A DNA stretch of 64,000 nt from Nitrososphaerota archaeon (GCA_041641295.1 JBEPYO010000001.1:448001-512000); one strand, 5' to 3'. Shown: positions 1 through 64,000, counted from the first letter of the stretch. A program made the numbers and translations. The notes: generated by a model from the sequence alone, not told the origin.

Positions 1-1910
1 ATGAGGAAGCCTTCAGCACCCCGCCTCATCCCCCAGGTTCCGGCAATGCCGCAGCAGCCGTAGTCGAATGAAAGCACGTTCAGCCCCACTTTCTTCAGAA
101 GGTCTTCAGAAGGCCTGCCGGGTGATAGGAGTCTCGAGTGGCATGGGTGGTGGTAGAAGACGTAGGTGTTGGATTGTAGGCCGGTGCCCGGCGATAGGGA
201 CTTGGCTTCAGCAGCTATGAAGCTAGTGAGCTCCCAAGTATACTCCGCAACCCGCTGTGAGGCGGCCGTGTCTAGTATCTTTGGATATGCTTCGCGGAGG
301 CAGTAGGCGGCTGTGGGCTCTGAGCAGACAATCCTCGCACCAGACTCTACGTAGCTTTTCAGCTTCTCGACGTTCTTTTCGGCGACCTTTTTAGCCTTTG
401 AGAGGAAGCCATACTGGATGGAAGGCATTCCAGAGCCATACGTTCTCGGGACAGCTACTGTGAACCCTAAAGCCTCTAGGACCCTAACCACCAGTACCCC
501 TATCCCCCAGTCTATATAGGCGGCATACGTGTCTGGGAAGTACACAATGTCGGCGTCTCTCCTGCTGAGATATCTTTCTCCTAGGATTCCGTAGAGGCTG
601 CCTCCCCTGAACCTGTGCATCAGCCTCCGCCTATCTATGCCCAGCAGACCCTCCATGAGCCTTCTAGACACCCTGCTACCCTGGAGCCAGTTGAAGAGAC
701 GTGGCAGGCGCGAGCCCAGCTTGGCGTAAAACTCATAAGTCGTCAGTATTCTCTCCCGTAGAGTTTTTTCCCCAGCTGCATGCTTAATCCAGGATATCGT
801 CATTGGGATGTCTATCTGGACAGGGCAGACGTGTAGGCATAGGCTGCACGAGACACAATACTTTGCTATCACGGATGCGTCTTTGATGCCCTTCGTTATT
901 GCAGTCCATGGAACACCCATCGGGCCCGAGTAAATGTCTCCGAAGACATGGCCACCCAATATGCGGAAAGTGGGGCAGACGTCCAAGCAGGCGGCGCACC
1001 TAATGCATCTGAGCGCATCCTTAAGCCAAGGATCCCTGCTCGCGCCCACGCGCCCATTATCCAAGAGCACGAGGTGGTATTCTGGCACCTTGACATGTCT
1101 CGACATTCCGCGGGGGCCTATAACTGTGATGTAGCTCGTCGCGTCTCTTCCCACAGCGCTTACAGGCAACACCCTCAACACGTTGAAGGCGTCATCCCAA
1201 GTCTCAACTATCTTCTCCACACCAGCAATAGAGACGAGTATTCTAGGCATAGTTGCGACAAGCCTTCCATTCCCCTCGTTAGTTACCAGTACTGCTTGCC
1301 CGGTCTCTGCAACCACAACGTTGGCACCTGTAATACCCATCCCCGCCCTTTTGAAGTCGGCCCAGAGGTCTTGGCGGAAGAATCTCGTTATCGCCTCCGG
1401 CTGTGGCGGAAGGTTAGCCCCCCTTTTCTCACTAACTAGTCTCGCAATCGCATCCCGGCTAAGGTGGACTGCTGGTGCGATGATGTGCGAGGGCCTCTGA
1501 CCGGCCAGCTGGACGATCCTCTCGCCTAGGTCTGTTTCGACGACCTCGATTCCCCGGCTGAGCAGCGCCTCGTTAAGCCCTATCTCCTCAGTCGTCATGG
1601 ACTTAGACTTGATTACGCACTTGACCCCTCTACTCTCGGCTAGACTGACGATGTATCTTCGCGCATCCTCCACCGTCTTGGCGACATAGACGTTTCCCCC
1701 CTCCTTCTTGGCAGACTCGACAGTTAGAGCTATGAGCCTCTCAAGCTCCTTGACCGTCTTCTCCCGCGACTCGAAGAGACCCGCCAGATATCCACGCTCC
1801 AGCCTCCCCATACTATCCCTGCTCCTCAGATGCATAGTTAGCATGCTGCGCCAGCGCGTCTCAATCTCCCACCTCTTCCCCAACGCCTCGAGGACTCTAG
1901 ACTTATTCAT
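1..1910 (-). CDS. lutB: LutB/LldF-like lactate utilisation Fe-S protein fused to a C-terminal CCG-domain region; 3' end lies beyond the window
   Basis: Not in the ORF track because it has no stop in the window. Manual translation from ATG 1910, which overlaps the lutC stop, is open to position 1. It contains KSKSMTTEEIGLN, ETDLGERIVQL, CIRCAACLDVCP, CVSCSLCLHVCP, YHHPCH and GCCGIAG. Confidence 0.85.
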   Translation of the reverse strand, partial: MNKSRVLEALGKRWEIETRWRSMLTMHLRSRDSMGRLERGYLAGLFESREKTVKELERLIALTVESAKKEGGNVYVAKTVEDARRYIVSLAESRGVKCVIKSKSMTTEEIGLNEALLSRGIEVVETDLGERIVQLAGQRPSHIIAPAVHLSRDAIARLVSEKRGANLPPQPEAITRFFRQDLWADFKRAGMGITGANVVVAETGQAVLVTNEGNGRLVATMPRILVSIAGVEKIVETWDDAFNVLRVLPVSAVGRDATSYITVIGPRGMSRHVKVPEYHLVLLDNGRVGASRDPWLKDALRCIRCAACLDVCPTFRILGGHVFGDIYSGPMGVPWTAITKGIKDASVIAKYCVSCSLCLHVCPVQIDIPMTISWIKHAAGEKTLRERILTTYEFYAKLGSRLPRLFNWLQGSRVSRRLMEGLLGIDRRRLMHRFRGGSLYGILGERYLSRRDADIVYFPDTYAAYIDWGIGVLVVRVLEALGFTVAVPRTYGSGMPSIQYGFLSKAKKVAEKNVEKLKSYVESGARIVCSEPTAAYCLREAYPKILDTAASQRVAEYTWELTSFIAAEAKSLSPGTGLQSNTYVFYHHPCHSRLLSPGRPSEDLLKKVGLNVLSFDYGCCGIAGTWGMRRGAEGFL

Positions 1911-2511
1911 CGAGCTCGACCCCCGCCACAATACACCCGCAACCGACTGGGCCGTGTACGCCGATGACGTGTGTCAGCTCGATGTCTGAGGTGCTGCTGG
2001 GACCCGATATTATGGCTACTCCGCCGGGCCTAGACTGCCGAATTAGGCTCGCAAGATCACGGTAGTTTTGGAGGATTTCACTCTCCTCCAAGAGAGCGAC
2101 GGAGTACTCAGGTACTAGTGATGCGAGGTTCGACGCCCAGTCGTCGAATATTACGACGCCACCAGTCTCCAAGATTCCAGCCTTGGCGCGGAAGACCCCT
2201 AGCGAATTGTTTCTATACTCTTCAATCTCCATCTCCACCCTATCTATCTCCAAAACCGTGTAGCCGCCCCTTCCCGCAAGCCCTGAGCGTATCCTTAACG
2301 CCAGCCCTTTAGAAAGCCCTCCCATGACAATTCTTCTCACACCCCAGCTAGAGGCCCAGTCGGCCAACACGTCTACGAGAGCATCCACGCTATGGACGTG
2401 TACAACCTGAAACCCATTATTTCTACACCTCTCCAGAAACCCCTCCACCTCGAGTCTCGCTCCACGCTTAGCTAACTTTGCTTCACGCTGCGAGTTGTTT
2501 CTCTCCGCCAA
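1903..2511 (-). CDS. lutC: LutC/LldG LUD-domain protein
   Basis: Motifs ETGGVV and ISGPSSTSDIELTHVIGVHGP. Start moved from 2583 to TTG 2511, downstream of the shared TATA-like element near 2537-2544; start uncertain. Confidence 0.8.
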   Translation of the reverse strand: MAERNNSQREAKLAKRGARLEVEGFLERCRNNGFQVVHVHSVDALVDVLADWASSWGVRRIVMGGLSKGLALRIRSGLAGRGGYTVLEIDRVEMEIEEYRNNSLGVFRAKAGILETGGVVIFDDWASNLASLVPEYSVALLEESEILQNYRDLASLIRQSRPGGVAIISGPSSTSDIELTHVIGVHGPVGCGCIVAGVELDE

Positions 2512-2569
2512 CTGTTGCGGACTTGTCTTGGAAAGGATATATACCCTCCTCGCACTCAGTATACTTGCT

Positions 2570-3532
2570 ATGAAGTTAGGCATTTTTACTGTCCTATATA
2601 ATGAGGAGCCCCTCGAAAAGGTGTTGCGGTATGTCTCGGGCCTGGGTTATGAGGCTGTTGAACTTGCCGCCTGGCGCGGGAGCAATCACCTAAACATTGA
2701 TAAGGTGTTGAATGGTGGTGCGCAGGAGGTTAAGAGGCTTGTGGAAAAATATAACATGACAATCTCGGGCATCTCCAACCACTTGGAGGGGCAGCTGATA
2801 CTGGGGCCCCACGATTCCTCGACTGACGCCTTCTTCAAGGGCTCGCCAGAGGAGAAGATCAAGTATGGCATTGAGAGGATGAAGAAGACCGCGGAGGCTG
2901 CAAAGCTGCTGGATGTCAGTGTTGTGAACGGGTTTATAGGTTGTCCGAACTGGGGCGCATGGTATATCTTCCCAGCAGAGTATGAGAGGATCTACGAGAG
3001 CTACTTCACCCTATTCGCGGAGCGCTGGGGAGAGGTCCTAGACCATTTCGCAGCTAATGGGGTCAAGTTCGCCCACGAGGTCCATCCCCAGGAGGTCGTC
3101 TACAACATCGAGACGGCCGAGCAGGCGATAAAGGTGTTAAACGGTAAGAGAGAGTTTGGATTCAATTTTGACCCAAGCCATCTCGTCTGGCAGCTTATAG
3201 ATCCTGTGGTCTTCATCAAGAGGCTGGGTGACAGGATATACCATAGCCACGCGAAGGATGGAGAGCTTGTGAAGGAGAACCTCCCGGTCTCCGGCTCCAT
3301 CCCTACAGGGTCTTGGACAAGGCCGACCAGGGGCTTCCGCTTCAGGATACCCGGCTGGGGCGACGTCCCGTGGAAGAGGGTGATAACAGCCCTAGCTGAA
3401 GTGGGCTACGACCACGTCTTGAGCTATGAGCATGAAGACCCAGTGATGAGTAGGGAGGACGGTGTTGAGAAGACCGCGGCCTTCCTAAAACCACTACTCA
3501 TCAAGAAGCGGCTGGAGAAGGTCTGGTGGTAG
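2570..3532 (+). CDS. Sugar phosphate isomerase/epimerase (xylose-isomerase-like TIM barrel, IolE/AP endonuclease 2 family)
   Basis: MKLGIFT start at ATG 2570; metal-ligand motifs HEVHP, NFDPSHL, HSHAKD, SYEHED. Confidence 0.85.
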   Translation: MKLGIFTVLYNEEPLEKVLRYVSGLGYEAVELAAWRGSNHLNIDKVLNGGAQEVKRLVEKYNMTISGISNHLEGQLILGPHDSSTDAFFKGSPEEKIKYGIERMKKTAEAAKLLDVSVVNGFIGCPNWGAWYIFPAEYERIYESYFTLFAERWGEVLDHFAANGVKFAHEVHPQEVVYNIETAEQAIKVLNGKREFGFNFDPSHLVWQLIDPVVFIKRLGDRIYHSHAKDGELVKENLPVSGSIPTGSWTRPTRGFRFRIPGWGDVPWKRVITALAEVGYDHVLSYEHEDPVMSREDGVEKTAAFLKPLLIKKRLEKVWW

Positions 3533-3550
3533 TCGGGAGGGTGGTTAGGG

Positions 3551-4690
3551 ATGGTCAGGGAGATAGGCGTAGGCATGCTGGGCTACGCCTTCATGGGCAA
3601 GGCTCACAGCAACGCCTTCATCAAGATGCCGAGGATGATGCAACAAGTCCCCGCCCTCCCCAAGCTCGTAGCAATATATGGACGGACTGAGCAGCAGGTG
3701 AAGGCAGCGGCTGAACGATTCGGATACAAGCGATACTACACCGACTGGCACAAGCTAGTACAGGACGCTGAAGTCGAGCTCGTTGACAACGGACTCCCAA
3801 ACAACCTGCACAAAGACCCATGCATAGAAGCTGCCGAACGCGGCAAGCACATCCTCTGCGAAAAACCACTGGCCATGAATGCGAAGGAGGCTGAGGAGAT
3901 GTACCGGGCGGTGGAGAAGGCGGGCGTCAAACACATGGTAGCCTTCAACTACAGGTTCGTCCCCGCAATCGTGCTCGCTAAACGCCTGATCGAGAGGGGC
4001 GTGATAGGTAAGGTCCTACAGTTCCGGGGAGCCTACCTCCAAGACTGGATAATGGACCCGTCATTCCCCCTAGTCTGGAGGCTTAGACGAGAGGTGGCTG
4101 GCAGCGGCGCGCTCGGCGACCTCGGCTCCCACGTGTTTGACTTGGCGCGCTATCTGGTGGGTGAGGTTGAGGCGGTTATGGGGCTGACCAAGACCTTCAT
4201 TGAAGAGAGACCACTCCCCGAGAATCCCTCGCAAAAGGGCAGGGTTACTGTGGACGACGCCTTCATATCCCTCGTCAAGTTCAAGAATGGCGCTATCGGT
4301 TCTGTGGAGGCGACCCGGTTCGGGGCAGGCTGCAAGAACCTCCTAAGGGTTGAGATCCACGGCTCGGAGGGGACGCTCGTATTCAACTTGGAGAGGCTCA
4401 ACGAGCTTGAGCTGTTCGAGAGGAGGGGTGATGCCGAGACGCAGGGGTACCGGAGAATACTTGTCACAGAGCCCGCCCACCCCTACATCGCCAACTGGTG
4501 GCCCCCGGGACACATAATTGGCTGGGAGCACACCTTCGTCCACGAAATACACCACTTCCTCGACTGCATAGTGAATGATAAGCCAGTCGCACCGATGGGC
4601 GCCACATTCCTCGACGGTCTCAAGAACAATCAGATACTAGACGCTGTCTTGAGGTCTGCGGAGACTGGGCGCTGGGAGCAGATACCCTAA
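3551..4690 (+). CDS. Gfo/Idh/MocA family NAD-dependent oxidoreductase (levoglucosan/glycoside 3-dehydrogenase-like)
   Basis: GYAFMGKAH, CEKPLA, AFNYRFVPA, GALGDLGSH, WWPPGHIIGWEH. Confidence 0.88.
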   Translation: MVREIGVGMLGYAFMGKAHSNAFIKMPRMMQQVPALPKLVAIYGRTEQQVKAAAERFGYKRYYTDWHKLVQDAEVELVDNGLPNNLHKDPCIEAAERGKHILCEKPLAMNAKEAEEMYRAVEKAGVKHMVAFNYRFVPAIVLAKRLIERGVIGKVLQFRGAYLQDWIMDPSFPLVWRLRREVAGSGALGDLGSHVFDLARYLVGEVEAVMGLTKTFIEERPLPENPSQKGRVTVDDAFISLVKFKNGAIGSVEATRFGAGCKNLLRVEIHGSEGTLVFNLERLNELELFERRGDAETQGYRRILVTEPAHPYIANWWPPGHIIGWEHTFVHEIHHFLDCIVNDKPVAPMGATFLDGLKNNQILDAVLRSAETGRWEQIP

Positions 4691-4703
4691 AAGCGTTTAT
4701 CTA

Positions 4704-5405
4704 TTATCTGTCCTGATAGGATAGGCCTAGCGCGCTTCGGAGGAGTTGCTGGCTCTCCGCCAAGCGGTCACGCCCAATGATCGCTTTTATCTCTCCCGCC
4801 TCCATAAGTGCTAGCTTGTCTGCTAGCTCGAAGACTAGGGCCGGATTCTGTTCTGCAATTATGGCTGACGCGCCCTGACTGGTGAGTTGCTTAACAGCCT
4901 CTACCATCCGCCGGATTATAGGTGGAGCAAGCCCTGTGGCAGGCTCATCCATCACCAAGAGCTTTGGCCTGGAGGCTATGGCTCGCGCTACCGCAAGTAT
5001 CTGCTGTTCACCACCGCTGAGCTTGCCTCCCTTCCTATCTCTGAGGGGCTCTAGCTCGGGGAATAGCTTGAAGGCCTCTTTCAAGATCTCTCCGTTTAAT
5101 CCCTCCGCTATCCGGAGATTCTCCTCGACGGTCAGCCTAGCGAATACCCCCCTGTCTTGGGGGACATATCCCACACCCATCCGCGCTATCGCGTGGGGGC
5201 TCCAGCCCGTGACATCATGGCCGTCTATCACTACCCTTCCGCTCATAGGTCTTATGTGTCCTACGACCGTCTTCAGCAGTGTCGTCTTACCAACCCCGTT
5301 TCTACCCATAACAAACAGCACCTCACCCTTCTCTACCTTGAGGGAGATGCCTCTCACAATCTTGAGCCCGTAGTATCCTGACACCAGTCCACTTATCTCC
5401 AGCAT
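4704..5405 (-). CDS. Branched-chain-amino-acid-type ABC transporter ATP-binding subunit (LivF-like)
   Basis: GRNGVGKT, LSGGEQQ, MDEP. Confidence 0.9.
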   Translation of the reverse strand: MLEISGLVSGYYGLKIVRGISLKVEKGEVLFVMGRNGVGKTTLLKTVVGHIRPMSGRVVIDGHDVTGWSPHAIARMGVGYVPQDRGVFARLTVEENLRIAEGLNGEILKEAFKLFPELEPLRDRKGGKLSGGEQQILAVARAIASRPKLLVMDEPATGLAPPIIRRMVEAVKQLTSQGASAIIAEQNPALVFELADKLALMEAGEIKAIIGRDRLAESQQLLRSALGLSYQDR

Positions 5406-6121
5406 CAGGACCCCCCTCTCAGATACACCTCTTCAATCTTCTCAGTAACCCAACTGTCCCTTGCGTTGCCAAGCGCCACAATCCTTCCACGACTCATGAT
5501 AGCGATCCTCGATGAGAGCGAGACCACGAAATCGACTCTATGGTCGATGATGATTATCGCCAGCCTCTCCGCCAAGCCTCTAAGGATCTCTACGAGGGTG
5601 TGCACCTCTAGACCGGTTAGGCCTTGGGTAGGCTCATCCATCACCAGCAACCGCGGCCGCGAGATGAGGGCCATGCTTATCTCTAATAGCCTTATTTGGC
5701 CGTGAGAGAGTTGGGAGGCTTTAAGTTCCAATACTGGTTGGAGGCCTAGTAAGTCCGCCGTTTCGATTATCCGCTGCCTAACGTCCTTGCCGGAGGTGTG
5801 GAGGGCGGCTAGTTCGAGGTTCTCGTAGACTGTGAGCGAGGGGAAGGACCGCGGTATTTGGTGGGTGTTGGCTATTCCTAGGCGGGCTCTTTTCCTCACG
5901 GGGAGACCGGTAATCTCTCTGCCTAGGAAGAATATTCTGCCGCTGTCGGGCTTGAGGGAGCCTACAATGACACCGGCTAAGGTGGATTTGCCCGCACCGT
6001 TTGGACCTATTATTCCGAGGATCCCTGTATCACCTACCTCGAGGGAGACCCCCGCCAGGGCCTGGACACCGTCAAAGGACTTTGAGATATCTTGGAGTGA
6101 GAGTAGGGGTCTAGGCTGCAC
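5405..6121 (-). CDS. ABC transporter ATP-binding subunit (LivG-like)
   Basis: GPNGAGKS, LSHGQ, MDEP. Confidence 0.9.
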   Translation of the reverse strand: MQPRPLLSLQDISKSFDGVQALAGVSLEVGDTGILGIIGPNGAGKSTLAGVIVGSLKPDSGRIFFLGREITGLPVRKRARLGIANTHQIPRSFPSLTVYENLELAALHTSGKDVRQRIIETADLLGLQPVLELKASQLSHGQIRLLEISMALISRPRLLVMDEPTQGLTGLEVHTLVEILRGLAERLAIIIIDHRVDFVVSLSSRIAIMSRGRIVALGNARDSWVTEKIEEVYLRGGS

Positions 6122-7070
6122 GGCTCCTCCACCTTCCCAGTATTTGGTAGGCCCACCGCAGCCTCCCTGTCGCGAGGGCGAAGGCTACAAGCCCGGCCCC
6201 AACAACCAGCACATGCCCCCTCAGGAGGCCTCGCGCAGTGTCCGCCAACAGGTTCACCAAGAGGCTTCCGAGAAAAGGCCCGAACTCCACGTAGGGGCCG
6301 CCCACGAGCACCCATAGGACAGGCTCCACGGAGTTGAGGACTCCAGCATATCCAGCCCCGACATAGCTGTATAGGAGTGCTAGGAGGGAGCCTGAGGCAC
6401 CGGATAGGGCGCCAGAGATCGAGAAGGCTAGGAGTTTGAGGATGGAGGTGTTGTAGCCGAGGCTCTCCAGCTTCTCCTCGTCATCTCTAACAGCCAGCAA
6501 CATGCGGCCCAGGCGTGAGGAGGAGAGGATGGTTATACCTGCTACCACGACAGTTAGTGCAATTAGTGAGACCATGTAGCGGGCGTCCAGCTCGGAGAGT
6601 AAGGGTTTGAGGGCTCCTGTGATGGTGGCCTCGCCTCTCAGGACCAGCCCCTGCTCACCCCCAGTTATCTCGTTAAAGTGCAGTGCGACTAGGTAGAGCG
6701 CCTGTGACGCGAGAAGGGTCCCTATCATCAGGTAGGCTCCGCCGACACGCATAGCGAGTACGCCCAAAAGCATGGAGAGGAGCACCGAGGATGCGACACC
6801 AACAGCCAGTGCCACGAAGGGGTCTGGCGAGATGTAGTAGGCGTAGAGGCCAGCGCCGTACATGCCGGCTGCGAATAGAGCCGCATGCCCCAGACTCATG
6901 ATGCCAACCATCTGGAAACACACGGCATAGCCGTAGGAGTAGATGGACAGTATCATGATTCGGGCTACCAAGGCTTTTTGATACTCTGGAAGGAATGGGT
7001 AGGCTACTGCTAGGATTATCGGGATTGTGAGCGATGCTATAATTGTGGGCCGCGGCCTCAATACCTCCAC
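6111..7070 (-). CDS. ABC transporter permease (LivM-like)
   Basis: Multi-TM protein; SLGHAALF, TGGEQG. Confidence 0.88.
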   Translation of the reverse strand: MEVLRPRPTIIASLTIPIILAVAYPFLPEYQKALVARIMILSIYSYGYAVCFQMVGIMSLGHAALFAAGMYGAGLYAYYISPDPFVALAVGVASSVLLSMLLGVLAMRVGGAYLMIGTLLASQALYLVALHFNEITGGEQGLVLRGEATITGALKPLLSELDARYMVSLIALTVVVAGITILSSSRLGRMLLAVRDDEEKLESLGYNTSILKLLAFSISGALSGASGSLLALLYSYVGAGYAGVLNSVEPVLWVLVGGPYVEFGPFLGSLLVNLLADTARGLLRGHVLVVGAGLVAFALATGRLRWAYQILGRWRSRAA

Positions 7071-7927
7071 ACCCCCCTAATCGAGCCGAGCCTCCTAGCT
7101 ACGACGTATATCAGGGCCAGAGTCAGTGTAAGGACCCTTGCCACTGTAGGCGCGAGGAAGAGGGCAGCGAGACTCTCTAGCAGGCCCAGCCCAACACCTG
7201 CCGCAATAGTCCCGCCAATCCTACCCACACCCCCCAAAACCACAACAACAAACGACACGGCAAGGGCGTCAAACCCCATGAGGAAGTGTATCTGCCTGAA
7301 GGGTGAGGTTAGAGCACCGGCAAACCCCACTAATGAGCCGGCCAGGGCGAAGCCAATCAAAAACACCTTGCTAGTGTCTATGCCTAGAGACTCTGCCATC
7401 AGCCTGTTCTCCTGAGCAGCCCGCAGAAGGGGGCCAATCCTACTCCGCTCAACACCAAGCCAGACGAGGAGACAGGCCATAAGCGAGAATAGGCCTGCGA
7501 AGAGCTTGAAGCCCGAGTAGCTGAAGCCAGAAAACTCTATGATGGGGTTAAAGGGGGGTGAGATCGAGCGCGGAGCAGGCCCCAGTATGGCTAAGCCCAG
7601 TTGCTGAAGGATGAGGAGGAGTCCAAAGGTTGCGAGAACCGTTTGGCCGGGCTCATGCCCAAACCTCTGGAGAATGAACATGTTTATAGCAACGGCCAGC
7701 CCCCCGACAAGAAGGGGGGCCGCGACCAAAGCAGAGGCATATGGGAGAGCAGCCTGTACCATGAGCCAGCTTATCATCGCACCGAGCATGTATAGCTCGC
7801 CATGGGTCAGATTCACGACATTCATTATACCGAAGACGATAGCAAGTCCGAGGGCTATGAACGCCATAACTGAGCCGTTGACTAGGCCATCAACTACCGC
7901 CAGCCCCAGATGCTCTAGAGGGAGCAA
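7058..7927 (-). CDS. ABC transporter permease (LivH-like)
   Basis: GLAIVFGIMNVVNLTHGELY, VVVLGGVG. Confidence 0.88.
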   Translation of the reverse strand: MLPLEHLGLAVVDGLVNGSVMAFIALGLAIVFGIMNVVNLTHGELYMLGAMISWLMVQAALPYASALVAAPLLVGGLAVAINMFILQRFGHEPGQTVLATFGLLLILQQLGLAILGPAPRSISPPFNPIIEFSGFSYSGFKLFAGLFSLMACLLVWLGVERSRIGPLLRAAQENRLMAESLGIDTSKVFLIGFALAGSLVGFAGALTSPFRQIHFLMGFDALAVSFVVVVLGGVGRIGGTIAAGVGLGLLESLAALFLAPTVARVLTLTLALIYVVARRLGSIRGVWRY

Positions 7928-7929
7928 TT

Positions 7930-9246
7930 CTAGAACAACGGCTGCTTAGTATAATCGTTCGGATGCTCGTAGAATGAATCTTCTATCTCAGTCCTGTGGA
8001 CAACCACTAGTCTGCCATTTCTCACAACCGATATGAACTGATGCCCAAATGACTGGTGTAGTTTGCCGTTGAAACGCTTGTCTCCTTGTGGGTGCCACAG
8101 ACCCTCATTGAACCAATCCATAGACTCGAGCGTCTTGATAAAGGCCTCATAGTCGCTGCGAGTCGGCTCGCTGTAGCCGCTCTGCTCCACAGCCTCCTTA
8201 ATTACGAAGAGGGTCTCCCAGACCCCAAACATGTGGCTAAATGCGGAGACTCGAGAAGGATCTGACTTGTCGGCGCCACTTTCGTCAACACCAACCGACT
8301 CCCTATAGAACCTTGCATAGGGGGTGTCGTAGCCGTCAGCATACCTTGGAAAAGCCTCCCAGAAATAAGTCCCCTCAAGATACTCCAACCCTGGAGCGGA
8401 GAGTGGAACAGCCTCAATGCTGTCTATAAATCCGAACAACTCAGGCCTATCACGCCCAAGATAGACCCCAAGCTCCCTGATAAAAGTAAGCACGTCGCCA
8501 ACCATCACATGGTAAAGCACATCAATATCTCTCGGAATCCGGGTGAAGTATTTCGTAAAGCTGGTCTCACCCGGCGGGATGGGAATCTTCTCAACAATCC
8601 TCGCACCATACCTCTCCGCCGCCTTGGTGAGGGCATCCCTATGATCATGCCCAAACGCATAGTCAGGGTAGATCATCGCGACCCTCTTCCCCAGGTTCTC
8701 GAAGATCCACTTAGCCACGGCAGTCACTTGGCCAGGGACATCTGTTATTCCTGGCTGGAAGCACCACCTATTCAGCTTGCCGAAAGGTACATGGGTTCCC
8801 TCACTGACTGCGAAGTAGGGTCTCTTAAGCTCGCCAGCCCTAGGGCCGGATGCAAGCACCACGTCCGAGAAGAGGGCCCCGAGGATGAAGTCTACATTGT
8901 GGGCTAGCACAAGCCTCTCGACGACCTGCGCACCCTTGGCGGGACTTGTCTCGTCATCCTCAGCTATGAGTTCAACTGGCCGCCCAGCTATCCCGCCGAT
9001 CTTGTTTATGTAGGAGACAGCGGCGTTGGCCACCCTCTCATACCAGAAACCGTATGGTGCCCCGATCCCAGTTCTGTGTACTTGGAACCCGATCTTGATG
9101 GGTTTCACACCTGGTTCGCGTCCCTGTGGAGGCTGCGCTCCGATTGAGCTGCCTGACAAGTATCCGGCAACAGCCCCTAGACCTGCCGCACCAGCGGCGA
9201 TAATACCGGTCTTTAATAGACTTGAGAGAGCCCGCCGTCGATCCAT
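7930..9246 (-). CDS. ABC transporter substrate-binding protein (LivK-like fold) with a twin-arginine-type signal
   Basis: MDRRRAL followed by a hydrophobic helix; GGIAGRPVEL, PDYAFG; first gene of the liv-type operon. Confidence 0.85.
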   Translation of the reverse strand: MDRRRALSSLLKTGIIAAGAAGLGAVAGYLSGSSIGAQPPQGREPGVKPIKIGFQVHRTGIGAPYGFWYERVANAAVSYINKIGGIAGRPVELIAEDDETSPAKGAQVVERLVLAHNVDFILGALFSDVVLASGPRAGELKRPYFAVSEGTHVPFGKLNRWCFQPGITDVPGQVTAVAKWIFENLGKRVAMIYPDYAFGHDHRDALTKAAERYGARIVEKIPIPPGETSFTKYFTRIPRDIDVLYHVMVGDVLTFIRELGVYLGRDRPELFGFIDSIEAVPLSAPGLEYLEGTYFWEAFPRYADGYDTPYARFYRESVGVDESGADKSDPSRVSAFSHMFGVWETLFVIKEAVEQSGYSEPTRSDYEAFIKTLESMDWFNEGLWHPQGDKRFNGKLHQSFGHQFISVVRNGRLVVVHRTEIEDSFYEHPNDYTKQPLF

Positions 9247-9385
9247 TTCCAGCGAAGTAGGTTATAGCCCCTCGTTTTATAGCTAACGAAACTGGCAAAA
9301 AATGATTCAAAACATCGCTCAGCTGTAATATTGCCGGAATGCCCAAAATTGATAAGCCTCCCTAAGAATATAATGTCAGGACGAC

Positions 9386-10420
9386 ATGGAGATCATAGTT
9401 AAGGTCTCTGGGCGTAGCATCGGAGTTAGGCGCGAGGTGGAAGAAGTTCTGAAGGACAGGCTACAGGGTGTTAAGGTTTGTGAATCTCTAGACGATGTCA
9501 GACTCGAGAAAGGTGACGTACTTGTAGTCGTTGGTGACGATAGAGATATTCTTCAGACTCTCCACACAGTTAGCGATAGAGAGGTGAGGGTCTTAGCAGT
9601 CAGCCGCGAGGCTACGCGAGGATTCCTATCACAGGTGATGCTTGACGAACTCCCAAGCGCCTTGGAAAGGATTGAGAAGGGGCAGTTCATGACAGAGAGT
9701 CTAACCGCGTTAAGAGTGACGATCGACGACCAAAACCTTGCCATAGCCGTAAACGAGGCAGCACTCTTCTCGCAGATAAGCGCTACACTTGTGGAGTATA
9801 GCCTTTATGTGGATGGAGAGCTCCTCTGGCGCGACTTGGCCGATGGCTTAATCGTCTCCACCCCCCTAGGCTCAAGCGGATACTCACTCTCAGCGGGAGG
9901 ACCCTTGATACACCATGCAGCCAAGGCCCTAGCTATTGTACCCGTAAACTCGATAGACATGACGCGTAGACCCCTAATCGTCAGCGACCAGTCAGCCATA
10001 TCTGTGGAGAGCGTCTCGTCGCGGGGCGGGGCGGAGGTCATAGTTGACGGGCTTCTCCGCGTCCCTGTCGAGGAGAGCCTCACGATCAAGGCCTATGAGC
10101 CGCCCATCAAATTCATCAGGCTTAACGGCCCTTCCCCCATATTCAGCAAGATTGAGAAGAAGATACATCTGGCGGAGGAGCTGTTAGACACGCCACCGTC
10201 AGCGAAACTCATACTAAAGACAATAGAGTATGAAGGGCCTCTCACCTATTCCCAGCTCCTCAAAAAGACTATGCTACCCGAGAGGACCCTCCGCCACGCA
10301 CTTAACATACTGGTCTCGAAGAGGCTTCTCGCTCGTAGACCACTCACAAGAGATGCGAGACAGAAGATATATTATATTCCCGAGAGTAATCGTATTGGAG
10401 AACCGAAAACAACGGAGTGA
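9386..10420 (+). CDS. NAD kinase-family protein with a C-terminal winged-helix domain
   Basis: NE motif (AVNEAA) and DGLIVSTPLGSSGYSLSAGGP; C-terminal PPSAKLILKTIEYEGPLT...LPERTLRHAL wHTH. Confidence 0.8.
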   Translation: MEIIVKVSGRSIGVRREVEEVLKDRLQGVKVCESLDDVRLEKGDVLVVVGDDRDILQTLHTVSDREVRVLAVSREATRGFLSQVMLDELPSALERIEKGQFMTESLTALRVTIDDQNLAIAVNEAALFSQISATLVEYSLYVDGELLWRDLADGLIVSTPLGSSGYSLSAGGPLIHHAAKALAIVPVNSIDMTRRPLIVSDQSAISVESVSSRGGAEVIVDGLLRVPVEESLTIKAYEPPIKFIRLNGPSPIFSKIEKKIHLAEELLDTPPSAKLILKTIEYEGPLTYSQLLKKTMLPERTLRHALNILVSKRLLARRPLTRDARQKIYYIPESNRIGEPKTTE

Positions 10421-10427
10421 ATAGGTA

Positions 10428-10934
10428 TTGGATGTTGGGCTGGGAGATCTTGCGGCGAGACAGGAGGGTCTAAAGGCCTTCATGAGGCTATACCCTCAGG
10501 GCGTGACGGTTGTCACCACAAGGGTAGGCGGACTTGCATACGGCATTACTGTCAGCTCCTTCACCTCAGTCTCCTTAAATCCACCCCTCGTCATGATAGC
10601 CGTTGACAGGTCGGCAAACTCCTACAAAGCCTTCAGAGAGGCAGAAATATTCGCGATACATCTCCTCTCAAGCGGGCAGGCAGAGTTAAGTGAGATTTTT
10701 GCCGGCAGGAAGAAGACCCGCGATAAGTTTGAGGGCGTGGATTATGAGGAGGGGCCCGAGAAAGTCCCAATCCTCCGCGACACTCCAGCCTACATGATCT
10801 GTAGGAGGTATAGGATTTACGAGGCTGGAGACCACGACCTGATACTCTGTGAGGTTTTAAGCGTTGCTATAAGAATGCCGGATTCAAAGCCGCTAGTATA
10901 TAGGAATAGGACCTATACCACTGTTGCCAACTGA
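10428..10934 (+). CDS. Flavin reductase-like (HpaC-type) protein
   Basis: GVTVVTT, SFTSVSLNPPL, EAGDHDL. Confidence 0.88.
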   Translation: MDVGLGDLAARQEGLKAFMRLYPQGVTVVTTRVGGLAYGITVSSFTSVSLNPPLVMIAVDRSANSYKAFREAEIFAIHLLSSGQAELSEIFAGRKKTRDKFEGVDYEEGPEKVPILRDTPAYMICRRYRIYEAGDHDLILCEVLSVAIRMPDSKPLVYRNRTYTTVAN

Positions 10935-10972
10935 GGTAAAGGCTAAATCAACGCTTAGGAAATCTTCTTGAC

Positions 10973-11033
10973 GTGATGAAACCGACCTGCGCTGAGGGCT
11001 ATCTGCCCGGTGAAGAGCATGTCTCCTCTCTGA
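10973..11033 (+). ncRNA. C/D box guide sRNA
   Basis: Box C GTGATGA 10973-10979; 12-nt guide; D' CTGA 10992-10995; GGGC/GCCC spacer hairpin; C' GTGAAGA 11010-11016; 13-nt guide; D CTGA 11030-11033; intergenic. Confidence 0.8.
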
Positions 11034-11056
11034 GAGTTTTAGGGGTGTAGTTCGGC

Positions 11057-11329
11057 TTGATCGTCCAACTCTACGGACACCTCCGCACAGAGGTGAAGGA
11101 CCGGCTCATCGAAGTCAGGCTAGGTGAGAGGAAGCCGCTTAAAGCCGCTCTAAAACTCCTACCCGAGACAGTAAGGCGCCAAGTCCTTGATGAGGGCGGG
11201 GAAATAAGACCAGGGTTCCTAATTCTCGTAAACGACGTGGATGCGCGCTCAGTCTACCGGTATGAGGTGGAGGTATCGGATGATGACAGGGTCACTATTG
11301 TGCCGATGATCCATGGCGGCTGTAATTAG
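11057..11329 (+). CDS. Ubiquitin-like beta-grasp protein (Urm1/SAMP/MoaD family) ending IHGG-CN
   Basis: LILVNDVD and VTIVPMIHGG; overlaps cgi121. Confidence 0.8.
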   Translation: MIVQLYGHLRTEVKDRLIEVRLGERKPLKAALKLLPETVRRQVLDEGGEIRPGFLILVNDVDARSVYRYEVEVSDDDRVTIVPMIHGGCN

Positions 11330-11861
11330 GTCCAGCTACGGGCCCTACAGGTTTGCTGCAGCACTGATAACCAACGTAAAGAAGAATCCACTGAAGCTCC
11401 TAGATGAAATGCGTCTCAGCGGCTCGTCGGGAATACAGTTCTGCAGGCCAGAGATAGTTGTGTCAGCCCGCCACCTAGTCGCAGCATTCGCAGCCGCTGC
11501 CACAACCACCTTAGCCGGGACAGCAAGGTCCAAGCGTATCGAGGTAGAATACCTCCTAAGACTATCATGCCAGAGACAGATCCAAGACGCCCTCAAAGTC
11601 GCAGGCATCAGAGGCGGCGAGGACAAGATAGTCGCAGCAGCAATAACTACAGGCGACACGGACCCGGAGACACTACTCTACAAAATAGTAGAGGAGCTAG
11701 GCGGAACTATCGAGCCCTTCAGACAAGTAGCGTCCCCAGCGACTCTAATGGAAATCTACAACATAAGTAAAGAGCTGCTGGAAGTAGTCCCAGCACCCGA
11801 CCCAGCAGACGCCCTAGAACTCCTAATAATCGAGAAAGTAGTCTCAAGCTATGTCGGGTGA
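11313..11861 (+). CDS. cgi121: KEOPS complex subunit Cgi121
   Basis: RSKRIEVEYLLRLSCQRQIQDALKVAGI motif. Confidence 0.8.
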   Translation: MAAVIRSSYGPYRFAAALITNVKKNPLKLLDEMRLSGSSGIQFCRPEIVVSARHLVAAFAAAATTTLAGTARSKRIEVEYLLRLSCQRQIQDALKVAGIRGGEDKIVAAAITTGDTDPETLLYKIVEELGGTIEPFRQVASPATLMEIYNISKELLEVVPAPDPADALELLIIEKVVSSYVG

Positions 11862-11921
11862 AAAGCAGTCACGCGGCGCGTGCTCATACAATTACGTGTG
11901 TGGCGAGTGTAGAACGAGGGC

Positions 11922-12368
11922 TTATTCGTATTTGTAGAGTGTTTTTACCTCGAAGTTTTCGGGCAGTACACCGGTGGACTTGTAGTACTTCACGAGCCTG
12001 TGTATCTTGGCCTCCACTAGCTGGAGCCTCTTTCTGTTGTAGCGGTCTGATCGGTGTGTTTGCAGGTGTACGTGCATTCTCCTAGCCCTTGCGATGAGGT
12101 TTGAGAGGTCTTCAGGTATTTCCGGAGCGAGGCCGTTTTCCTCTAGAATCTTAAGCATCTTCTTGCCCACTATCGGTTTGACGAGGGGGATACCGTGTTG
12201 GTCACGGAGTATAACGCCTATCTGGCTGGGTGGGATACCGCTTTTTGCATACTTCACGACCAGCGCCTCTACCTCGTCTGGGGAGACTGTGAGCCAGGGT
12301 GGAGGCACCTTACTTATGGGTCTCTTAGACCCTGAGCGGCCTCTTTTCCTCGCATGCATCCGCGCCAA
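11922..12368 (-). CDS. rps15: 30S ribosomal protein S15 (uS15, archaeal type)
   Basis: [44 protein letters not shown]. Confidence 0.97.
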
Positions 12369-12486
12369 GCCTAAACCACTTAAGGCTAGTTTTCCCCCGG
12401 CGTGATTTAAATCTAACCCGAGCCATGATTGGCAGTCGAGGGGCTAAATAGCCTTAAATGAGGCGTGATGAGGCTAAACATTTTAG

Positions 12487-13590
12487 ATGAGTGTAGATAG
12501 GAGGGAGATTCTAGTCTATGCTGTTTGTGTCGCCTCGTGGATTGCCAGTGGGTTCATACACTTTCCCCAGCTTGGATGGAGCATATACAGTGACATAGTC
12601 AGCTTCTGGTACAGGCCCGAGAGCGGAGATATGCTTAGGGCCGGCTCCGCGCCCTGCTTCCAATTCTTCTTCGAGTATCCCCCCGCCTCCTGCCTCTCAA
12701 TCTATGCATCAGCCCTGCTCAGCTCAGGAGACACTATAAGATATTATCAGGCATTCTTTTATCTCAGCCTACCAGCATACATCGCGATCGCATGGTCCAT
12801 TATACGTATCTCTAGAATTAGTGGCTCGGGCTGGCTTGGCCTCGTCTTCGCAGCCTCCCCCAGTCTTGTCTTATACGGAATATACAATTTTGACCATTAT
12901 GCCGCAGCTCTCGCAGGCTTGTCAACTGTACTTATGCTAAGGAAGAGATATTTTATCGGTGGGCTGGCGGCTGGTCTGGGCTTCGCATTCAAACTCTACA
13001 CAGCCCTCCTCATACCAATAGTATTCATTGAGACGAGGGGGCGTGAGAGGCTTGATTATTTGCTGGGATTCATAGCGGGTGCGGCTCCGCTATATCTCGC
13101 TCAGGCGGTCCTAAACCCTGCAGGGCTCGTCCAATTCATAGAGTATCACAGTGGATGGGGGCTGGAGAATGCCTGGTATATCTGGATATTCTGGGACCAG
13201 TTCTCACCCACAGCTAAGATGCTCGGAACACTGCTGGGCGCCTTCCTAGTCCTTCAGGCAGCGCTAATGAGGGGCCCGGTTCTTCCGCGGATGTTTCTCG
13301 CAGTCTCATCCTGGCTGATCATGTCCTATATCTTCACTCCTCAGATGGTTATCTGGCTCATCCCATTCTGGGCCGCAGTTCCGAGGTCCGTGCTTCCATA
13401 TTGGCCGAGCCTAGAGATAAGCAACGTCGCCATAATATTGACGTGGTTCGGCGACTACAACCCAGTCATGCCACCCTCGCCACCTCAGGTCATGACGCTG
13501 ATCAGGGCAGCATCCCTAGCACTAATGATGGTTGCAGTATACCGCAACGACATCAAAAAAACTAAAATTGAGACCCCGCTACGTGGCTGA
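12487..13590 (+). CDS. GT-C fold membrane glycosyltransferase (GT87/DUF2029-like)
   Basis: Multi-TM protein; YSDI, FEYPP, YNFD, FKLY, FTPQMVIWLIP. Confidence 0.65.
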   Translation: MSVDRREILVYAVCVASWIASGFIHFPQLGWSIYSDIVSFWYRPESGDMLRAGSAPCFQFFFEYPPASCLSIYASALLSSGDTIRYYQAFFYLSLPAYIAIAWSIIRISRISGSGWLGLVFAASPSLVLYGIYNFDHYAAALAGLSTVLMLRKRYFIGGLAAGLGFAFKLYTALLIPIVFIETRGRERLDYLLGFIAGAAPLYLAQAVLNPAGLVQFIEYHSGWGLENAWYIWIFWDQFSPTAKMLGTLLGAFLVLQAALMRGPVLPRMFLAVSSWLIMSYIFTPQMVIWLIPFWAAVPRSVLPYWPSLEISNVAIILTWFGDYNPVMPPSPPQVMTLIRAASLALMMVAVYRNDIKKTKIETPLRG

Positions 13591-13594
13591 TGTA

Positions 13595-14674
13595 TTATCT
13601 CTCCCGCTTCCCCTCTATAAACTCCTCAAGCATTGTCCGCGCGACGTCATCTGGGTATTGGATTGGTGGAGACTTCATGAGGTAGGCCGACGCCGATATG
13701 AGCGGCCCCCCGATCCCTCTCTCCTTGGCTATCTTAACACATCTTATCGCGTCAATTACGACGCCTGCAGAGTTGGGAGAGTCCCAGACCTCCAGCTTCA
13801 CCTCCACAGTCAGTGGAGAGTCACCGAAGTTTCTTCCCTCGAGGCGGATGTACGCCCACTTCCTGTCCCCAAGCCACGGGACATAGTCGCTGGGCCCAAC
13901 ATGTATGTCGGACTCGCTCAGCTTGTAGGGAATCAGCGACTCTACGGCTGAGGTTTTAGAAATCTTTTTCGACTGAAGCCTCTCCCGCTCAAGCATGTTT
14001 AGAAAGTCGGTGTTTCCGCCGAAGTTTAGCTGGTAGGTTCTGTCGATTTTGACTCCTCTGTCCACGAATAGCTTCGCCAAGACCCTGTGGAGGATCGTGG
14101 CACCGAGCTGGCTCTTAACATCATCACCCACTATCGGAACATTTCTCTTCTCGAATATCTTCTGCCACCTCCTCTCCCGCGCAATAAACACGGGTATAGC
14201 GTTCACAAACCCAGTACCCGCATCAAGAGCCTGCTCAACATACCACTTAGTCGCAGCCTCGCTGCCGACTGGGAGGAAGTTGACAACTACGTCGGCCTCA
14301 GTCTCCTTCAGGACAGAGGCGACATCAACCGTCTCGCCGGGTGCCTTCTTAATAACATCTTTAAGATATTTCCCAATGCTGTCAAAGGTCATTCCCCTCA
14401 TGACCTCGACGCCCAGTCTGGGGACATCGGCGAACTTTCGAGTATTGTTAGGAGGGGCGAAAATTGCTTCAGATAAGTCTTTCCCCACCTTCCTCTCATC
14501 AATATCGAAGGCCGCCACGAACTCTATGTCAGATACGTGATAACCGCCTAGCCTCACATGCATGAGGCCGGGGACAAACTCGTCGTCAGGCGCGTCTTTG
14601 TAATACTCGACGCCTTGGACGAGCGAGGAGGCGCAGTTCCCCACACCCACTATGGCGACCTTAATTTTCCCCAT
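13595..14674 (-). CDS. ino1: myo-Inositol-1-phosphate synthase
   Basis: [40 protein letters not shown]; start set at ATG 14674 (MGKIKV). Confidence 0.95.
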
Positions 14675-14767
14675 ATCACTCGTCAGACACTTCCTCTTTA
14701 ATAAGTGTTTAACGGGGTATAGAAACAAATATATACCATGCACCCCCTAATTACATGGTGCAGATTA

Positions 14768-15808
14768 GTGTCTTCTTTCGATTATTCTAGTAAGACCCTC
14801 TTGAGTATACGATTCGTTCTGATATTCTCTCTGATCATCGTGGGGCTCACAGCTGGTGTTTTTTCACAAAATGTGATCACTAGGACTAGGACTTCTACTG
14901 TGCTGGAGACCATGGGAGGTACGACAATTACAACCACCATCTTGGTTGAGGGTGGTGAAAGAACAATCACTATGGTTATCCCGGGCTATGTGCTTATTGA
15001 CGTTCGTTTAGAGTCGGGTAGGACGTGCGTAGTTGTCTTCAGAGCGTTGAGAGAGATTCCTGAGCAGACTGTGACGATCGAAGGAGGGACGTTTGAGTTT
15101 CCGGGAACGACGCTGTCAACCGTGATTAGGGAACAGACAGTTGTCTTCTCTACAGCCTACACTGACTCAGGCTGGACAACCACATATACTGGCGCCGGCC
15201 CCGGCTATGCAACTACAATCCTAGGATATGCAACCACTTTCCCTGCGCTGGGTGAACTCAGGGAGACGTGTGGAGAGAACATAATCTCGCTATTGAATAC
15301 GGTCATCTTCGAGACCGCCCCAGCCACCTTCTATCTAGCGTTTCCAGGCTACACTGTCACAATTTCAGCAGCCACCTACACTATTCCAGGAATCACAATG
15401 GAGATAGAGCCATTCACTACCACCTACACGAGTACCATTGAGGGAGTATCTGAGACGCTGACAACAACGTTCCGAGGTTCAACCACTCTTCAGACCGTCA
15501 CTCTACAACCCAGCACATACGTGAGTACAATGGTAAAAGAAGGAAGTACTGTAACTAGGCTTGTAACAGTTGTCGAGACCGTAACTCTTGAAGAGACCAC
15601 CACGCCGCCAGCAACAACCACAACACCTACAACAACAGCGACTCAGACACAGACAACGCAGACAGCCACCACGACACCACAAGTTACTACAAGGACAGAG
15701 ACTCAGCCACAGCCTGCACAGTTTGATGTAGCTATAATTGCCATTGTCCTAGTTGTGTTAGCTGTTGTCGCAGGAGCAGTGGTCTATATTTTAAAGAGAA
15801 AGCGGTAG
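14768..15808 (+). CDS. Thr-rich cell-surface protein with N-terminal signal and C-terminal membrane anchor
   Basis: Hydrophobic N-terminus, very high Thr content, TTTPPATTTTP linker, C-terminal TM helix followed by KRKR; start uncertain (14738/14768/14801). Confidence 0.7.
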   Translation: MSSFDYSSKTLLSIRFVLIFSLIIVGLTAGVFSQNVITRTRTSTVLETMGGTTITTTILVEGGERTITMVIPGYVLIDVRLESGRTCVVVFRALREIPEQTVTIEGGTFEFPGTTLSTVIREQTVVFSTAYTDSGWTTTYTGAGPGYATTILGYATTFPALGELRETCGENIISLLNTVIFETAPATFYLAFPGYTVTISAATYTIPGITMEIEPFTTTYTSTIEGVSETLTTTFRGSTTLQTVTLQPSTYVSTMVKEGSTVTRLVTVVETVTLEETTTPPATTTTPTTTATQTQTTQTATTTPQVTTRTETQPQPAQFDVAIIAIVLVVLAVVAGAVVYILKRKR

Positions 15809-15838
15809 AGTAAACCTACAAACTTTTTATTTTATAGA

Positions 15839-17077
15839 TTATCTATCCCACTCGACAGGCCAGAAGTTGTTGGACCAGTAGATGACAGGTATGTCTGCAA
15901 TCCTTTTTCCACGTCCAGTATATGGTATGACGATCAGGTTCCTGAATGATGGTGCAAGTATTCTTACCCTGTATGGTTTATCTGAGCCGTCCGACCTGAT
16001 GTAGTAGGCCATCTCGCCGTGGGCGGCTTCGGCCCTCGCGAAGGACTCTCCGGCGGGGACCCTGATGTTTATCGGGTGTTGTTTGAGCTTGAAGGGCCCG
16101 TCCGGAAGCCCTTCAATAAGCTGTCTAATAATCTTGAGGCTCTCCTTCATCTCTCTGAAGGCTACTACAGCCCTGGCGTAACCATCACCGTCAGTAAGCA
16201 CTGGAACCTCGAACTTCACCTCGCTGTATGCGTCATAGGGCTCGTCAACCCGTACATCTCTTTTCAAGCCTGAGGCTCTTATGGTGACTCCGACGGCTCC
16301 TAGTGCCGCGGCCTCCTCGGGTGTCAGCCTACCGACCCCGCGTGTCCTGCTTATGAATATTGAGTTGTCGAGTATCAGGTCCCAGTAGTAGTCCAGCCGG
16401 CTGTCTATGAAGTCGGCTACGTGTAAGGCGTATTTGCGGAAGTCGTCTGTGAGTTCAGACTCGCTCGGCCTCTTACCTGTAGCTTCTGTATACCATGTCC
16501 TGAAGTGTTGTACGAGCTTGGGTGGAACCCTCGCAAGGACGTCGTTCCTAACACCGCCGGGCACAAAGTAGGAGTGTGTGATTCTCTGGCCTCCAATGAA
16601 TTGGACTAGGTCGACGATGAATTCGCGGTCTCCGAAGCACCAGAGGAAAGGTGTGGGAAGCCCCAGGAAGACTCCATAGAGGGCGAAGTAGTAGAAGTGG
16701 CTTCCAATCCTGTTGAGCTCGGCCATCAGGGCTCGGAGGTATTTTGCGCGTGGTGGGGGCTCGACGCCCATCAGCTTCTCAACGGCTAGGCAGTACGGGT
16801 ATAGTATTCCGGCGGAGTCGAGGATGACTGGCCTCTCAAGGTGTGGGATATTGGTTATCCAGGTCTTTGACTCGCACATCTTCTCCTCACCCCTGTGGAC
16901 GAATCCAGGGTCAGGCTCCGCCTCAAGCACCGTATCACCCAAGACTCTAACGATTAGTCTGAAATGACCTGTGCCGGGGTGCTGTGGGCCGTAGGAGAAG
17001 ACAAGCCCCTCGCCAGTGTCGTATATGTATAGCTCCCTTGCCTCCCGATCCTCCGCCTGCATCCAAATCTCCTCCAC
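15839..17077 (-). CDS. nuoD: NADH-quinone oxidoreductase subunit D
   Basis: GPQHPGTGH, GFVHRGEEK, AELNRIGSH, C-terminal EWDR; no NiFe cysteine pairs. Confidence 0.9.
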   Translation of the reverse strand: MEEIWMQAEDREARELYIYDTGEGLVFSYGPQHPGTGHFRLIVRVLGDTVLEAEPDPGFVHRGEEKMCESKTWITNIPHLERPVILDSAGILYPYCLAVEKLMGVEPPPRAKYLRALMAELNRIGSHFYYFALYGVFLGLPTPFLWCFGDREFIVDLVQFIGGQRITHSYFVPGGVRNDVLARVPPKLVQHFRTWYTEATGKRPSESELTDDFRKYALHVADFIDSRLDYYWDLILDNSIFISRTRGVGRLTPEEAAALGAVGVTIRASGLKRDVRVDEPYDAYSEVKFEVPVLTDGDGYARAVVAFREMKESLKIIRQLIEGLPDGPFKLKQHPINIRVPAGESFARAEAAHGEMAYYIRSDGSDKPYRVRILAPSFRNLIVIPYTGRGKRIADIPVIYWSNNFWPVEWDR

Positions 17078-17092
17078 ACCGCCTCTATTATA

Positions 17093-17375
17093 GTGTTATT
17101 CTCCACAACAACCACTTTTCTATCTCTTACCCTGCTTCATCAAGAGAAAGGCAAGGACGAGTACTACAAGTATTAGAATGATGCCTAAACGGAATAGTAC
17201 ACCCAGAACAGCTCTAACTCCTGCAAAGACTCCCCAGAGAAAGGCTCCCCCCACACCAATGAAGGTGACGAGAATAGCGAGCAAAATGATGACTAGTCTC
17301 GGGCTCAACTCTCTCTCCTGCCCCACTCTGGGGGTGGTGATGCTCTTTGAGAGATTTATGAGTTGTGTTATTCTC
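17093..17375. repeat. 11-bp direct repeat GTGTTATTCTC flanking the small gene between nuoC and nuoD
   Basis: Identical copies at 17093-17103 and 17365-17375; the second contains the nuoC stop codon. Confidence 0.6.
17120..17326 (-). CDS. Small two-TM membrane protein of unknown function
   Basis: Two hydrophobic stretches and a basic C-terminus. GTG 17326 preferred over 17425, which would overlap nuoC. Confidence 0.55.
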   Translation of the reverse strand: MGQERELSPRLVIILLAILVTFIGVGGAFLWGVFAGVRAVLGVLFRLGIILILVVLVLAFLLMKQGKR

Positions 17376-17868
17376 TTCCAGGTGGCCTGTAATCCTTCCT
17401 GAGCGGCGGAATATCTGACCACCACTCCGGGAGCAAAAGTCGCTTAAGCTTTGGATGCCCCTCGAATACCACTCCGAGCATCTCGTAGGTCTCGCGCTCG
17501 TGGTACTCAGCACTGGGCCAGACTTTAACAAGGGACGGCGACACTGGCTTGTCGCGGGGAAGCTTGGTGGCTAGGTTCACGACGTAGGGGGCTAGATCGT
17601 TATCAAGATAGGCTCCCGCATGGTAGATTAGCTCTATCGCGTTTTCACTCTGTTTGAGTGCAATCAAGTCAACTCCAGTCACGCCCTTCACATGATCAAA
17701 GCCCATCTCCTTCAAGATCGCCGCCGCCTCAACCAGCGCCCCAGAAGCCACCTCAACCTTGATTATCTTCTTATCGACTGTAACCCCCTTAAGCTTATCG
17801 CCTAAGACCTGCTTGAGCCTCTCAAGGATTGCTGCGAGTTTGGGGTTGACACTCTGCTCCCCGCTCAT
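17368..17868 (-). CDS. nuoC: NADH-quinone oxidoreductase subunit C
   Basis: WPSAEYHERETYEMLGVVFEGHP, PPLRKDY. Confidence 0.92.
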   Translation of the reverse strand: MSGEQSVNPKLAAILERLKQVLGDKLKGVTVDKKIIKVEVASGALVEAAAILKEMGFDHVKGVTGVDLIALKQSENAIELIYHAGAYLDNDLAPYVVNLATKLPRDKPVSPSLVKVWPSAEYHERETYEMLGVVFEGHPKLKRLLLPEWWSDIPPLRKDYRPPGRE

Positions 17869-18428
17869 ACTAGATCCTCGTTCAATATCTTATCACGAAG
17901 CAGTACAAAACCTTGTATGAGTGTCTGAGGGTTTGGTGGGCATCCGGGTACGTAGACATCTACGGGGACTATGTCGTCAACTCCTTGGAGGACATTGTAG
18001 GAGTCTTTAGCATAGAGGCCGCCAGATATGGCGCAGGCACCCATCGCAATCACATACTTCGGCTCAGGCATCTGGTCATAGATTATCCTGACCCTCTGGG
18101 CCATTTTAGTAGTCACTGTCCCCTCCACGATGAGGAGGTCGGACTGCCGTAGTGAGCCGACCGCGTTCAATATTCCAAACCTCTCGGGATCGTATCTGGA
18201 GCCTACTGTCCCGGCGAACTCGACCGAGCAGCAGGCCGTGGTGAGGTGGACTGGGAAGAGGGATGAGAGACGGCCCCAGTTCACTATATATTTGATGAGG
18301 GACCGCCTCCTAAACCACTGAATAATGAAGTTCCCTCCTCCCGCGTCGTTAAGCCTGCCTACCCCATACCTTCTGACCGATTCGGGGATTCTCTGCGGGG
18401 GAACCTCCTCCTTGGCTATAGACTCCAC
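17865..18428 (-). CDS. nuoB: NADH-quinone oxidoreductase subunit B
   Basis: TACCSVE, AMGACAISGG, VPGCPP; start GTG 18428 or TTG 18509. Confidence 0.92.
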   Translation of the reverse strand: MESIAKEEVPPQRIPESVRRYGVGRLNDAGGGNFIIQWFRRRSLIKYIVNWGRLSSLFPVHLTTACCSVEFAGTVGSRYDPERFGILNAVGSLRQSDLLIVEGTVTTKMAQRVRIIYDQMPEPKYVIAMGACAISGGLYAKDSYNVLQGVDDIVPVDVYVPGCPPNPQTLIQGFVLLRDKILNEDLV

Positions 18429-18586
18429 AACAACCCGTGAAGAGCCTAGTGTGAGATTGAAGAGGCCTATCCTCCGCCTAGAGCCCGCGAACGTGCAGAA
18501 GTGGGCCAATTACGGTTCTCAGCCGTTCTAGCGGTTCACGCCTTATTTAACCCTATTTGACAACTCCAAGCATCACTGTTCTCCAC

Positions 18587-19603
18587 TCAGAACACTAAAA
18601 CCACTTTTCCAATATTTTCTCTCCTCTCGACGATGCCTAGCGCCTCTGATGCCCTTTCGACCGGTAATCGCGTGATTGCTGGTTTGAGGCGGCCAGACCC
18701 CCAAAGCTCCAGAGCCTCTTCCATGTTCCTTCGCGTAGAGCCTACGGCGCCGACCACCATGTTTTCTCTAAGTATCATGTAGCCTAGAGGTACCTTTACA
18801 TTACCGACTGAGACGTTTCCAATCACGACTACGCGGCCTCCCCACGCCGTCGATCTTAGCGACTGCTCAAATGTTGGGGTGCCCACACACTCTAAAACAA
18901 CGTCGACACCCTCGCCCCCCGTTATCTCTCTTACCCTCGCGGAGAGCTGCTCAACACCTATTATGACGTGGTCTGCCCCGGCCTTCTTGATACTCTCTGC
19001 CTTGGAGCTGCTTGAGGTGTTGGCGACCACCTTGCACCCCAGTAGCTTGGATATCATGACCGCGTGGATTCCGACCCCGCCCCCAGCACCTGTAACTAGT
19101 ACCGTCTCACCTGCCCTAACCTTCGCTTGGTCTCTTAACGCATGAATTATCATTCCCAAGACACAGCCGGTTATTGAGGCATCTGCTAAGTCGACCGTGT
19201 CTGGAACCTTAACCAAGTCTCTCGCATTTACTACTATGTACTCGGCCCAAGAGCCGTCCCTCTCCTCACCTAGCTGGAGCCTGTTTCTGCATAGATTCTC
19301 CCTCCCCTCCAGACAGTATCTGCATCTGCCGCATGTGGTGTGTGGTAGGCCAGCCACCCTATCACCAACCTCCAAGCCCTCTACACCCTCACCCAGCTCG
19401 ACGACAACCCCTGAAAACTCGTGCCCCATCACGACTGGACGCTTGGCCCTCGGCATCATCCCCCGCTGATTGAGGAGGTCGCGGTAACAGACACCCGCAG
19501 CCTCCACCTTGACCACGACCTCGCCTCGCCCCGGACGCGAAGGCTCCTGCACACTGGCAATCAGTAGATTGGACTCCTCCTGTCTAAGGATTACAGCCTT
19601 CAA
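18587..19603 (-). CDS. Zn-dependent MDR alcohol dehydrogenase, similar to Sulfolobales acryloyl-CoA reductase
   Basis: CYRDL, GHE, CGRCRYC...C, TGAGGGVGIHA. Confidence 0.8.
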   Translation of the reverse strand: MKAVILRQEESNLLIASVQEPSRPGRGEVVVKVEAAGVCYRDLLNQRGMMPRAKRPVVMGHEFSGVVVELGEGVEGLEVGDRVAGLPHTTCGRCRYCLEGRENLCRNRLQLGEERDGSWAEYIVVNARDLVKVPDTVDLADASITGCVLGMIIHALRDQAKVRAGETVLVTGAGGGVGIHAVMISKLLGCKVVANTSSSSKAESIKKAGADHVIIGVEQLSARVREITGGEGVDVVLECVGTPTFEQSLRSTAWGGRVVVIGNVSVGNVKVPLGYMILRENMVVGAVGSTRRNMEEALELWGSGRLKPAITRLPVERASEALGIVERRENIGKVVLVF

Positions 19604-19649
19604 ACCTCACCAACAATATGAAAATAGTTAGTCGGCGGCATATTCTGTC

Positions 19650-21755
19650 CTACTTCCTTGCCTTGAGGTAAACCACCATGCTCTTGTAATCACCCCTAAT
19701 TCCGAGGTCTAAGCCATAGCTCATAAGGTATGAACCGCTGAACACTTGGCCGCTACCGTCAAGCTCGTAGGCAAGATCTGGGTCCAGTCCGCGGAGCCGT
19801 ATATTCGGCATTCGCTTTCCAAACCCTTGCTGTAGAGTGAAGGCGAAAAGTAACGACTCTGTCTTCTCAGGTGTAACATACTGGAAGGCGGCGAACTCTC
19901 CGGTCCTCGGACTCTTAAGCCTGTAGAGGTCTCCATCCTGCACAATATGCCTAACCTTCTTATAGAAGTCTATATGCATCTTAACCTCTTCAATCTCATT
20001 CTTACTTAGCTCTAGTAGGTTGACGCTGATACCTAGGGCTCCCATCATCGCAGAGTGGAACCTGAACTCGAGTGAGAGGAACCTGTTGGTAAGGAAGTTC
20101 GGAACACCTGTCACCCACGCCCCCATGGTCTTCGGACAATAAGCCATCGTGAACCCCTCTTGTATGAATAGCCTGTCAAGGGCGTCGGTGTTATCGCTTG
20201 TCCAGAACTGGTCAAACCGCTCCATTGCCCCAAGATCGACTCTACCACCTCCACCGGAGCAGCCTTCAAAGATCACGTTCGGATGCCTCCTCCTGAGCTC
20301 CTCAAGAATCTCGTATACTGCTTGGACATGCCTAACCCAGATCTCCCTCTGCCTCTCGCGAGGAGCGTCCGGCCAGCCAGGCTCGCTAAAGCTCCTATTC
20401 ATATCCCACTTGACGAATCCAATATCATTCTCCGTTAGCAATCTATCGAGCCATCCAAAAACATACTCTCTCACATCCTCTTTACACAGATTTAGGACAA
20501 GCTGATTTCTCATCTCACTTCTCGGCCTTCCAAGGAAGTGATACACCCAATCTGGGTGAAGCCTGTATAGGTCACTGTTGGGGTTTACCATCTCGGGCTC
20601 AACCCAGATTCCGAAGATCATACCCTTAGACTTGACATGCTCAATCACTGGGCCAAGCCCGCGGGGAAACTTCTTAGGGTCTGGAACCCAGTCTCCGAGC
20701 CCCGCCCTGTCATCATTTCGACCCTTAAACCAGCCATCATCAACCACGAAGACCTCTACGCCGATCTCCGCTGCAAGGTCGGCCAGCCTTTTCAGGTTCT
20801 CCTCGTTGACATTGAAATACAGTGTCTCCCAAGTGTTGTAGACTACTGGGCGCGGCTTCTTGGCATTGTTTCGCGGCAGGACTACATCTCTCTCGAAACG
20901 GTGGAGGGACCTGCTCAGCGCTCCGAAACCACCTTCACTGTGTGTCAGGACCATTTTAGGGGTCTTGAAGGTCTCTCCCGGCCCCAAATAGAGGCTGAAG
21001 TCGAAGTCGTTTACACCCATCGAGACTCTGAGCTGGTCATGCCCCACATATTCCGAGACACACTTCCAGTTACCACTCCAAGCCAGCAGACAGCCCCACA
21101 CCTCACCCTCCTCCTCACCCGCATCACCCGCATCAAAGAACACAGCGGGGTTAAGCTGGTGACTGGTTACACCACGCCTACTCTCCAAGACCTTCTTGCC
21201 AGCCCTAAGCTCCTCCTGAACAATCTTCGTCTCACCAGCCCAGTGGCCCGCCAGAAAAGTCATACGCCAGCTGCTTCTCCGCGGAAGCGAGACAGCCCCA
21301 GAGAGGACCTCCTCGAGGATGACGGGCCCAGGCCCCGCGTTGCGGATCTCAGCCCACCTCACAACCAAATTGTACTGGGGGTATGCGCGATAGTGAAGGT
21401 CAACCAGGAGATTGTATCCAATATCTTTGAGCGTTATTGAGAGTCCATTCTCATCGATCAGTCTGTGACCTTCGTATTTTAGGACACAGTCCCTCACCCC
21501 TCCCGGAAGCTCAGCCTTGAGACACGGCTCCATGAACCTGAGACCTCCAAATGTGCTATACTCCTCGCGCAACAGGTGCAGCCCAGGCTCAAAGGGGAAG
21601 TGGCCCCCCAGCTGGATTGACTCTCCAAACTCCGCACGACCACCAAAATGCACGTTAATAAGCGACCCGTCATCAGCCACCTTCAAGACATAGTGGAGCT
21701 CCCCAGCACTAATCGACCACAGCCTCTCTGAAGGAAGAAAACTGACAGGCGCCAC
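19650..21755 (-). CDS. Alpha-galactosidase, glycoside hydrolase family 36
   Basis: FVVDDGWF, WVEPEMVN, KWDMNR (nucleophile), CSGGGGR, WTSDNTD (acid/base). Confidence 0.92.
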   Translation of the reverse strand: MAPVSFLPSERLWSISAGELHYVLKVADDGSLINVHFGGRAEFGESIQLGGHFPFEPGLHLLREEYSTFGGLRFMEPCLKAELPGGVRDCVLKYEGHRLIDENGLSITLKDIGYNLLVDLHYRAYPQYNLVVRWAEIRNAGPGPVILEEVLSGAVSLPRRSSWRMTFLAGHWAGETKIVQEELRAGKKVLESRRGVTSHQLNPAVFFDAGDAGEEEGEVWGCLLAWSGNWKCVSEYVGHDQLRVSMGVNDFDFSLYLGPGETFKTPKMVLTHSEGGFGALSRSLHRFERDVVLPRNNAKKPRPVVYNTWETLYFNVNEENLKRLADLAAEIGVEVFVVDDGWFKGRNDDRAGLGDWVPDPKKFPRGLGPVIEHVKSKGMIFGIWVEPEMVNPNSDLYRLHPDWVYHFLGRPRSEMRNQLVLNLCKEDVREYVFGWLDRLLTENDIGFVKWDMNRSFSEPGWPDAPRERQREIWVRHVQAVYEILEELRRRHPNVIFEGCSGGGGRVDLGAMERFDQFWTSDNTDALDRLFIQEGFTMAYCPKTMGAWVTGVPNFLTNRFLSLEFRFHSAMMGALGISVNLLELSKNEIEEVKMHIDFYKKVRHIVQDGDLYRLKSPRTGEFAAFQYVTPEKTESLLFAFTLQQGFGKRMPNIRLRGLDPDLAYELDGSGQVFSGSYLMSYGLDLGIRGDYKSMVVYLKARK

Positions 21756-21964
21756 GAATAGGCACTAGTCCACGGTGGCATATTTTCCTTTCCAGCACAG
21801 CACACTGCACGCCTAACGCTCTTCTCACGATAATCCAGCCTCCAAGACGACAACGCCACCGCTCAGATACTGCCAAACCCCCTGTAAAATCGCCTTCACA
21901 GCCTCTAAATGGGGAATGCCCCGCAAAAGCCAGTCCACCCATTAAATCGGCCCTAAGGCCCGGT

Positions 21965-21977
21965 GAAACTTAAAAAC
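21965..21977 (+). promoter_or_regulatory. BRE/TATA promoter of tRNA-Asp
   Basis: GAAACTTAAAAAC about 35 nt upstream of the tRNA. Confidence 0.5.
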
Positions 21978-22010
21978 AACCACATAATAACATAGCAACG
22001 GAGGCAAAAA

Positions 22011-22085
22011 GCCTGGGTAGTATAGCCAGGTCTAGTATCGGCGGCTGTCGCCCGCCGGACCCGGGTTCAAATCCCGGCCCAGGCG
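22011..22085 (+). tRNA. tRNA-Asp(GTC), no intron, CCA not encoded
   Basis: Acceptor stem GCCTGGG/CCCAGGC; anticodon stem GGCGG/CCGCC with GTC at 22047-22049; T arm CCGGGTTCAAATCCCGG. Confidence 0.96.
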
Positions 22086-22299
22086 CCTTATATTATCTCG
22101 CCACGTATTCGCATTGACGTGTAAGTGTAGTGAGGTTGAGTGTTGAAGAGAGATTTGTTGTGTGTTCTTCACACTATATTCTACGTTGGGGCTTTCCTCC
22201 TCCATTCTCTAATGGTTGTGGGGGTCTTTGATCTTACCGCTATTCGAAATATTACCACGAAACTCGAGGTAAGACTGCGGGCTTAAATATTAGGGAGGG

Positions 22300-22704
22300 G
22301 TGATGGGGTTGGGGCTTATGTCTGTGGTGAAGGGCTCGTCTTCTGTTCCTGAGGAGCCTGTGGATAACGCGGTGGATACTTTTATCCAGTGGCTTATTGA
22401 TAGGCGTGATGGCGCGCCCAATTTTGAGCTGAGAAAGTTCAGGATTAAGCGGGGTGGAATGATTCCCCCTCACATGCACCCGGATATTGAGCATATCCAG
22501 TACGTGCTGAGGGGGAGGTATAGGGTCAAGCTGGGTGATAGGGAGGTCGTCGTGAGTAGGGGAGATGCAATACTGATACCCGCGGGGACAGTGCACGCAT
22601 ACTACAACGACGGCGAAGAGGATGCCGAGTTCCTATGCATCATCCCGAGAAAAAGCGAGTACAAGACAGTATGGGTGGATGAACAACCTCCGAGGAGCTG
22701 CTAA
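22300..22704 (+). CDS. Cupin domain protein
   Basis: PPHMHPDIEH and IPAGTVHAY metal motifs; start may be ATG 22318. Confidence 0.85.
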   Translation: MMGLGLMSVVKGSSSVPEEPVDNAVDTFIQWLIDRRDGAPNFELRKFRIKRGGMIPPHMHPDIEHIQYVLRGRYRVKLGDREVVVSRGDAILIPAGTVHAYYNDGEEDAEFLCIIPRKSEYKTVWVDEQPPRSC

Positions 22705-22774
22705 CTGTGCAGATAAAAACGATGCATGGTGGAGATGCGATAGAATTAAATAAAAGTGCACTATTAAATCGTCC

Positions 22775-23656
22775 GTGCCCAAGTTTGAAGTTGATACAAA
22801 ATATATTCACGGAATGCTGGATCCCAAGTATATAGGTAAACCCGAAGAAGTACTCATAAAACCAATTCTCAAATTATTCGGCGAAGAGGTAGAGGTTTAT
22901 GACTTATCCCATCCATTCGGCCCCGGTGTTCCTCTCTGGCCATACTTCCCAGACATAAGGGTTGAAAGAATGCACTACCACGCTAAATCACGTGTCCTGT
23001 CCCAAGTGATAACTACAGTGATGCATGTCTCTACCCACGCAGACGCGCCAGTACATGTTGAAGAAGGATTTCCCTCCATAGACCAAGTGCCTATTGAAAG
23101 ATACATGGGTGATGGAGTGGTCGTATCTATTCCTAAAGGAAAGTGGGATGTAATAACAGCTGAAGATTTAGAAAAAGCCGATCCACCTATTGAGCGGGGC
23201 GACATAGTTATCGTAAACACGGGCTGGCATAAGTATTGGGGAGATACAGTGAAATACTTCTGTTATGCCCCTGGTTTCTATAAAGAGGCAGGCGAGTGGT
23301 TCGTAAAGAAAGGGGTGAAGGCGGTCGGCATAGATACACAAGCCTTAGACCACCCCCTGGGGACGAGAGAAGTCTGGTACCAAGATGGGGGAGACGAAAG
23401 AAACGTCGTAGTACCATGGCTGGCTGATGAATATAAAAAAGAGACTGGAAGAGATGTCCGTGAAGACTTTCCATACTGGGAGCCATGCCACAGACTGTTG
23501 CTGACACATGGGATCGTCGGCTGGGAAAACGTTGGCGGAGACATAGACAAAGTAACGGGCAAACGATGCTTCATAATAGGGTTACCGATAAGATGGGTTG
23601 GCGGAGACGCATCAATAGTTAGGCTAGTTGCAATAGTCAAAAAATCCAAAGCGTGA
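22775..23656 (+). CDS. Cyclase/kynurenine formamidase family metallohydrolase; candidate dihydrophloroglucinol cyclohydrolase
   Basis: MHVSTHADAP (HxxTHxDAP), IVNTGWH, GIDTQALDHP, ENVGGDID; adjacent to the SDR and cupin. Confidence 0.8.
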   Translation: MPKFEVDTKYIHGMLDPKYIGKPEEVLIKPILKLFGEEVEVYDLSHPFGPGVPLWPYFPDIRVERMHYHAKSRVLSQVITTVMHVSTHADAPVHVEEGFPSIDQVPIERYMGDGVVVSIPKGKWDVITAEDLEKADPPIERGDIVIVNTGWHKYWGDTVKYFCYAPGFYKEAGEWFVKKGVKAVGIDTQALDHPLGTREVWYQDGGDERNVVVPWLADEYKKETGRDVREDFPYWEPCHRLLLTHGIVGWENVGGDIDKVTGKRCFIIGLPIRWVGGDASIVRLVAIVKKSKA

Positions 23657-23661
23657 TAATA

Positions 23662-24498
23662 TTACGTCCAGCTAGTCACTCCACCGTCAATGTATAGTAT
23701 CTGGCCAGTGACAAAATTTGACGCATCAGAAGCAAAATAAACGATAGCCCCTATCAAATCGTCTGGCACCCCCCACCTACCCAGCAATATTCTTGACAAC
23801 ATACTCTTTGAAAGCTCTGGATCTCTCATAATGTGAGACGTTAATGGAGTGGCTATGACTGTCGGGGCTATAGCATTGACTTGGATATTGAACTTCGCCC
23901 ACTCACAGGCAAGCTGCTTGGTAAGCATGTTGACGGCACCCTTGCTGGTACAATATGCCACATAATTTCTTGGAAGACCAAAAGCTCCTCTAACGGAGGA
24001 GACATTAATTATTTTACCCTGTCTCTGCCGTATCATTACTTTTCCCACTTCTCGGCATGATAGGAACACTCCTGTAACGTTTACATCCATTACAGTCTTC
24101 CAATCCTCGAGAGGATATTCTTCGGCTGGCCTTAGAATATTAATTCCAGCATAATTGACGAGAATATTTATCTTTCCAAAATTATCGACAGCCTCCTTAA
24201 CCATGTTCTTAACATCGTCAGGCTTAGTTACGTCGCATGGTACGGGGAGACATTTTCTCCCCAGCTGCTCGACCTCTTTTCTCACACGCTCCAGTTTATC
24301 CATATTCCGCCCTACTACCACTATGTCCGCCCCAAAGTCGGCCAGTCCCAAAGCTGTTGGCCTACCTAGACCTCCCCCGCCTCCAGTTATCACAGCAACT
24401 CGCCCTGAAAGATCGAAGAGCTTACGGTAGCCCATAGATCCGCTTTTTATCCTCTCGTCCAGCGATTTCTGGTACTCATCTAGATAGGAGTCGCTCAT
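23662..24498 (-). CDS. Short-chain dehydrogenase/reductase; candidate phloroglucinol reductase
   Basis: TGGGGGLG, VGRN (basic residue suggests NADP preference), SSVRG, YCTSK, VNAIAPTV, DGG. Confidence 0.8.
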   Translation of the reverse strand: MSDSYLDEYQKSLDERIKSGSMGYRKLFDLSGRVAVITGGGGGLGRPTALGLADFGADIVVVGRNMDKLERVRKEVEQLGRKCLPVPCDVTKPDDVKNMVKEAVDNFGKINILVNYAGINILRPAEEYPLEDWKTVMDVNVTGVFLSCREVGKVMIRQRQGKIINVSSVRGAFGLPRNYVAYCTSKGAVNMLTKQLACEWAKFNIQVNAIAPTVIATPLTSHIMRDPELSKSMLSRILLGRWGVPDDLIGAIVYFASDASNFVTGQILYIDGGVTSWT

Positions 24499-24505
24499 CT
24501 ATTCA

Positions 24506-24856
24506 TCATCCCTTCTTCTCAGGGTATGCGCTGATAACCAACATAGTAGCAGGCAAGTTAGTCTTATTGATGATTGCTCGCTTCTCGCCAGCCTCTATGT
24601 AAAGCGAATCGAAGGGTTCCAACACTATTTCCTTACCATCCTCCGTAATGATGGTAAGCTTGCCTGAGAGCATGACGTATACTTTATCAGAATCATTCAC
24701 CGAAGATTCAGCACCTCCGCCGGGCAAATAGTGAGACAAGCCGACCCAAAACGACTTCGTGCCAGTAGTGTCTCTGTGATGGAGTCTCAGAGCCACCATG
24801 TTAAAGTGTTTAGGCGGGTCGTAGGGTTTTGCCTCTTCCAACTTGACGAGCTTCAT
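24506..24856 (-). CDS. Cupin domain protein lacking the His metal ligands
   Basis: FWVGLSHYLPGGGAE, KVYVMLSG; start ATG 24856 or TTG 24880. Confidence 0.75.
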   Translation of the reverse strand: MKLVKLEEAKPYDPPKHFNMVALRLHHRDTTGTKSFWVGLSHYLPGGGAESSVNDSDKVYVMLSGKLTIITEDGKEIVLEPFDSLYIEAGEKRAIINKTNLPATMLVISAYPEKKG

Positions 24857-25133
24857 TTTTGATCGTAGATTTTCACGCAATACCCAATATTTGAAGTTTT
24901 ACGAAGTTCATTTAAAGCCTAGAACTAACTTTCACTACTGCAGAACACGTATACACATTACCACTATATAGGCCCAGTCGGCCTTGCAGCTCAATCTTAG
25001 CCATAAAACCATCACCAACAGATCCTCCTGGGCACGAGAATGAAGGTGCGTTTCCGATCAAAGCATCTCTTCCCAACGAGTATAGGATACTCTACAAAAA
25101 CCCCTTGAAAAATTTAACAAATCTGGTCAACAA

Positions 25134-26120
25134 CTAGCTGGAACTATTGGAATCATTAGCTAAGAAATAATTTGATAGATCTTCGGCCCGTTGCAGCTTC
25201 AAGATTTCAAGAAGAGCTTTGTTTCTTCTCTTTACTATTTCGCTTATAGCAACCTGCTGATACGCATAAAAACCTCTACCGCTCTTAACTCCAAGTAGTC
25301 CATTTGCAACATATCTCGCAAGTCTTGCTGAAGGGGTAAACCTTTCCCCCAACCTTTGAGCGAGATACTCTAGCGCCTGCAAGAAAACGTCGAGTCCCCC
25401 CAGATCAGCGATCTGAAAGGGACCCAGCATGGGATACCTTAAACCCACTGTAAGTCTAACTACTTTATCTATATCCGAGGGAGAGGCAAGATTTTCATCC
25501 AACATTCTCATAGCTTCTGCGAACAATGCTGCCTGCAGACGAACACCAATACCACCAGGTGAGTCCTTACACACCACCACCTCTTTTCCTAGCTTTTTAG
25601 TAAATAGATCTACAACTTTTTTTATGATGTCCTCGTTATAATCTGTCTTTATTATTTCAACCAAGGGCATTAGGTATGGAGGGTTCCACCAATGCGTTCC
25701 CACAACCCTCTCTTTGTGTCTTACTTCCTTCGCAATCTCCGAAATCTTAAACGACGAGGTATTCGTAGCTAGAATAACATCTTTTCCACAAAAATCGTCA
25801 AGCTCCTTGAATAGCCTAATTTTTAACTCAAGTACCTCCGGCGCTGCCTCAGTTACAATTTCGACACTCCCTCTAACAGCACTCTGTAGGGAAGTGGTTG
25901 TCGATACTCTTTCTAAAAAATCGTTGCTACTCCCATGCTTTAGAGCACCAAATAAGGAGGGGTCCTCCAAAATGTTTTTAATGTTTTTTACACTTTTTTT
26001 AAGGATTTCTTCATCAACATCAACCAGTGTAACTTCGTATCCCGCTGTCAAGTAAACTACTGCTATACCAGTTCCCATTAAACCAGAGCCTATTATTACT
26101 GTCTTCGGCGCAGAACTCAT
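25134..26120 (-). CDS. 3-Hydroxyacyl-CoA dehydrogenase family protein; candidate 3-hydroxy-5-oxohexanoate dehydrogenase
   Basis: GSGLMGTG, EAAPE, TNTSS, HWWNPP, DLGGLD, GVKSGRGFY. Confidence 0.85.
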   Translation of the reverse strand: MSSAPKTVIIGSGLMGTGIAVVYLTAGYEVTLVDVDEEILKKSVKNIKNILEDPSLFGALKHGSSNDFLERVSTTTSLQSAVRGSVEIVTEAAPEVLELKIRLFKELDDFCGKDVILATNTSSFKISEIAKEVRHKERVVGTHWWNPPYLMPLVEIIKTDYNEDIIKKVVDLFTKKLGKEVVVCKDSPGGIGVRLQAALFAEAMRMLDENLASPSDIDKVVRLTVGLRYPMLGPFQIADLGGLDVFLQALEYLAQRLGERFTPSARLARYVANGLLGVKSGRGFYAYQQVAISEIVKRRNKALLEILKLQRAEDLSNYFLANDSNSSS

Positions 26121-26142
26121 TTTCTTTCCCGCACACCATTAA

Positions 26143-27351
26143 TCATTTGAGTTTCTTCACAATATTTAGAAATTCCTCGTCTGTAAGCGCTCGTCTTAGC
26201 CTTATAGCTTCCTCCTTAACAAGATCAACTAGCTTGGCTATCTCCGACTCTGACAATTTAATGTTGAACTCCTTCAGTTTATACTCTATACTTGTGGCAC
26301 CACTCTTCTTACCGACTACTATCTTGACCGGCGGGCGCCCCACTAATGATGGCAGGTATGGCAACATACCTAGCTGAAGGCCTGCCTCTTCGCACATTTT
26401 CCACATGAATACTACCAAACCTGATTCGAAAGTGAACTGGTTGTCGCCTACCACGGCCTTCGTTGGTGAAGGCTTAAACCGCGTTATTTCCGCCACGAGT
26501 TTTGACACCTCATAGATCTTCTCGAGCTTGATTCCGGTATCTACACCCATTAAGAGTTTCAACGCTAATGCAACCTCCTCTGTAGCAGGGTTGCCCGTCC
26601 TCTCTCCAAGCCCATTTACACAACAGTGTACATACTCAGCACCCGCTTGAATAGCTGCCAGATAGTTCGCAACGCCAAGCCCGAAATCATTATGGGTATG
26701 CCACTCTATTGAGACCCCGCTGCCTACCCATTTTCTGACTTGTCTGACCCTAAGCTTTACTGCATCAGGAAGACACATACCGAACGTATCGGCTATGACC
26801 ACTGAATCACATTTAGCCTCTTTGACAACCTGCGTCACAGCTCTCTCAACAAATGATGGATCGGCCCTGGCAGCATCTACAGCCATGAATGAGACATAGA
26901 GTCCATGTTCCTTTGCATACTCATGGATCTCGATATACTTTTGAATTGCTTCCTCCTCACCCCACTTGAACAATGCTTTGATGCTCTTGGGGTTGATAAG
27001 TGTGTCCGTCACAATCGCTTTTACCTCGGTATCCAAAGCAGCATCTATGTCTTCTTTTTTAGCTCTACAAAGACAAGTTACCTGTGCCCTTAATCCTTGA
27101 CGCACCAATTCCCTTATGGCTTTTTTGTCTTCTTCTGAAACTACGGGCATACCTGCCTCGATGCGTGAGACACCAAGCTCATCCAACGCGATAGCTATTC
27201 GAATCTTATCCTCTTTCGTCAGAGTTACTCCCGGAGTCTGCTCACCATCACGTAAAGTTATATCATGAATATGTACGCGGTCAGGAATGGACCAGTCTCT
27301 TCTTACATCAGGGAGCTCGTTAAGCGGTGTTACCCACCACTTTTCCCCCAT
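26143..27351 (-). CDS. DRE-TIM metallolyase (homocitrate/isopropylmalate synthase-like) without a LeuA regulatory domain
   Basis: DITLRDGEQTPG, HTHNDFG, NGLGERTGN, GKKSG. Confidence 0.82.
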   Translation of the reverse strand: MGEKWWVTPLNELPDVRRDWSIPDRVHIHDITLRDGEQTPGVTLTKEDKIRIAIALDELGVSRIEAGMPVVSEEDKKAIRELVRQGLRAQVTCLCRAKKEDIDAALDTEVKAIVTDTLINPKSIKALFKWGEEEAIQKYIEIHEYAKEHGLYVSFMAVDAARADPSFVERAVTQVVKEAKCDSVVIADTFGMCLPDAVKLRVRQVRKWVGSGVSIEWHTHNDFGLGVANYLAAIQAGAEYVHCCVNGLGERTGNPATEEVALALKLLMGVDTGIKLEKIYEVSKLVAEITRFKPSPTKAVVGDNQFTFESGLVVFMWKMCEEAGLQLGMLPYLPSLVGRPPVKIVVGKKSGATSIEYKLKEFNIKLSESEIAKLVDLVKEEAIRLRRALTDEEFLNIVKKLK

Positions 27352-27572
27352 AGACTACATGCACCTCACCAAACGCCCATAAAGGTGTAAAATAAATGTT
27401 CTTTAAGGAGGAGCCGGCTATGCACTGTTTTTTGATTAAAACCGGTTCACTAGGATGCTAAAAGACCAGCATTATACTTTTGACAAATTAATATACGCCA
27501 ATTGTTGAATTTGTAAGTTACAGTTCACGCCAGCGACCATGGATGTAAACAAATATATGCATTAATGTTTAA

Positions 27573-28997
27573 ATGCAGGCACATATCCTAACAAACGACA
27601 TGTCTCGAATCAAAAACCAGCACTCGCTTCCACTCAGAGCTGCAATAACTAAAGTCACCGCGATAATCCTTGCATCCATAGTCGTTGTGGCTGCCGTTGC
27701 CGCAGTTTTGTACTATGTGATGGTTGTACAAGCCCCAGCCGCCCCCGAGGTAATAAAAATTGGATGGCCAGTTCCACTCACAGGCCCAATAGCATCATTC
27801 GGAGAGCCAGACCCATGGGTTGCACAACAGATTGAACAGGTCGTTAATCGCGATGGAGGAGTCTTCCTATCAGCATATAACAAGAAGGTACCTATCAAAA
27901 TCATAATCAGAGACACAAAGAGCGATCCTAACTTCGCGGCTACAGTCGCCGAAGAGCTAATTACCCGTGAACAAGTAGACCTTATAGTTGTCCTCCATAC
28001 ACCGGGAACCACTGTTCCAGTAAGCGGTGTCTGTGAGAGGTATAAAGTGCCTTGCATAGTTTATGACACCCCCGTTTTAGCGTGGCTTCAGGGTGGACCA
28101 TACGAATGGTCATTTTTAGCATTCTGGACAGAAGTAGATGTAGCTCAAATCTTCGTTGGGATATGGGATAAACTCGGGGCAAAAACCAACAAAGTAGTAG
28201 CGGGAATATGGAGTGACGATCCAGACGGCCGCACATTCCGAGAACTTACAATTGCATTAGCCCAGGCTAGAGGGTACAAAGTCATTGATTCAGGTGTCGT
28301 ACCATATGGAACTCTGGACTTTTCAGCCTATATACGGGAGTGGAAGGCACAGGGTGCAGAGATACTGACAGGCAACCTAATACCACCAGACTTTGCAACA
28401 CTCTGGAGACAGAGCAGAGAGCTTGGATTCATTCCCAAAGTAGCCACCATAGGCAGGTCCATCCTCTTCCCATCGTCAGTTGAGGCTTTAGGCGGAGACC
28501 TAGGTATCGGTCTCACAACCGAAGTATGGGTGCACAAAGTTTCACCTTTCAGGTCTTCTCTTACAGGGCAAACTCCAAGAGAACTTGCTGAAGAGTATGA
28601 GAGGGCAACTGGGAAGCAATGGTCCACGCCTCTAATATTCTCCCACGCGGCCTTCGAAAATGCAATAGACGCTCTGAAGCGCGCAGGAAGTCTAGATAAG
28701 GAGAAGATAAGGGACGCTATCGCCAATACCGATTTAGACACCATCGTTGGTCATATAAACTTCAAAAGAAGCCTAACAGAGATACTTACACCTGAAGAGT
28801 TGGAATTGTATAAAAAGTACCCTGCTCTAATACAATACCAAAACAGTTATTCCATTACTCCAGTAATTGGAGGCCAATGGGTCAAAGGTACAAAGTGGCC
28901 TTATGAACTCGAAGTAGTGTATAACTGGAAGTACGATAATATACCAGAAACTGCAGAACTCAAAACGATCCCAGAACTTCTCGGCACCGGAGGATAA
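27573..28997 (+). CDS. ABC transporter substrate-binding protein (LivK-like)
   Basis: N-terminal TM helix; KIGWPVPLTGPIASFG, DTKSDP. Confidence 0.85.
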   Translation: MQAHILTNDMSRIKNQHSLPLRAAITKVTAIILASIVVVAAVAAVLYYVMVVQAPAAPEVIKIGWPVPLTGPIASFGEPDPWVAQQIEQVVNRDGGVFLSAYNKKVPIKIIIRDTKSDPNFAATVAEELITREQVDLIVVLHTPGTTVPVSGVCERYKVPCIVYDTPVLAWLQGGPYEWSFLAFWTEVDVAQIFVGIWDKLGAKTNKVVAGIWSDDPDGRTFRELTIALAQARGYKVIDSGVVPYGTLDFSAYIREWKAQGAEILTGNLIPPDFATLWRQSRELGFIPKVATIGRSILFPSSVEALGGDLGIGLTTEVWVHKVSPFRSSLTGQTPRELAEEYERATGKQWSTPLIFSHAAFENAIDALKRAGSLDKEKIRDAIANTDLDTIVGHINFKRSLTEILTPEELELYKKYPALIQYQNSYSITPVIGGQWVKGTKWPYELEVVYNWKYDNIPETAELKTIPELLGTGG

Positions 28998-29028
28998 ATT
29001 CGGCAGCATTTAAATAATAAAGTTCAAA

Positions 29029-29763
29029 ATGATCGGCATGCTTGAAGTAATTGGACTCACAAAACGTTTCGGAGCCTTGACGGCCGTTAAAAATGTAAGT
29101 TTTAAAATTAGCGAGAAAGAGATAGTGGGTTTGATTGGCCCGAACGGCTCTGGAAAAACAACTCTCTTTAATCTTATTTCTGGATTTTATAAACCAGATT
29201 CTGGCAAAGTGATGTTCAGGGACCATGAAATTAGTGGTCTTCCTCAGCATAAAATTTGCAAAATGGGCATTGCGCGGACTTATCAAATTCCTAGGCCGTT
29301 TCTAGAAATGAGCGTGCTTGAAAATGTTATGATCGGTGCATTATATGGTGCAGATGAAAGCCTAGGTAAAAGCCGTTCCCACGCATTGGAGTGCTTAAAG
29401 TTTGTAGGCCTAGAGAAGAAAAAAGATGTCCCCGCCCATAATCTTAACGTCTCAGAAAGAAAAATGCTTGAGATAGCTAGAGCCTTAGCTACGAAGCCCA
29501 AACTTTTGCTACTTGATGAACCTCTAAGCGGATTAAATCCGAAAGAAGTAGCGCAGGCTAGAGAACTCATTAGAAGAATTAGAGACGACTTCGGCGTCAC
29601 CGTGTTTTGGATTGAGCATATTATGAGAGCCCTAAGGGGTGTGGTTGAACGCGTTATCGTATTGAACTATGGAGAAAAGATTGCTGAAGGGTCTTTTGAA
29701 GTGGTATCCAGTAGCAGTAAAGTAATAGAGGCTTATCTGGGAGAAAAATGGGTAATTGGGTGA
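29029..29763 (+). CDS. ABC transporter ATP-binding subunit (LivG-like)
   Basis: GPNGSGKT, LDEPLSGL. Confidence 0.9.
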   Translation: MIGMLEVIGLTKRFGALTAVKNVSFKISEKEIVGLIGPNGSGKTTLFNLISGFYKPDSGKVMFRDHEISGLPQHKICKMGIARTYQIPRPFLEMSVLENVMIGALYGADESLGKSRSHALECLKFVGLEKKKDVPAHNLNVSERKMLEIARALATKPKLLLLDEPLSGLNPKEVAQARELIRRIRDDFGVTVFWIEHIMRALRGVVERVIVLNYGEKIAEGSFEVVSSSSKVIEAYLGEKWVIG

Positions 29764-29769
29764 TACGTA

Positions 29770-30477
29770 ATGTTAGAGGTTGAGGGAGTAAACGTGTTTT
29801 ACGGCGATCTGCAAGTACTTTGGGATATATCCCTTAAGGTGGACAAAGGGGAAAAAGCAGCATTAATTGGCCCAAACGGGGCTGGAAAAACAACACTCTG
29901 CAAAACCATAATAGGTGCACTTCCCCCTAAAACTGGTTCGATAACTTTTCTGGGGAAGCGGATAGATAAACTTTCAATACCTGAAATTATAAGGCTTGGA
30001 ATAGCCATCGTACCTGAGGGGAGAGGACTTTTCGGCAACATGACAGTAATGGAGAACCTTGAACTCGGGGCCTACGCTTCAGATGTGAGGAGAAAATATA
30101 ACGATACGTTAGAATGGGTGTTTAGCCTATTTCCACTATTAAAGGAGAGAAAAAACCAGCTGGCAGGTCTTATGAGTGGGGGTGAACAACAAATGCTAGC
30201 CATAGCGAGAGCATTAATGTCGAAGCCCAAGCTGCTTATATTGGATGAGCCTTCACTGGGCCTCGCCCCTAAAATAGTGCTAAAAGTATACGAGGTGATA
30301 AGAAAGATTTGTGACGAAGGAGTGACTGTGCTGCTCGTTGAGCAGTACGCAGGCCATGCTTTGGAAAATTCTGATAAGGGCTTTGTGCTAGAAAATGGGA
30401 GAATTGTAATAGAGGGGCCATCAGAGAAACTTCTTAAAGACGAAAAAGTTAGGAAAGCTTACCTAGGGGAAGAATGA
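29770..30477 (+). CDS. ABC transporter ATP-binding subunit (LivF-like)
   Basis: GPNGAGKT, MSGGEQQML, DEPSLGLAP. Confidence 0.9.
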   Translation: MLEVEGVNVFYGDLQVLWDISLKVDKGEKAALIGPNGAGKTTLCKTIIGALPPKTGSITFLGKRIDKLSIPEIIRLGIAIVPEGRGLFGNMTVMENLELGAYASDVRRKYNDTLEWVFSLFPLLKERKNQLAGLMSGGEQQMLAIARALMSKPKLLILDEPSLGLAPKIVLKVYEVIRKICDEGVTVLLVEQYAGHALENSDKGFVLENGRIVIEGPSEKLLKDEKVRKAYLGEE

Positions 30478-31346
30478 TGGAGATACTCAGTTACATAAAT
30501 CTCATATTGAATGGCTTATTGCTTGGGGGACTCTTCGCTCTAACAGCTTTCGGCTTATCAGTGCTAGCCGGCATAATGAGAGTTATCAATATAGCGCACG
30601 GCGACTTTGCAATCCTAGCCGCATATTTGTCACTTACCATTATGAATTCTTTCGGAATGGATCCATTTTTAAGTTTAGTCTTTGTAGCGCCAATAATGTT
30701 TGCGGTGGGCTACTTTTTCCAAAAATTCACAATAAACAGAGTCCTTGCGATGGGGGCAAACCAAGTGGTTCTAGTAACATTTGCCTTGAGCATTGTAATC
30801 CAAAACCTTCTGCTCTTAATATTTACTGCTGACGCGAGGAGCTTGATAACGCCGTACCTTCTTACAAATATAGAGCTGTTTGGACTGAATCCATCACCAC
30901 GCTACGCTGTAGGCTTCATTTCGGCTTTAATAGTGTTCGGACTGATCTTCATCTTTTTCAAGAAAACATACTTAGGCAAGGCTATGCGTGCTGTCCCCTT
31001 CGACCCCGAAGCAGCAAAAATGATTGGAATAAAATCTGAAGTCATCTACAATTATGCCGCCGGATTAGCCCTATTAGTGGTGGCCATAGCCGGAGTACTG
31101 CTGGGCTTGGCTTTCACTTTTTATCCCGATACGGGTCCAATGTACGTACTACTTTCTTTCGGTGTCGTTGTTATGGGAGGTTTGGGAAGTTTGAAAGGTA
31201 CTTTGATTGGAGGATTTATCCTAGGTGAAGCATTAGTCTTGGGAGGCTTCTTCTTCGGTTCACGATTTCAGCTAATGTTCTGCTATCTCGTCATACTAGC
31301 CATCCTATATCTGAGACCTCGAGGGCTCTTCGGGGGGAAAGTTTAG
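30474..31346 (+). CDS. ABC transporter permease (LivH-like)
   Basis: VINIAHGDF, VVMGGLGS, RPRGLFG. Confidence 0.88.
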   Translation: MMEILSYINLILNGLLLGGLFALTAFGLSVLAGIMRVINIAHGDFAILAAYLSLTIMNSFGMDPFLSLVFVAPIMFAVGYFFQKFTINRVLAMGANQVVLVTFALSIVIQNLLLLIFTADARSLITPYLLTNIELFGLNPSPRYAVGFISALIVFGLIFIFFKKTYLGKAMRAVPFDPEAAKMIGIKSEVIYNYAAGLALLVVAIAGVLLGLAFTFYPDTGPMYVLLSFGVVVMGGLGSLKGTLIGGFILGEALVLGGFFFGSRFQLMFCYLVILAILYLRPRGLFGGKV

Positions 31347-31347
31347 A

Positions 31348-32280
31348 GTGTTGGAGTTAAAAAGCCGTTACATCTACATTGTCATTTTGCTAGCTGTTCT
31401 TACCTCGCTGCCTTTATGGGTTGGAGGCTTCCTAAGAGATGCGCTAATATTGTTCTTCCTATATTTGGCTGCTGCAGAAGTTTGGGGGTTTATGGCCAAG
31501 CACGCGGGTATAGTCTCTCTTGGCCAACAAATTTTTATAGGGGTCGGAGGCTATACGACGGCTGTTCTTTCCATGTATTTTGGAATCCCCATGTATGCTA
31601 GCGTTATAATATCTGGGCTCCTTGGAGCCGGCTTGGCTGGCCTGCTATCCTTTCCACTTTTGAGGTTACGTGGTGTTTACTTTGCAATAGGCACTTTTCT
31701 TGCAGCGGAAGTTATTAGACTTGCCTTTAGTGGCTGGGAATTTGTGGGTGCTGGCAAGGGACTGATATTTAGAGACGCTTATGGCATTCCTACGACTATA
31801 ATCTACTATCCTGCCTTAGCCCTTGCAGTAATTTCAATTTTCTTGGTATACCTGCTATATCATTCAAAGTTAGGATTTGGGTTAAGAAGCATAGGGGCAG
31901 ATGAGGATGTTGCCTGTGGACTTGGAGTAAACACCTTCGTGTGTAAAGCCACGTGCTTCATCCTCGCTTCACTTATCACGACCCTTGTAGGAGCTGTTAA
32001 TGTTATTCATCATACGTACCTTCACCCCACCTCAGCCTTCAGCATTTCGTGGACTGTAAACTTCCTTTTCGTGGCTGTTATCGGAGGGGTGGGGACAATA
32101 GTAGGACCAATAATTGGCAGCGCGTTATTTGTAGCGTTCGGGTACTTATTTGCCCAATACCTAGGACTCAGCCTCCTTTTAGAAGGCCTGATTGTACTCG
32201 CGATCCTGATAGCTCTTCCGCAAGGAGTCTGGAGCGCCATTTCTAGAAAATTAAAACTAAATCTAAAACCACCGCTATAA
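31348..32280 (+). CDS. ABC transporter permease (LivM-like)
   Basis: SLGQQIFIGVG, RLRGVYFAIGT, IGGVGTIVGP. Confidence 0.88.
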   Translation: MLELKSRYIYIVILLAVLTSLPLWVGGFLRDALILFFLYLAAAEVWGFMAKHAGIVSLGQQIFIGVGGYTTAVLSMYFGIPMYASVIISGLLGAGLAGLLSFPLLRLRGVYFAIGTFLAAEVIRLAFSGWEFVGAGKGLIFRDAYGIPTTIIYYPALALAVISIFLVYLLYHSKLGFGLRSIGADEDVACGLGVNTFVCKATCFILASLITTLVGAVNVIHHTYLHPTSAFSISWTVNFLFVAVIGGVGTIVGPIIGSALFVAFGYLFAQYLGLSLLLEGLIVLAILIALPQGVWSAISRKLKLNLKPPL

Positions 32281-32521
32281 AGCTAAAAGCATCAACGTGT
32301 CATATTTTAATATCGCGTGGAAAATGATATTGCTAACCACGCCGTTATAAAGACAAGCTAACGTTTAGTCGTCATCAACACTATTTTTTTAAATACTCTA
32401 AAATTGCTACTATAGCGAAGGCCGTTCTATTACCAGATTCAGTAGGAGGAAGATTAGCAACAGAAGATAGGTCTGTGGGAGGCAGGCTTAAGTAGAGAAA
32501 ATATTATATACAAGTTATCGA

Positions 32522-33880
32522 TTGCTTATGGACATGAAAATGCCTATTTCTGCAGCAGCTATTACAAAAATGCATGCAATAATAATGGCCGTAGTTATTA
32601 TCATAGCCGCTGTAGGCGCGAGTGCTTCTTATTACTTAACGCTGAGGCCAGGCGCTCCAGAATACATAAAAATTGGATGGCCAGCCCCCCTTACCGGAAC
32701 TCTTGCCGGATTTGCTGAGACAACACCATGGATGGCACAACAAGTGGAGGATTATGTCAACAATAAGTTGGGTGGAATATATCTCTCAGAATACGGCAAA
32801 AAAATCCCAATAAAAATAATCATAAGAGATACAAAAAGCGATCCTGACCTCGCAGCAACCATAGCAGCCGAACTGATAACTAAAGATAATGTTGACATAA
32901 TGTTGGCGCTTTATTCTCCAGCTATGACGAATCCCATAAGTGCGCAATGCGAGAAATATGGAGTACCATGCATAGTTTCGCAGACAATACTATTGTCTTG
33001 GCTCATGGGGGCCCCCTACGAGTGGTCTTACGCCATAGGCTTAGCCGAGCCAGACTTCGCAATATTGTTCTTTGATTTATTTGATTCGATGGGAGATAAA
33101 GTAAACAAAAAGGTTGCCATGATTAATGCAGATGACCCTGATGGAAGAGGTTTTTCAGAATCGATAAAAATAGTAGCAAAAGCGCGTGGGTATACGCTTA
33201 TCGATGCTGGGCTAGTGCCTTATGGTGCGGCAGACTATTCTTCATATATCTATAATTGGAAGAGTTCGGGAGCGGATATTCTCACAGGCAACATGCTTTT
33301 TGTAGATTTTGCAACCCTCTGGAGACAGTGTAACGAGCTGGGTTATAAGCCAAAAATCGTGGCCATGTCGAGAGCGTTGCTGTTTCCTTCATGGGTAGAG
33401 GCAATAGGCGGCGAACTACCCAACGGGCTAATAGGATATACCTGGTGGTCGCCTTTCCACCCCTATAAGTCATCTATAACTGGACAGACTGCGAGCCAGC
33501 TAGTTGAGGCTTGGGAAGCTCACAGCGGTAAACAGTGGACACCAGTACTAGGCCTCACGCACGCTGTACTGGAGGTAGCTATAGACGCGGTTAAAAGGGC
33601 AGGAAGCCTTGACAAAACAAAAATAAGAGACGCCCTAGCCGAAACCAACCTTAACACTATAGCAGGACCTGTCAATTTTAAGGCACCTCTAACACCACAA
33701 CAGCAGGCGCGATACCGGCCATTCGAAAATCTAATGAAGTACAAGGATCATTATGTCGTTGTGAGCCCGGTGGCAATTCAATGGGTTAAGGGATCCAAGT
33801 GGCCTTGGGAGATGCAGGTAATCTATAATTGGGAGAGCCCAGAGATACCTGAAACAGCCAAGATGTTCCTTTTAAGCTAA
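32522..33880 (+). CDS. Second ABC substrate-binding protein, paralogue of 27573-28997
   Basis: Shares IKIIIRDTKSDP, DFATLWRQ, DAxKRAGSLDK and KWPxE...YNW with the first binding protein. Confidence 0.85.
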   Translation: MLMDMKMPISAAAITKMHAIIMAVVIIIAAVGASASYYLTLRPGAPEYIKIGWPAPLTGTLAGFAETTPWMAQQVEDYVNNKLGGIYLSEYGKKIPIKIIIRDTKSDPDLAATIAAELITKDNVDIMLALYSPAMTNPISAQCEKYGVPCIVSQTILLSWLMGAPYEWSYAIGLAEPDFAILFFDLFDSMGDKVNKKVAMINADDPDGRGFSESIKIVAKARGYTLIDAGLVPYGAADYSSYIYNWKSSGADILTGNMLFVDFATLWRQCNELGYKPKIVAMSRALLFPSWVEAIGGELPNGLIGYTWWSPFHPYKSSITGQTASQLVEAWEAHSGKQWTPVLGLTHAVLEVAIDAVKRAGSLDKTKIRDALAETNLNTIAGPVNFKAPLTPQQQARYRPFENLMKYKDHYVVVSPVAIQWVKGSKWPWEMQVIYNWESPEIPETAKMFLLS

Positions 33881-34108
33881 GATCCACCTTTATTTTCTAA
33901 CCTCTCCTTTCAAGAACTTTAGTGAAACATCTACTAGATGTTGTTATCTAATCGAAAGGCTGTTTACCCTTCCAAAGAGTTGCCTCCCTCCTACGTTTTG
34001 GGACCGTATCGACACAGCAGTTCGATGGTGAAAGGCTTAAATACAAAGCGGTAGGGCAGAAAACTGTGTATACTGATCATTTGATAAAGTCAAGAAGGGT
34101 GTCTTTGG

Positions 34109-35128
34109 ATGGAGATAATAGATTTTGAAGCACACTTTTATACAAAAGAGTATGTTAAAGCTTTGATAAAAAACAAAAGCTATCCAAAATACAAAAAGGA
34201 TAGAGAAAAGAACATTCATTGGCTGTGGTATGCTCCCAACGTGTTAGAGCCTCACACAGGACAACTTCTAGAAAGACTTCTTGACTTGAGTGAGAAGCGA
34301 TTTAAGGATATGGCCGAGGCAGGAGTGAAAATGCAGGTTTTGAGTCTTTCTGCACCGGGATGCGAACAGTTTAACCCTCCACTAGGTACTAAACTCGCAA
34401 AAAAGGTTAATGATGAGTTGTCCAGAATTGTGGAGAAAAATCCAGACAAATTTGTCGGTTTAGCCGCCCTTGCGCCTCAAGACCCCGGAGAGGCTGCAGA
34501 TGAGCTTGAAAGGGCTGTGAAAGAGTTGGGGCTTAAAGGATGGAAAACCCACTCCAATATACGTGGAACATATCTTGACAATAAAAAATTTTGGATTATA
34601 CTGGAAAAAGCTGAGAAGTTAGGTGTTCCCATATTTTTACACCCAACCATTCCCTTGATCAGAGAGCTTAGAAAGAGTTACGGATATGCTTTGGCTGGAC
34701 CTGCTTTCGGCTTTACCTTTGATACGGCTTTATGTATGATGCGTTTAATTTTAAGCGGAGTTTTTGATAAGTATCCCAATCTAAAGTTCGTATTGGGACA
34801 CTTGGGCGAGGCCATGCCTTTCCTTCTTAATCGGCTTGACTTTCCGTTTGTAAGACCATGGGTTACTCAGGGAGTGAAGATGAAACTTTCAAAGAAGCCC
34901 AGTGAATACTTCAAAAATAATGTCTATGTAGGTACAAGTGGCGAATTCCACAATTCAGCTCTAATATGCACTGTTCAGACAATGGGTTACGACAAAGTTC
35001 TGTTCGCTTCAGACTATCCTTATGAACATACAGCAAAGGCTGTAGACCGCATAAATGCGTTGCCATTGTCGGATGAGGAAAAAACAAGAATCTATCATTT
35101 AAATGCGAAAAATATCTTAGGCCTTTAA
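34109..35128 (+). CDS. Amidohydrolase_2 family non-oxidative aromatic acid decarboxylase (gamma-resorcylate/LigW-like)
   Basis: DFEAHF, MQVLSLSAPG, FLHP, GHLGE, FASDYPYE. Confidence 0.8.
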   Translation: MEIIDFEAHFYTKEYVKALIKNKSYPKYKKDREKNIHWLWYAPNVLEPHTGQLLERLLDLSEKRFKDMAEAGVKMQVLSLSAPGCEQFNPPLGTKLAKKVNDELSRIVEKNPDKFVGLAALAPQDPGEAADELERAVKELGLKGWKTHSNIRGTYLDNKKFWIILEKAEKLGVPIFLHPTIPLIRELRKSYGYALAGPAFGFTFDTALCMMRLILSGVFDKYPNLKFVLGHLGEAMPFLLNRLDFPFVRPWVTQGVKMKLSKKPSEYFKNNVYVGTSGEFHNSALICTVQTMGYDKVLFASDYPYEHTAKAVDRINALPLSDEEKTRIYHLNAKNILGL

Positions 35129-35222
35129 AAATGGTTTATAGACGTGTCAACAAAATTTTATGTGCGGTGTTCCTAATCTCCTTGCGTTCAATAGGGTTAA
35201 AAATAGAGGTTTGAGTGGATGG

Positions 35223-35852
35223 TTATTTTCTCGCCCCAATATTGTATAGGTAGGGTAGGAGGACGGAAAGGTTTCTCATTTCTTCTGCGCAATGCTGAAA
35301 GAGGTTTTTAGCTATATCGTAGCTGGTGTACGTTGGGTTTAGCCAGAAGCGGCTGCGCATTTCGCAACCCACATCGATATTCCGGACAAAGTGGGTCATG
35401 AAGCCGGCCTCGAGCTCTGTTCCTTCCCCACGGATATACAGACGGGCACAGATAGCTGTTGCTCGTGCCTTCTCAAACTTTGATACATCATAAAAATTTG
35501 CTGGATCTTGAAAGTGGATCCTCAGTTTTACTACAGGTGGTTTGCCTCCGAGGGTTTCGTCCACTATGTGACTGGCTCCAATGTAATTGCCTGGAGTCCA
35601 ACGGTCATCCCAAACACCATGTATGTGATCCACGGGATGCCAAAGTTTGTATATTTGAGTATGCTCTTTAGGAGAAAGGCCATAGGCGAACCACCACTCT
35701 ATCATTTTTCTATCGCAAAAGGGCATTCTCGTGAGTACGGCTACAAGGTAATATCCGTTTGATAAGCGAATATATCCGCTTTCTAGGGGCAAATAGCCTG
35801 GGTCTAGAAGGCGATCGATCTGGTCAACCGTTAATTCTAAATTTTCAGACAT
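35223..35852 (-). CDS. PhlG/phloretin hydrolase-like C-C hydrolase
   Basis: LESGY, MIEWWFA, YKLWHPVDH, EMRSRFW and HCAEEMRNL match the DAPG hydrolase PhlG family, including candidate Zn ligands; start ATG 35852 or upstream GTG. Confidence 0.8.
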   Translation of the reverse strand: MSENLELTVDQIDRLLDPGYLPLESGYIRLSNGYYLVAVLTRMPFCDRKMIEWWFAYGLSPKEHTQIYKLWHPVDHIHGVWDDRWTPGNYIGASHIVDETLGGKPPVVKLRIHFQDPANFYDVSKFEKARATAICARLYIRGEGTELEAGFMTHFVRNIDVGCEMRSRFWLNPTYTSYDIAKNLFQHCAEEMRNLSVLLPYLYNIGARK

Positions 35853-36279
35853 GGTATCACTTCTCACCTTTGACTGAGCGCTATTGCGGTATAAATAACT
35901 TTTATTTAAGCCCACCTCAGATGTGCATCACTGTTGATTAGTGACACGCCTACATTGGTTTGGGTTTTAGGCGGTGAGTTCTGCATTAGTAATATGCCTT
36001 TTTTTAAAAATACTGCCTATCGAAAAATGTAGTTACAGCGCCTGTGTATGGTGCTGGTAAGACCCCCTCTATGATCCTATCCCTTCTCAATAGCGATTGG
36101 GCCTCCCGTATTAGTTGGAATCTTGAAAGTTGTAAACGCCGCTAATGGCTATGCGATGATCTTCTCGGTTTATGTCTCATATTCTTTTTGGAGATACTTT
36201 GATGTCGATCCATTTCTATCCATACCTCGTATGGCATAGATGATTTACTGGAGCTGAATATTTAAAAACTAGTCTAAAG

Positions 36280-38271
36280 ATGGTTTTGATAACAGACTTG
36301 AGTAAGCTTCTCTGGCAACCTGCGTATGAAGATGTGGCGAAGGCGAACATCAAGCGGTTTATGGAGCTTGTCAACGCGAAGAATGGTCTATCTCTAGATC
36401 CGTTTGAGAAGGGCGCCTACTTCCATCTCTATGAATGGAGTGTTACGGATATTCCGGCTTTCTGGGATAGTGTATGGGAGTTTGTCGGGATAAGAGCAGT
36501 CGAGCATTATGATATGGTTGTGGATGATTTAGATAAATTCCCTGGGGCTAAATGGTTTGTGGGTGCAAGGCTAAACTTCGCGGAGAATCTCTTGAAAGCC
36601 GAGGTTGACCGTCCGGCGCTAATATCAAGGAGGGAAGACGGCTATTCGAGGAGTGTTTCATACCAAGAGTTGAGGGGGCTAGTAGGTGGCCTCTCAAAGG
36701 GTCTGCTAGAAGAGGGGATAGGTGTTAATGATCGAGTCGCCGCATATATGCCCAATATCATCGAGACGAGCGTGGCTATGTTAGCCGCCACGTCGCTGGG
36801 GGCTTCATGGTCCTCGATAGGTACTGAGATGGGGGTTGATTCTGTCATTGATAGGTTTGGACAGGTGGAGCCTAAGGTTTTGTTCACTGTCGACGGCTAC
36901 ATATATAGGGGTAAAGAGTATGATGTCTTAGAGAGGGTTAGGGAAATTGCGAGAAATATCCCATCTATTAAGCGGATCGTTATTGTGCCTTATCTGAGGG
37001 ATAATCCGCGCATAGACCACATTCCGAAAAGCATCTTAATCGACAATTTCATGTCTGCTAAGAGTGCACCATCATACACTCATGTTCCTGCCTCCTCCCC
37101 CTTGTATATCATGTTCTCATCAGGTACTACAGGAAAGCCGAAATGTATGGTGCAGCCAATAGCCGGTGTCCTAGTAAATCATCTGAAAGAGCTTGTCATA
37201 CACACAGATCTTAAGCCTGAAGATGTAGTGACGTATATCACTTCGCCGAGCTGGATGATGTGGAACTGGTTGATGAGCGCTCTCGCTGTAGGATCCACAA
37301 TCTTTCTCTATGATGGCGACCCAAATTATCCGGACTGGAGGACCATGTGGCGGCTTGTAGAAGAACTTGAAATAACGGTCTTTGGCTGCAGTGCAAGCTA
37401 CATAAACAATCTCAGAGGCTTGGCGGCGCGGCCGGGCGAGCTGCACAACCTCGAATCCCTCAGGGAAATATCGCAGACCGGCTCGGCCCTTTCACCGGAA
37501 GGGTTTGAATGGATTTATACAATGGTTAAGAAGGACTTACACTTTAACTCCATTTCAGGCGGTACAGATATAAATGGATGCTTCGCCGCCGGAAGCCCTA
37601 TACTGCCGGTGTACGCAGGGCAGATCCAGTCTCCTGCCCTAGGTATGAAGATAAAGTGCTACAATGAAGAGGGCGAGCCCGTCCTAGATAGGGAGGGGGA
37701 ACTTGTGTGCGAAGCCCCGGCACCATCGATGCCAATATATTTTCTCAATGACGAGGGGTTCGAGAGGTATTTAGACGCATACTTCAGATTTTATACTAAT
37801 AAGCGGGTCTGGAGGCACGGCGACTATGTCATATTCCACAGCGACACAGGGGGGATAACATTCTTGGGGAGAAGCGACGCCACACTTAAGCCCTCGGGCG
37901 TGAGGATAGGCACAGCTGAGATATACCGCGTGCTCGAGAGCTTTCCCGAGATAGTGGATAGTCTTGCCGTGGGGCAGAGCTGGAGAGGGGATCAGAGGAT
38001 AATACTCTTCGTCAAGATGGCTAAAGGATTTATGTTGACTGATGAGTTGATAGATAGGATTAAGAAGGCTCTACGCGAGAGAGCTTCGCCGCGACATGTT
38101 CCTGCTATAGTCATAGAGGTACCTGACATACCTTACACGTTTAATATGAAGAAAGTCGAGATAGCGGTAGCGAATATAGTTAACGGGAGGAAAGTAACTA
38201 ATAAGGCGTCGATAATGAATCCAGAGTCTCTTGATTATTTTGAGAAGATACTCCCTTTGCTCAGGGATTAG
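36280..38271 (+). CDS. Acetoacetate--CoA ligase
   Basis: LNFAENLL, FSSGTTGKPK, SISGGTDI, GRSDATLKPSGVRIG, KKVEIAV. Confidence 0.9.
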   Translation: MVLITDLSKLLWQPAYEDVAKANIKRFMELVNAKNGLSLDPFEKGAYFHLYEWSVTDIPAFWDSVWEFVGIRAVEHYDMVVDDLDKFPGAKWFVGARLNFAENLLKAEVDRPALISRREDGYSRSVSYQELRGLVGGLSKGLLEEGIGVNDRVAAYMPNIIETSVAMLAATSLGASWSSIGTEMGVDSVIDRFGQVEPKVLFTVDGYIYRGKEYDVLERVREIARNIPSIKRIVIVPYLRDNPRIDHIPKSILIDNFMSAKSAPSYTHVPASSPLYIMFSSGTTGKPKCMVQPIAGVLVNHLKELVIHTDLKPEDVVTYITSPSWMMWNWLMSALAVGSTIFLYDGDPNYPDWRTMWRLVEELEITVFGCSASYINNLRGLAARPGELHNLESLREISQTGSALSPEGFEWIYTMVKKDLHFNSISGGTDINGCFAAGSPILPVYAGQIQSPALGMKIKCYNEEGEPVLDREGELVCEAPAPSMPIYFLNDEGFERYLDAYFRFYTNKRVWRHGDYVIFHSDTGGITFLGRSDATLKPSGVRIGTAEIYRVLESFPEIVDSLAVGQSWRGDQRIILFVKMAKGFMLTDELIDRIKKALRERASPRHVPAIVIEVPDIPYTFNMKKVEIAVANIVNGRKVTNKASIMNPESLDYFEKILPLLRD

Positions 38272-38403
38272 TTCCACATTAGTAGCATCTAGTACTGTTA
38301 ACTTTGCCCCTCTTTTTCAACCAACGTGGGCTTAGATGCGGGTTAAACCATATGGTCGCCCATTCCATCATAGATATGTAGTATGTGGATAGGGTAATTA
38401 CGG

Positions 38404-38853
38404 TTAGGTGGGGGTTTTCTGTTGTATTAGTTCTCTTGGCGTGCGTGTTTTTACGGGGAGTTTGTCTGCTTGGCCTGTTCTCCATGTTAAGTATAGCTGG
38501 ACTTCTGGATTGTTGTCGAGCACCATTGCTTCAAGGGCATCCCTGTAGCTGAGCCCCCTCCCCAGATATCGCAGCATGTTCTCAATGTGCTCTTCCCAAG
38601 AGTCTGGGTGGGGTGGGAAAAGTATTCGATGCTCCTCGCTCTTTAGGTAGCTTAGGTATAATTCCCGCCCGCTTCTTTCTCCTACGTGCCTTGAGACGGA
38701 GCCGACGAGGTCGAGCAGGGCATAGATTGTGACACCCTTTACTGAGCCTCTAAGCCTTCTGAGGGCTTCCTCGTTCTCGCTCCAGCGGGGGTCGTTCCTG
38801 AGTGCGAGGTGGTGGATGATTAGGACATCTGGGCCAATGACTATCAATCCCAA
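38404..38853 (-). CDS. PIN-domain (VapC-like) protein with a degenerate acidic active site
   Basis: PIN-like size and LSYRDAL motif; downstream of an RHH gene. Confidence 0.55.
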   Translation of the reverse strand: MGLIVIGPDVLIIHHLALRNDPRWSENEEALRRLRGSVKGVTIYALLDLVGSVSRHVGERSGRELYLSYLKSEEHRILFPPHPDSWEEHIENMLRYLGRGLSYRDALEAMVLDNNPEVQLYLTWRTGQADKLPVKTRTPRELIQQKTPT

Positions 38854-38862
38854 TAGGCCACC

Positions 38863-39129
38863 TCACTCCTCGTCGTCAACTTCAACCCTCGCTGGGCTGG
38901 GTGTGAAGATGAGGTCTTCGGGGTTTCCAGTTCTAGTTAGCCTGCCGCTCAGGTATAGTGCCGTGGCACGGGCCTCGGGCGAAGTCCTAGAATACCGGGC
39001 TAACAGCATCCTGATTGCGTCACTTATGGCCTCGCTCCTGTTTCTGAAGAGCCCCTCATTGCAGAGCTCGTCAATCCTCTTGACAAGGGCCGAACTGACC
39101 CTAACCTGTAAGAGTACAGTATCCGCCAT
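38863..39129 (-). CDS. Ribbon-helix-helix (CopG/antitoxin-like) protein
   Basis: LQVRVSSALVKRIDEL...FRNRSEAISDAIR. Confidence 0.8.
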   Translation of the reverse strand: MADTVLLQVRVSSALVKRIDELCNEGLFRNRSEAISDAIRMLLARYSRTSPEARATALYLSGRLTRTGNPEDLIFTPSPARVEVDDEE

Positions 39130-39250
39130 TCCAATCCCACCATACCATGTGAAGTATGATTATTAAAGCATTTGAGATTATTCGCTGTTTTCGTATGGGG
39201 GAGAATATCTTTTTAAGTTGGGTTGTACATATTATGGTTTGAATACCCCT

Positions 39251-39658
39251 ATGCATGACTATGTCAAGCTTGGTAAGTTGGAAGAGAGGGCCCTCAAGCT
39301 CCTACTTAAGCATGGGGAGAAGGGGCTCCTCCAGTCTGAACTCTGGCACTTATTGGGCATCACCAGCAGGGATGGCTCGCGCGTGGCCATCAAGCTGGAG
39401 AAGAGGGGGCTGGTTAAGCGGGTTAGAGAGTTCGCAAATGATAGGTGGACTATGCGTCTAATATCGCAGGTCAAGCTTCTGGATCTGAGCATTATTAAGG
39501 ACGCTCCATGCCCTGCCTGCCCCTATAACGACTCCTGCGGCCCCTCTGGAAGCTATTCACCGACGGAGTGTGTATTGATAGAGTCTTGGCTCCTTAGCTT
39601 GGCCGATGCTAGGGCCAAGAAGGAGGAGACCACCGTTCAGACGCCGGTTAAGGCTTAG
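39251..39658 (+). CDS. TFE-beta / RPC34-like protein (wHTH plus 4Fe-4S domain)
   Basis: GLLQSELW wHTH; PCPACPYNDSC...SPTEC...WL matches the RPC34 Fe-S motif; start ATG 39251. Confidence 0.8.
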   Translation: MHDYVKLGKLEERALKLLLKHGEKGLLQSELWHLLGITSRDGSRVAIKLEKRGLVKRVREFANDRWTMRLISQVKLLDLSIIKDAPCPACPYNDSCGPSGSYSPTECVLIESWLLSLADARAKKEETTVQTPVKA

Positions 39659-39666
39659 AGTAACTT

Positions 39667-39700
39667 TTTACACAGTTATGTCACCATTAAACTGTGTAAA
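39667..39700. promoter_or_regulatory. Perfect 11-bp inverted repeat upstream of the cox promoter
   Basis: TTTACACAGTT-N12-AACTGTGTAAA, followed by TATA-like GGTTTATTT at about 39708. Confidence 0.55.
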
Positions 39701-39751
39701 CAGTATTGGTTTATTTCTAACCCGAACCCTCAGAAGATGTTGAGCTAAGAT

Positions 39752-40387
39752 ATGGTTGCGACCACCGTAGACATATTCACGTCTCTTTGGAGCATCTTCT
39801 CTACCCTCGGAGTTCTGGTAGGCGTTGTCGTAATGTCATACATGGTATATCTCATAGTTAAGAACCGCGCCAAGCCTGAGAAACCGGAGCCGGAGGACAC
39901 GCCGAGGCCTGGCGAGCTCCCGCGGGAGCAGAAGGGTGCCAAAAAGCTTCTAATCTCAGTCGTCCTGAGCGCCTCCATCGTGATCACCCTAATCTCGCTC
40001 ACATTCATAGCCCTTGACAATCTGGATAGGCCGCCAGCTGATGCCTTGGAGGTGAAGGTTGTTGCTTTTCAGTGGGGATGGAAGTTCATCTACCCCAACG
40101 GCTATGAGTCTGTAGGCGAGCTTAGAATACCGCGAGGAACCGCTGTCAAGCTCTATGTCACAAGCCAAGACGTGTTCCACAACATAGGCATCATCGACTT
40201 GAGGCTTAAAGTGGACGCGATTCCAGGCAAGACCAATATAGGATGGACTAGAGTCTATGAGACCGGTGTCTACGACATCAGGTGTTTTGAACTCTGCGGC
40301 GACGGGCATGGCGTAATGATAGGTAAACTCATCGTAATGGATCCTGGGGAGTTCAACTCATGGTATTCCTCGCTGCAGGTGAGTTAG
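39752..40387 (+). CDS. coxB: Cytochrome c oxidase subunit II (CuA)
   Basis: QWGW, DVFH, CFELCGDGHGVM. Confidence 0.93.
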   Translation: MVATTVDIFTSLWSIFSTLGVLVGVVVMSYMVYLIVKNRAKPEKPEPEDTPRPGELPREQKGAKKLLISVVLSASIVITLISLTFIALDNLDRPPADALEVKVVAFQWGWKFIYPNGYESVGELRIPRGTAVKLYVTSQDVFHNIGIIDLRLKVDAIPGKTNIGWTRVYETGVYDIRCFELCGDGHGVMIGKLIVMDPGEFNSWYSSLQVS

Positions 40388-40388
40388 G

Positions 40389-42716
40389 TTGGATCCCCAC
40401 CAGCTCCCACCTTCCCACTCAATCAAGAGGTGGCTACTGACAACAAACCATAAAGACGTCGGAATACTATACCTCGTGACTTCTCTATACTTCTTGATTG
40501 TAGGCGGTGTGTTAGCCCTACTCTTTAGGCTACAGCTAGCTGGGCCTGGACTTAACATACTTTCTCCTCCAGCTTTCAACCAAGCGGTAACTATCCATGG
40601 ATTGGTCATGGTTCTCTTCGTAGTCTCCCCACTAGCATTCGCCTTGGCTAACTATATTGTTCCGCTCCAGATAGGTGCGCGGGACTTGGCGTTTCCGAGG
40701 CTCAACGCCCTGAGCTACTGGCTCTACCTCTTCGGAGGGTTGCTTGTTGTGATTTCTTTCTTCCAGGATAGGACGCTTGATGTTGGATGGACTCTATATC
40801 AGCCCTTGTCATCAGCCTTCTCGCCCTATGTCGGCGTAAATACGGGGGGTTTAGGGCTGGCGCTCCTAACGGCTTCTGTAACAGTTTCTACTGTGAATTT
40901 CGTTGTAACTATCTTCAGGTCGAGGGCTAAGGGGTTGAGGCTGACCGCTCTCCCCATGTTCACTATAGGCATCCTACTCACCGTGTTGATGATGCTCTAC
41001 GCATTCCCCGCACTACTGGCTGGAATAATTCTCCTAGCCTCCGACAGGATTCTGGGGACGGTATACTTCACCTCCCCACAGGGAGGAGCAATCCTCTGGG
41101 ACCACATATTCTGGTTCTTCGGACACCCGGAGGTCTACATAGTCCTATTCCCCGCCCTGGGCGTCTTTGGAGACGTCCTAGTCACTTTTTCGAGAAGACC
41201 ACTCTTCGCCCGGAGGATTATAATAGCGGCCATGGTTGTGGTTGCTACTCTGAGCTTCCTCGTCTGGGGACACCACATGTTCCTCACGGGCATGCACCCT
41301 GATGTGAGGAGGGCGTTCACGGTTACGACAATCGCGATATCCCTGCCCTTCGATGCGATAATCCTCTCATTCATCTACACTTTGGCTAAGGCCAGGATTG
41401 AGCTTAGGACGCCCATGCTCTTCGTGCTCGGCTCAATAGCAATATTCATCATAGGCGGGATCACCGGGGTTTTCTTGGGCTCCATCGCTCTAGACTATGT
41501 CCTGCGAGGCACGTACTTTGTCGTGGCTCACTTCCACTACACGATGGCTGGAGGTGCTTTAGTGGGGCTGATAGCGGGTGTATACTACTGGTATCCCAAG
41601 ATGACTGGGAGAATGTTTAGCGAGAAGCTGGGTAGGCTCCAGTTTGTACTGACCATGATAGGATTCAACATGCTCTACTTCCCACTCTTCCTTTCATGGG
41701 AGATGCCGAGGCGCGTCCCCCTATACATCGAGAAGCTCATGCCTCTACAGCAGATCGCAACAATCGGCGGGTTCATTTTCGCAACATCGTTCCTCGTCAT
41801 GTTCTGGAACCTGCTATACAGCCTAAGATATGGAGAGCCTGCTGGCAAAAATCCATGGGGGGCTCACACGCTGGAGTGGATGACTGAGTCTCCACCACCG
41901 CCCCACAACTTCGACGGCACCCCAACCTTCGCTGATGGGAGGCTATCCTTCATAGCGGCAAACGGCGCAGCTCACGGCGAGCCTGAGACACATCTTAGCC
42001 CCTGGCCCTTCATGCTAAGCCTTGCCTCGTTTGTAGCCCTGCTGGGTTTGACGACGCATATTCTAATATCGGTCGCTGGTGTGGGCTTGCTTGCCTTCTC
42101 GGTCCTAGGCTTCGCTGGTGAGAGATTTGTTAGCCGTGAAGAAGCCCTCGGCGAGAGGTGGCCATTCGAGCATGTAGATAGGATGAAGCTGGCCTGGTGG
42201 ACATTCATCTCTTCTGAGGTCGTGCTCTTCGGGGTTATTCTCAGCGCCTATGTCTATGTGAGAACCGCGTCAGCTACTTGGCCTGCCCCTGGGACGCTTC
42301 TTGACATAAGCCACGGAGCGATGAATACGTTCATCCTCCTCACCAGCAGCCTAACGGTAGTTTTAGCGCTGGCCTCCTCGAGGGTGGGCAACAGGGTGGG
42401 AACGGTTGGATTCCTAGCAGCCACGCTATTCCTCGGCACCCTCTTCCTATTCAACAAGTATAATGAGTGGTCTGAGCTCTTCAGCCACGGCATAACATTC
42501 TCCAGCAGTCTACCTGCGTCAACCTTCTTCCTAACTACAGGAATCCACGGAGCACACGTCTTTGCAGGACTCCTCGCGCTAGCCTATCTCTTGGCTCGGG
42601 CGTTGAGGGGGGCCTACATTGGCAAGGGTCACGAGACTCTAGAGTACTTCGGATACTACTGGCACTTCGTCGACATAGTTTGGGTCTTTATCTTCCCGCT
42701 CTTCTATCTGGTGTGA
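40389..42716 (+). CDS. coxA: Cytochrome c oxidase subunit I+III fusion (A1 type)
   Basis: GHPEVY, WGHH, HFHY; C-terminal subunit III motifs TGIHGAHV and YWHFVDIVW. Confidence 0.93.
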   Translation: MDPHQLPPSHSIKRWLLTTNHKDVGILYLVTSLYFLIVGGVLALLFRLQLAGPGLNILSPPAFNQAVTIHGLVMVLFVVSPLAFALANYIVPLQIGARDLAFPRLNALSYWLYLFGGLLVVISFFQDRTLDVGWTLYQPLSSAFSPYVGVNTGGLGLALLTASVTVSTVNFVVTIFRSRAKGLRLTALPMFTIGILLTVLMMLYAFPALLAGIILLASDRILGTVYFTSPQGGAILWDHIFWFFGHPEVYIVLFPALGVFGDVLVTFSRRPLFARRIIIAAMVVVATLSFLVWGHHMFLTGMHPDVRRAFTVTTIAISLPFDAIILSFIYTLAKARIELRTPMLFVLGSIAIFIIGGITGVFLGSIALDYVLRGTYFVVAHFHYTMAGGALVGLIAGVYYWYPKMTGRMFSEKLGRLQFVLTMIGFNMLYFPLFLSWEMPRRVPLYIEKLMPLQQIATIGGFIFATSFLVMFWNLLYSLRYGEPAGKNPWGAHTLEWMTESPPPPHNFDGTPTFADGRLSFIAANGAAHGEPETHLSPWPFMLSLASFVALLGLTTHILISVAGVGLLAFSVLGFAGERFVSREEALGERWPFEHVDRMKLAWWTFISSEVVLFGVILSAYVYVRTASATWPAPGTLLDISHGAMNTFILLTSSLTVVLALASSRVGNRVGTVGFLAATLFLGTLFLFNKYNEWSELFSHGITFSSSLPASTFFLTTGIHGAHVFAGLLALAYLLARALRGAYIGKGHETLEYFGYYWHFVDIVWVFIFPLFYLV

Positions 42717-42717
42717 G

Positions 42718-42999
42718 GTGAGTGAGATGCGCGTGTGGGTGTACTTATCGGTCTTCGCCGCCCTGGTCTTGATGACTGTTCTGGAGCTGGTGCTCTTTAG
42801 TCTGCCGCTCCCGAGGCTTATCATAGACATGAGTATAGTGGGTCTGGCCGGTGGGAAGGCCATCCTCATCGCCCTCTTCTTCCAACACCTAGCGTATGAG
42901 CCGAGAAGCCTGTCGGCTTTCGCCCTACTGGGGTTAGGAAGCGTGGTGGCCTTCCTCTTCCTCAGCGTATACTCAATAATCGGGATTGTGTTTAGATAG
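42718..42999 (+). CDS. Cytochrome c oxidase subunit IV
   Basis: Three TM helices; KAILIALFFQHL. Confidence 0.8.
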   Translation: MSEMRVWVYLSVFAALVLMTVLELVLFSLPLPRLIIDMSIVGLAGGKAILIALFFQHLAYEPRSLSAFALLGLGSVVAFLFLSVYSIIGIVFR

Positions 43000-43022
43000 T
43001 TTCTGAGGGTGGTGGGCTTTCT

Positions 43023-43115
43023 ATGAGGAGCGCCTATCTTGTGGCGGTCTTCGCGGGTCTGGCCGGGCTGGTGCTTGTAGTTCTGCTGCTCTGGAGGCTG
43101 GTCGGAGGCCTATAG
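43023..43115 (+). CDS. 30-aa single-TM peptide MRSAYLVAVFAGLAGLVLVVLLLWRLVGGL
   Basis: ATG 43023 preceded by GAGGGTGGTGG; TAG ends at 43115; directly after cox subunit IV; below the ORF-track size cut-off. Confidence 0.5.
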   Translation: MRSAYLVAVFAGLAGLVLVVLLLWRLVGGL

Positions 43116-45212
43116 CCACCTCTCAAGCCTAGCGTCTTTCGCTGGATGGTTTATCGAGGCTCCTATGGCCTCGAAGACCGTCTCCGCCGCCCTCCTGAGA
43201 TAGGCCCTGTAGTACTCCTTGTCGTATCTCCCCCTGAAGAGCTGTGTGGCCCTAACCCTGAGGAGGGGGTTTGGATGGCTCTGCGAGGTGATTATGAATC
43301 CGACCTCCATCCCCTTCTCAAGCCTTATCCCGAGGGCTTGGAGCTGGGTGGCTGCGGACGATTGGGCGAGGCCGCGGCTATACTCTCTTGGGTCTTTTCC
43401 CAGCGTCTTCCTTATCTCAAGCTCCTCGACACCTAATCCGCCGTCGATGAGCCCTTCATACTCTTCCAGCAGCTTGACGCCCTCCTCAACACCGCGAGTA
43501 AGGACCTCTCCGACACTGTCGAAGGACATGAGGGTTCTGATGAGCCGCTCCTGAAACTCCTTCACTATGGCCGGCGTGTCACTCCTTCTAAGCTCTATAC
43601 CCCGCGCCTCAACCACCCCTTCGTAGGTTAGGCCGAAATACCTCTTTAGGGCCGGCGTGTCAGGGTCTGTCCTTAGGCGTGGGAAGGCTATGAACTTGAA
43701 GTGCCGGTCGAGGGACATGGGGAGCCCCGTTGCCGCCGATATCTCCTCTGCAAGCCTCTCGTAGTCCCTCCTCGACGCCCCATTCCTATGGACGAAGAGG
43801 GAGTCCACGTCGCCGTAGACTATCTCGAAGCCGTTCTCCTCGGCAACCCACTTGCTTATGAGCATCGCCTCCCTCGAGACCCTGTTTATCTCCTCGAATG
43901 CGAGGGTGTTTCCGAACCTGTTCCAGCAGCAGCCGCTTATCCCATACTGGGTGCAGAGTATCAGCTTGAGGGCCTCTATCCTCTCCGTGCAGTAGAGCTC
44001 CTCGTCGCTTAGTGGTGGTAGGGTTTTCCTGAGCCTCTTGAGCCTGAGCCGCCTCTCAAGCCACGGCCGCAGGATTGAGGGTATGAGCCTCCCACTGCCC
44101 GAGGGGCTCTCATAGCTTATCCTATGCTTCAGTATGATGCTGGGGTATTGGGAGTCGAAGTCTAGGGCTGCCACGTTCTCGTGGAGGCCTGGCTTGGGCG
44201 TGAATGTCACACCGCCCCGGTCGCGCTCCAAGAGCTCAACCAGACATCTCACCTCCTCCATATACTCGAGCCTCGGCGCGTGGATGCCCATCCTCGCGAG
44301 CTCGTAGAGGTTTCGCGAATCAATACACCTGTTGCTGGTCCACCTAGTCGCTAGGCCTAGTGTCGTGAAGGAGAAGCGGGCCCTCTCAACAAGACCCGCG
44401 AGACCATACTCGTCAGGCTCGAAGCCGTAGAAGACATCTCCCAAAAAGACCCTGCCAGCAGCCGAGCCCTGAGAGAGCCTCCAAGCATCAAGACACCTCC
44501 CAACAGCCCTACGGACCTCGGGGCTCGCCAGCCACTCCATAAACGGTCCACAAGAACCACGATGAAGGCCGGGAACATAGATTAGATCTGGGTCAAGGCT
44601 GGCGATCAGCCTCACCAGCTCTTCCAAGACCCTGTCCTCAGAGCCTTCAACCCACCAGGAGCTCCTGGCACGCTGTATATGCAGGCCAGCCAACCTCGCA
44701 CCCGAGTATCTCGGCAAAATCTTTAGGAGTGAGAATGGGGGTGGTCTGATCTCGTCCAAGTCCTCTAGGCGTTCGGCGGAGACTATCCTGTCCCCCGAGA
44801 CCGTGAAGACTGCGCGGCTGGATGGCTCGATCTGTAGGCGGTTGAATAGGTATCTCTGGACGTGGGGGAGGTCGTCGCCGTATGTCTCCACCGCTAGACC
44901 ACTACGCTTGACTAGCCTTGAGACGCGGCCGATGCTCCTCGCGCAGAAGGACTCTATCCTCACCAGACACCTCCGCTCTGTATTCCTCAGGCCTACAAGC
45001 CCCTCGACAACCTTGACACTTCTGACAAGGGGTGACTGCTCGAGGAGCTGGACCAGCTCCCTCAGAGCCTCGACACTCCGCGGCTCAGCGAGGATGTGTG
45101 GGCGATACTCGTCGACCAGTCTCAGAGCCTCTCCGCTAGGCGTCTTAACCCACACAACCGCCTCGTCGTCTAGCACGTATACGTCGAGGATCCAGCCCTC
45201 TATACTCCTCAG
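43110..45212 (-). CDS. polB2: Family B DNA polymerase of the PolB2/Dpo2 group
   Basis: DFDSQYPS, KLILCTQYG, YGDVDS, KRYFG, RGIELRRSD; degenerate exonuclease region. GWILDVY lies upstream of the track start (45176), which suggests a CTG start at 45212. Confidence 0.82.
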   Translation of the reverse strand: MRSIEGWILDVYVLDDEAVVWVKTPSGEALRLVDEYRPHILAEPRSVEALRELVQLLEQSPLVRSVKVVEGLVGLRNTERRCLVRIESFCARSIGRVSRLVKRSGLAVETYGDDLPHVQRYLFNRLQIEPSSRAVFTVSGDRIVSAERLEDLDEIRPPPFSLLKILPRYSGARLAGLHIQRARSSWWVEGSEDRVLEELVRLIASLDPDLIYVPGLHRGSCGPFMEWLASPEVRRAVGRCLDAWRLSQGSAAGRVFLGDVFYGFEPDEYGLAGLVERARFSFTTLGLATRWTSNRCIDSRNLYELARMGIHAPRLEYMEEVRCLVELLERDRGGVTFTPKPGLHENVAALDFDSQYPSIILKHRISYESPSGSGRLIPSILRPWLERRLRLKRLRKTLPPLSDEELYCTERIEALKLILCTQYGISGCCWNRFGNTLAFEEINRVSREAMLISKWVAEENGFEIVYGDVDSLFVHRNGASRRDYERLAEEISAATGLPMSLDRHFKFIAFPRLRTDPDTPALKRYFGLTYEGVVEARGIELRRSDTPAIVKEFQERLIRTLMSFDSVGEVLTRGVEEGVKLLEEYEGLIDGGLGVEELEIRKTLGKDPREYSRGLAQSSAATQLQALGIRLEKGMEVGFIITSQSHPNPLLRVRATQLFRGRYDKEYYRAYLRRAAETVFEAIGASINHPAKDARLERWL

Positions 45213-45511
45213 CCGCCAGACCCCCTCCCCATCTCCCTGAGCCTGGCCTCTATCTCCGCGATCCTCTTCTTCAGCTCCTCTATCTCGGCCTTGTTATGTA
45301 TGTTGGCCGCCAGGTTCATCGAGTCTAGGATGGTTATCTCACCCAAGCCGCCCATCGCAGCGTGCTCCTGGCCCCAGACCTCCCTGATCAGCGTGTCCAA
45401 GGCCCTCCTATGCCTCTCCTCCCTTAGAAGCGGTCTATAGGTCCGCCTAAGCCGCTCCACAACCTGCCTGTAGAGCTGTCTGAAGGGAGGGGTAATCCTA
45501 CCCAAGCCCAC
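45209..45511 (-). CDS. Small PolB2-associated helical protein (arCOG07300-like)
   Basis: GRITPPFR N-terminus, coiled-coil C-terminus, position immediately upstream of polB2. Confidence 0.65.
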   Translation of the reverse strand: MGLGRITPPFRQLYRQVVERLRRTYRPLLREERHRRALDTLIREVWGQEHAAMGGLGEITILDSMNLAANIHNKAEIEELKKRIAEIEARLREMGRGSGG

Positions 45512-46211
45512 CAGCCAGGGGGAGGATCCGAGGGAGACCAGCCGCGGAGCAGGCAGCGAAGCGTGCTTGACGAGCCTGGCGACTAGGCCCGAGCCCCTCA
45601 GGGCGAAAAAACACTATCACTGCAGCCCTATGAATGATCTGGGCCGGGAGCTTGGGCGTGGCGCGGGCCGGGTCTGGTGAGTCTTCTATGGAGGGGGCTG
45701 TGACCACCAGCGGTGCAGAGGCCCTAGAGGCGGCCTCCATGAGGATTGAGACCGACTTGACGAGGGCGGATGAGGCCTCGCCGCCCTCCCTATCCAGGAA
45801 GGCTGGGGCGTTGTGCATGGCTATGAGCGCCACCCTCCCCCTCTTTCCGATATCCTCTGAGAGCTCCTCAGCCGCGCAGACCTGCCGCCTAGCGTTGAAG
45901 GCCGCGGCGCAGCGTATTGCTGACAGGACCTTGAGGGGCTCTACACCCGCCATCTTCGAGACTGTCGAGAGGGATGTGGCGTCGATGAGTGTCTTCTCGC
46001 CATAGTAGTCAGTGTTGTTCAGATACGCCACCCACCCGTGCCTCGAGGCCTCAACCATCAGCCTGTAGAGCACGAGGTCGGTGACCACCCGGTCCCCGTA
46101 GAAGATGTGCAGGGCTCCGGGCCTAAGCCCACCTATCAGAGCGTCAAGCCGCTCCAAGCCGGTTGGTACTGGGCGGCGGAGAAGCATCAGCTCGGAGGCC
46201 CGTTTCATCAA
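45498..46211 (-). CDS. RadA/RecA-like protein with a degenerate Walker A; likely frameshifted near 45606
   Basis: PTGLERLDALIGG N-terminus; YGDRVVT replaces GxxxxGKT; a RecA-like ARLVKH tail appears in the +1 frame. Confidence 0.65.
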   Translation of the reverse strand: MMKRASELMLLRRPVPTGLERLDALIGGLRPGALHIFYGDRVVTDLVLYRLMVEASRHGWVAYLNNTDYYGEKTLIDATSLSTVSKMAGVEPLKVLSAIRCAAAFNARRQVCAAEELSEDIGKRGRVALIAMHNAPAFLDREGGEASSALVKSVSILMEAASRASAPLVVTAPSIEDSPDPARATPKLPAQIIHRAAVIVFFRPEGLGPSRQARQARFAACSAAGLPRILPLAGGLG

Positions 46212-46258
46212 GACTCATCAACGCCTCCGGGGGGAGACCACCCTCCCGGCCCACGCAG

Positions 46259-47278
46259 CTACCGCTTTGACTCCGCGTCCTCTATGCCCTTCTCCGAGAT
46301 CCTAAAGCGCGCCTCCAGGTCAGACGGGTGGTAGGGGCTGTCCATTATCCTGGCTATCCTCGTATCATCTGGCCCCCTCCTCAGGAATACTCTATACGTC
46401 GTGCTGTGGGCTAGGACGTGGCCGCCGCTGGGCTTTGTGGGGTTCCCATAGAAGGCTCCGGGGTCTCCGACGACCTGGTTAGTAACTACTACTGCAACAT
46501 TCCTAATCTCCGCCAGCCTGAGCAGGCGGTGGAGCGTCGCGTTAAGCTTCTGCTGCCTCTCCGACAGATTCTCCCTACCCACATAGTCTGCCCTGAAGTG
46601 TGAGATGATCGAGTCTACGACAACGAGCCTAGCCTTGTACTTCTCCAAGTGCCTCCCAAGCTCCCTCACGACGAGCTGGAGGTGGCTCGAGTTATACACC
46701 TCCGACACCACAACACCTTCTAAGACCTTGTCAGGATTCAGGCCGCGGGCCTTGGCTATCTCGTAAATCCTCTCAGGCCTAAACGTCGACTCGGTGTCGA
46801 TGTATATCGCTCCTGCGGAGAGGCCGCCCTTCTCCCGCGGCAGCTGGACAGTGACGCAGAGGGTGTGGCATATCTGGGTCTTCCCACACCCATACTCGCC
46901 TACCAGCTCAGTCACCGCCTGAGTCTCCACACCACCCATCAGCAGGTTGTCAAGAGACGAGCAGCCGGTAGTTATCCGCTCCAGGCTCTTCCTACGCTCC
47001 AAGACCTCCTTCCCAGTCATCAGCTCGGAGTCCAAGAATCCGCTGCTGACCAGTAGGACCCTGGCCTGGAGGCAGAGCTCCTCGGCCTTCTTCGCATCAA
47101 TCCCAGCCTCAACAAGCTCGCGGGGAGAGGCCGCGGCTAGGTCTAGCAGGCTATATATCCCAATGGAGGTTAGCTTCTCTTTAGTAGCCTCACCCACGCC
47201 CCTCAGGTCTGCTAGGCTGTAGATGTCCACCTCCTCGCCGTCCTCGCGGGCCTCACCCCTCTTGGCTGCGGGGCTCAT
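46259..47278 (-). CDS. radA: DNA repair and recombination protein RadA
   Basis: N-terminal HhH domain; GEYGCGKT, YIDTESTFRPERI, VVDS, GRENLSERQQKL, GGHVLAH. Confidence 0.92.
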   Translation of the reverse strand: MSPAAKRGEAREDGEEVDIYSLADLRGVGEATKEKLTSIGIYSLLDLAAASPRELVEAGIDAKKAEELCLQARVLLVSSGFLDSELMTGKEVLERRKSLERITTGCSSLDNLLMGGVETQAVTELVGEYGCGKTQICHTLCVTVQLPREKGGLSAGAIYIDTESTFRPERIYEIAKARGLNPDKVLEGVVVSEVYNSSHLQLVVRELGRHLEKYKARLVVVDSIISHFRADYVGRENLSERQQKLNATLHRLLRLAEIRNVAVVVTNQVVGDPGAFYGNPTKPSGGHVLAHSTTYRVFLRRGPDDTRIARIMDSPYHPSDLEARFRISEKGIEDAESKR

Positions 47279-47360
47279 GGCCAGAATCGGGGACCCGGCA
47301 TAGATATAGATTAAGACCCCTCGGCGAAAGTAACGAATGAAAAGTAAAGGGACGGCGGGG

Positions 47361-47795
47361 CTACTCTATCACGACCCGCTCGATCTTGAAGTGCCTCTTG
47401 GCCATTCTCCGCACTATCCCCACGTTCCGGCCGCCCTTTCCAATCACCATCGCCTTGTCCTCGGGGTCGACCTTGATGATGGCTGTGAGCTGCCCATCCT
47501 TGCCAGGAACTATCTTGACCTCCCGCGCCTTAGCTGGCTTCACCGCGTTGGATAGGAAGGAGGCTGCATCCCCACAGTATTCCACGACCTTCAGCCGCTT
47601 CTTCAATAGGTTTGACAGCTCCTGTATCTTCACTCCCTTCTTACCGATGGCTCGGCCGAACTCGCCCTCCCTGACCAGGAAGACGATCTGCTCGTCGTCG
47701 GCTAGGCAGTCAATCACGGTTGCCCCAGTATAGCTCTGGAAAAGGGAGACAAGCCTCATCTCACGTTCTGTTAGCTTGATCTCCTCGTCTGTCAA
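47361..47795 (-). CDS. nusA: Transcription elongation factor NusA (archaeal KH type)
   Basis: AIGKKG and VIGKGGRN KH motifs. Confidence 0.92.
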   Translation of the reverse strand: MTDEEIKLTEREMRLVSLFQSYTGATVIDCLADDEQIVFLVREGEFGRAIGKKGVKIQELSNLLKKRLKVVEYCGDAASFLSNAVKPAKAREVKIVPGKDGQLTAIIKVDPEDKAMVIGKGGRNVGIVRRMAKRHFKIERVVIE

Positions 47796-48088
47796 CTGGC
47801 CTCGCCCAGTAGTGAAGAGTTTCCAAGATCGATTATCGCAACGGCTGATGCTCCGAACGGCTTACCGAGCGCTTGGCCTATCTCTCTCGCGGTCAGGTCA
47901 GAGTAGATTATAGGGATCGCCGAGATCTTAGCTGCGAGTTCCATCTTCTGCCTCACGCTCTCCGGGCAGTTACTGGCTAGGACTATAGCCTTAGCCGACT
48001 TCCTCACCACGCTCAGATAGCTCTGCCTAAACCCGAGCAGGTATTTCCCAGTGAGCCTGATAACTCCGAGCTCCTTCCTCACGTCCAT
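47792..48088 (-). CDS. rpl30e: 50S ribosomal protein L30e
   Basis: TGKYLLG, ASNCP, GKPF, GNS; position in the rpo operon. Confidence 0.92.
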   Translation of the reverse strand: MDVRKELGVIRLTGKYLLGFRQSYLSVVRKSAKAIVLASNCPESVRQKMELAAKISAIPIIYSDLTAREIGQALGKPFGASAVAIIDLGNSSLLGEAS

Positions 48089-51000
48089 TACTTCCCACCC
48101 GCATCGGAGCCCGACCCGCTATTCTGGTTCGGCAGGAGGTCGCTATACCTCATCAGGAGGCTCACCCTGCCAGTACCGACAGGAACCTCCCTGCCTATTA
48201 AGATTCTCTCAATGTTCCCCTGCAGATGATCAACCTCGCCAGATGCAGCCGCCTCAACCAGCGTCTGGAAGCTAATCTCGAAGGCCGCCCTCGCAAGGAC
48301 GCTCGACTTCAGCCTCACAACACCGTGCCTCCCAACCTGTCTAACCCTCCCATCTAATGTCATGGCGTCTGCCAATAGTAGCAGGTGTCTGACGTCGACG
48401 TCGAGGCCCTGCTCCCTCAAGAGCTGTTGAGCCTCCTCGACTATTAGCTGCCTCGCCGCCTCAATGCCGAGGACTGAGGCCACCTCGTGAATGTCGTTCG
48501 TCCTAACCCTTCTGAAATCAACCTCAGGTATGGACATGACCTCCTTGAGGTTTGAGCCCTCTGTCTGTATGAGGTATTCACCACCCTTCTTCCGGACGAC
48601 AGCCTTTGTTATCTTCTTCACACCTCTCAGCCTCGTGTTAAGTATCCTAGTTTTCAGAAGTTCTAGAGAGTCTTGTTCAACCTCCTTAACTGTCAGGGAG
48701 ACAGCCCGTTTAGACTCGATGAACTTGGGCTTGTAGGGCTTCAAGGCCTGGCTTAACTCCTCCCGCGTCACGTTTAGTTCCTTCAAGGCCTCTTCATCGA
48801 GCATGAGTATTATGTTGCCGGTCCTCGCCTCTATCCTAATCTCGTCTACAACATCGCCGACGCTTATGTATTGGAGCCTGCTGGCAATCTTCCTAGCTAG
48901 CTTCGGATCCTGGTTGTAGGGTGGTTTAAGATATATGTACATCATGGGCGTGGAGGGTGCCCTTCTTGCATCGATTATCTCGATAAGCCTAGGTAGTCCT
49001 ACGAGGATGCTCTGCTCCCTAACACCAGCGAAGTGGAATGTCCTGAGCGTGAGCTGTGTCCCAGGCTCGCCAAGGGACTGGGCTGCGATGATTCCGACAG
49101 GGTCTCCAGCCTCAACCATGCTTTGGAGATAGACCCGGTACGCCGTTGCGAAGACCCTCTCTATAGCGTCCTTCGGGACCTTAAGTTTGAGACAGGCGTC
49201 CGATAACTCCTGGATAGCCAGGGGTGGCATCAACCCCTCATACTTCTTGGCTACAGCCTCGACATCCTCTTTTGCGGCTGGGCTGCCTTCGCCCTGCTGC
49301 TCCATTAGGACTTGCGATATGATGTTGGCGGGGATAAACGGCTTTCCGTGGTCGCTCTTACCAGGGTCGACGCCGTCCTCGCCGTATAGGAATTGAACGA
49401 TTTTCTTGGTGTCTGACATTCTGACTGAGCCGTCAAACTCTACGTAGAGTGATTCGAGGGCGTTTATGAGCCTACGCTGCATGTAGCCGCTCTGCTGCGT
49501 CCGGACCGCAGTGTCGACCAGCCCATCCCTTCCGCCCATCAGGTGGAAGAAGAACTCTATCGGGTCGAGGCCCTTGATGAATGGGTTGTATACGAAGCCT
49601 CTGGCGCGTGGAGATAGGTCGCCCCTCTCGAAGAACGTTAAGACTCTGTCCGTAAATCCTCTGCTAGGCCTCTCCCTCCTAACCGCCTGCTGACCAACTA
49701 TGGCAATCATCTGGTCAATGTTCAGGGTGCTCCCCCTCGCTCCGGTCCTAGCCATGATGACGAGTGGGTTGTCTATGGAGACATACTTCCTCACGAAGCT
49801 GCCAATCTCGTCCCTAGTCCTGGAGAGGAGTTCAAGTATTTCGGACTCAAACGCTTTCTCGGGAGTCTCACCGGGCTTAACTTCCAGTCTCCCCTTCTCA
49901 TAGTCGGACTTTAGCTGCTGGAACTCCTTCTCCATCTTGTGGAGGTAGGATTGGACCTGCTTGTACACTTCCTCGGGTACCGTTAGATTCTCTATGCCGA
50001 ATGTGAAGCCTCGGAGGTTTATGTACGTGTTGGCGAGCCTAATGACTCCGTTGAGGAATCTTGCAGCCTCCTCGTAGCCGTATTCCCTGAATATTCTGTG
50101 CAGAACGCTGTTAGCCTTCTCTACACCCACTATAGCCTTATCAATGAATCCTTGGACTAGCTTCCCCTTCTCTATTACGACCTGAGTATCTGAGCTGAAG
50201 TTGGACTGGACCCTGTGAGACAGGGTGGGTGGCAGGAGTAGGCTGAACACCTGCTTGCCGCTCCAAAGAGGCTGAGGATCTGTCTTCTCAGGTGGAGGCA
50301 GCTCGCCCTTGTACCCTATCGCGGAGAGGAGGTAACCAAGCGTCTGCTTATCCACATATGTGCCGTCTTTTGTCAACAGGTAGAGCGAGGTCAAGAAGTC
50401 TCTTATTGCACCTATAATCGGTGCGCCATATCTGGCGGAGATTATGTTTCGCTGGACCTGTAGTAGGAGCCTTGCCTCGGCCTGAGCCTCCTCACTCTGC
50501 GGGACGTGGAGGTTCATCTCGTCGCCGTCGAAGTCGGCGTTATAGGGTGTGCAGACTGCTAGGTTGAGTCTGAAGGTCTTATAGGGTAGGACTTTGACGC
50601 GGTGAGCCATGATGGAGACTCGGTGTAGGCTTGGCTGCCTGTTGAATAGTACAATGTCCCCGTCCCTTAGATGCCTCTCGACGATCCAGCCCTCCTCGAG
50701 GCTCTCAGCAACCTCGTCCAAGTTCTGAACATTCTTCAGACGAATCATCTTCCGGTCAGGCTTGATCACGTATTTTGCTCCCGGGTACTTGTCAGGCCCG
50801 TTCCTCACCATCTCCTTCAGCTTCTCCTTATTCCAGGGAGTGACGATCTCCGGTACGGTGAGCTGCATAGCTATCTCGAGTGGGACGCCCACCTCGTCGA
50901 AGTCTATGAGGGGATCGGGTGAGATGACTGTGCGCGCGGAGAAGTCGACACGTTTCCCGGAGAGGTTAAGCCTGAAGCGGCCCTCCTTACCCTTAAGCCT

Positions 51001-51894
51001 CTGGGCGAGCGTCTTCAATATCCTGCCCGACCTGTGCTGGGCCGGTGAGATACCTATCGTCTCGTTGTTGATGTAGGTTGTTACGTGGTATTGTAGTAGG
51101 TCTGAGAGCTCTGCTATGACTGGCGAGGGTGCGGCCGCTGCTATGCTCTCCTTCAGCCTCTGATTTACCCTCAGTATGTCGACCAGCTTGTGGGTTAGGT
51201 CGTCCTCAGAGCGGTAGTTGCTCTCAAGGGTTATTGAGGGCCTTACATAGACAGGGGGGACGGGGAGTACTGTTAGAACCATCCACTCCGGCCTTGAAGA
51301 CTGTGGGTCGATGTCGAGGAGCTCCAGGTCTGAGTCCGGTATTCTCTCGAGCCGCTGTCTCACTGAGCCTGCTGTAAGCCTGACAGCCCCCTGTGGGGTG
51401 GATTCTACGAAGGTTGAGGGCTTCTCCAGCTCTATCTTAAACTGCTTCTCGCCGCAGTGTGGGCAGGTTTGGGTGGCCATTGCCTTTTGCTTAACCTTGT
51501 AGAAGAGGTGTCTGTACATTCTCCCCTCCTGCTTCAGCTGCCGCAGCCTCGCCCTGGTCTCCTCGATCTCGTTCTGGCTTAGCAGCAGCCTTCCACAAGA
51601 CCTGCACGTACACCTAAGCAGTTCATGAATAATCTTGACGAATCCTATGTGTATGACGGGGACTGCAAGCTCTATATGCCCAAAGTGTCCCGGACACGAG
51701 ATGTATGTGTTTCCGCAGGTCTTGCACCTCTGCCCCGGCTCAAGAGTGCCTAGCATCGGGTCCATGACACCTGTCGGTATCGGCATCCCGTCCTCGTCGT
51801 AGGTGTCTGGACTCTGAACCTCGACGACACTCATACTCCTGATTAGGTTTGGCGGAAGTATACCGAACTTAATTGCTGAGATTATCCCCCTCAA
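48088..51894 (-). CDS. rpoA: DNA-directed RNA polymerase subunit A (Rpo1, unsplit A'+A'')
   Basis: YNADFDGDEMN and GEPGTQLTLRTFH in a single ORF; start TTG 51894 overlapping the rpoB stop. Confidence 0.96.
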   Translation of the reverse strand: MRGIISAIKFGILPPNLIRSMSVVEVQSPDTYDEDGMPIPTGVMDPMLGTLEPGQRCKTCGNTYISCPGHFGHIELAVPVIHIGFVKIIHELLRCTCRSCGRLLLSQNEIEETRARLRQLKQEGRMYRHLFYKVKQKAMATQTCPHCGEKQFKIELEKPSTFVESTPQGAVRLTAGSVRQRLERIPDSDLELLDIDPQSSRPEWMVLTVLPVPPVYVRPSITLESNYRSEDDLTHKLVDILRVNQRLKESIAAAAPSPVIAELSDLLQYHVTTYINNETIGISPAQHRSGRILKTLAQRLKGKEGRFRLNLSGKRVDFSARTVISPDPLIDFDEVGVPLEIAMQLTVPEIVTPWNKEKLKEMVRNGPDKYPGAKYVIKPDRKMIRLKNVQNLDEVAESLEEGWIVERHLRDGDIVLFNRQPSLHRVSIMAHRVKVLPYKTFRLNLAVCTPYNADFDGDEMNLHVPQSEEAQAEARLLLQVQRNIISARYGAPIIGAIRDFLTSLYLLTKDGTYVDKQTLGYLLSAIGYKGELPPPEKTDPQPLWSGKQVFSLLLPPTLSHRVQSNFSSDTQVVIEKGKLVQGFIDKAIVGVEKANSVLHRIFREYGYEEAARFLNGVIRLANTYINLRGFTFGIENLTVPEEVYKQVQSYLHKMEKEFQQLKSDYEKGRLEVKPGETPEKAFESEILELLSRTRDEIGSFVRKYVSIDNPLVIMARTGARGSTLNIDQMIAIVGQQAVRRERPSRGFTDRVLTFFERGDLSPRARGFVYNPFIKGLDPIEFFFHLMGGRDGLVDTAVRTQQSGYMQRRLINALESLYVEFDGSVRMSDTKKIVQFLYGEDGVDPGKSDHGKPFIPANIISQVLMEQQGEGSPAAKEDVEAVAKKYEGLMPPLAIQELSDACLKLKVPKDAIERVFATAYRVYLQSMVEAGDPVGIIAAQSLGEPGTQLTLRTFHFAGVREQSILVGLPRLIEIIDARRAPSTPMMYIYLKPPYNQDPKLARKIASRLQYISVGDVVDEIRIEARTGNIILMLDEEALKELNVTREELSQALKPYKPKFIESKRAVSLTVKEVEQDSLELLKTRILNTRLRGVKKITKAVVRKKGGEYLIQTEGSNLKEVMSIPEVDFRRVRTNDIHEVASVLGIEAARQLIVEEAQQLLREQGLDVDVRHLLLLADAMTLDGRVRQVGRHGVVRLKSSVLARAAFEISFQTLVEAAASGEVDHLQGNIERILIGREVPVGTGRVSLLMRYSDLLPNQNSGSGSDAGGK

Positions 51895-54800
51895 CTCCCA
51901 CCCACCTCCTCGAAGATGAGCTTTGGATAGATACACATGGCTAGAAGCTCGTTCAGTAGGAGGAAGAATGCATACGACATCGAGACTTGGACTCCTGAGA
52001 AGTCTTTGCCATGTACGGGGCAGATTAGCTGGTTCTGCTTGAGGTCGTAGTATGCCGGTAGCCCGCACTTCTCGCAGAAGTATGCAGAATACTTGTCGCT
52101 CTGCTCGAGTAGCCGGTCGAGGAGTAGGTAGCTTGCCCCGTAGGCGATTAGGCAGTCCCTCTCCATCTCCCCGAACTTGAGGCCTCCACCGCGGGAGCGG
52201 CCCTCGGTAGGCTGCCTCGTCAGTATCTGAACCTGGCCCCTAGACCTCGCGTGTATCTTGTCCCGGACCAAGTGGTGTAGCCTCTGATAATACACAACGC
52301 CAACGAATATCTCAACCTCGTACTTTCTGCCTGTAAGGCCGTCATACATGACCTCCGTTCCAGTGCCCTTAAAGCCGAGAGCCTCTAGCTCCGCCTTTAT
52401 CTCCTCGAGGGGCTTGCCTATGAAGGGTGAGCCGTCGATCTCCTCGCCCTTCAGCCCGGCGAGTTTCCCGGCGAGGCTCTCAATCAGCTGTCCGACAGTC
52501 ATTCTGGAGGGGAATGCGTGTGGATTAATTATCAGGTCTGGGACGATCCCGCTGGCAGTGTAGGGCATGTCCGCCTGTGGGAAGAGCATGCCTACAACGC
52601 CCTTCTGACCATGCCTCGAGGCGAATTTGTCCCCAATCTCTGCAAAGCAGTCGGTTCTGATCCTGGCTTTGACTAGGGTTGTCTCTTCGAGCGTCTTAGT
52701 AACAAAGATCGTATCCACCACACCCGCCTCTGTAGGCTTAACGACCTCAGACGAGTCTCTCCAGACCATCTCCCTGGCAGGGGCCCTCATGTACTCTTCC
52801 ATGAACCGTGGAGGGCTAACCATTCCGACGATAGCCATTCCTCCCACAACCTCCGACTCGGGGAAGGCAAGCCCGTCGGTGTCTAATGCGCGGTAGCATT
52901 GCTCGCCCCTGTAGCCCCTCACACTCGGCTCGGGAATGCCCAGCCTATCCTTCTCACCGCCTATGTACTGCTTTGCCTCCACCTCGTAGGTCCTATAGCT
53001 GATGCTGTAGCCCACGCCGCGCTCAACGGAGGATTTGTTTAGGACTACGGCGTCCTCCATGTTGTATCCATATCCTGTCAAGACAGCCACGACCAAGTTC
53101 TGGCCGATTGGCCTCTCTGTGAGTGAGAGCCGCTTCGTGAAGCGCGTAGATACTAGGGGCTTCTGGGGATAGACCAGTAGGTGGAGCCTAGAGTCAGTCC
53201 TCAGGTTTAGGCTTGTTAGGGGAACTCCCAGCGCCTGCTTAGCCATTGAGGCTTCGTAGACGTTTCTCGGCGACTGGTTATGGTTACTGTAGGGTATTAT
53301 TGAGGCTACAGCGCCCATCGTGAGGAGCGGCGAAATTTCTAGATAGTTGTGGTTGGGGGTCAGGCTTTCTGGAGAGAGGGCGACCAAGACGTTTTCCTCC
53401 TCAGAAGCGTCTAAGAACTCTACAGCACCTATCGAAACCAGATCCCTAAACCTGAAAGTCCCATTGGACAGCGATTCAATCATCGCCCTCGAGATGCTAG
53501 GCACACCATTCTCCGCCACTATTAGCGGCCTCCTGACCCGGCCCTCGTCGGTGTAAATCTCAACTTCCTGGATGTGTGGATACTCGTTTAGGCAGATATT
53601 GACGGCGGGGCTAATCTCACCCTTCCTACGTAAGGCTCTAAGCTCGCGGACCAGAGCACGGCCGTCCGGATGATAGCCTATCAGCTCGTTGTCCAAGTAG
53701 ACTTTTGCACCATACGTCTTCTTCCGCCCACGCCTCCTCTCGTCAAGCGCCACAAAGACGCCGACCATACCGAGGTCTACCAGCCTTCTCTTCAGCTCAA
53801 TCCTGTCCTGCTGCGAGAGTGGGACTGTGACCTCGGCACCTAAGGCTAGGTTTTTGACGAGCCCGGAGTTCGCTCCTTCTGGCGTCTCAACGGGACATAT
53901 TCTACCCCAGTGTGTCCCGTGTAGGTCTCTTGCCTCGAAGTGTGCTTGGCTACGGCTAAGCGGCGACTGCACCCTCCTCAGATGGCTGATAGTGGCTAGA
54001 TAGTTAGTCCTGTTCAACAGCTGTGTTACGCCAACACGCCCACCGGGCCAGTTCCCAGTCGCAAATGCGTGAATAACGACGTCGTTAACTATGCTGGGCT
54101 TAACAAACGGTGAGATTGTGATTGGATAGCGCGACGCCATGCTCTTTTCGAGCTGATACTTGATGTCTCGGATCAGCTTGGTGAGAGCCATTCGGTAGAG
54201 TTCTGTCAGGAGTGGGTTCTCCAGCTTCAGCCTCTTGTTACCGTAGTGGTCTTTGTCCGAGGGCTTTCTGAGACCCACGCTCGTCTCGAGTAGCTTCCCA
54301 ACTATGTCGCATAGGAGTATTCCCTTCTTGTATCTCGCGTCGGGGGTCGTCCCTACATGGAGCATGAATATGTTGTCTATCATCTGCTCAGCCCGCTGTT
54401 TCCTGTACTCCTCGGCATAGCCGAAGGCTATCCTGTTCCCTATGTACACTAGGGCGTCATCCGCCGTCTCAACGCCCTCGGCCTCCCTGAATGACGGCTC
54501 GAGAAGCTCCTGTATCGCGGAGTTGTTCGATATGAGATTGACTATCTCGCTGTCCTTAGTCAGACCAAGAGCCCTCAGCATGACTATCAGTGGAATACCC
54601 TTGTAGATCCTCGAGAAGAAGACCTTTATGGGGCCACCCGGCTTGTAGGTGACCTCAACCTTACTCATCCTACCCTGAGAGGAGGAGAGAAGCATCGCAG
54701 AGTACTGTGGATTCTCCTTCTGATCCTTCACAGTCACGAGAACCTTGTTGGGTGAGAGATCCTCTATCGCCACTATAACCCTCTCTGACCCGTTTATGAT

Positions 54801-55286
54801 GAAGTAGCCGCCTGGGTCTAGCGGGTCTTCACCTATAGCCGCGAGCTCTTCTGGGGTCATCCTGCTCAGCGGACAGATAGAGGACTTAACCATGATGGGG
54901 ATCGAGCCGATAAGAACGCGCTCAGCGACGACTACCGGCTTATCATCAACATATAGGCTCATCTTGACATAGATTGGCGCCGCGTAGGTTAGGTTTCTCA
55001 GCCTACACTCCATCGGCGTTACGTCCTCCCTTACCATCCCGTCGATCTCGACGATCCTCGGAGACCCTATCTCGACGCTCTCGAACTTTAGCTCGGCTTT
55101 ACCCCTCGCCTTAATCTCGACAGGGCTCATGCTCATTATCAGGTTCTTGAGGCCCTCTTTGACGAAGTAGTCGTACGACATTAGGTGGTGGTTGATTAAC
55201 CCAGCGTCGTCGATGTAGGCCTCGGCTACCTTCATCAGGTCTTCGGTTGTGAGGACTGACTGTTCAGAGGTTGGCTTTGGGCTCAC
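51891..55286 (-). CDS. rpoB: DNA-directed RNA polymerase subunit B (Rpo2, unsplit)
   Basis: [30 protein letters not shown]. Confidence 0.97.
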
Positions 55287-55537
55287 TCCTCCCTCACCAC
55301 CAGTCTATAATAGTGTGAGAGACCGGCTGTGGGTGACCTTCTATGTATCCTAAGTACGTCGCCGGGCTTGGCACCTATCTCACGCACCACTGGGTCGCTG
55401 GCAAGTATCCTCGGAAGCTCGTTTAGGGTGATCCTGTATCTGCTCAATAGTTCCTGTACCTCCTCCTGGCTCATAATCTCGTGCTTCGGAACCAGCTCAT
55501 GCTCAAGTATCGAGACCGTCGACGGCACCTCTTTCAC
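55283..55537 (-). CDS. rpoH: DNA-directed RNA polymerase subunit H (Rpo5)
   Basis: [25 protein letters not shown]. Confidence 0.95.
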
Positions 55538-55789
55538 CTCAACCTTTTTAGATTTAGAAGACTTCTGGGGCAGAATACACCACCATCCCTATAACCAGAT
55601 TCACTTGGTGAGAAAAAGTTAGAATCCCTTTATTAACTTATCCTACCCCGCTGCGAGGCGCATAATAGGGCCATAGGCACCATGCTTGTTCTGCGGGCTA
55701 CGTAGCTATTCAGGCTGCGGGGCTGGGCTGTAGACTCATTGTTGGGGGCTGAGTCAAGGATTATGTAGAAGGGAGCTTCGATTTGGCCT

Positions 55790-56134
55790 GTGATGCAGGA
55801 GTTCAAGATCAACCTTACAGAGAGGGCCGCCCTCAAGATCAGGGAGTACCTAGCTGGTGAGGGGGAGGGGCTGGCGCTCAGGGTGTTTATAATGGGGCAA
55901 GGGTGTTGCGGATACCGCTACGGCATGGTTCTAGACAACGAGGTTTTGGAAGATGATATTGTCGTCCAGGACAACGGTGTTAGAGTTGTTGTGGATAAAT
56001 ACAGTGCATCACTCCTCGCTGGCTCCGAGATAGACTATGTAGAGAGTGAGGGGTTGGAAGGGTTCGTCGTGAAGAACCCGAACGAGCAGTCGACCTGTAG
56101 CTGTGGTAGACACCACCACTCTATGATTGAGTAA
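55790..56134 (+). CDS. A-type Fe-S cluster carrier (IscA/ErpA/HesB family)
   Basis: GCCGYRY, IDYVE, NPN...CSCG. Confidence 0.9.
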   Translation: MMQEFKINLTERAALKIREYLAGEGEGLALRVFIMGQGCCGYRYGMVLDNEVLEDDIVVQDNGVRVVVDKYSASLLAGSEIDYVESEGLEGFVVKNPNEQSTCSCGRHHHSMIE

Positions 56135-56606
56135 GGTACTGGCGGGCATGGAAGTGGGGGACACCTGCCCAGACTTCTCCCTCCCTTCGACAGAGGGGGA
56201 GTTCAGGCTTAGTGAGAGGCTTGGAAAGAACCGCTACATAATACTCTACTTCTATCCAAGAGACAACACCCCCGGATGCACATCAGAGGCTTGTAGCTTT
56301 AGAGACAACATGGGTGTTTTGACAAGATATGGAGCTGAAGTCTATGGGATAAGCACCGACGACCTTAAGAGCCACAAGAAATTCGCACAGAAATACAACA
56401 TAGCCTTCCCGCTGCTCAGCGACAAGAACGGCGAGATATCACGACTCTTCGACGCGTATAATAGCATTTTCAAGACGGCGAAGCGAAAGACCTTCATAAT
56501 CTCCCCTGACGGTAGAATAGTCAAAATAATAGAATGGGTTAAACCGGAGGAGCACGTTAAACTAGCTATCGAGTTTCTTGAGAGGGAAGCTCAGCGGGCT
56601 ATCTGA
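56127..56606 (+). CDS. bcp: Peroxiredoxin, BCP/PrxQ type
   Basis: YFYPRDNTPGCTSEACSFRD. Confidence 0.9.
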   Translation: MSKVLAGMEVGDTCPDFSLPSTEGEFRLSERLGKNRYIILYFYPRDNTPGCTSEACSFRDNMGVLTRYGAEVYGISTDDLKSHKKFAQKYNIAFPLLSDKNGEISRLFDAYNSIFKTAKRKTFIISPDGRIVKIIEWVKPEEHVKLAIEFLEREAQRAI

Positions 56607-56851
56607 ACCCTCGCCCTAACCTCCTTGACTATCTCATCAGCAGTCGGGAACCTACCTCCCTGCTCCTTCCGCGAATAAACTTTCTTATCATCTATGTAAA
56701 CATCAAAGGTGCCGCCGTCAGATGTGTCGAGGGTTACGGAGAAGCGTTTATTGTACTCCATGCCGAATGTCTGTAGCAGGTGGTTTGCGAGCTCCATCGC
56801 CCTCGGAAGATGGCCACACGGCACGCAGTAGACTATCCTAACGTTGACCAC
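56591..56851 (-). CDS. Rdx family (SelT/SelW/SelH-like) protein, cysteine form
   Basis: YCVPCG, GTFDV, RFP. Confidence 0.82.
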   Translation of the reverse strand: MVNVRIVYCVPCGHLPRAMELANHLLQTFGMEYNKRFSVTLDTSDGGTFDVYIDDKKVYSRKEQGGRFPTADEIVKEVRARVQIAR

Positions 56852-56949
56852 GTATGATTTGCGGAATTCTTAATTTATTAACGTTATTTCTTTACCAAGA
56901 GTCTACAAGGTTTATATCCCCTGCCACAGCAGACCAGTTAGGGGGCTCA

Positions 56950-57066
56950 ATGCTGAGTAGGCAGACGGTGGAGGCCGAGGAGTGTCCTCGGTGCCACTTA
57001 GAAGTCCCAGCTGGGACAAGAAGATGTCCTAGGTGTGGCTTATGTATAGCCTGCTCCAGCCAGTGA
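56950..57066 (+). CDS. 38-aa CPxCG-type zinc-finger microprotein
   Basis: ATG 56950 after GGGGG and a TATA-like TTTATAT near 56911; CPRC...CPRCGLCIAC. Confidence 0.6.
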   Translation: MLSRQTVEAEECPRCHLEVPAGTRRCPRCGLCIACSSQ

Positions 57067-57074
57067 AAAGAGTC

Positions 57075-58055
57075 TTAGACCCTGACGCATATTTTTTCCT
57101 CGAGGGCGTAGGCGTTGATTCCGAGGCGCCTCAGGTGTCTAGCAAGTGTGGATGAGAATCCGTATATTGTGAGGACTGTCTTATAATCATGGTTTTTCGC
57201 GTATGATACTAGGCCGTGGAAGTCTGAGTGGGCGGAGAGTGGGAAGTAGGCGTCGAATCCCTCCTGCCTCGTGGTGAGGACCCAGCCTGTGGCGAGCGCC
57301 CATCTGACACGCCTGTTTGCGAGCTGGGAGATGTCCCTCCGCGCAGAAACGTAGACCGCACCACTCTTGGCAGCCTCATCGCCCTCCCGGGTCCCAGCCT
57401 TTAGGAAGTCCAGCCACCTGAACGTGTTCTTATAGACCATGGAGATTCTGTAGATCTCGGGTGTGGTGAGGACTGGCACGTTTAGCGTCTTGTTGATGAG
57501 GGCGACTATTTCCTGAGCCTTGCCGGCCGAGTAGACCTTTAGGGCGGGTATATCGCCCCGCGCTAGGGTCTCTTTCACCCACTTGATAATCTCGTAGTAG
57601 ATTCCCTCCCTGTCCGGGAATTTGTAGATGGGGGAGCCGTAGGTTGCCTCTATCACTAGGACATCGGCCTCGTCCTGTTCTGCACCCCTCTGAAGGATGT
57701 TGTCATAGACGTTCATGTCGCCTGTATATAGTATGGAGAGGCCGTCAGCTTCCAGCTTAAACATGCTTGAGCCGAGCATGTGCCCCGAGTTCAGGGCAGT
57801 GAGGTGGATGCCATGTGGTAATTCTATCTTAACCCCGAGGGGGGATTCAATGAATCTCCTATAGTATTTTTTGCGGGAGGCGAAGATTTTATGGGTCTCG
57901 CCCGTCATGACGTTGAGCTCTGTGGGCGAGCCTGCGTGGTCCATGTGCGCATGGCTCAGACACCTTAACCCCTGCCCCTCCGCAGCGTCAAAGAGGATCC
58001 GCGATCCGCGGTCCTCGAAAACCGGCGCAGCCCCCTCCATCCTTATCAGAGGCAA
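57075..58055 (-). CDS. MBL-fold metallohydrolase/nuclease (beta-CASP-like)
   Basis: SHAHMDH, SGHMLGS, YTGD, EATYG, SAHSD. Confidence 0.8.
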   Translation of the reverse strand: MPLIRMEGAAPVFEDRGSRILFDAAEGQGLRCLSHAHMDHAGSPTELNVMTGETHKIFASRKKYYRRFIESPLGVKIELPHGIHLTALNSGHMLGSSMFKLEADGLSILYTGDMNVYDNILQRGAEQDEADVLVIEATYGSPIYKFPDREGIYYEIIKWVKETLARGDIPALKVYSAGKAQEIVALINKTLNVPVLTTPEIYRISMVYKNTFRWLDFLKAGTREGDEAAKSGAVYVSARRDISQLANRRVRWALATGWVLTTRQEGFDAYFPLSAHSDFHGLVSYAKNHDYKTVLTIYGFSSTLARHLRRLGINAYALEEKICVRV

Positions 58056-58189
58056 GTCAAGTATTGGAGAGGCAGCCGCTTGATAAAAATTTAGGGATTG
58101 GGTCTCGGAGAGGTTTTACGTCTCTTAAGCCTATTGCGCTTCCGATGGGATGGAAATCGTTTTTAAGAGGTGAAACGAGGCGCTAGCAG

Positions 58190-59512
58190 GTGTCTTTGCT
58201 CAGGGATAGGTATGATAAGGCTGTCGAGGCTTCTGGCAGCATTCTATGCCTTGGACTCGACCCGCCGCCGTGGGCCTACCCGGAGCCTAGTTTGAGGCTG
58301 AAGTTCTGTCTCGACAAGATCCAGCAGCTCGGCAGGTTTTGCTCCGCTGTTAAGCTGAATGAGAATCATGTGCGCGGCCTGGGGGAAGACGGGCACAGAG
58401 CTATAACCGGGTTGGCGAAGAAGCTGAACCTTTTAGCGATTCTGGACTGTAAGCTCGGAGACATCGGCGAATCTGCTAAGGCTGGTGTAAACACCATCGC
58501 GAGGTTAGGCTATGACGCCTTTACCCTCAACCCCCTCTTCGGCAATGTCAGAGAAGTGGTAGAAGAGGCGCATAGGCAGGGGCTAGGCGTGTTCCTTCTC
58601 GCCCACCCATCAAGCAGATACGGCGAGAAATACTTCCGTCGCGTGGTGAATGGTGAGCCGCTCTACTGGAGGTTTATTGAGGAGGGGGTTGAGGCTGGGG
58701 TGGACGGATACGTAGTCGGGCTTTCACCTAGCCTCGGTGAGGAGGAGATAGCCGAGATTAGGAGGAGGATAGGAGAGGAGGCGATAATACTCTCACCCGG
58801 ATTAGGCGCACAGGGAGGAGACCCAACGCCCATGATCAGGGCCGGCGGTGAGAGGATACTCATCAATGTGGGCCGGTCGATAATACTTGCAGAGGACCCG
58901 GCCGTCGAAGCGGCAGGCATCGCTGAAACCCTCTCGAGCCGTAGGGAATTCATCCTCACCAGTAAGGCAATAATTGGGACGAAAGGAGTCTTGAACATAT
59001 ATGAGAAGCCGGTCCAGCTCTCGAGCGGCGGGTGGAGCCGTCTCTACATCGACTGTAGGGCGCTATACTCCGACCCAGTTTCGAGGTCGCTCATAGCAAG
59101 ACTCATGACTGGGGCTATATCCAGACGCGTCGGCAGGTCCGGCTTCGAGATAGCGACCACAGCTACTGCAGGAATACCATTGGCGAGCATTGTGGCAGAC
59201 AGGCTTGGCGTGGGACTTGTATACGTCAGGATGGAGAAGAAGGCGCACGGGCTTGAGCGGAAGGTGGAGGGAGTGGTTAAGCCTGGGATGCTCTATGTAG
59301 GCGTTGACGACGTGGCCACCACTGGTAAGAGCGCGCTTGAGTGTGTGAAGGCAGTGCGGGAGGAGGGGGGAGTGATAAACAAATACTTTGTGATCTTTGA
59401 TAGGGATGAGGGCGCCGAACAGCTCCTCCGCGAGGCTGGAGTTGAACTCTACTCTCTCGCCCGTATGAGTAGCGAGTTCCTGACCATGGCAGGTGTTAGC
59501 GATAAGCCCTAA
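58190..59512 (+). CDS. Bifunctional OMP decarboxylase-orotate phosphoribosyltransferase (PyrF-PyrE order)
   Basis: LDCKLGDI and PGLGAQGG, followed by LSSG, YIDCR and VDDVATTGKS. Confidence 0.88.
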   Translation: MSLLRDRYDKAVEASGSILCLGLDPPPWAYPEPSLRLKFCLDKIQQLGRFCSAVKLNENHVRGLGEDGHRAITGLAKKLNLLAILDCKLGDIGESAKAGVNTIARLGYDAFTLNPLFGNVREVVEEAHRQGLGVFLLAHPSSRYGEKYFRRVVNGEPLYWRFIEEGVEAGVDGYVVGLSPSLGEEEIAEIRRRIGEEAIILSPGLGAQGGDPTPMIRAGGERILINVGRSIILAEDPAVEAAGIAETLSSRREFILTSKAIIGTKGVLNIYEKPVQLSSGGWSRLYIDCRALYSDPVSRSLIARLMTGAISRRVGRSGFEIATTATAGIPLASIVADRLGVGLVYVRMEKKAHGLERKVEGVVKPGMLYVGVDDVATTGKSALECVKAVREEGGVINKYFVIFDRDEGAEQLLREAGVELYSLARMSSEFLTMAGVSDKP

Positions 59513-59524
59513 AAATACGGGGTC

Positions 59525-60592
59525 TTATCTGCTCCTTACTATCAGGTATTCGGCCAGTGAGCGTAGAAGTTCTTTCGCATGGCTTGGCCTCAGCTCAGGC
59601 TCTATTGCATTCCACCCATCCTCTACGAGGCGTCTAGCAATGGACTTGCTATACTCTATAGCCCCGCTAGACTTTATCAGCTCTATCGCCTCGTCTATCG
59701 TCGCCCTGTCTGCTGTCTTCAAGCCTAACACCCTCCGAAGCTTTTCACTCTTCTCCCTAGGGAGTGTTCGCAGCGCGTGTATGACCATTAAAGTCCTCTT
59801 ACCCTCCCTCAGATCTCCCCCAATCTCCTTACCGTAGAGAGACTCGTCTCCTATAAGATTAAGGAGGTCGTCCTGAATCTGGAACGCAACCGCGATGGAG
59901 GAGGCGAACCTGCTGAATTTCTCCTCAATCGCGCTATCCACGCCGGCCATTAGGCACGCAATCCTTACTGAGAGTCTGGCGAGGCTTCCGGTCTTTAGGT
60001 CGCACATCAGGAGGTACTGCGACTCATTAACATCCCTGCCAATTCCTCTATGCCAAGCAATGTCTAGGGCCTGTCCCAGGCTTAGTCGGAGCATCTCCTC
60101 CACGTAGATTTTCAGGAGGGCGGTTTGTACAGCCTCGGGGATGCGGATTTTCGACAAGACGGCGGCAACTGGGAGATAGTATAGAGTGTTACCGGCATTT
60201 ATTGCGACATCCTCGCCGTATATTCTATGTATACAGGGCTTCCCACGTCTGACCTCGCTGCCATCCTCCACGTCATCAACTATCAGTGTCCCATTATGTA
60301 TCAGCTCAGGGATTGTAAGCAGCTGCACTATGTCCTCGGCACGGCCGCCGAGGGCCTCGTAGACCAGCATCCCAAGCGCGGGCCTCCATCGCTTACCACC
60401 CCTATCCAACAGATCCCATGCAGGCCTTGTAACAACCTCGTTGAGAGAGTATACGTCTATCTCTCCGTAAGATAGACCGGCCACCCTTCGATAATAGTCC
60501 TCCCCGGGTGTTCTGGGGAAGAGTTCCTCGAGGGCCTCGTTGACGAGCCTCGCATAGTTGTTTAGCTCCTGCTCTATCTCCACATATGGCAA
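59525..60592 (-). CDS. Polyprenyl diphosphate synthase (GGPP synthase-like)
   Basis: GGKRWRP, LIVDDVED, RRG, FQIQDDLL. Confidence 0.9.
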   Translation of the reverse strand: MPYVEIEQELNNYARLVNEALEELFPRTPGEDYYRRVAGLSYGEIDVYSLNEVVTRPAWDLLDRGGKRWRPALGMLVYEALGGRAEDIVQLLTIPELIHNGTLIVDDVEDGSEVRRGKPCIHRIYGEDVAINAGNTLYYLPVAAVLSKIRIPEAVQTALLKIYVEEMLRLSLGQALDIAWHRGIGRDVNESQYLLMCDLKTGSLARLSVRIACLMAGVDSAIEEKFSRFASSIAVAFQIQDDLLNLIGDESLYGKEIGGDLREGKRTLMVIHALRTLPREKSEKLRRVLGLKTADRATIDEAIELIKSSGAIEYSKSIARRLVEDGWNAIEPELRPSHAKELLRSLAEYLIVRSR

Positions 60593-60635
60593 ATGCGTTG
60601 AGACTGGTAATAAATTGTTGCTCCGCGTCGAGGGG

Positions 60636-61418
60636 CTAAATTGTTAGGCCATTCCGCCTTAAAAACTCGGATGTCTCAGCCTCAAGCTCCTCCATCTCCC
60701 TATCCCTCCTAACCTTCTCGGCGAGGTATTGCCTATATGTGGACCGAATACCGACATACTTCAAGAGATACCCCTCAGCTGCAAGCTTCTCTGAGGCTTC
60801 ATCAAGATACTTCTGAAGCTGCTCTCTCCTAGGCTCGCGATATGAGTCGTACATCAGCACCAAATCGAGAGGCATCCTCGGCCTCGTCGGCGGGTTCTCA
60901 CCAGGCGGACCCATACAGATGAAAAAGAGTGGCGCCACCCCACCCGGGATGTCAAGGATCTTTTGGAGCTCCAGTCCAAGCTTAAGGGGCCAGTCGAGGA
61001 TGACTGAGGAGTACCCTATGGCCTCGCCGGCCAGTATCAGATTCTCCGCGAACAGGCCGGCCTCGAATATAGCCTCCACAGTCTCTATAGGGTTTGGCGG
61101 CCTAGCCAGGGTGTGATCTGGCTCCAGCAGGTCGAACAGCATTCGCGTCCTTCTAAAATCTATGCAGAGAAGCAGCAGAATCGGGGCCTGCTTAATGATG
61201 TTGTCCTCCGTCAACTCGTATATCTTTTCCCGGAGTTCAGGCCTCTCGATGTTGATTACAGTGTATGACTGGTAGACGCACGGTGCCCTCTGGCCCGCCT
61301 CCACCAAGAGTTCCAGAATACTCCTGCTGGGCTTCGCATCCCTGAAGACTCTGATTGATCTCCTCCGAAATAGGAGGGCGAGAACTCCATGCCTCTTCCT
61401 GGGACGAGCCGCCACCAT
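60636..61418 (-). CDS. Nitroreductase family protein
   Basis: RRRSIRVF, AGQRAP, RPRMP. Confidence 0.8.
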   Translation of the reverse strand: MVAARPRKRHGVLALLFRRRSIRVFRDAKPSRSILELLVEAGQRAPCVYQSYTVINIERPELREKIYELTEDNIIKQAPILLLLCIDFRRTRMLFDLLEPDHTLARPPNPIETVEAIFEAGLFAENLILAGEAIGYSSVILDWPLKLGLELQKILDIPGGVAPLFFICMGPPGENPPTRPRMPLDLVLMYDSYREPRREQLQKYLDEASEKLAAEGYLLKYVGIRSTYRQYLAEKVRRDREMEELEAETSEFLRRNGLTI

Positions 61419-61531
61419 TAAGTCACCTGCCTCTGAGTATTATCGGCCACTAATTAAGCAGGCCGCAAAGGGGGTGCAAGTCTTATCCAGTAATATTTGG
61501 GTGGTAGCACCTGAGCACTAGCAGCGTGCCC

Positions 61532-62410
61532 CTAGCCCTCAGAGACCCACGCGATAATCTCCTCCACCGACCTAGCCAGCCTGAACTTTCTCCGGAAGAA
61601 GGTGGCTATGTTCTCTATGTCCCGTCTCAGATAGAGCTCGGCGTTGGGATGTGATGGCCCCACCCACTGGGGCCAGTCAATTATCACGTGCCGCTCCTCG
61701 GGTGTGATGAGTATGTTGTAGTGGCTCAAGTCGCAGTGGATCACACCAGCTTCAAGAGCAGCTTTAACGGATTTGATTATCTCCCACAGCAGGGTTTCGG
61801 GCTCAGATAGCTTATTGACATGGGCCAGCAGCTCACCCTCGATCAGAGAAGTGACGACCATGTGTCTGTTACGATATACGGGGGCTGGAACCGGCACTCC
61901 CTTAGGATATAGGATGCGGAGCGCCTGTATCTCGCGCTGGGCAGACATCTTCGAGGACGCGAGATAGTTTGCAGCCTCAAGGCCTACTTCCCGGAAACGC
62001 CTATGCTTCTTAATGCTTGTCCTGCCAATCCTGTAGAACTTGACTCCAACGACATTCCCCTCCCCAGTCCGTCCGATGTAGATGTCTGCCTCCTTCCCAA
62101 CCCCTATTTTGACGCCTATGTGGGTGAGTATTCCACGCCTAGATGCGCTGTGCAGTGCAAGCATGTCAAGGCTGGCGAAGTTTAGCAAGTATTCGCGGCC
62201 CCTTCCGCGGGGGGACCAGACAAGCCTCCTCCTGTTCAGCTCCCTCAGCATCTTCTCGACATAGTCCAAGCCGAGCCTAAGCGACTTGGCGATAGCCTCC
62301 GGGGTGGCTACACGCCCTTGGTCAGCCATCCGCTCAATTGTTTCCAGTACCTTGAACTCTATCTCTGAGAGGCTTCCAACGAGGCTGGCAATCCGCTTCA
62401 GCTCCGTCAT
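61532..62410 (-). CDS. rio2: RIO2 serine/threonine kinase
   Basis: N-terminal wHTH; IGVGKEADIY, IHCDLSHYNI, IIDWPQ. Confidence 0.9.
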   Translation of the reverse strand: MTELKRIASLVGSLSEIEFKVLETIERMADQGRVATPEAIAKSLRLGLDYVEKMLRELNRRRLVWSPRGRGREYLLNFASLDMLALHSASRRGILTHIGVKIGVGKEADIYIGRTGEGNVVGVKFYRIGRTSIKKHRRFREVGLEAANYLASSKMSAQREIQALRILYPKGVPVPAPVYRNRHMVVTSLIEGELLAHVNKLSEPETLLWEIIKSVKAALEAGVIHCDLSHYNILITPEERHVIIDWPQWVGPSHPNAELYLRRDIENIATFFRRKFRLARSVEEIIAWVSEG

Positions 62411-62413
62411 CGG

Positions 62414-64000
62414 CTAGGCAATCCTGCCCTCTTCCTCCAGCAATATGGCGACTGTCAGCATACCTTGCTCGAGCGTCCACTCCCGCCTATACGCAGTGCT
62501 AGGAATCTCTTTACCAGCACCCAAGCTTATCCTAGTCCTTGTCTCCTCCTCTATGTACTCGATCAAAGGCTTAAGACTCTCCTGGAGCGGCTGAGGCTCA
62601 ATCGAGACCAAGCACGATACCTCCTTGGTAATTTCTAGGTTGAGCTCCTTCCTCATGACCTGGATCCTCCTTATCACCTCGTTGGCGAGAGATATTGACT
62701 TCAACCTCTCATCCTCAGACACGTCTATGTAGACATGCACGAACCGCCCCTCACCCTCAAACAAGTGGCTTGGAAGCTCCTCCACAACCTGGAAATCACC
62801 CTCGACCAAGTCGAAGACAGAGCCGTCACTTAACATCAGAGTGTAGCGTCCAGTCCTAGTGATCTGGTCCAATACCTCACCCACACGCGCCCTAGATAAA
62901 GCCTCTGAGACGAGTGGGAGCTTCTTCCCAGCCCTAGGGCCTAGACGCGAGTTTACTGGTACGAGCCTCCTGATTATTTCGGCTGGCTTCTGACCAACGT
63001 CTAGAACCTCGACAGAGAAGCTGTTGGTCATCCTCTCTATGTAGGATCTCAGGGCCTGGACTGATTCCTTGGCGCGCGGAGACTTGGGCGCGATGATTGT
63101 ACGCCTAAGGGGCCAGCGCAGCTTCCTCCTCGCCTTATTCCTAGCGTTAAGTGTTGCGGCGATTACGTCCTCAGCCACCTGCATCTGGTCCTCTATCTCG
63201 GGGTTGATGAGGGCTTCGTCAGGCCGTGGCCACTTGTTTAGGCAGACACTGAGGGGGTCGTTCTCGGTCTTGAGCCGCTGGTATAGATACTCTGAGATGT
63301 AGGGGGCGAAGACGGATAGGACTGGCAGGAGTTTTCTCAGGACGTAGTGTAGTGTCGCGTAGGCGGCTATCTTCGATGGAGTCCTCTCCTCAATCCAGAA
63401 CCTCCTCCTGACAGCGCGGACATATGTCCTGCTCAGATCCTCCACTATGAAGTTTAAGAGACTTCTCGCCGCCTCATGAATCTCAAACCTCTCAATATTG
63501 GAGGTCACATACTTTATCAGCGTGTTTATCCTCGAGAGAATCCACCTGTCCTCAGGCTCCGCGTAGTTCAGCATAGCCCAGACGGTCTCCTTCTCCGGAT
63601 CATACCTGTCCAAGTCAAAGTACGTCTTCGCAAATGAGACCACGTTCCACAGAATGTTAAGGGCTTGGTTGACTTGTTTAACTTCGTCCGGGTCGAAGTT
63701 TATTGTCTCCCAGCTCTGGGCCTTGCTTACTAGATAGAGCCTGACGTTATCCACACCCCAGTTATCCATCGCCTCCGTGGCCCAGAGCACGTTACCCCTG
63801 CTCTTTGACATCTTTTTCCCAAACTTGTCTAGGACGAAGTTCTGGCTTAGGACTGTCTTGTAGGGGGCTTTCCCGAACATCAGTGCTGATGTGAAGAGGA
63901 GGGTGTAGAACCAGCCCCTTGTCTGGTCTATCGCCTCGGTGATGAAATCGTAGGGAAAGAGCTTCTCGAATAGCCTCTTGTCTCCTAGCCAGTCTACACT
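62414..64000 (-). CDS. ileS: Isoleucine--tRNA ligase, C-terminal part (5' end beyond the window)
   Basis: EAIDQTRGWFYTL upstream of the track start, KMSKS; frame open to the window edge. Confidence 0.92.
   Translation of the reverse strand, partial: SVDWLGDKRLFEKLFPYDFITEAIDQTRGWFYTLLFTSALMFGKAPYKTVLSQNFVLDKFGKKMSKSRGNVLWATEAMDNWGVDNVRLYLVSKAQSWETINFDPDEVKQVNQALNILWNVVSFAKTYFDLDRYDPEKETVWAMLNYAEPEDRWILSRINTLIKYVTSNIERFEIHEAARSLLNFIVEDLSRTYVRAVRRRFWIEERTPSKIAAYATLHYVLRKLLPVLSVFAPYISEYLYQRLKTENDPLSVCLNKWPRPDEALINPEIEDQMQVAEDVIAATLNARNKARRKLRWPLRRTIIAPKSPRAKESVQALRSYIERMTNSFSVEVLDVGQKPAEIIRRLVPVNSRLGPRAGKKLPLVSEALSRARVGEVLDQITRTGRYTLMLSDGSVFDLVEGDFQVVEELPSHLFEGEGRFVHVYIDVSEDERLKSISLANEVIRRIQVMRKELNLEITKEVSCLVSIEPQPLQESLKPLIEYIEEETRTRISLGAGKEIPSTAYRREWTLEQGMLTVAILLEEEGRIA

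Follow-up and report, generated by a model that had tools for sequence, protein, structure and literature searches.

[quoted passage not shown] 2023, mBio, PMC10470551). That paper distinguishes DPGC from isatin hydrolase by Trp20 and Tyr22, notes that in some organisms the cluster comes with a DAPG/phloretin hydrolase, lists Mycobacterium among the cluster-bearing genera and reports a phloroglucinol gene cluster in Archaeoglobus, a genus of sulfate-reducing archaea. A variant has been described in Collinsella sp. zg1085 (Li et al. 2024, AEM, as summarized in part of the review PMC13039779). The PGR and DPGC steps are common to both pathways, but the downstream C–C cleavage is replaced by an aldolase of the EC 4.1.2.4 type that converts 3-hydroxy-5-oxohexanoate to acetone and malonate semialdehyde.

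The window analyzed here, a stretch of 64,000 nucleotides from a Nitrososphaerota archaeon (GCA_041641295.1 JBEPYO010000001.1:448001-512000), carries a related set of genes (Table 1). Judged by sequence and gene context, ~22,094-38,397 is probably a single horizontally acquired catabolic island in an archaeon, for the uptake and breakdown of phloroglucinol or close acyl- or carboxy-derivatives by the C. scatologenes reductive route. The island and the C. scatologenes cluster have in common an SDR reductase, a W-x-Y cyclase-family hydrolase, a 3-hydroxyacyl-CoA-dehydrogenase-like enzyme without the CoA contacts and a transporter, and acetoacetate activation lies downstream in both (PMC10470551). 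The island differs in having an ABC-type transporter, not the MFS type of the published account, in the added cupinA, cupinB, isopropylmalate-synthase-like (IPMS-like) and LigW-like genes, in a Val at the TfD Asn position and in its host, which is an aerobic hot-spring archaeon. What appears to be new relative to the known cluster is that BKACE/TAL is absent from both island and genome, and that a predicted AMP-forming ligase takes the place of the CtfAB-type CoA-transferase in activating acetoacetate. In archaeal clusters (Archaeoglobus, predicted by Zhou 2023, PMC10470551; MAG loci L010 and L008; G158 and G384) the cyclase is 73-82% and the SDR 64-73% identical to the island's, with the same Val-type dehydrogenase and with cupinB present. 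L010, L008, G158 and G384 keep BKACE, and L010 also has CoA-transferase subunits, whereas the island has neither.

Table 1. Features of the island and its left edge (positions in the window)
Feature	Position	Strand	Match or remark
tRNA-Asp (GTC)	22011..22087	+	ARAGORN; marks the island's left edge
Genomic island, ~16.3 kb, low GC	about 22094..38397	.	contains all listed pathway genes
CupinA, canonical metal-binding cupin (H-x-H-x4-E ... H)	22300..22704	+	Cupin_2, 73 bits
DPGC-like hydrolase (cyclase)	22775..23656	+	PF04199, 128 bits
PGR-like SDR	23662..24498	-	adh_short
CupinB, small conserved 'fifth gene' of clusters	24506..24880	-	Cupin_2
TfD-like dehydrogenase, acting on 3-hydroxy acid	25134..26120	-	3HCDH_N + 3HCDH
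IPMS-like DRE-TIM protein (HMGL-like), 402 aa	26143..27351	-	HMGL-like, 236 bits
Liv-type ABC transporter, whole	27573-33880	+	
Substrate-binding protein 1	27573..28997	+	Peripla_BP_6
LivG, LivF, LivH, LivM-type ATPases/permeases	29029-29763, 29770-30477, 30474-31346, 31348-32280	+	ABC_tran, BPD_transp_2
Substrate-binding protein 2	32522..33880	+	Peripla_BP_6; paralogue of binding protein 1, 53% identity
Non-oxidative hydroxybenzoate decarboxylase family member	34109..35128	+	Amidohydro_2, 134.7 bits
Phloretin-hydrolase/PhlG-like C-C hydrolase	35223..35915	-	DAPG_hydrolase, 153.8 bits
Acetoacetate-CoA ligase	36280..38271	+	NF002937 825.6 bits (cut-off 639); TIGR01217 770.5 (cut-off 520.9)

All nine components named in a sequence-only reading of this DNA were recovered in place by ORF calls, Pfam and NCBIfam. 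The HMGL-like gene, the second cupin (cupinA) and the second binding protein had been overlooked. That reading had taken the pathway to be undescribed in archaea, which the Archaeoglobus cluster in Zhou 2023 (PMC10470551) contradicts. Its phloroglucinol pathway is partly supported: the reductive ring-opening core with uptake, feeders and acetoacetate activation holds, but the BKACE cleavage step has no gene here and the TfD Asn is replaced.

The host is an archaeon by its 16S rRNA. Its genome is 93.8% complete in 5 contigs and encodes a haem-copper oxidase, with cox genes following the island, so the aerobic oxidase claimed earlier is indeed there. The island has a GC content of 42-48% and its flanks 52-57%. 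An empty site is found in three of five genomes of the same genus, exactly at the island position beside tRNA-Asp. In these genomes (G114, G152 and G273) the tRNA-Asp match lies 28-85 bp from the match to the window from ~38,400 onward. Since tRNA-Asp abuts the sequence beyond ~38,400 in these congeners, the gene set moves as one unit. A cyclase orthologue was found in none of the 7 same-genus and none of the 14 same-family genomes. Single contigs from three hot-spring runs (two studies, possibly the source) read from flank through island to flank and span both junctions. A search for a flanking direct repeat of at least 12 nt at the island found none.

How general is this arrangement? Gene context was sampled in 78 loci from other genomes, chosen solely by a cyclase relative; many are short contigs, and all are counted in n. 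Within 5 kb of the cyclase there is an SDR relative in 59 of the 78 loci, the small cupin cupinB in 48 and the dehydrogenase in 40, numbers that place their co-location beyond chance. Other relatives are BKACE (28), the binding protein (14), the PhlG-like hydrolase (11), the acetoacetate-CoA ligase (8) and Amidohydro_2 (7). Twenty of the loci have archaeal record titles. Many bacteria and archaea have the recurrent set of cyclase, cupin, SDR and dehydrogenase next to BKACE; the archaeal locus L010 and Mycobacterium persicum (L062) each carry the complete set with BKACE. This recurrent set matches the C. scatologenes phloroglucinol pathway, the link to the characterized CsPGR, CsDPGC, CsTfD and CsTAL being through gene context and the published text (Zhou 2023, PMC10470551).

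The cyclase is 82% identical to a protein of Archaeoglobus fulgidus DSM 4304 and 62-68% identical to 250-aa bacterial forms. It carries the metal motif H-x-x-T-H-x-D-x-P-x-H plus the pair W55-x-Y57, and none of H84, H88, D90, H94, W55 and Y57 varies among 14 sequences of archaeal and bacterial relatives. W55/Y57 correspond to W20/Y22 of the 250-aa bacterial form P0083. The cyclase-family assignment made earlier is thus borne out by the metal motif and by the W-x-Y pair, the mark of DPGC in Zhou 2023 (PMC10470551). The strings quoted earlier for the SDR (SSVRG, AYCTSK and VNAIAPTV) are all in its translation. A profile made from 24 SDRs of bacterial clusters with BKACE gives it 363.5 bits, while the genome's next paralogue reaches 201, and it falls inside a clade of cyclase-adjacent SDRs (SH-aLRT 99), a grouping that agrees with its earlier placement in the pathway. 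A profile of 32 cyclase-adjacent SDRs has as its top solved match 5g4k/5g4l (285 bits), which we take to be the Clostridium phloroglucinol reductase. Against the PGR reading, the window SDR searched alone matches 1vl8, named gluconate 5-dehydrogenase, at 211 bits and 5g4k at 140 bits.

This last result would suit a substrate other than phloroglucinol, namely another 1,3-dioxygenated ring or beta-diketone (methylated or acylated phloroglucinol, a resorcinol derivative or cyclohexanedione) on which SDR and cyclase would act by analogous chemistry. The same may be said of the Val at the Asn position of the archaeal dehydrogenases, and of the two binding proteins and two feeder enzymes in the island. 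A second, divergent type of cyclase/SDR pair is also found in archaea (the second pair of L001, L016-18, L040, L054 and L071) and indicates that the module has diversified. However, the cyclase identity of 62-68% holds across domains to full BKACE-bearing clusters with W-x-Y invariant, the SDR falls among the SDRs of BKACE clusters, apart from those of the divergent pairs, and the phloretin-hydrolase-like and acetoacetate-CoA ligase genes fit a phloroglucinol hub with acetoacetate as product. We regard another substrate as quite unlikely.

The dehydrogenase retains Ser122 and His143 relative to Clostridium acetobutylicum HBD (6aa8), and three other positions are substituted: Lys56 by Ala59, Asn221 by Arg228 and Asn188 by Val193. 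All 34 cluster-linked sequences have Arg228, which the core paralogue lacks. Scored with a profile of bacterial cluster dehydrogenases, the island gene (289 bits) does not stand out from a core paralogue (294.5 bits). As for the TfD assignment, two CoA-binding residues are gone as described for TfD, with Ala59 and Arg228 in their place, but the catalytic-site Asn of TfD is Val here. Val193 at this TfD-conserved position is shared with four other archaeal sequences and counts against the TfD reading. With the CoA-contact residues lost, the intermediates as far as triacetate should be free acids, not CoA esters.

The Liv-type importer scores as LivG/LivF-like by NCBIfam, under the cut-offs. Its binding protein 1 shares 89% identity with that of L001, and 14 of the 78 loci have a relative next to the cluster. 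The best solved relatives of the decarboxylase are 5-carboxyvanillate decarboxylase (205.6 bits) and gamma-resorcylate decarboxylase; it is possibly a feeder, converting for example trihydroxybenzoate to phloroglucinol. The PhlG-like hydrolase matches phloretin hydrolase 5xey first (72 bits) and PhlG 3hwp next, and reaches 54.7 on the NCBIfam PhlG equivalog, where the cut-off is 600. As a putative feeder it would free phloroglucinol from acylphloroglucinols. The closest solved relatives of cupinA are the Mn-cupin TM1459, RemF and quercetin 2,3-dioxygenase; a feeder role as oxygenase or isomerase is conceivable, and no relative of cupinA was found in any of the 78 cyclase loci. CupinB, conserved in clusters, is probably a pathway member. 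It probably starts at the ATG at 24856, giving 116 aa, and its sequence is in the Atlas from residue 9 onward. Conservation does not extend to the canonical cupin His motif, but Y20, H25, S49, Y68, R101 and N105 are shared by all of 35 sequences. A second copy of the acetoacetate-CoA ligase, 68% identical to the island's, is present in the core genome.

The sequence-only reading had nearly every enzyme of the island mapped to a step. This fails at the making of acetoacetate, as a gene for TAL is missing from island and genome alike: a Pfam search and tblastn found no BKACE in either, and no PF01144 CoA-transferase is present in the host genome. As the usual last C–C cleavage enzyme is missing from both, this step must run another way. 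On the same strand as the dehydrogenase gene, and 22 bp upstream of it, is the IPMS-like gene, at a place where a cleavage enzyme of this kind might be looked for. We advance its product as a tentative candidate for the missing C6 (triacetate) cleavage. Over ~350 residues it aligns with Neisseria IPMS 3rmj (181 bits) and Sulfolobus homocitrate synthase 6ktq (178 bits), and it falls under every NCBIfam cut-off (e.g. 358 vs 517). Like the Claisen-condensing DRE-TIM synthases for 2-isopropylmalate, homocitrate and citramalate it retains LRDGEQ and H-x-H-N-D (here HTHND), the metal and oxo-acid motifs. Unlike them it has no C-terminal regulatory domain, and the H-x-x-G-x-H site reads FTFESGLVV with both His gone, whereas the LeuA/CimA paralogues of the genome keep the motif. 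The first His is presumably the catalytic base partner for acetyl-CoA enolization. In favor of IPMS-like cleavage, the only other BKACE-less DPGC genome found, G381, has an IPMS-like gene between two cyclase genes, its BKACE absence being weakened by a completeness of only 81%. Against it, just two of the 78 cyclase loci have an IPMS-like gene, about the chance expectation with four such genes per 1.5 Mb, and one of the two, L067, has BKACE elsewhere in its genome. None of the five closest orthologues (58-61%) adjoins a cyclase, and no relative of the cyclase, dehydrogenase, cupinB, BKACE or ligase was found in 80 metagenome loci of the IPMS-like family. We know of no precedent for triacetate-type cleavage in this family.

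This lack of linkage to the clusters is in keeping with a route in which the IPMS-like gene has no part, being carried along as a passenger or acting on some other substrate. An acyl-CoA ligase, the island's or its core paralogue, would activate triacetate or 3-hydroxy-5-oxohexanoate, and a housekeeping thiolase would split triacetyl-CoA to acetoacetyl-CoA and acetyl-CoA. Such a CoA-ester/thiolase scheme is reportedly an older proposal for Pelobacter acidigallici. The genome has three to four thiolase genes and two acetoacetate-CoA ligase paralogues, and three of the eight ligase-bearing loci (L004, L011 and L019) lack BKACE in the flank sampled. However, the other five (L032, L038, L042, L057 and L061) have it, as do the L004 and L011 genomes elsewhere; the usual role of the ligase therefore seems to be alongside BKACE, as the enzyme that activates acetoacetate. 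The island ligase also scores above curated acetoacetate-CoA ligase cut-offs, and the loss of CoA contacts in the dehydrogenase further weighs against the scheme, which we consider rather unlikely.

The flanks of the IPMS-like orthologues hint at yet another product. An aldehyde:ferredoxin oxidoreductase gene adjoins the IPMS-like gene in three of the five closest orthologue loci, suggesting an aldehyde, and the Collinsella aldolase offers a parallel (review PMC13039779). The IPMS-like protein could then act on (S)-3-hydroxy-5-oxohexanoate as an aldolase or lyase, or be a triacetate decarboxylase whose product, acetylacetone, is cleaved by cupinA with O2, and no acetoacetate would be made. Aldolases, lyases and oxaloacetate decarboxylase all belong to the DRE-TIM superfamily, and these families are among the weaker NCBIfam matches; cupinA has a complete metal site and the host is aerobic. 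But the Collinsella pathway needs neither TfD nor acetoacetate activation, and the island has a TfD-like gene and an acetoacetate-CoA ligase that would be left without a role. There is no malonate-semialdehyde dehydrogenase gene in the island, with three aldehyde dehydrogenase genes elsewhere, and the EC 4.1.2.4 type of aldolase is a different family (PMC13039779). We think this outcome improbable.

The pathway proposed from sequence and gene context would keep acetoacetate as its product. The importer with its two binding proteins would bring in the phenol(s), and the PhlG/phloretin-hydrolase-like enzyme and the LigW-like decarboxylase would free phloroglucinol from acylated and carboxylated precursors. 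The SDR would reduce phloroglucinol with NADPH to dihydrophloroglucinol, the cyclase-family hydrolase would open the ring to (S)-3-hydroxy-5-oxohexanoate and the dehydrogenase would oxidize this free acid to triacetate (3,5-dioxohexanoate). Triacetate would be cleaved to acetoacetate and a C2 unit by an enzyme other than BKACE, for which the likeliest agent, put forward with reserve, may be the co-transcribed IPMS-like metalloprotein. The island's ligase would convert acetoacetate to acetoacetyl-CoA and the core thiolases would yield acetyl-CoA, which the aerobic respiratory chain could oxidize. This archaeal island very probably serves the import and breakdown of the plant phenol phloroglucinol, and does so without the usual last C–C cleavage enzyme.

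Phloroglucinol is the hub for mineralising flavonoids, tannins and acylphloroglucinols by routes that use no ring-cleaving oxygenases. A cluster that probably serves phloroglucinol breakdown lies in a low-GC island of the window (see the table), and all the functions assigned to its genes are predictions drawn from sequence and gene context. The sequence-only reading had listed a cyclase, an SDR, a cupin, a dehydrogenase-like enzyme, a PhlG-like hydrolase, an aromatic decarboxylase, an acetoacetate-CoA ligase and an ABC importer, and every one of these genes was recovered by ORFs and family scans. The cytochrome oxidase genes it reported are also present, in the core genome just beyond the island. 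Three genes were missing from its list, namely an isopropylmalate-synthase-like (IPMS-like) gene, a second cupin (cupinA) and a second substrate-binding protein. Its statement that the pathway was undescribed in archaea went too far, because this is a known pathway, already predicted for Archaeoglobus in the main text of Zhou 2023 (PMC10470551). The part considered new is this variant of it, with a mobile island as carrier, an aerobic hot-spring archaeon as host, no TAL, ligase-based activation of acetoacetate and a His-less IPMS-like gene in the operon.

Features of the island and its left border (window positions)
Feature	Position	Strand	Basis or remark
GH36 alpha-galactosidase gene	19650-21755	-	left flank
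tRNA-Asp	22011-22087		
Second cupin (cupinA)	22300-22704	+	full metal motif
Cyclase (PF04199)	22775-23656	+	ORF and family scan
SDR	23662-24498	-	ORF and family scan
Small cupin (cupinB)	24506-24880	-	ORF and family scan
3-hydroxyacyl-CoA-dehydrogenase-family protein	25134-26120	-	ORF and family scan
HMGL-like, isopropylmalate-synthase-like gene	26143-27351	-	22 bp upstream of the dehydrogenase gene, same strand
Liv-type ABC transporter	27573-33880		ORF and family scan
Second substrate-binding protein	32522-33880		
Amidohydro_2 protein	34109-35128	+	ORF and family scan
DAPG-hydrolase-domain (PhlG-like) protein	35223-35915	-	ORF and family scan
Acetoacetate-CoA ligase	36280-38271	+	NF002937, 825.6 bits (cut-off 639); TIGR01217, 770.5 (cut-off 520.9)

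The host is an archaeon. Its SSU rRNA gene, 3.4 kb upstream of the window, is archaeal and won the clan competition among SSU models with 1446 bits, and the island proteins have their nearest relatives in MAGs that bear the labels Candidatus Caldarchaeum, Nitrososphaerota and Bathyarchaeia. The GC content is 42-48% between 22 and 38 kb and 52-57% in the flanks. Five same-genus genomes were compared for an empty site, two of which were uninformative as their flanks are on separate contigs. In the other three (G114, G152 and G273) 28-85 bp of one contig separate the match to the tRNA from the match to window sequence from ~38,400 onward, and the region from ~22,094 to 38,397 is therefore a 16.3-kb insertion. 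Among 401 genomes sampled from the phylum, a cyclase orthologue turned up in 4, the host genome (G000) being one of the four; none turned up in 7 genomes of the same genus or in 14 of the same family. Comparison of the tRNA region with the right border for att-like direct or inverted repeats gave no common word of at least 12 nt, and no integrase appeared among the Pfam hits of all island ORFs. Flank, island and flank are joined on single contigs with 0-3 differences in three hot-spring metagenome runs, which belong to two studies and are possibly the source of the window DNA; since contigs from three runs span both junctions, an assembly error in a single data set does not explain them. No island-bearing RNA run was listed among the public runs. 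The GH36 gene just left of the tRNA is conserved core flank, with DNA identity of 75-87% in five congeners.

[quoted passage not shown] PGR is an SDR, DPGC is a Mn-dependent ring opener of the cyclase family, TfD is a 3-hydroxyacyl-CoA-dehydrogenase-like protein with a free-acid substrate, and TAL belongs to the BKACE family and forms acetoacetate and acetoacetyl-CoA. Their UniProt accessions in that paper are A0A0E3M5A2 (PGR), A0A0E3JZE4 (DPGC), A0A0E3GQA2 (TfD) and A0A0E3M5J5 (TAL). The same text names Mycobacterium as a cluster-bearing genus and reports Trp20 and Tyr22 as DPGC-specific, in contrast to Ile and Leu in isatin hydrolase. The island cyclase matches the Pfam Cyclase model with 128 bits (cut-off 23.1). 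Its metal motif, H84, H88, D90 and H94, is invariant in 14 archaeal and bacterial sequences, and so is W55-P56-Y57, which corresponds to W20 and Y22 in the short bacterial form P0083. It is 82% identical to an Archaeoglobus fulgidus protein. The link to DPGC is made by context, through this Archaeoglobus protein and a Mycobacterium locus (L062), and the cyclase is predicted to be DPGC-like.

The SDR is of the classical type with a Gly-rich NAD(P) site and belongs to Pfam adh_short, and its triad of S168, Y182 and K186 is invariant in 32 cluster SDRs. The motif reported to specify NADPH in PGR is T-R-(S/N) (Zhou 2023, PMC10470551, main text). At this site the island protein reads V62-G63-R64-N65 and both the cluster consensus and the solved structure 5g4k read T-G-R-N, so that Arg-Asn is kept and Thr is replaced by Val. 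A profile made solely of 24 bacterial SDRs from BKACE-bearing clusters gave the island SDR 363.5 bits versus 201 for the next paralogue in the genome. In a tree, the 44 cyclase-adjacent SDRs make up a single clade (SH-aLRT 99) that excludes the genome's five other SDRs, and the island protein groups with those of loci L001, L004, L010 and L011. Among solved structures, the profile of 32 cluster SDRs matched 5g4k/5g4l best (285 bits; 1vl8, 280), whereas the island SDR alone matched 1vl8 (211 bits) above 5g4k (140). We take 5g4k to be the Clostridium phloroglucinol reductase; a literature search on 5G4K/5G4L found no paper naming either as PGR.

For the dehydrogenase CsTfD, the main text of Zhou 2023 (PMC10470551) gives His143 and Ser122 as catalytic and Asn194 as substrate-positioning, with loss of the CoA-contact residues Lys56 and Asn221 relative to HBD. 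Alignment with Clostridium acetobutylicum HBD (6aa8) showed that the island protein keeps Ser122 and His143, numbered as in CsTfD and conserved in 34 sequences, and that its CoA contacts are replaced (Lys56 by Ala59, Asn221 by Arg228). Arg228 falls within a G-x-R-(Y/L)-P insertion, which 34 cluster-linked sequences share without change and the genome's core HBD paralogue lacks; that paralogue retains the canonical CoA-contact pattern. Two results count against a clean TfD assignment. The substrate-positioning Asn is replaced by Val193 in the island protein, as it is by Val in L001, L008, L010 and L011, and a profile of bacterial cluster dehydrogenases scored the island gene (289 bits) and the core paralogue (294.5) without telling them apart. 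The Val193-type proteins of L008 and L010 both come from BKACE-bearing clusters. The Asn is kept in 28 of 29 bacterial dehydrogenases aligned, and L031 has it one column earlier.

Seventy-eight loci from other genomes were chosen only for a cyclase relative; many are short contigs and all were kept in the denominators. Archaeal titles were found on 20 of them. Within 5 kb of the cyclase there is an SDR relative in 59 loci, cupinB in 48 and the dehydrogenase in 40, and a BKACE gene is in the flank of 28. Among ten loci annotated with Pfam, those of an archaeal (L010), an acidobacterial (L035) and a proteobacterial MAG (L051) hold complete sets, BKACE included, and tblastn placed BKACE next to the Mycobacterium persicum set in L062. 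Other genes accompany the cyclase less often: a Liv-type binding protein in 14 loci, a PhlG-like gene in 11, CoA-transferase subunits in 8, the acetoacetate-CoA ligase in 8 and an Amidohydro_2 gene in 7.

Variations on the cluster were observed. Archaeal MAGs hold a divergent second cyclase/SDR pair (L001:8046-9679, and at about 10001-11700 in L016, L017, L018, L040, L054 and L071), whose cyclase is 55-63% and SDR 40-45% identical to those of the window and whose SDRs form their own clade (support 98). Most of these pairs are without cupinB and dehydrogenase neighbours, and they may therefore act on another substrate. In L051 (14404-17102), L012 (about 13656) and L048 (about 17099), the gene next after the phloroglucinol cluster is for a molybdopterin oxidoreductase that has a 4Fe-4S subunit. 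The three copies are mutually 70% identical and may be feeders of the pyrogallol-phloroglucinol transhydroxylase type. In the archaeal MAG locus L004 (5893-9840), the cyclase, cupin, SDR and ligase genes come after a 2-oxoacid (acetoin-type) dehydrogenase E1-alpha/E1-beta/E2 set, a lipoate ligase and a 3-hydroxyisobutyrate-dehydrogenase-like gene instead of the TfD-like gene.

Some island genes may supply the pathway. The PhlG-like protein matches DAPG_hydrolase (PF18089) with 153.8 bits over profile positions 3-223 of 223 and scores 54.7 on the NCBIfam PhlG equivalog, far under the cut-off of 600. Its nearest solved structure is phloretin hydrolase 5xey (72 bits), followed by PhlG 3hwp. For the Amidohydro_2 protein, the nearest relatives are the 5-carboxyvanillate and gamma-resorcylate decarboxylases. 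Both proteins would fit the delivery of phloroglucinol from acylated or carboxylated precursors. A solved-structure search with the first binding protein of the transporter returned only distant LivJ-like matches.

The two cupins differ. CupinA, with its full metal site, is similar to the Mn-cupin TM1459, and none of the 78 cyclase loci has a counterpart of it. CupinB is a regular member of the clusters. Its canonical metal-binding histidines are not conserved, and 35 sequences have Y20, H25, S49, Y68, R101 and N105 without exception. An Atlas search with cupinB yielded generic cupin clusters only, and the word cupin does not occur in the main text of Zhou 2023 (PMC10470551). CupinB was considered as a stand-in for TAL and rejected because it co-occurs with BKACE.

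How is triacetate cleaved in this organism? The lack of TAL makes this a concrete question. The host genome (1.56 Mb in 5 contigs, 93.8% complete) gave no match to BKACE (PF05853) in a Pfam search or in tblastn with three BKACE proteins. BKACE is present in seven of eight other DPGC-bearing genomes checked (G158, G384 and G401-G405). The exception, G381, is 81% complete and, like the host, has an IPMS-like gene within the cluster, between two cyclase genes. The genome holds 3-4 thiolase genes, and no PF01144 CoA-transferase was found in it. A ligase and thiolase route could take the place of an IPMS-like enzyme at this step, and we consider this route unlikely. The core genome holds a second acetoacetate-CoA-ligase paralogue (G000:C1:741087-743045), 68% identical to that of the island.

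The IPMS-like gene is the one candidate predicted to be co-transcribed. The genome has four HMGL-family genes, this one among them, and its product aligns with IPMS 3rmj and homocitrate synthase 6ktq and keeps the metal and oxo-acid motifs, LRDGEQ and HTHND. It reads F-E-S-G-L-V at the H-x-x-G-x-H of the genome's LeuA and CimA paralogues, and both histidines are also missing from 26 of 26 other ~400-aa relatives aligned. The first of them is presumably the catalytic partner for acetyl-CoA enolisation, in which case the protein is unlikely to be an ordinary synthase. The protein differs from the Claisen-condensing synthases (IPMS, HCS and CMS) in the catalytic His and also in score, which falls under every curated NCBIfam synthase cut-off. 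That the IPMS-like enzyme replaces TAL is put forward tentatively, as a possibility that falls well short of probable.

Genomic context outside the host was examined for the same family. The IPMS-like gene occurs in 2 of the 78 cyclase loci, which is about the chance expectation, and in one of the two genomes, that of L067, BKACE is present at another site. The five nearest orthologues of the island gene (58-61%) are in other contexts, with a DPGC-type cyclase in 0 of 5 loci, and none was seen beside IPMS-like relatives in 16 fetched genome loci. An alignment-based scan gave 80 metagenome loci, a single-protein query having returned no relative, and other pathway genes were beside the family in 0 of 80. 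A family-wide link to phloroglucinol clusters was rejected on these counts. The replacement of TAL by the IPMS-like enzyme is therefore held to be less likely than not; the ligase and thiolase route is rated lower, and an aldolase or decarboxylase branch is also put low.

Two other arrangements of the family were noted. One fetched locus, in a same-order genome (L117, G106:C20, 9403-14263), has an IPMS-like gene that shares 46% identity with the L001 type; a distant cyclase-family gene (26%) is 1.1 kb away from it and an SDR (33%) 3 kb away, and genes of a Liv-type transporter are found upstream. Three Bathyarchaeia-like loci that carry 58-61% orthologues (L109:4388-8007, L110:8796-12630 and L113:4536-8184) share a conserved trio in which the IPMS-like gene stands between a divergently transcribed small cupin and an aldehyde:ferredoxin oxidoreductase. 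That cupin is unrelated to cupinA and cupinB and was rejected as an orthologue of either.

In its most specific form, the proposal that the IPMS-like enzyme replaces TAL is speculative and we lean against it: a His-less branch of the IPMS/homocitrate-synthase family would have been co-opted by hot-spring archaea of the Caldarchaeales type as a non-orthologous substitute for the BKACE TAL, converting triacetate to acetoacetate by a metal-dependent retro-Claisen reaction. We know of no precedent in this family for such a cut.

Literature linking phloroglucinol to Aigarchaeota was not found, and among the titles and abstract openings returned for phloroglucinol and Bathyarchaeota none was judged related. 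The supplementary cluster lists of Zhou 2023 (data 2-4) may include clusters from Caldarchaeales or Bathyarchaeia. Thermostable versions of the small cupin and of the His-less IPMS-like family are possible biocatalysts. If the IPMS-like enzyme does cleave triacetate, the island would be a third biochemical variant of phloroglucinol breakdown, and a widespread ~400-aa family, whose named members are 'hypothetical protein' at NCBI, would gain its first function. With a mobile-island module in an aerobic, thermophilic archaeon and 20 archaeal MAG loci, the predicted turnover of polyphenols reaches well past the anaerobic bacteria and Archaeoglobus discussed to date.

Follow-up and report, generated by a model that had tools for sequence, protein, structure and literature searches.

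What does a LeuA-fold enzyme do at the head of an archaeal operon whose other genes point to the breakdown of phloroglucinol, a hub intermediate in anaerobic flavonoid and tannin breakdown? The question arises at positions 26143..27351 of a 64,000-nucleotide stretch of DNA from a Nitrososphaerota archaeon (GCA_041641295.1 JBEPYO010000001.1:448001-512000; the whole stretch is called the window here), where the gene for a protein designated P0001 lies next to that of a 3-hydroxyacyl(-CoA) dehydrogenase. The reading favored here, at a probability of about 0.4, is that P0001 is a metal-dependent C-C lyase that acts on a C6 intermediate independently of acetyl-CoA. The fold of P0001, its retained metal site, its loss of a catalytic Glu/His pair, the replacement of genes carried by related islands and the absence of the β-keto-acid cleavage enzyme (BKACE) are established by the comparisons described below. 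The genes concerned are these:

22775..23656, (+) strand: cyclase-family protein, dihydrophloroglucinol-cyclohydrolase (DPGC)-like (PF04199)
23662..24498, (-) strand: SDR, phloroglucinol-reductase (PGR)-like (adh_short domains; 77% identity to the SDR of loci L120 and L168)
24506..24880, (-) strand: cupin of the phloroglucinol-cluster type (Cupin_2), after a 253-bp gap from 3HCDH*
25134..26120, (-) strand: 3-hydroxyacyl(-CoA) dehydrogenase of the Caldarchaeum type, 3HCDH* (3HCDH_N and 3HCDH domains)
26143..27351, (-) strand: P0001, LeuA-fold DRE-TIM protein, candidate C-C lyase (PF00682, 236 bits)
27573..33880, (+) strand: Liv-type ABC transporter, with two binding proteins, two ATPases and two permeases (Pfam)
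34109..35128, (+) strand: Amidohydro_2 protein of decarboxylase or hydrolase type (PF04909; 68% identity to L168, 71% to L059)
35223..35915, (-) strand: PhlG/phloretin-hydrolase-like protein (PF18089, 153.8 bits)
36280..38271, (+) strand: acetoacetate-CoA ligase (NF002937, 825.6 bits, cut-off 639; TIGR01217, 770.5 bits, cut-off 520.9)

Judged by its Archaeoglobus-like cyclase and by synteny, and not by the characterized Clostridium scatologenes sequences, the island is of the phloroglucinol type. The cyclase shares 80-88% identity with proteins from Caldarchaeum, Bathyarchaeia and Archaeoglobus fulgidus (82% for the last), and the genus Archaeoglobus is included among the holders of the PGR-DPGC-TfD-TAL cluster (Zhou 2023, PMC10470551). 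Going by Pfam domains and by the Archaeoglobus cyclase, SDR, cyclase and 3HCDH parts of that cluster are present in the island and triacetate acetoacetate-lyase (TAL) is absent; a PDB search with the island SDR gave "gluconate 5-dehydrogenase" as the best match, by which PGR identity is not confirmed. The island transporter is 73-83% identical to the transporter that adjoins the TfD-BKACE pair in L168, and for the acetoacetate-CoA ligase the identity to its L120 and L168 counterparts is 65-67%.

The island genes between 22775 and 38271 have GC3 values of 0.38-0.54, versus 0.61-0.64 in their neighbors, and the cyclase was found in just 2 of 61 Caldarchaeales genomes searched (the window's own and G054); from these two features we conclude that the island was acquired horizontally. 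With a GC3 of 0.46, P0001 is itself island-like and not host-like. Archaeal genes flank the island, among them those for an unsplit RNA polymerase A subunit, for RadA and for a heme-copper oxidase; the host belongs to the Caldarchaeales and comes from hot-spring metagenomes. The region 19500-39400 is unbroken in contigs of two studies (possibly the source samples), with four base differences: at 20482, 33544, 34947 and 27177, the last being a T for G in the second study's contigs that changes Leu59 of P0001 to Ile. A second cupin gene, with a metal motif (134 aa; Cupin_2, 73 bits), lies at 22300-22704 (+), 70 bp upstream of the cyclase. It resembles the host genes in GC3 (0.63) and belongs to another type than the cupins found with HMGL-like genes elsewhere; L184 was the only one of all the loci compared to contain a homologue.

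P0001 and 3HCDH* are encoded on the same strand, 3HCDH* downstream, with 22 bp between them, and P0001 carries the motifs LRDGEQ (residues 33-38) and HTHND (residues 218-222), all of which agrees with the original prediction, made from the sequence of the window, of an RDGEQ/HxHND enzyme co-oriented with a 3-hydroxyacyl dehydrogenase. That prediction had also noted that no aconitase or isopropylmalate dehydrogenase gene is nearby and that the island has no DUF849 or fumarylacetoacetate-hydrolase-family (FAH) gene. A Pfam scan of window ORFs of at least 90 aa likewise found no aconitase, isopropylmalate dehydrogenase, BKACE or FAA_hydrolase, and two FAH-family genes of the genome lie about 400 and 800 kb from P0001. 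A canonical triacetate lyase elsewhere in the genome was looked for as well, and none was found: the search for BKACE (PF05853) throughout the genome, which is 93.8% complete in 5 contigs, gave no match.

Related archaeal islands show what is missing. In L168, of a Bathyarchaeia genome, the order is Amidohydro_2, binding protein, ATPases, permeases, TfD, BKACE, cupin, SDR and ligase, and these genes are 63-83% identical to those of the window with the exception of the dehydrogenase (47%). The pattern in L120 is similar, and the TfD-BKACE pair is present in L120, L165, L167, L169 and L127. Going by gene order, P0001 and 3HCDH* stand where related archaeal islands (L120, L168, L167, L165) carry TfD-BKACE. 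For the dehydrogenase itself, identity is 62-64% with the Caldarchaeum genes of L052, L163 and L164, versus 42-47% with the TfD of BKACE-bearing archaeal islands.

Eighty DPGC loci (L052-L131), from one-per-species genomes that encode a cyclase homologue, were compared for their neighboring genes by tblastn. Homologues of the SDR are present in 70, of the cupin in 60 and of the dehydrogenase in 57, and BKACE is found in the available flanks of 37. Genome-wide Pfam searches for BKACE covered 20 of the 43 genomes without a flanking copy, mostly those with long flanks; BKACE is elsewhere in 16 of these 20 (two by weak matches alone) and is absent from four (G061, G069, G077 and G079). The enzyme is absent from the window's own genome and from that of L052, versus its presence in 53 of 57 other DPGC-carrying loci or genomes. 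An HMGL-like gene accompanies the cyclase in a single one of the 80 loci, L052, and the BKACE-less genomes G069, G077 and G079 have HMGL homologues of LeuA length only, so that the HMGL-like gene is not a general substitute for BKACE and other solutions exist. An HMGL-like gene thus goes together with the lack of BKACE in the window's own genome and in that of L052, and the closest homologues of P0001 are found in other surroundings.

The ORF of P0001 is intact (402 aa, ATG start). Its HMGL-like domain (PF00682) scores 236.3 bits against a cut-off of 29 (E 4.9e-70) and covers profile positions 2-260 of 260; the HCS_D2 match is weak, LeuA_dimer is absent, and PF05853 was not found in the Pfam scan. 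Arg34, Asp35, Glu65, His218 and His220, residues of the superfamily, are present and are (nearly) invariant in 40 relatives; Arg34, Asp35 and Glu65 we take to be the D-R-E residues of the DRE-TIM superfamily. An HMGL-like TIM barrel with the Arg-Asp pair, the Glu and the HxH ligands places the protein among the DRE-TIM metallolyases. None of the 25 best of 29 matching NCBIfam models is exceeded at its cut-off: the best score is 358 bits for NF002085 (cut-off 517), and also below are the 4-hydroxy-2-oxovalerate aldolase models TIGR03217 (90.2 of 286 bits) and NF006049 (101.9 of 229) and the HMG-CoA lyase model NF004283 (64.7 bits, cut-off 246). The top matches in both PDB (best E 3.7e-52) and NCBIfam are LeuA and homocitrate synthases, and the ESM Atlas offers generic names only.

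HMMER alignments to five solved structures of LeuA, homocitrate synthase (HCS) and methylthioalkylmalate synthase (MAMS) place Val158 of P0001, with high posterior probability, opposite the Glu of the xED strand; the two histidines of HESGIH are matched by Phe308 and Val313, and residues 300-345 contain no His. By chain count in PDB 6e1j (BjMAMS), Val158 corresponds to Glu227 and Val313 to His388. Alignments to structures and relatives show that P0001 keeps Arg34, Asp35, Gln38, Thr189, His218 and His220, which are counterparts of metal and 2-oxo-acid ligands in BjMAMS2A according to PMC11532901. The same paper reports undetectable activity for the H388A/D/E/Q and E227A/D variants of BjMAMS2A, and proposes His388 as the general base for acetyl-CoA. 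Since a pair needed in methylthioalkylmalate synthase has been lost, acetyl-CoA-enolate chemistry is unsupported for P0001. The original prediction of a new last-step enzyme must be trimmed to the same extent: its acetyl-CoA-enolate version is unsupported without the Glu/His pair, whereas the place of BKACE is indeed occupied by P0001 in a genome that has no BKACE. Three hallmarks of the Claisen-condensing LeuA, HCS, CimA and MAMS enzymes (a score above the curated cut-off, the general-base His and the xED Glu) are missing, and to judge by these P0001 is not a normal acetyl-CoA-dependent synthase. A LeuA of 511 aa and a citramalate synthase of 538 aa, both over their cut-offs, are encoded elsewhere in the genome, which makes P0001 an extra paralogue; a third paralogue, 468 aa long, has retained the Glu and the second His but passes no cut-off.

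P0001 would then be a divalent-metal DRE-TIM enzyme built on a LeuA scaffold from which acetyl-CoA enolization has been lost. Together with the Caldarchaeum-type 3HCDH* it would have taken the place of TfD-BKACE in a phloroglucinol island acquired horizontally, and its most likely task is the C-C cleavage step of the lower pathway, carried out without acetyl-CoA. A C6 acid would bind the metal (held by Asp35, His218 and His220) through its carboxylate and 3-oxygen, and Arg34 would stabilize the developing enolate. In the HMG-CoA lyase reaction a 3-hydroxy acid is split into a 3-oxo acid and an enolate. (S)-3-hydroxy-5-oxohexanoate has the same skeleton as the substrate of that enzyme (carboxylate, CH2, CHOH, CH2, C=O). 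An HMG-CoA lyase-like retro-aldol reaction, route (a), would give malonate semialdehyde and acetone. In route (b), 3HCDH* would make triacetate and P0001 would cleave it by a hydrolytic retro-Claisen reaction to acetoacetate and acetate, after which the acetoacetate-CoA ligase of the island would activate the acetoacetate. Family-level evidence slightly favors (a), and local gene content slightly favors (b). Three aldehyde dehydrogenases, one hydantoinase/acetone-carboxylase-family gene, four thiolase-family matches and no AOR were found in the genome, an inventory that singles out neither route. Substrate, products and pathway role we infer, the last of these from synteny in two related genomes.

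P0001 does not stand alone in having lost the pair. An exhaustive search of 1.84 billion cluster representatives was made, and the best 150 matches were taken, 132 of them of at least 360 residues. Both Glu and His are missing in 85 of these 132 full-length representatives and both are present in 32; 84 of the 85 nevertheless keep the Arg, Asp/Glu, His and His. A FastTree built from 156 sequences and rooted at its midpoint separates the canonical enzymes from a broad group of Glu/His-less proteins, and there the sister clade of P0001 and its relatives of 57-87% identity carries Trp at position 158. A metagenome scan gave 58 Glu/His-less loci out of 80, and in 13 of the 58 a FAH homologue is near the HMGL-like gene (L265-L288 are among the loci noted). 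The literature searched holds no description of a Glu/His-less LeuA-like enzyme class; the cluster tables of Zhou 2023, which lay outside the search, may list archaeal clusters.

The surroundings of these genes have a common flavor. In the sister clade the order is AOR, ferredoxin, HMGL-like gene, a protein of some 300 aa that matches no Pfam family, metal cupin and cyclase (L031, L046). Nitrososphaeria and Caldarchaeales have this AOR-ferredoxin-HMGL-like-cupin-cyclase module, and variants of it occur in Thermococci and Dehalococcoidia. Caldarchaeum genomes have FAH, HMGL-like and E1_dh genes together, once with a cyclase and an SDR adjoining; L239 has a run of SDR, cyclase, HMGL and SDR; and in one clade (L224, L225) intradiol dioxygenases adjoin the HMGL-like gene. 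FAH and intradiol dioxygenase neighbors suggest roles that follow aromatic ring fission, and adjacent aldehyde-oxidizing enzymes hint at aldehyde products. On the strength of these neighbor genes we take the Glu/His-less family to be catabolic, often following ring-opening enzymes. Partners across the branch (cyclase-family ring hydrolases, SDRs, cupins, FAH hydrolases, AOR and dioxygenases) lend themselves to a wider and distinctly tentative proposal, in which the whole Glu/His-less LeuA-fold branch would consist of acetyl-CoA-independent, metal-dependent C-C lyases of ring fission, with P0001 as its BKACE-free phloroglucinol end, acting as a 3-hydroxy-5-oxohexanoate aldolase or a triacetate hydrolase. 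PEP-utilizers genes are present in the modules of L030 and L032, and a PPDK_N gene in that of L030.

The closest homologues of P0001 (58-61% identity; L025-L029 and L216) have different company, and it is from them that the strongest competing explanation is drawn: P0001 may be a passenger, a pyruvate-type (4-hydroxy-2-oxo-acid) aldolase from a cupin-AOR/sugar-acid module, with no role on phloroglucinol intermediates. In L025 and L026 the HMGL-like gene follows a divergent metal-type cupin and precedes AOR, and L029 matches these two in ORF lengths and order; AOR is present in L216 also. In L027 the HMGL-like gene comes after AP_endonuc_2 and a 452-aa gene without an assigned family (the ORF layout of L028 is the same), and DUF4147/MOFRL glycerate-kinase-like and GFO_IDH_MocA genes are near some of the closest homologues. 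None of the available flanks of L025-L029 and L216 contains phloroglucinol genes. This company counts against the lyase reading, as does the presence of an HMGL-like gene in only one of 80 DPGC loci; a third point is that the scaffold normally binds 2-oxo acids, whose binding residues P0001 keeps, and the phloroglucinol pathway has none. Nevertheless, P0001 is co-oriented and 22 bp from 3HCDH* with an island-like GC3, its own genome has no AOR and, as best match to the partner cupin, only a sequence of 31% identity (E 8e-7) with an internal stop, and a second HMGL-like clade is found by the same dehydrogenase type in L052. A passenger role is a live rival, albeit a rather doubtful one. Identity of the HMGL-associated cupin with the island cupin family was considered and is ruled out, the two being 25-26% identical over part of their length.

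Locus L052, in genome G061, is the same contig as G054:C155, and this Caldarchaeum MAG is the only other Caldarchaeales genome with the island. Its HMGL-like gene is 43% identical to P0001 and belongs to a different clade of the tree. It is the last gene of a tight operon that starts with a second cyclase (61% identical to that of the window) and a second SDR (47%); the operon converges on a DHDPS-family gene, a divergent member of that family, beyond which lies a dehydrogenase of the 3HCDH* type (64%). The occurrence of two HMGL-like lineages by the same dehydrogenase type, in two islands without BKACE, speaks for a functional link. It is important to note that the two genomes are related and have the island in common, and so represent one or two events at most, and that the DHDPS-family gene before the dehydrogenase could be an alternative replacement in L052. 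Locus searches with the L052 HMGL-like gene returned that gene alone, and with P0001 as a single protein returned nothing. At 4854-9679 of L052 the MAG has two PGR/DPGC-like pairs, the second being the one in the operon with the HMGL-like gene.

A second live rival, which we consider unlikely, is a lower pathway through CoA esters. A ligase would form 3-hydroxy-5-oxohexanoyl-CoA, 3HCDH* would oxidize it, and a thiolase encoded elsewhere would cleave the resulting triacetyl-CoA, with a side role or none for the HMGL-like protein. The Caldarchaeum relatives of 3HCDH* do lie in such contexts: they are beside CoA-transferase genes in L163 and L164, and in L163, the one of the two that was Pfam-scanned, enoyl-CoA hydratase, AOR and BcrAD/HGD genes are nearby as well. 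An AMP-forming ligase has been kept in the island, and with the four thiolase-family matches of the genome a CoA-thioester/thiolase route may need no lyase. On the other hand, the ligase scores over both curated acetoacetate-CoA ligase cut-offs and is also found in BKACE-bearing islands, and such a route would not account for an HMGL-like gene, intact and conserved, at the head of the operon here and next to the same dehydrogenase in L052. That P0001 is an ordinary homocitrate, citramalate, isopropylmalate or Re-citrate synthase, as its top NCBIfam and PDB matches and the name "methanogen homocitrate synthase" given to relatives in some sources might suggest, is highly improbable in view of the sub-cut-off NCBIfam scores (358 vs 517), the Val residues at the Glu227 and His388 equivalents, mutation of either of which inactivates BjMAMS2A (PMC11532901), the LeuA and CimA encoded elsewhere in the genome, and the lack of a nearby aconitase or dehydrogenase partner.

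The lyase reading can be set against several known systems. With LeuA, homocitrate synthase and methylthioalkylmalate synthase (PDB 3rmj, 6ktq, 6e1j), P0001 has in common the fold, the subdomains and the Arg/Asp/Gln/Thr/HxH residues; unlike them it has Val for both Glu227 and His388 and Phe for the first His of HESGIH, misses the cut-offs, lacks LeuA_dimer and is found in a catabolic context. HMG-CoA lyase and 4-hydroxy-2-oxovalerate aldolase belong to the same superfamily, have the same metal site and illustrate that the scaffold is capable of retro-aldol chemistry, although P0001 scores weakly against both (64.7/246 and 90.2/286 bits) and is far closer to LeuA. A further aldolase, that of Collinsella sp. 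zg1085, is reportedly of the class I deoxyribose-phosphate-aldolase type. This (S)-3-hydroxy-5-oxohexanoate aldolase (Li 2024), listed under EC 4.1.2.4 and giving acetone and malonate semialdehyde according to a review, is a precedent for the products of route (a); in contrast to it, P0001 is predicted to be a metal-dependent DRE-TIM enzyme, and the window keeps both the dehydrogenase and the acetoacetate-CoA ligase. The TAL of C. scatologenes, a BKACE/DUF849 protein, uses acetyl-CoA and Zn2+ (Zhou 2023, PMC10470551). It has the same island position by the dehydrogenase as P0001 and, if the lyase reading is right, the same job; P0001 differs from it in coming from an unrelated family (its Pfam match is HMGL-like only) and in lacking the acetyl-CoA residues of its own family. 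Non-orthologous replacement of triacetate lyase by P0001 is plausible on these comparative grounds.

Two endings of the phloroglucinol pathway have been published, one by the BKACE lyase and one by the class I aldolase. If the reading of P0001 is true, a third, metal-dependent ending would exist in thermophilic archaea and would widen the recognition of polyphenol turnover in genomes. Beyond this locus, the catalytic pair is missing from hundreds of proteins that carry an isopropylmalate, homocitrate or citramalate synthase annotation and lie in catabolic clusters, and on both counts this annotation is probably wrong. Sequence evidence by itself supports the existence of such a large LeuA-like radiation without the Glu/His pair, and the LeuA scaffold may host a new reaction class.

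Some minor features of these loci deserve mention. The small cupin is conserved in phloroglucinol clusters: 60 of 80 cyclase loci, spread over many phyla, have a homologue. The word "cupin" is never used in the main text of Zhou 2023 (PMC10470551). The Chloroflexota loci L110, L111 and L117 have the cyclase and the dehydrogenase with only a distant SDR (tblastn), and in the genomes of L110 and L117 BKACE is absent and the HMGL homologues are all of LeuA length. In L110, the sole Chloroflexota locus that was Pfam-scanned, an alpha/beta hydrolase is close by and may be another substitute for triacetate lyase. Finally, positions 2495-9246 of the window encode AP_endonuc_2 and GFO_IDH_MocA proteins followed by a second Liv-type ABC transporter, and these same two families flank the closest HMGL-like homologue in L027.
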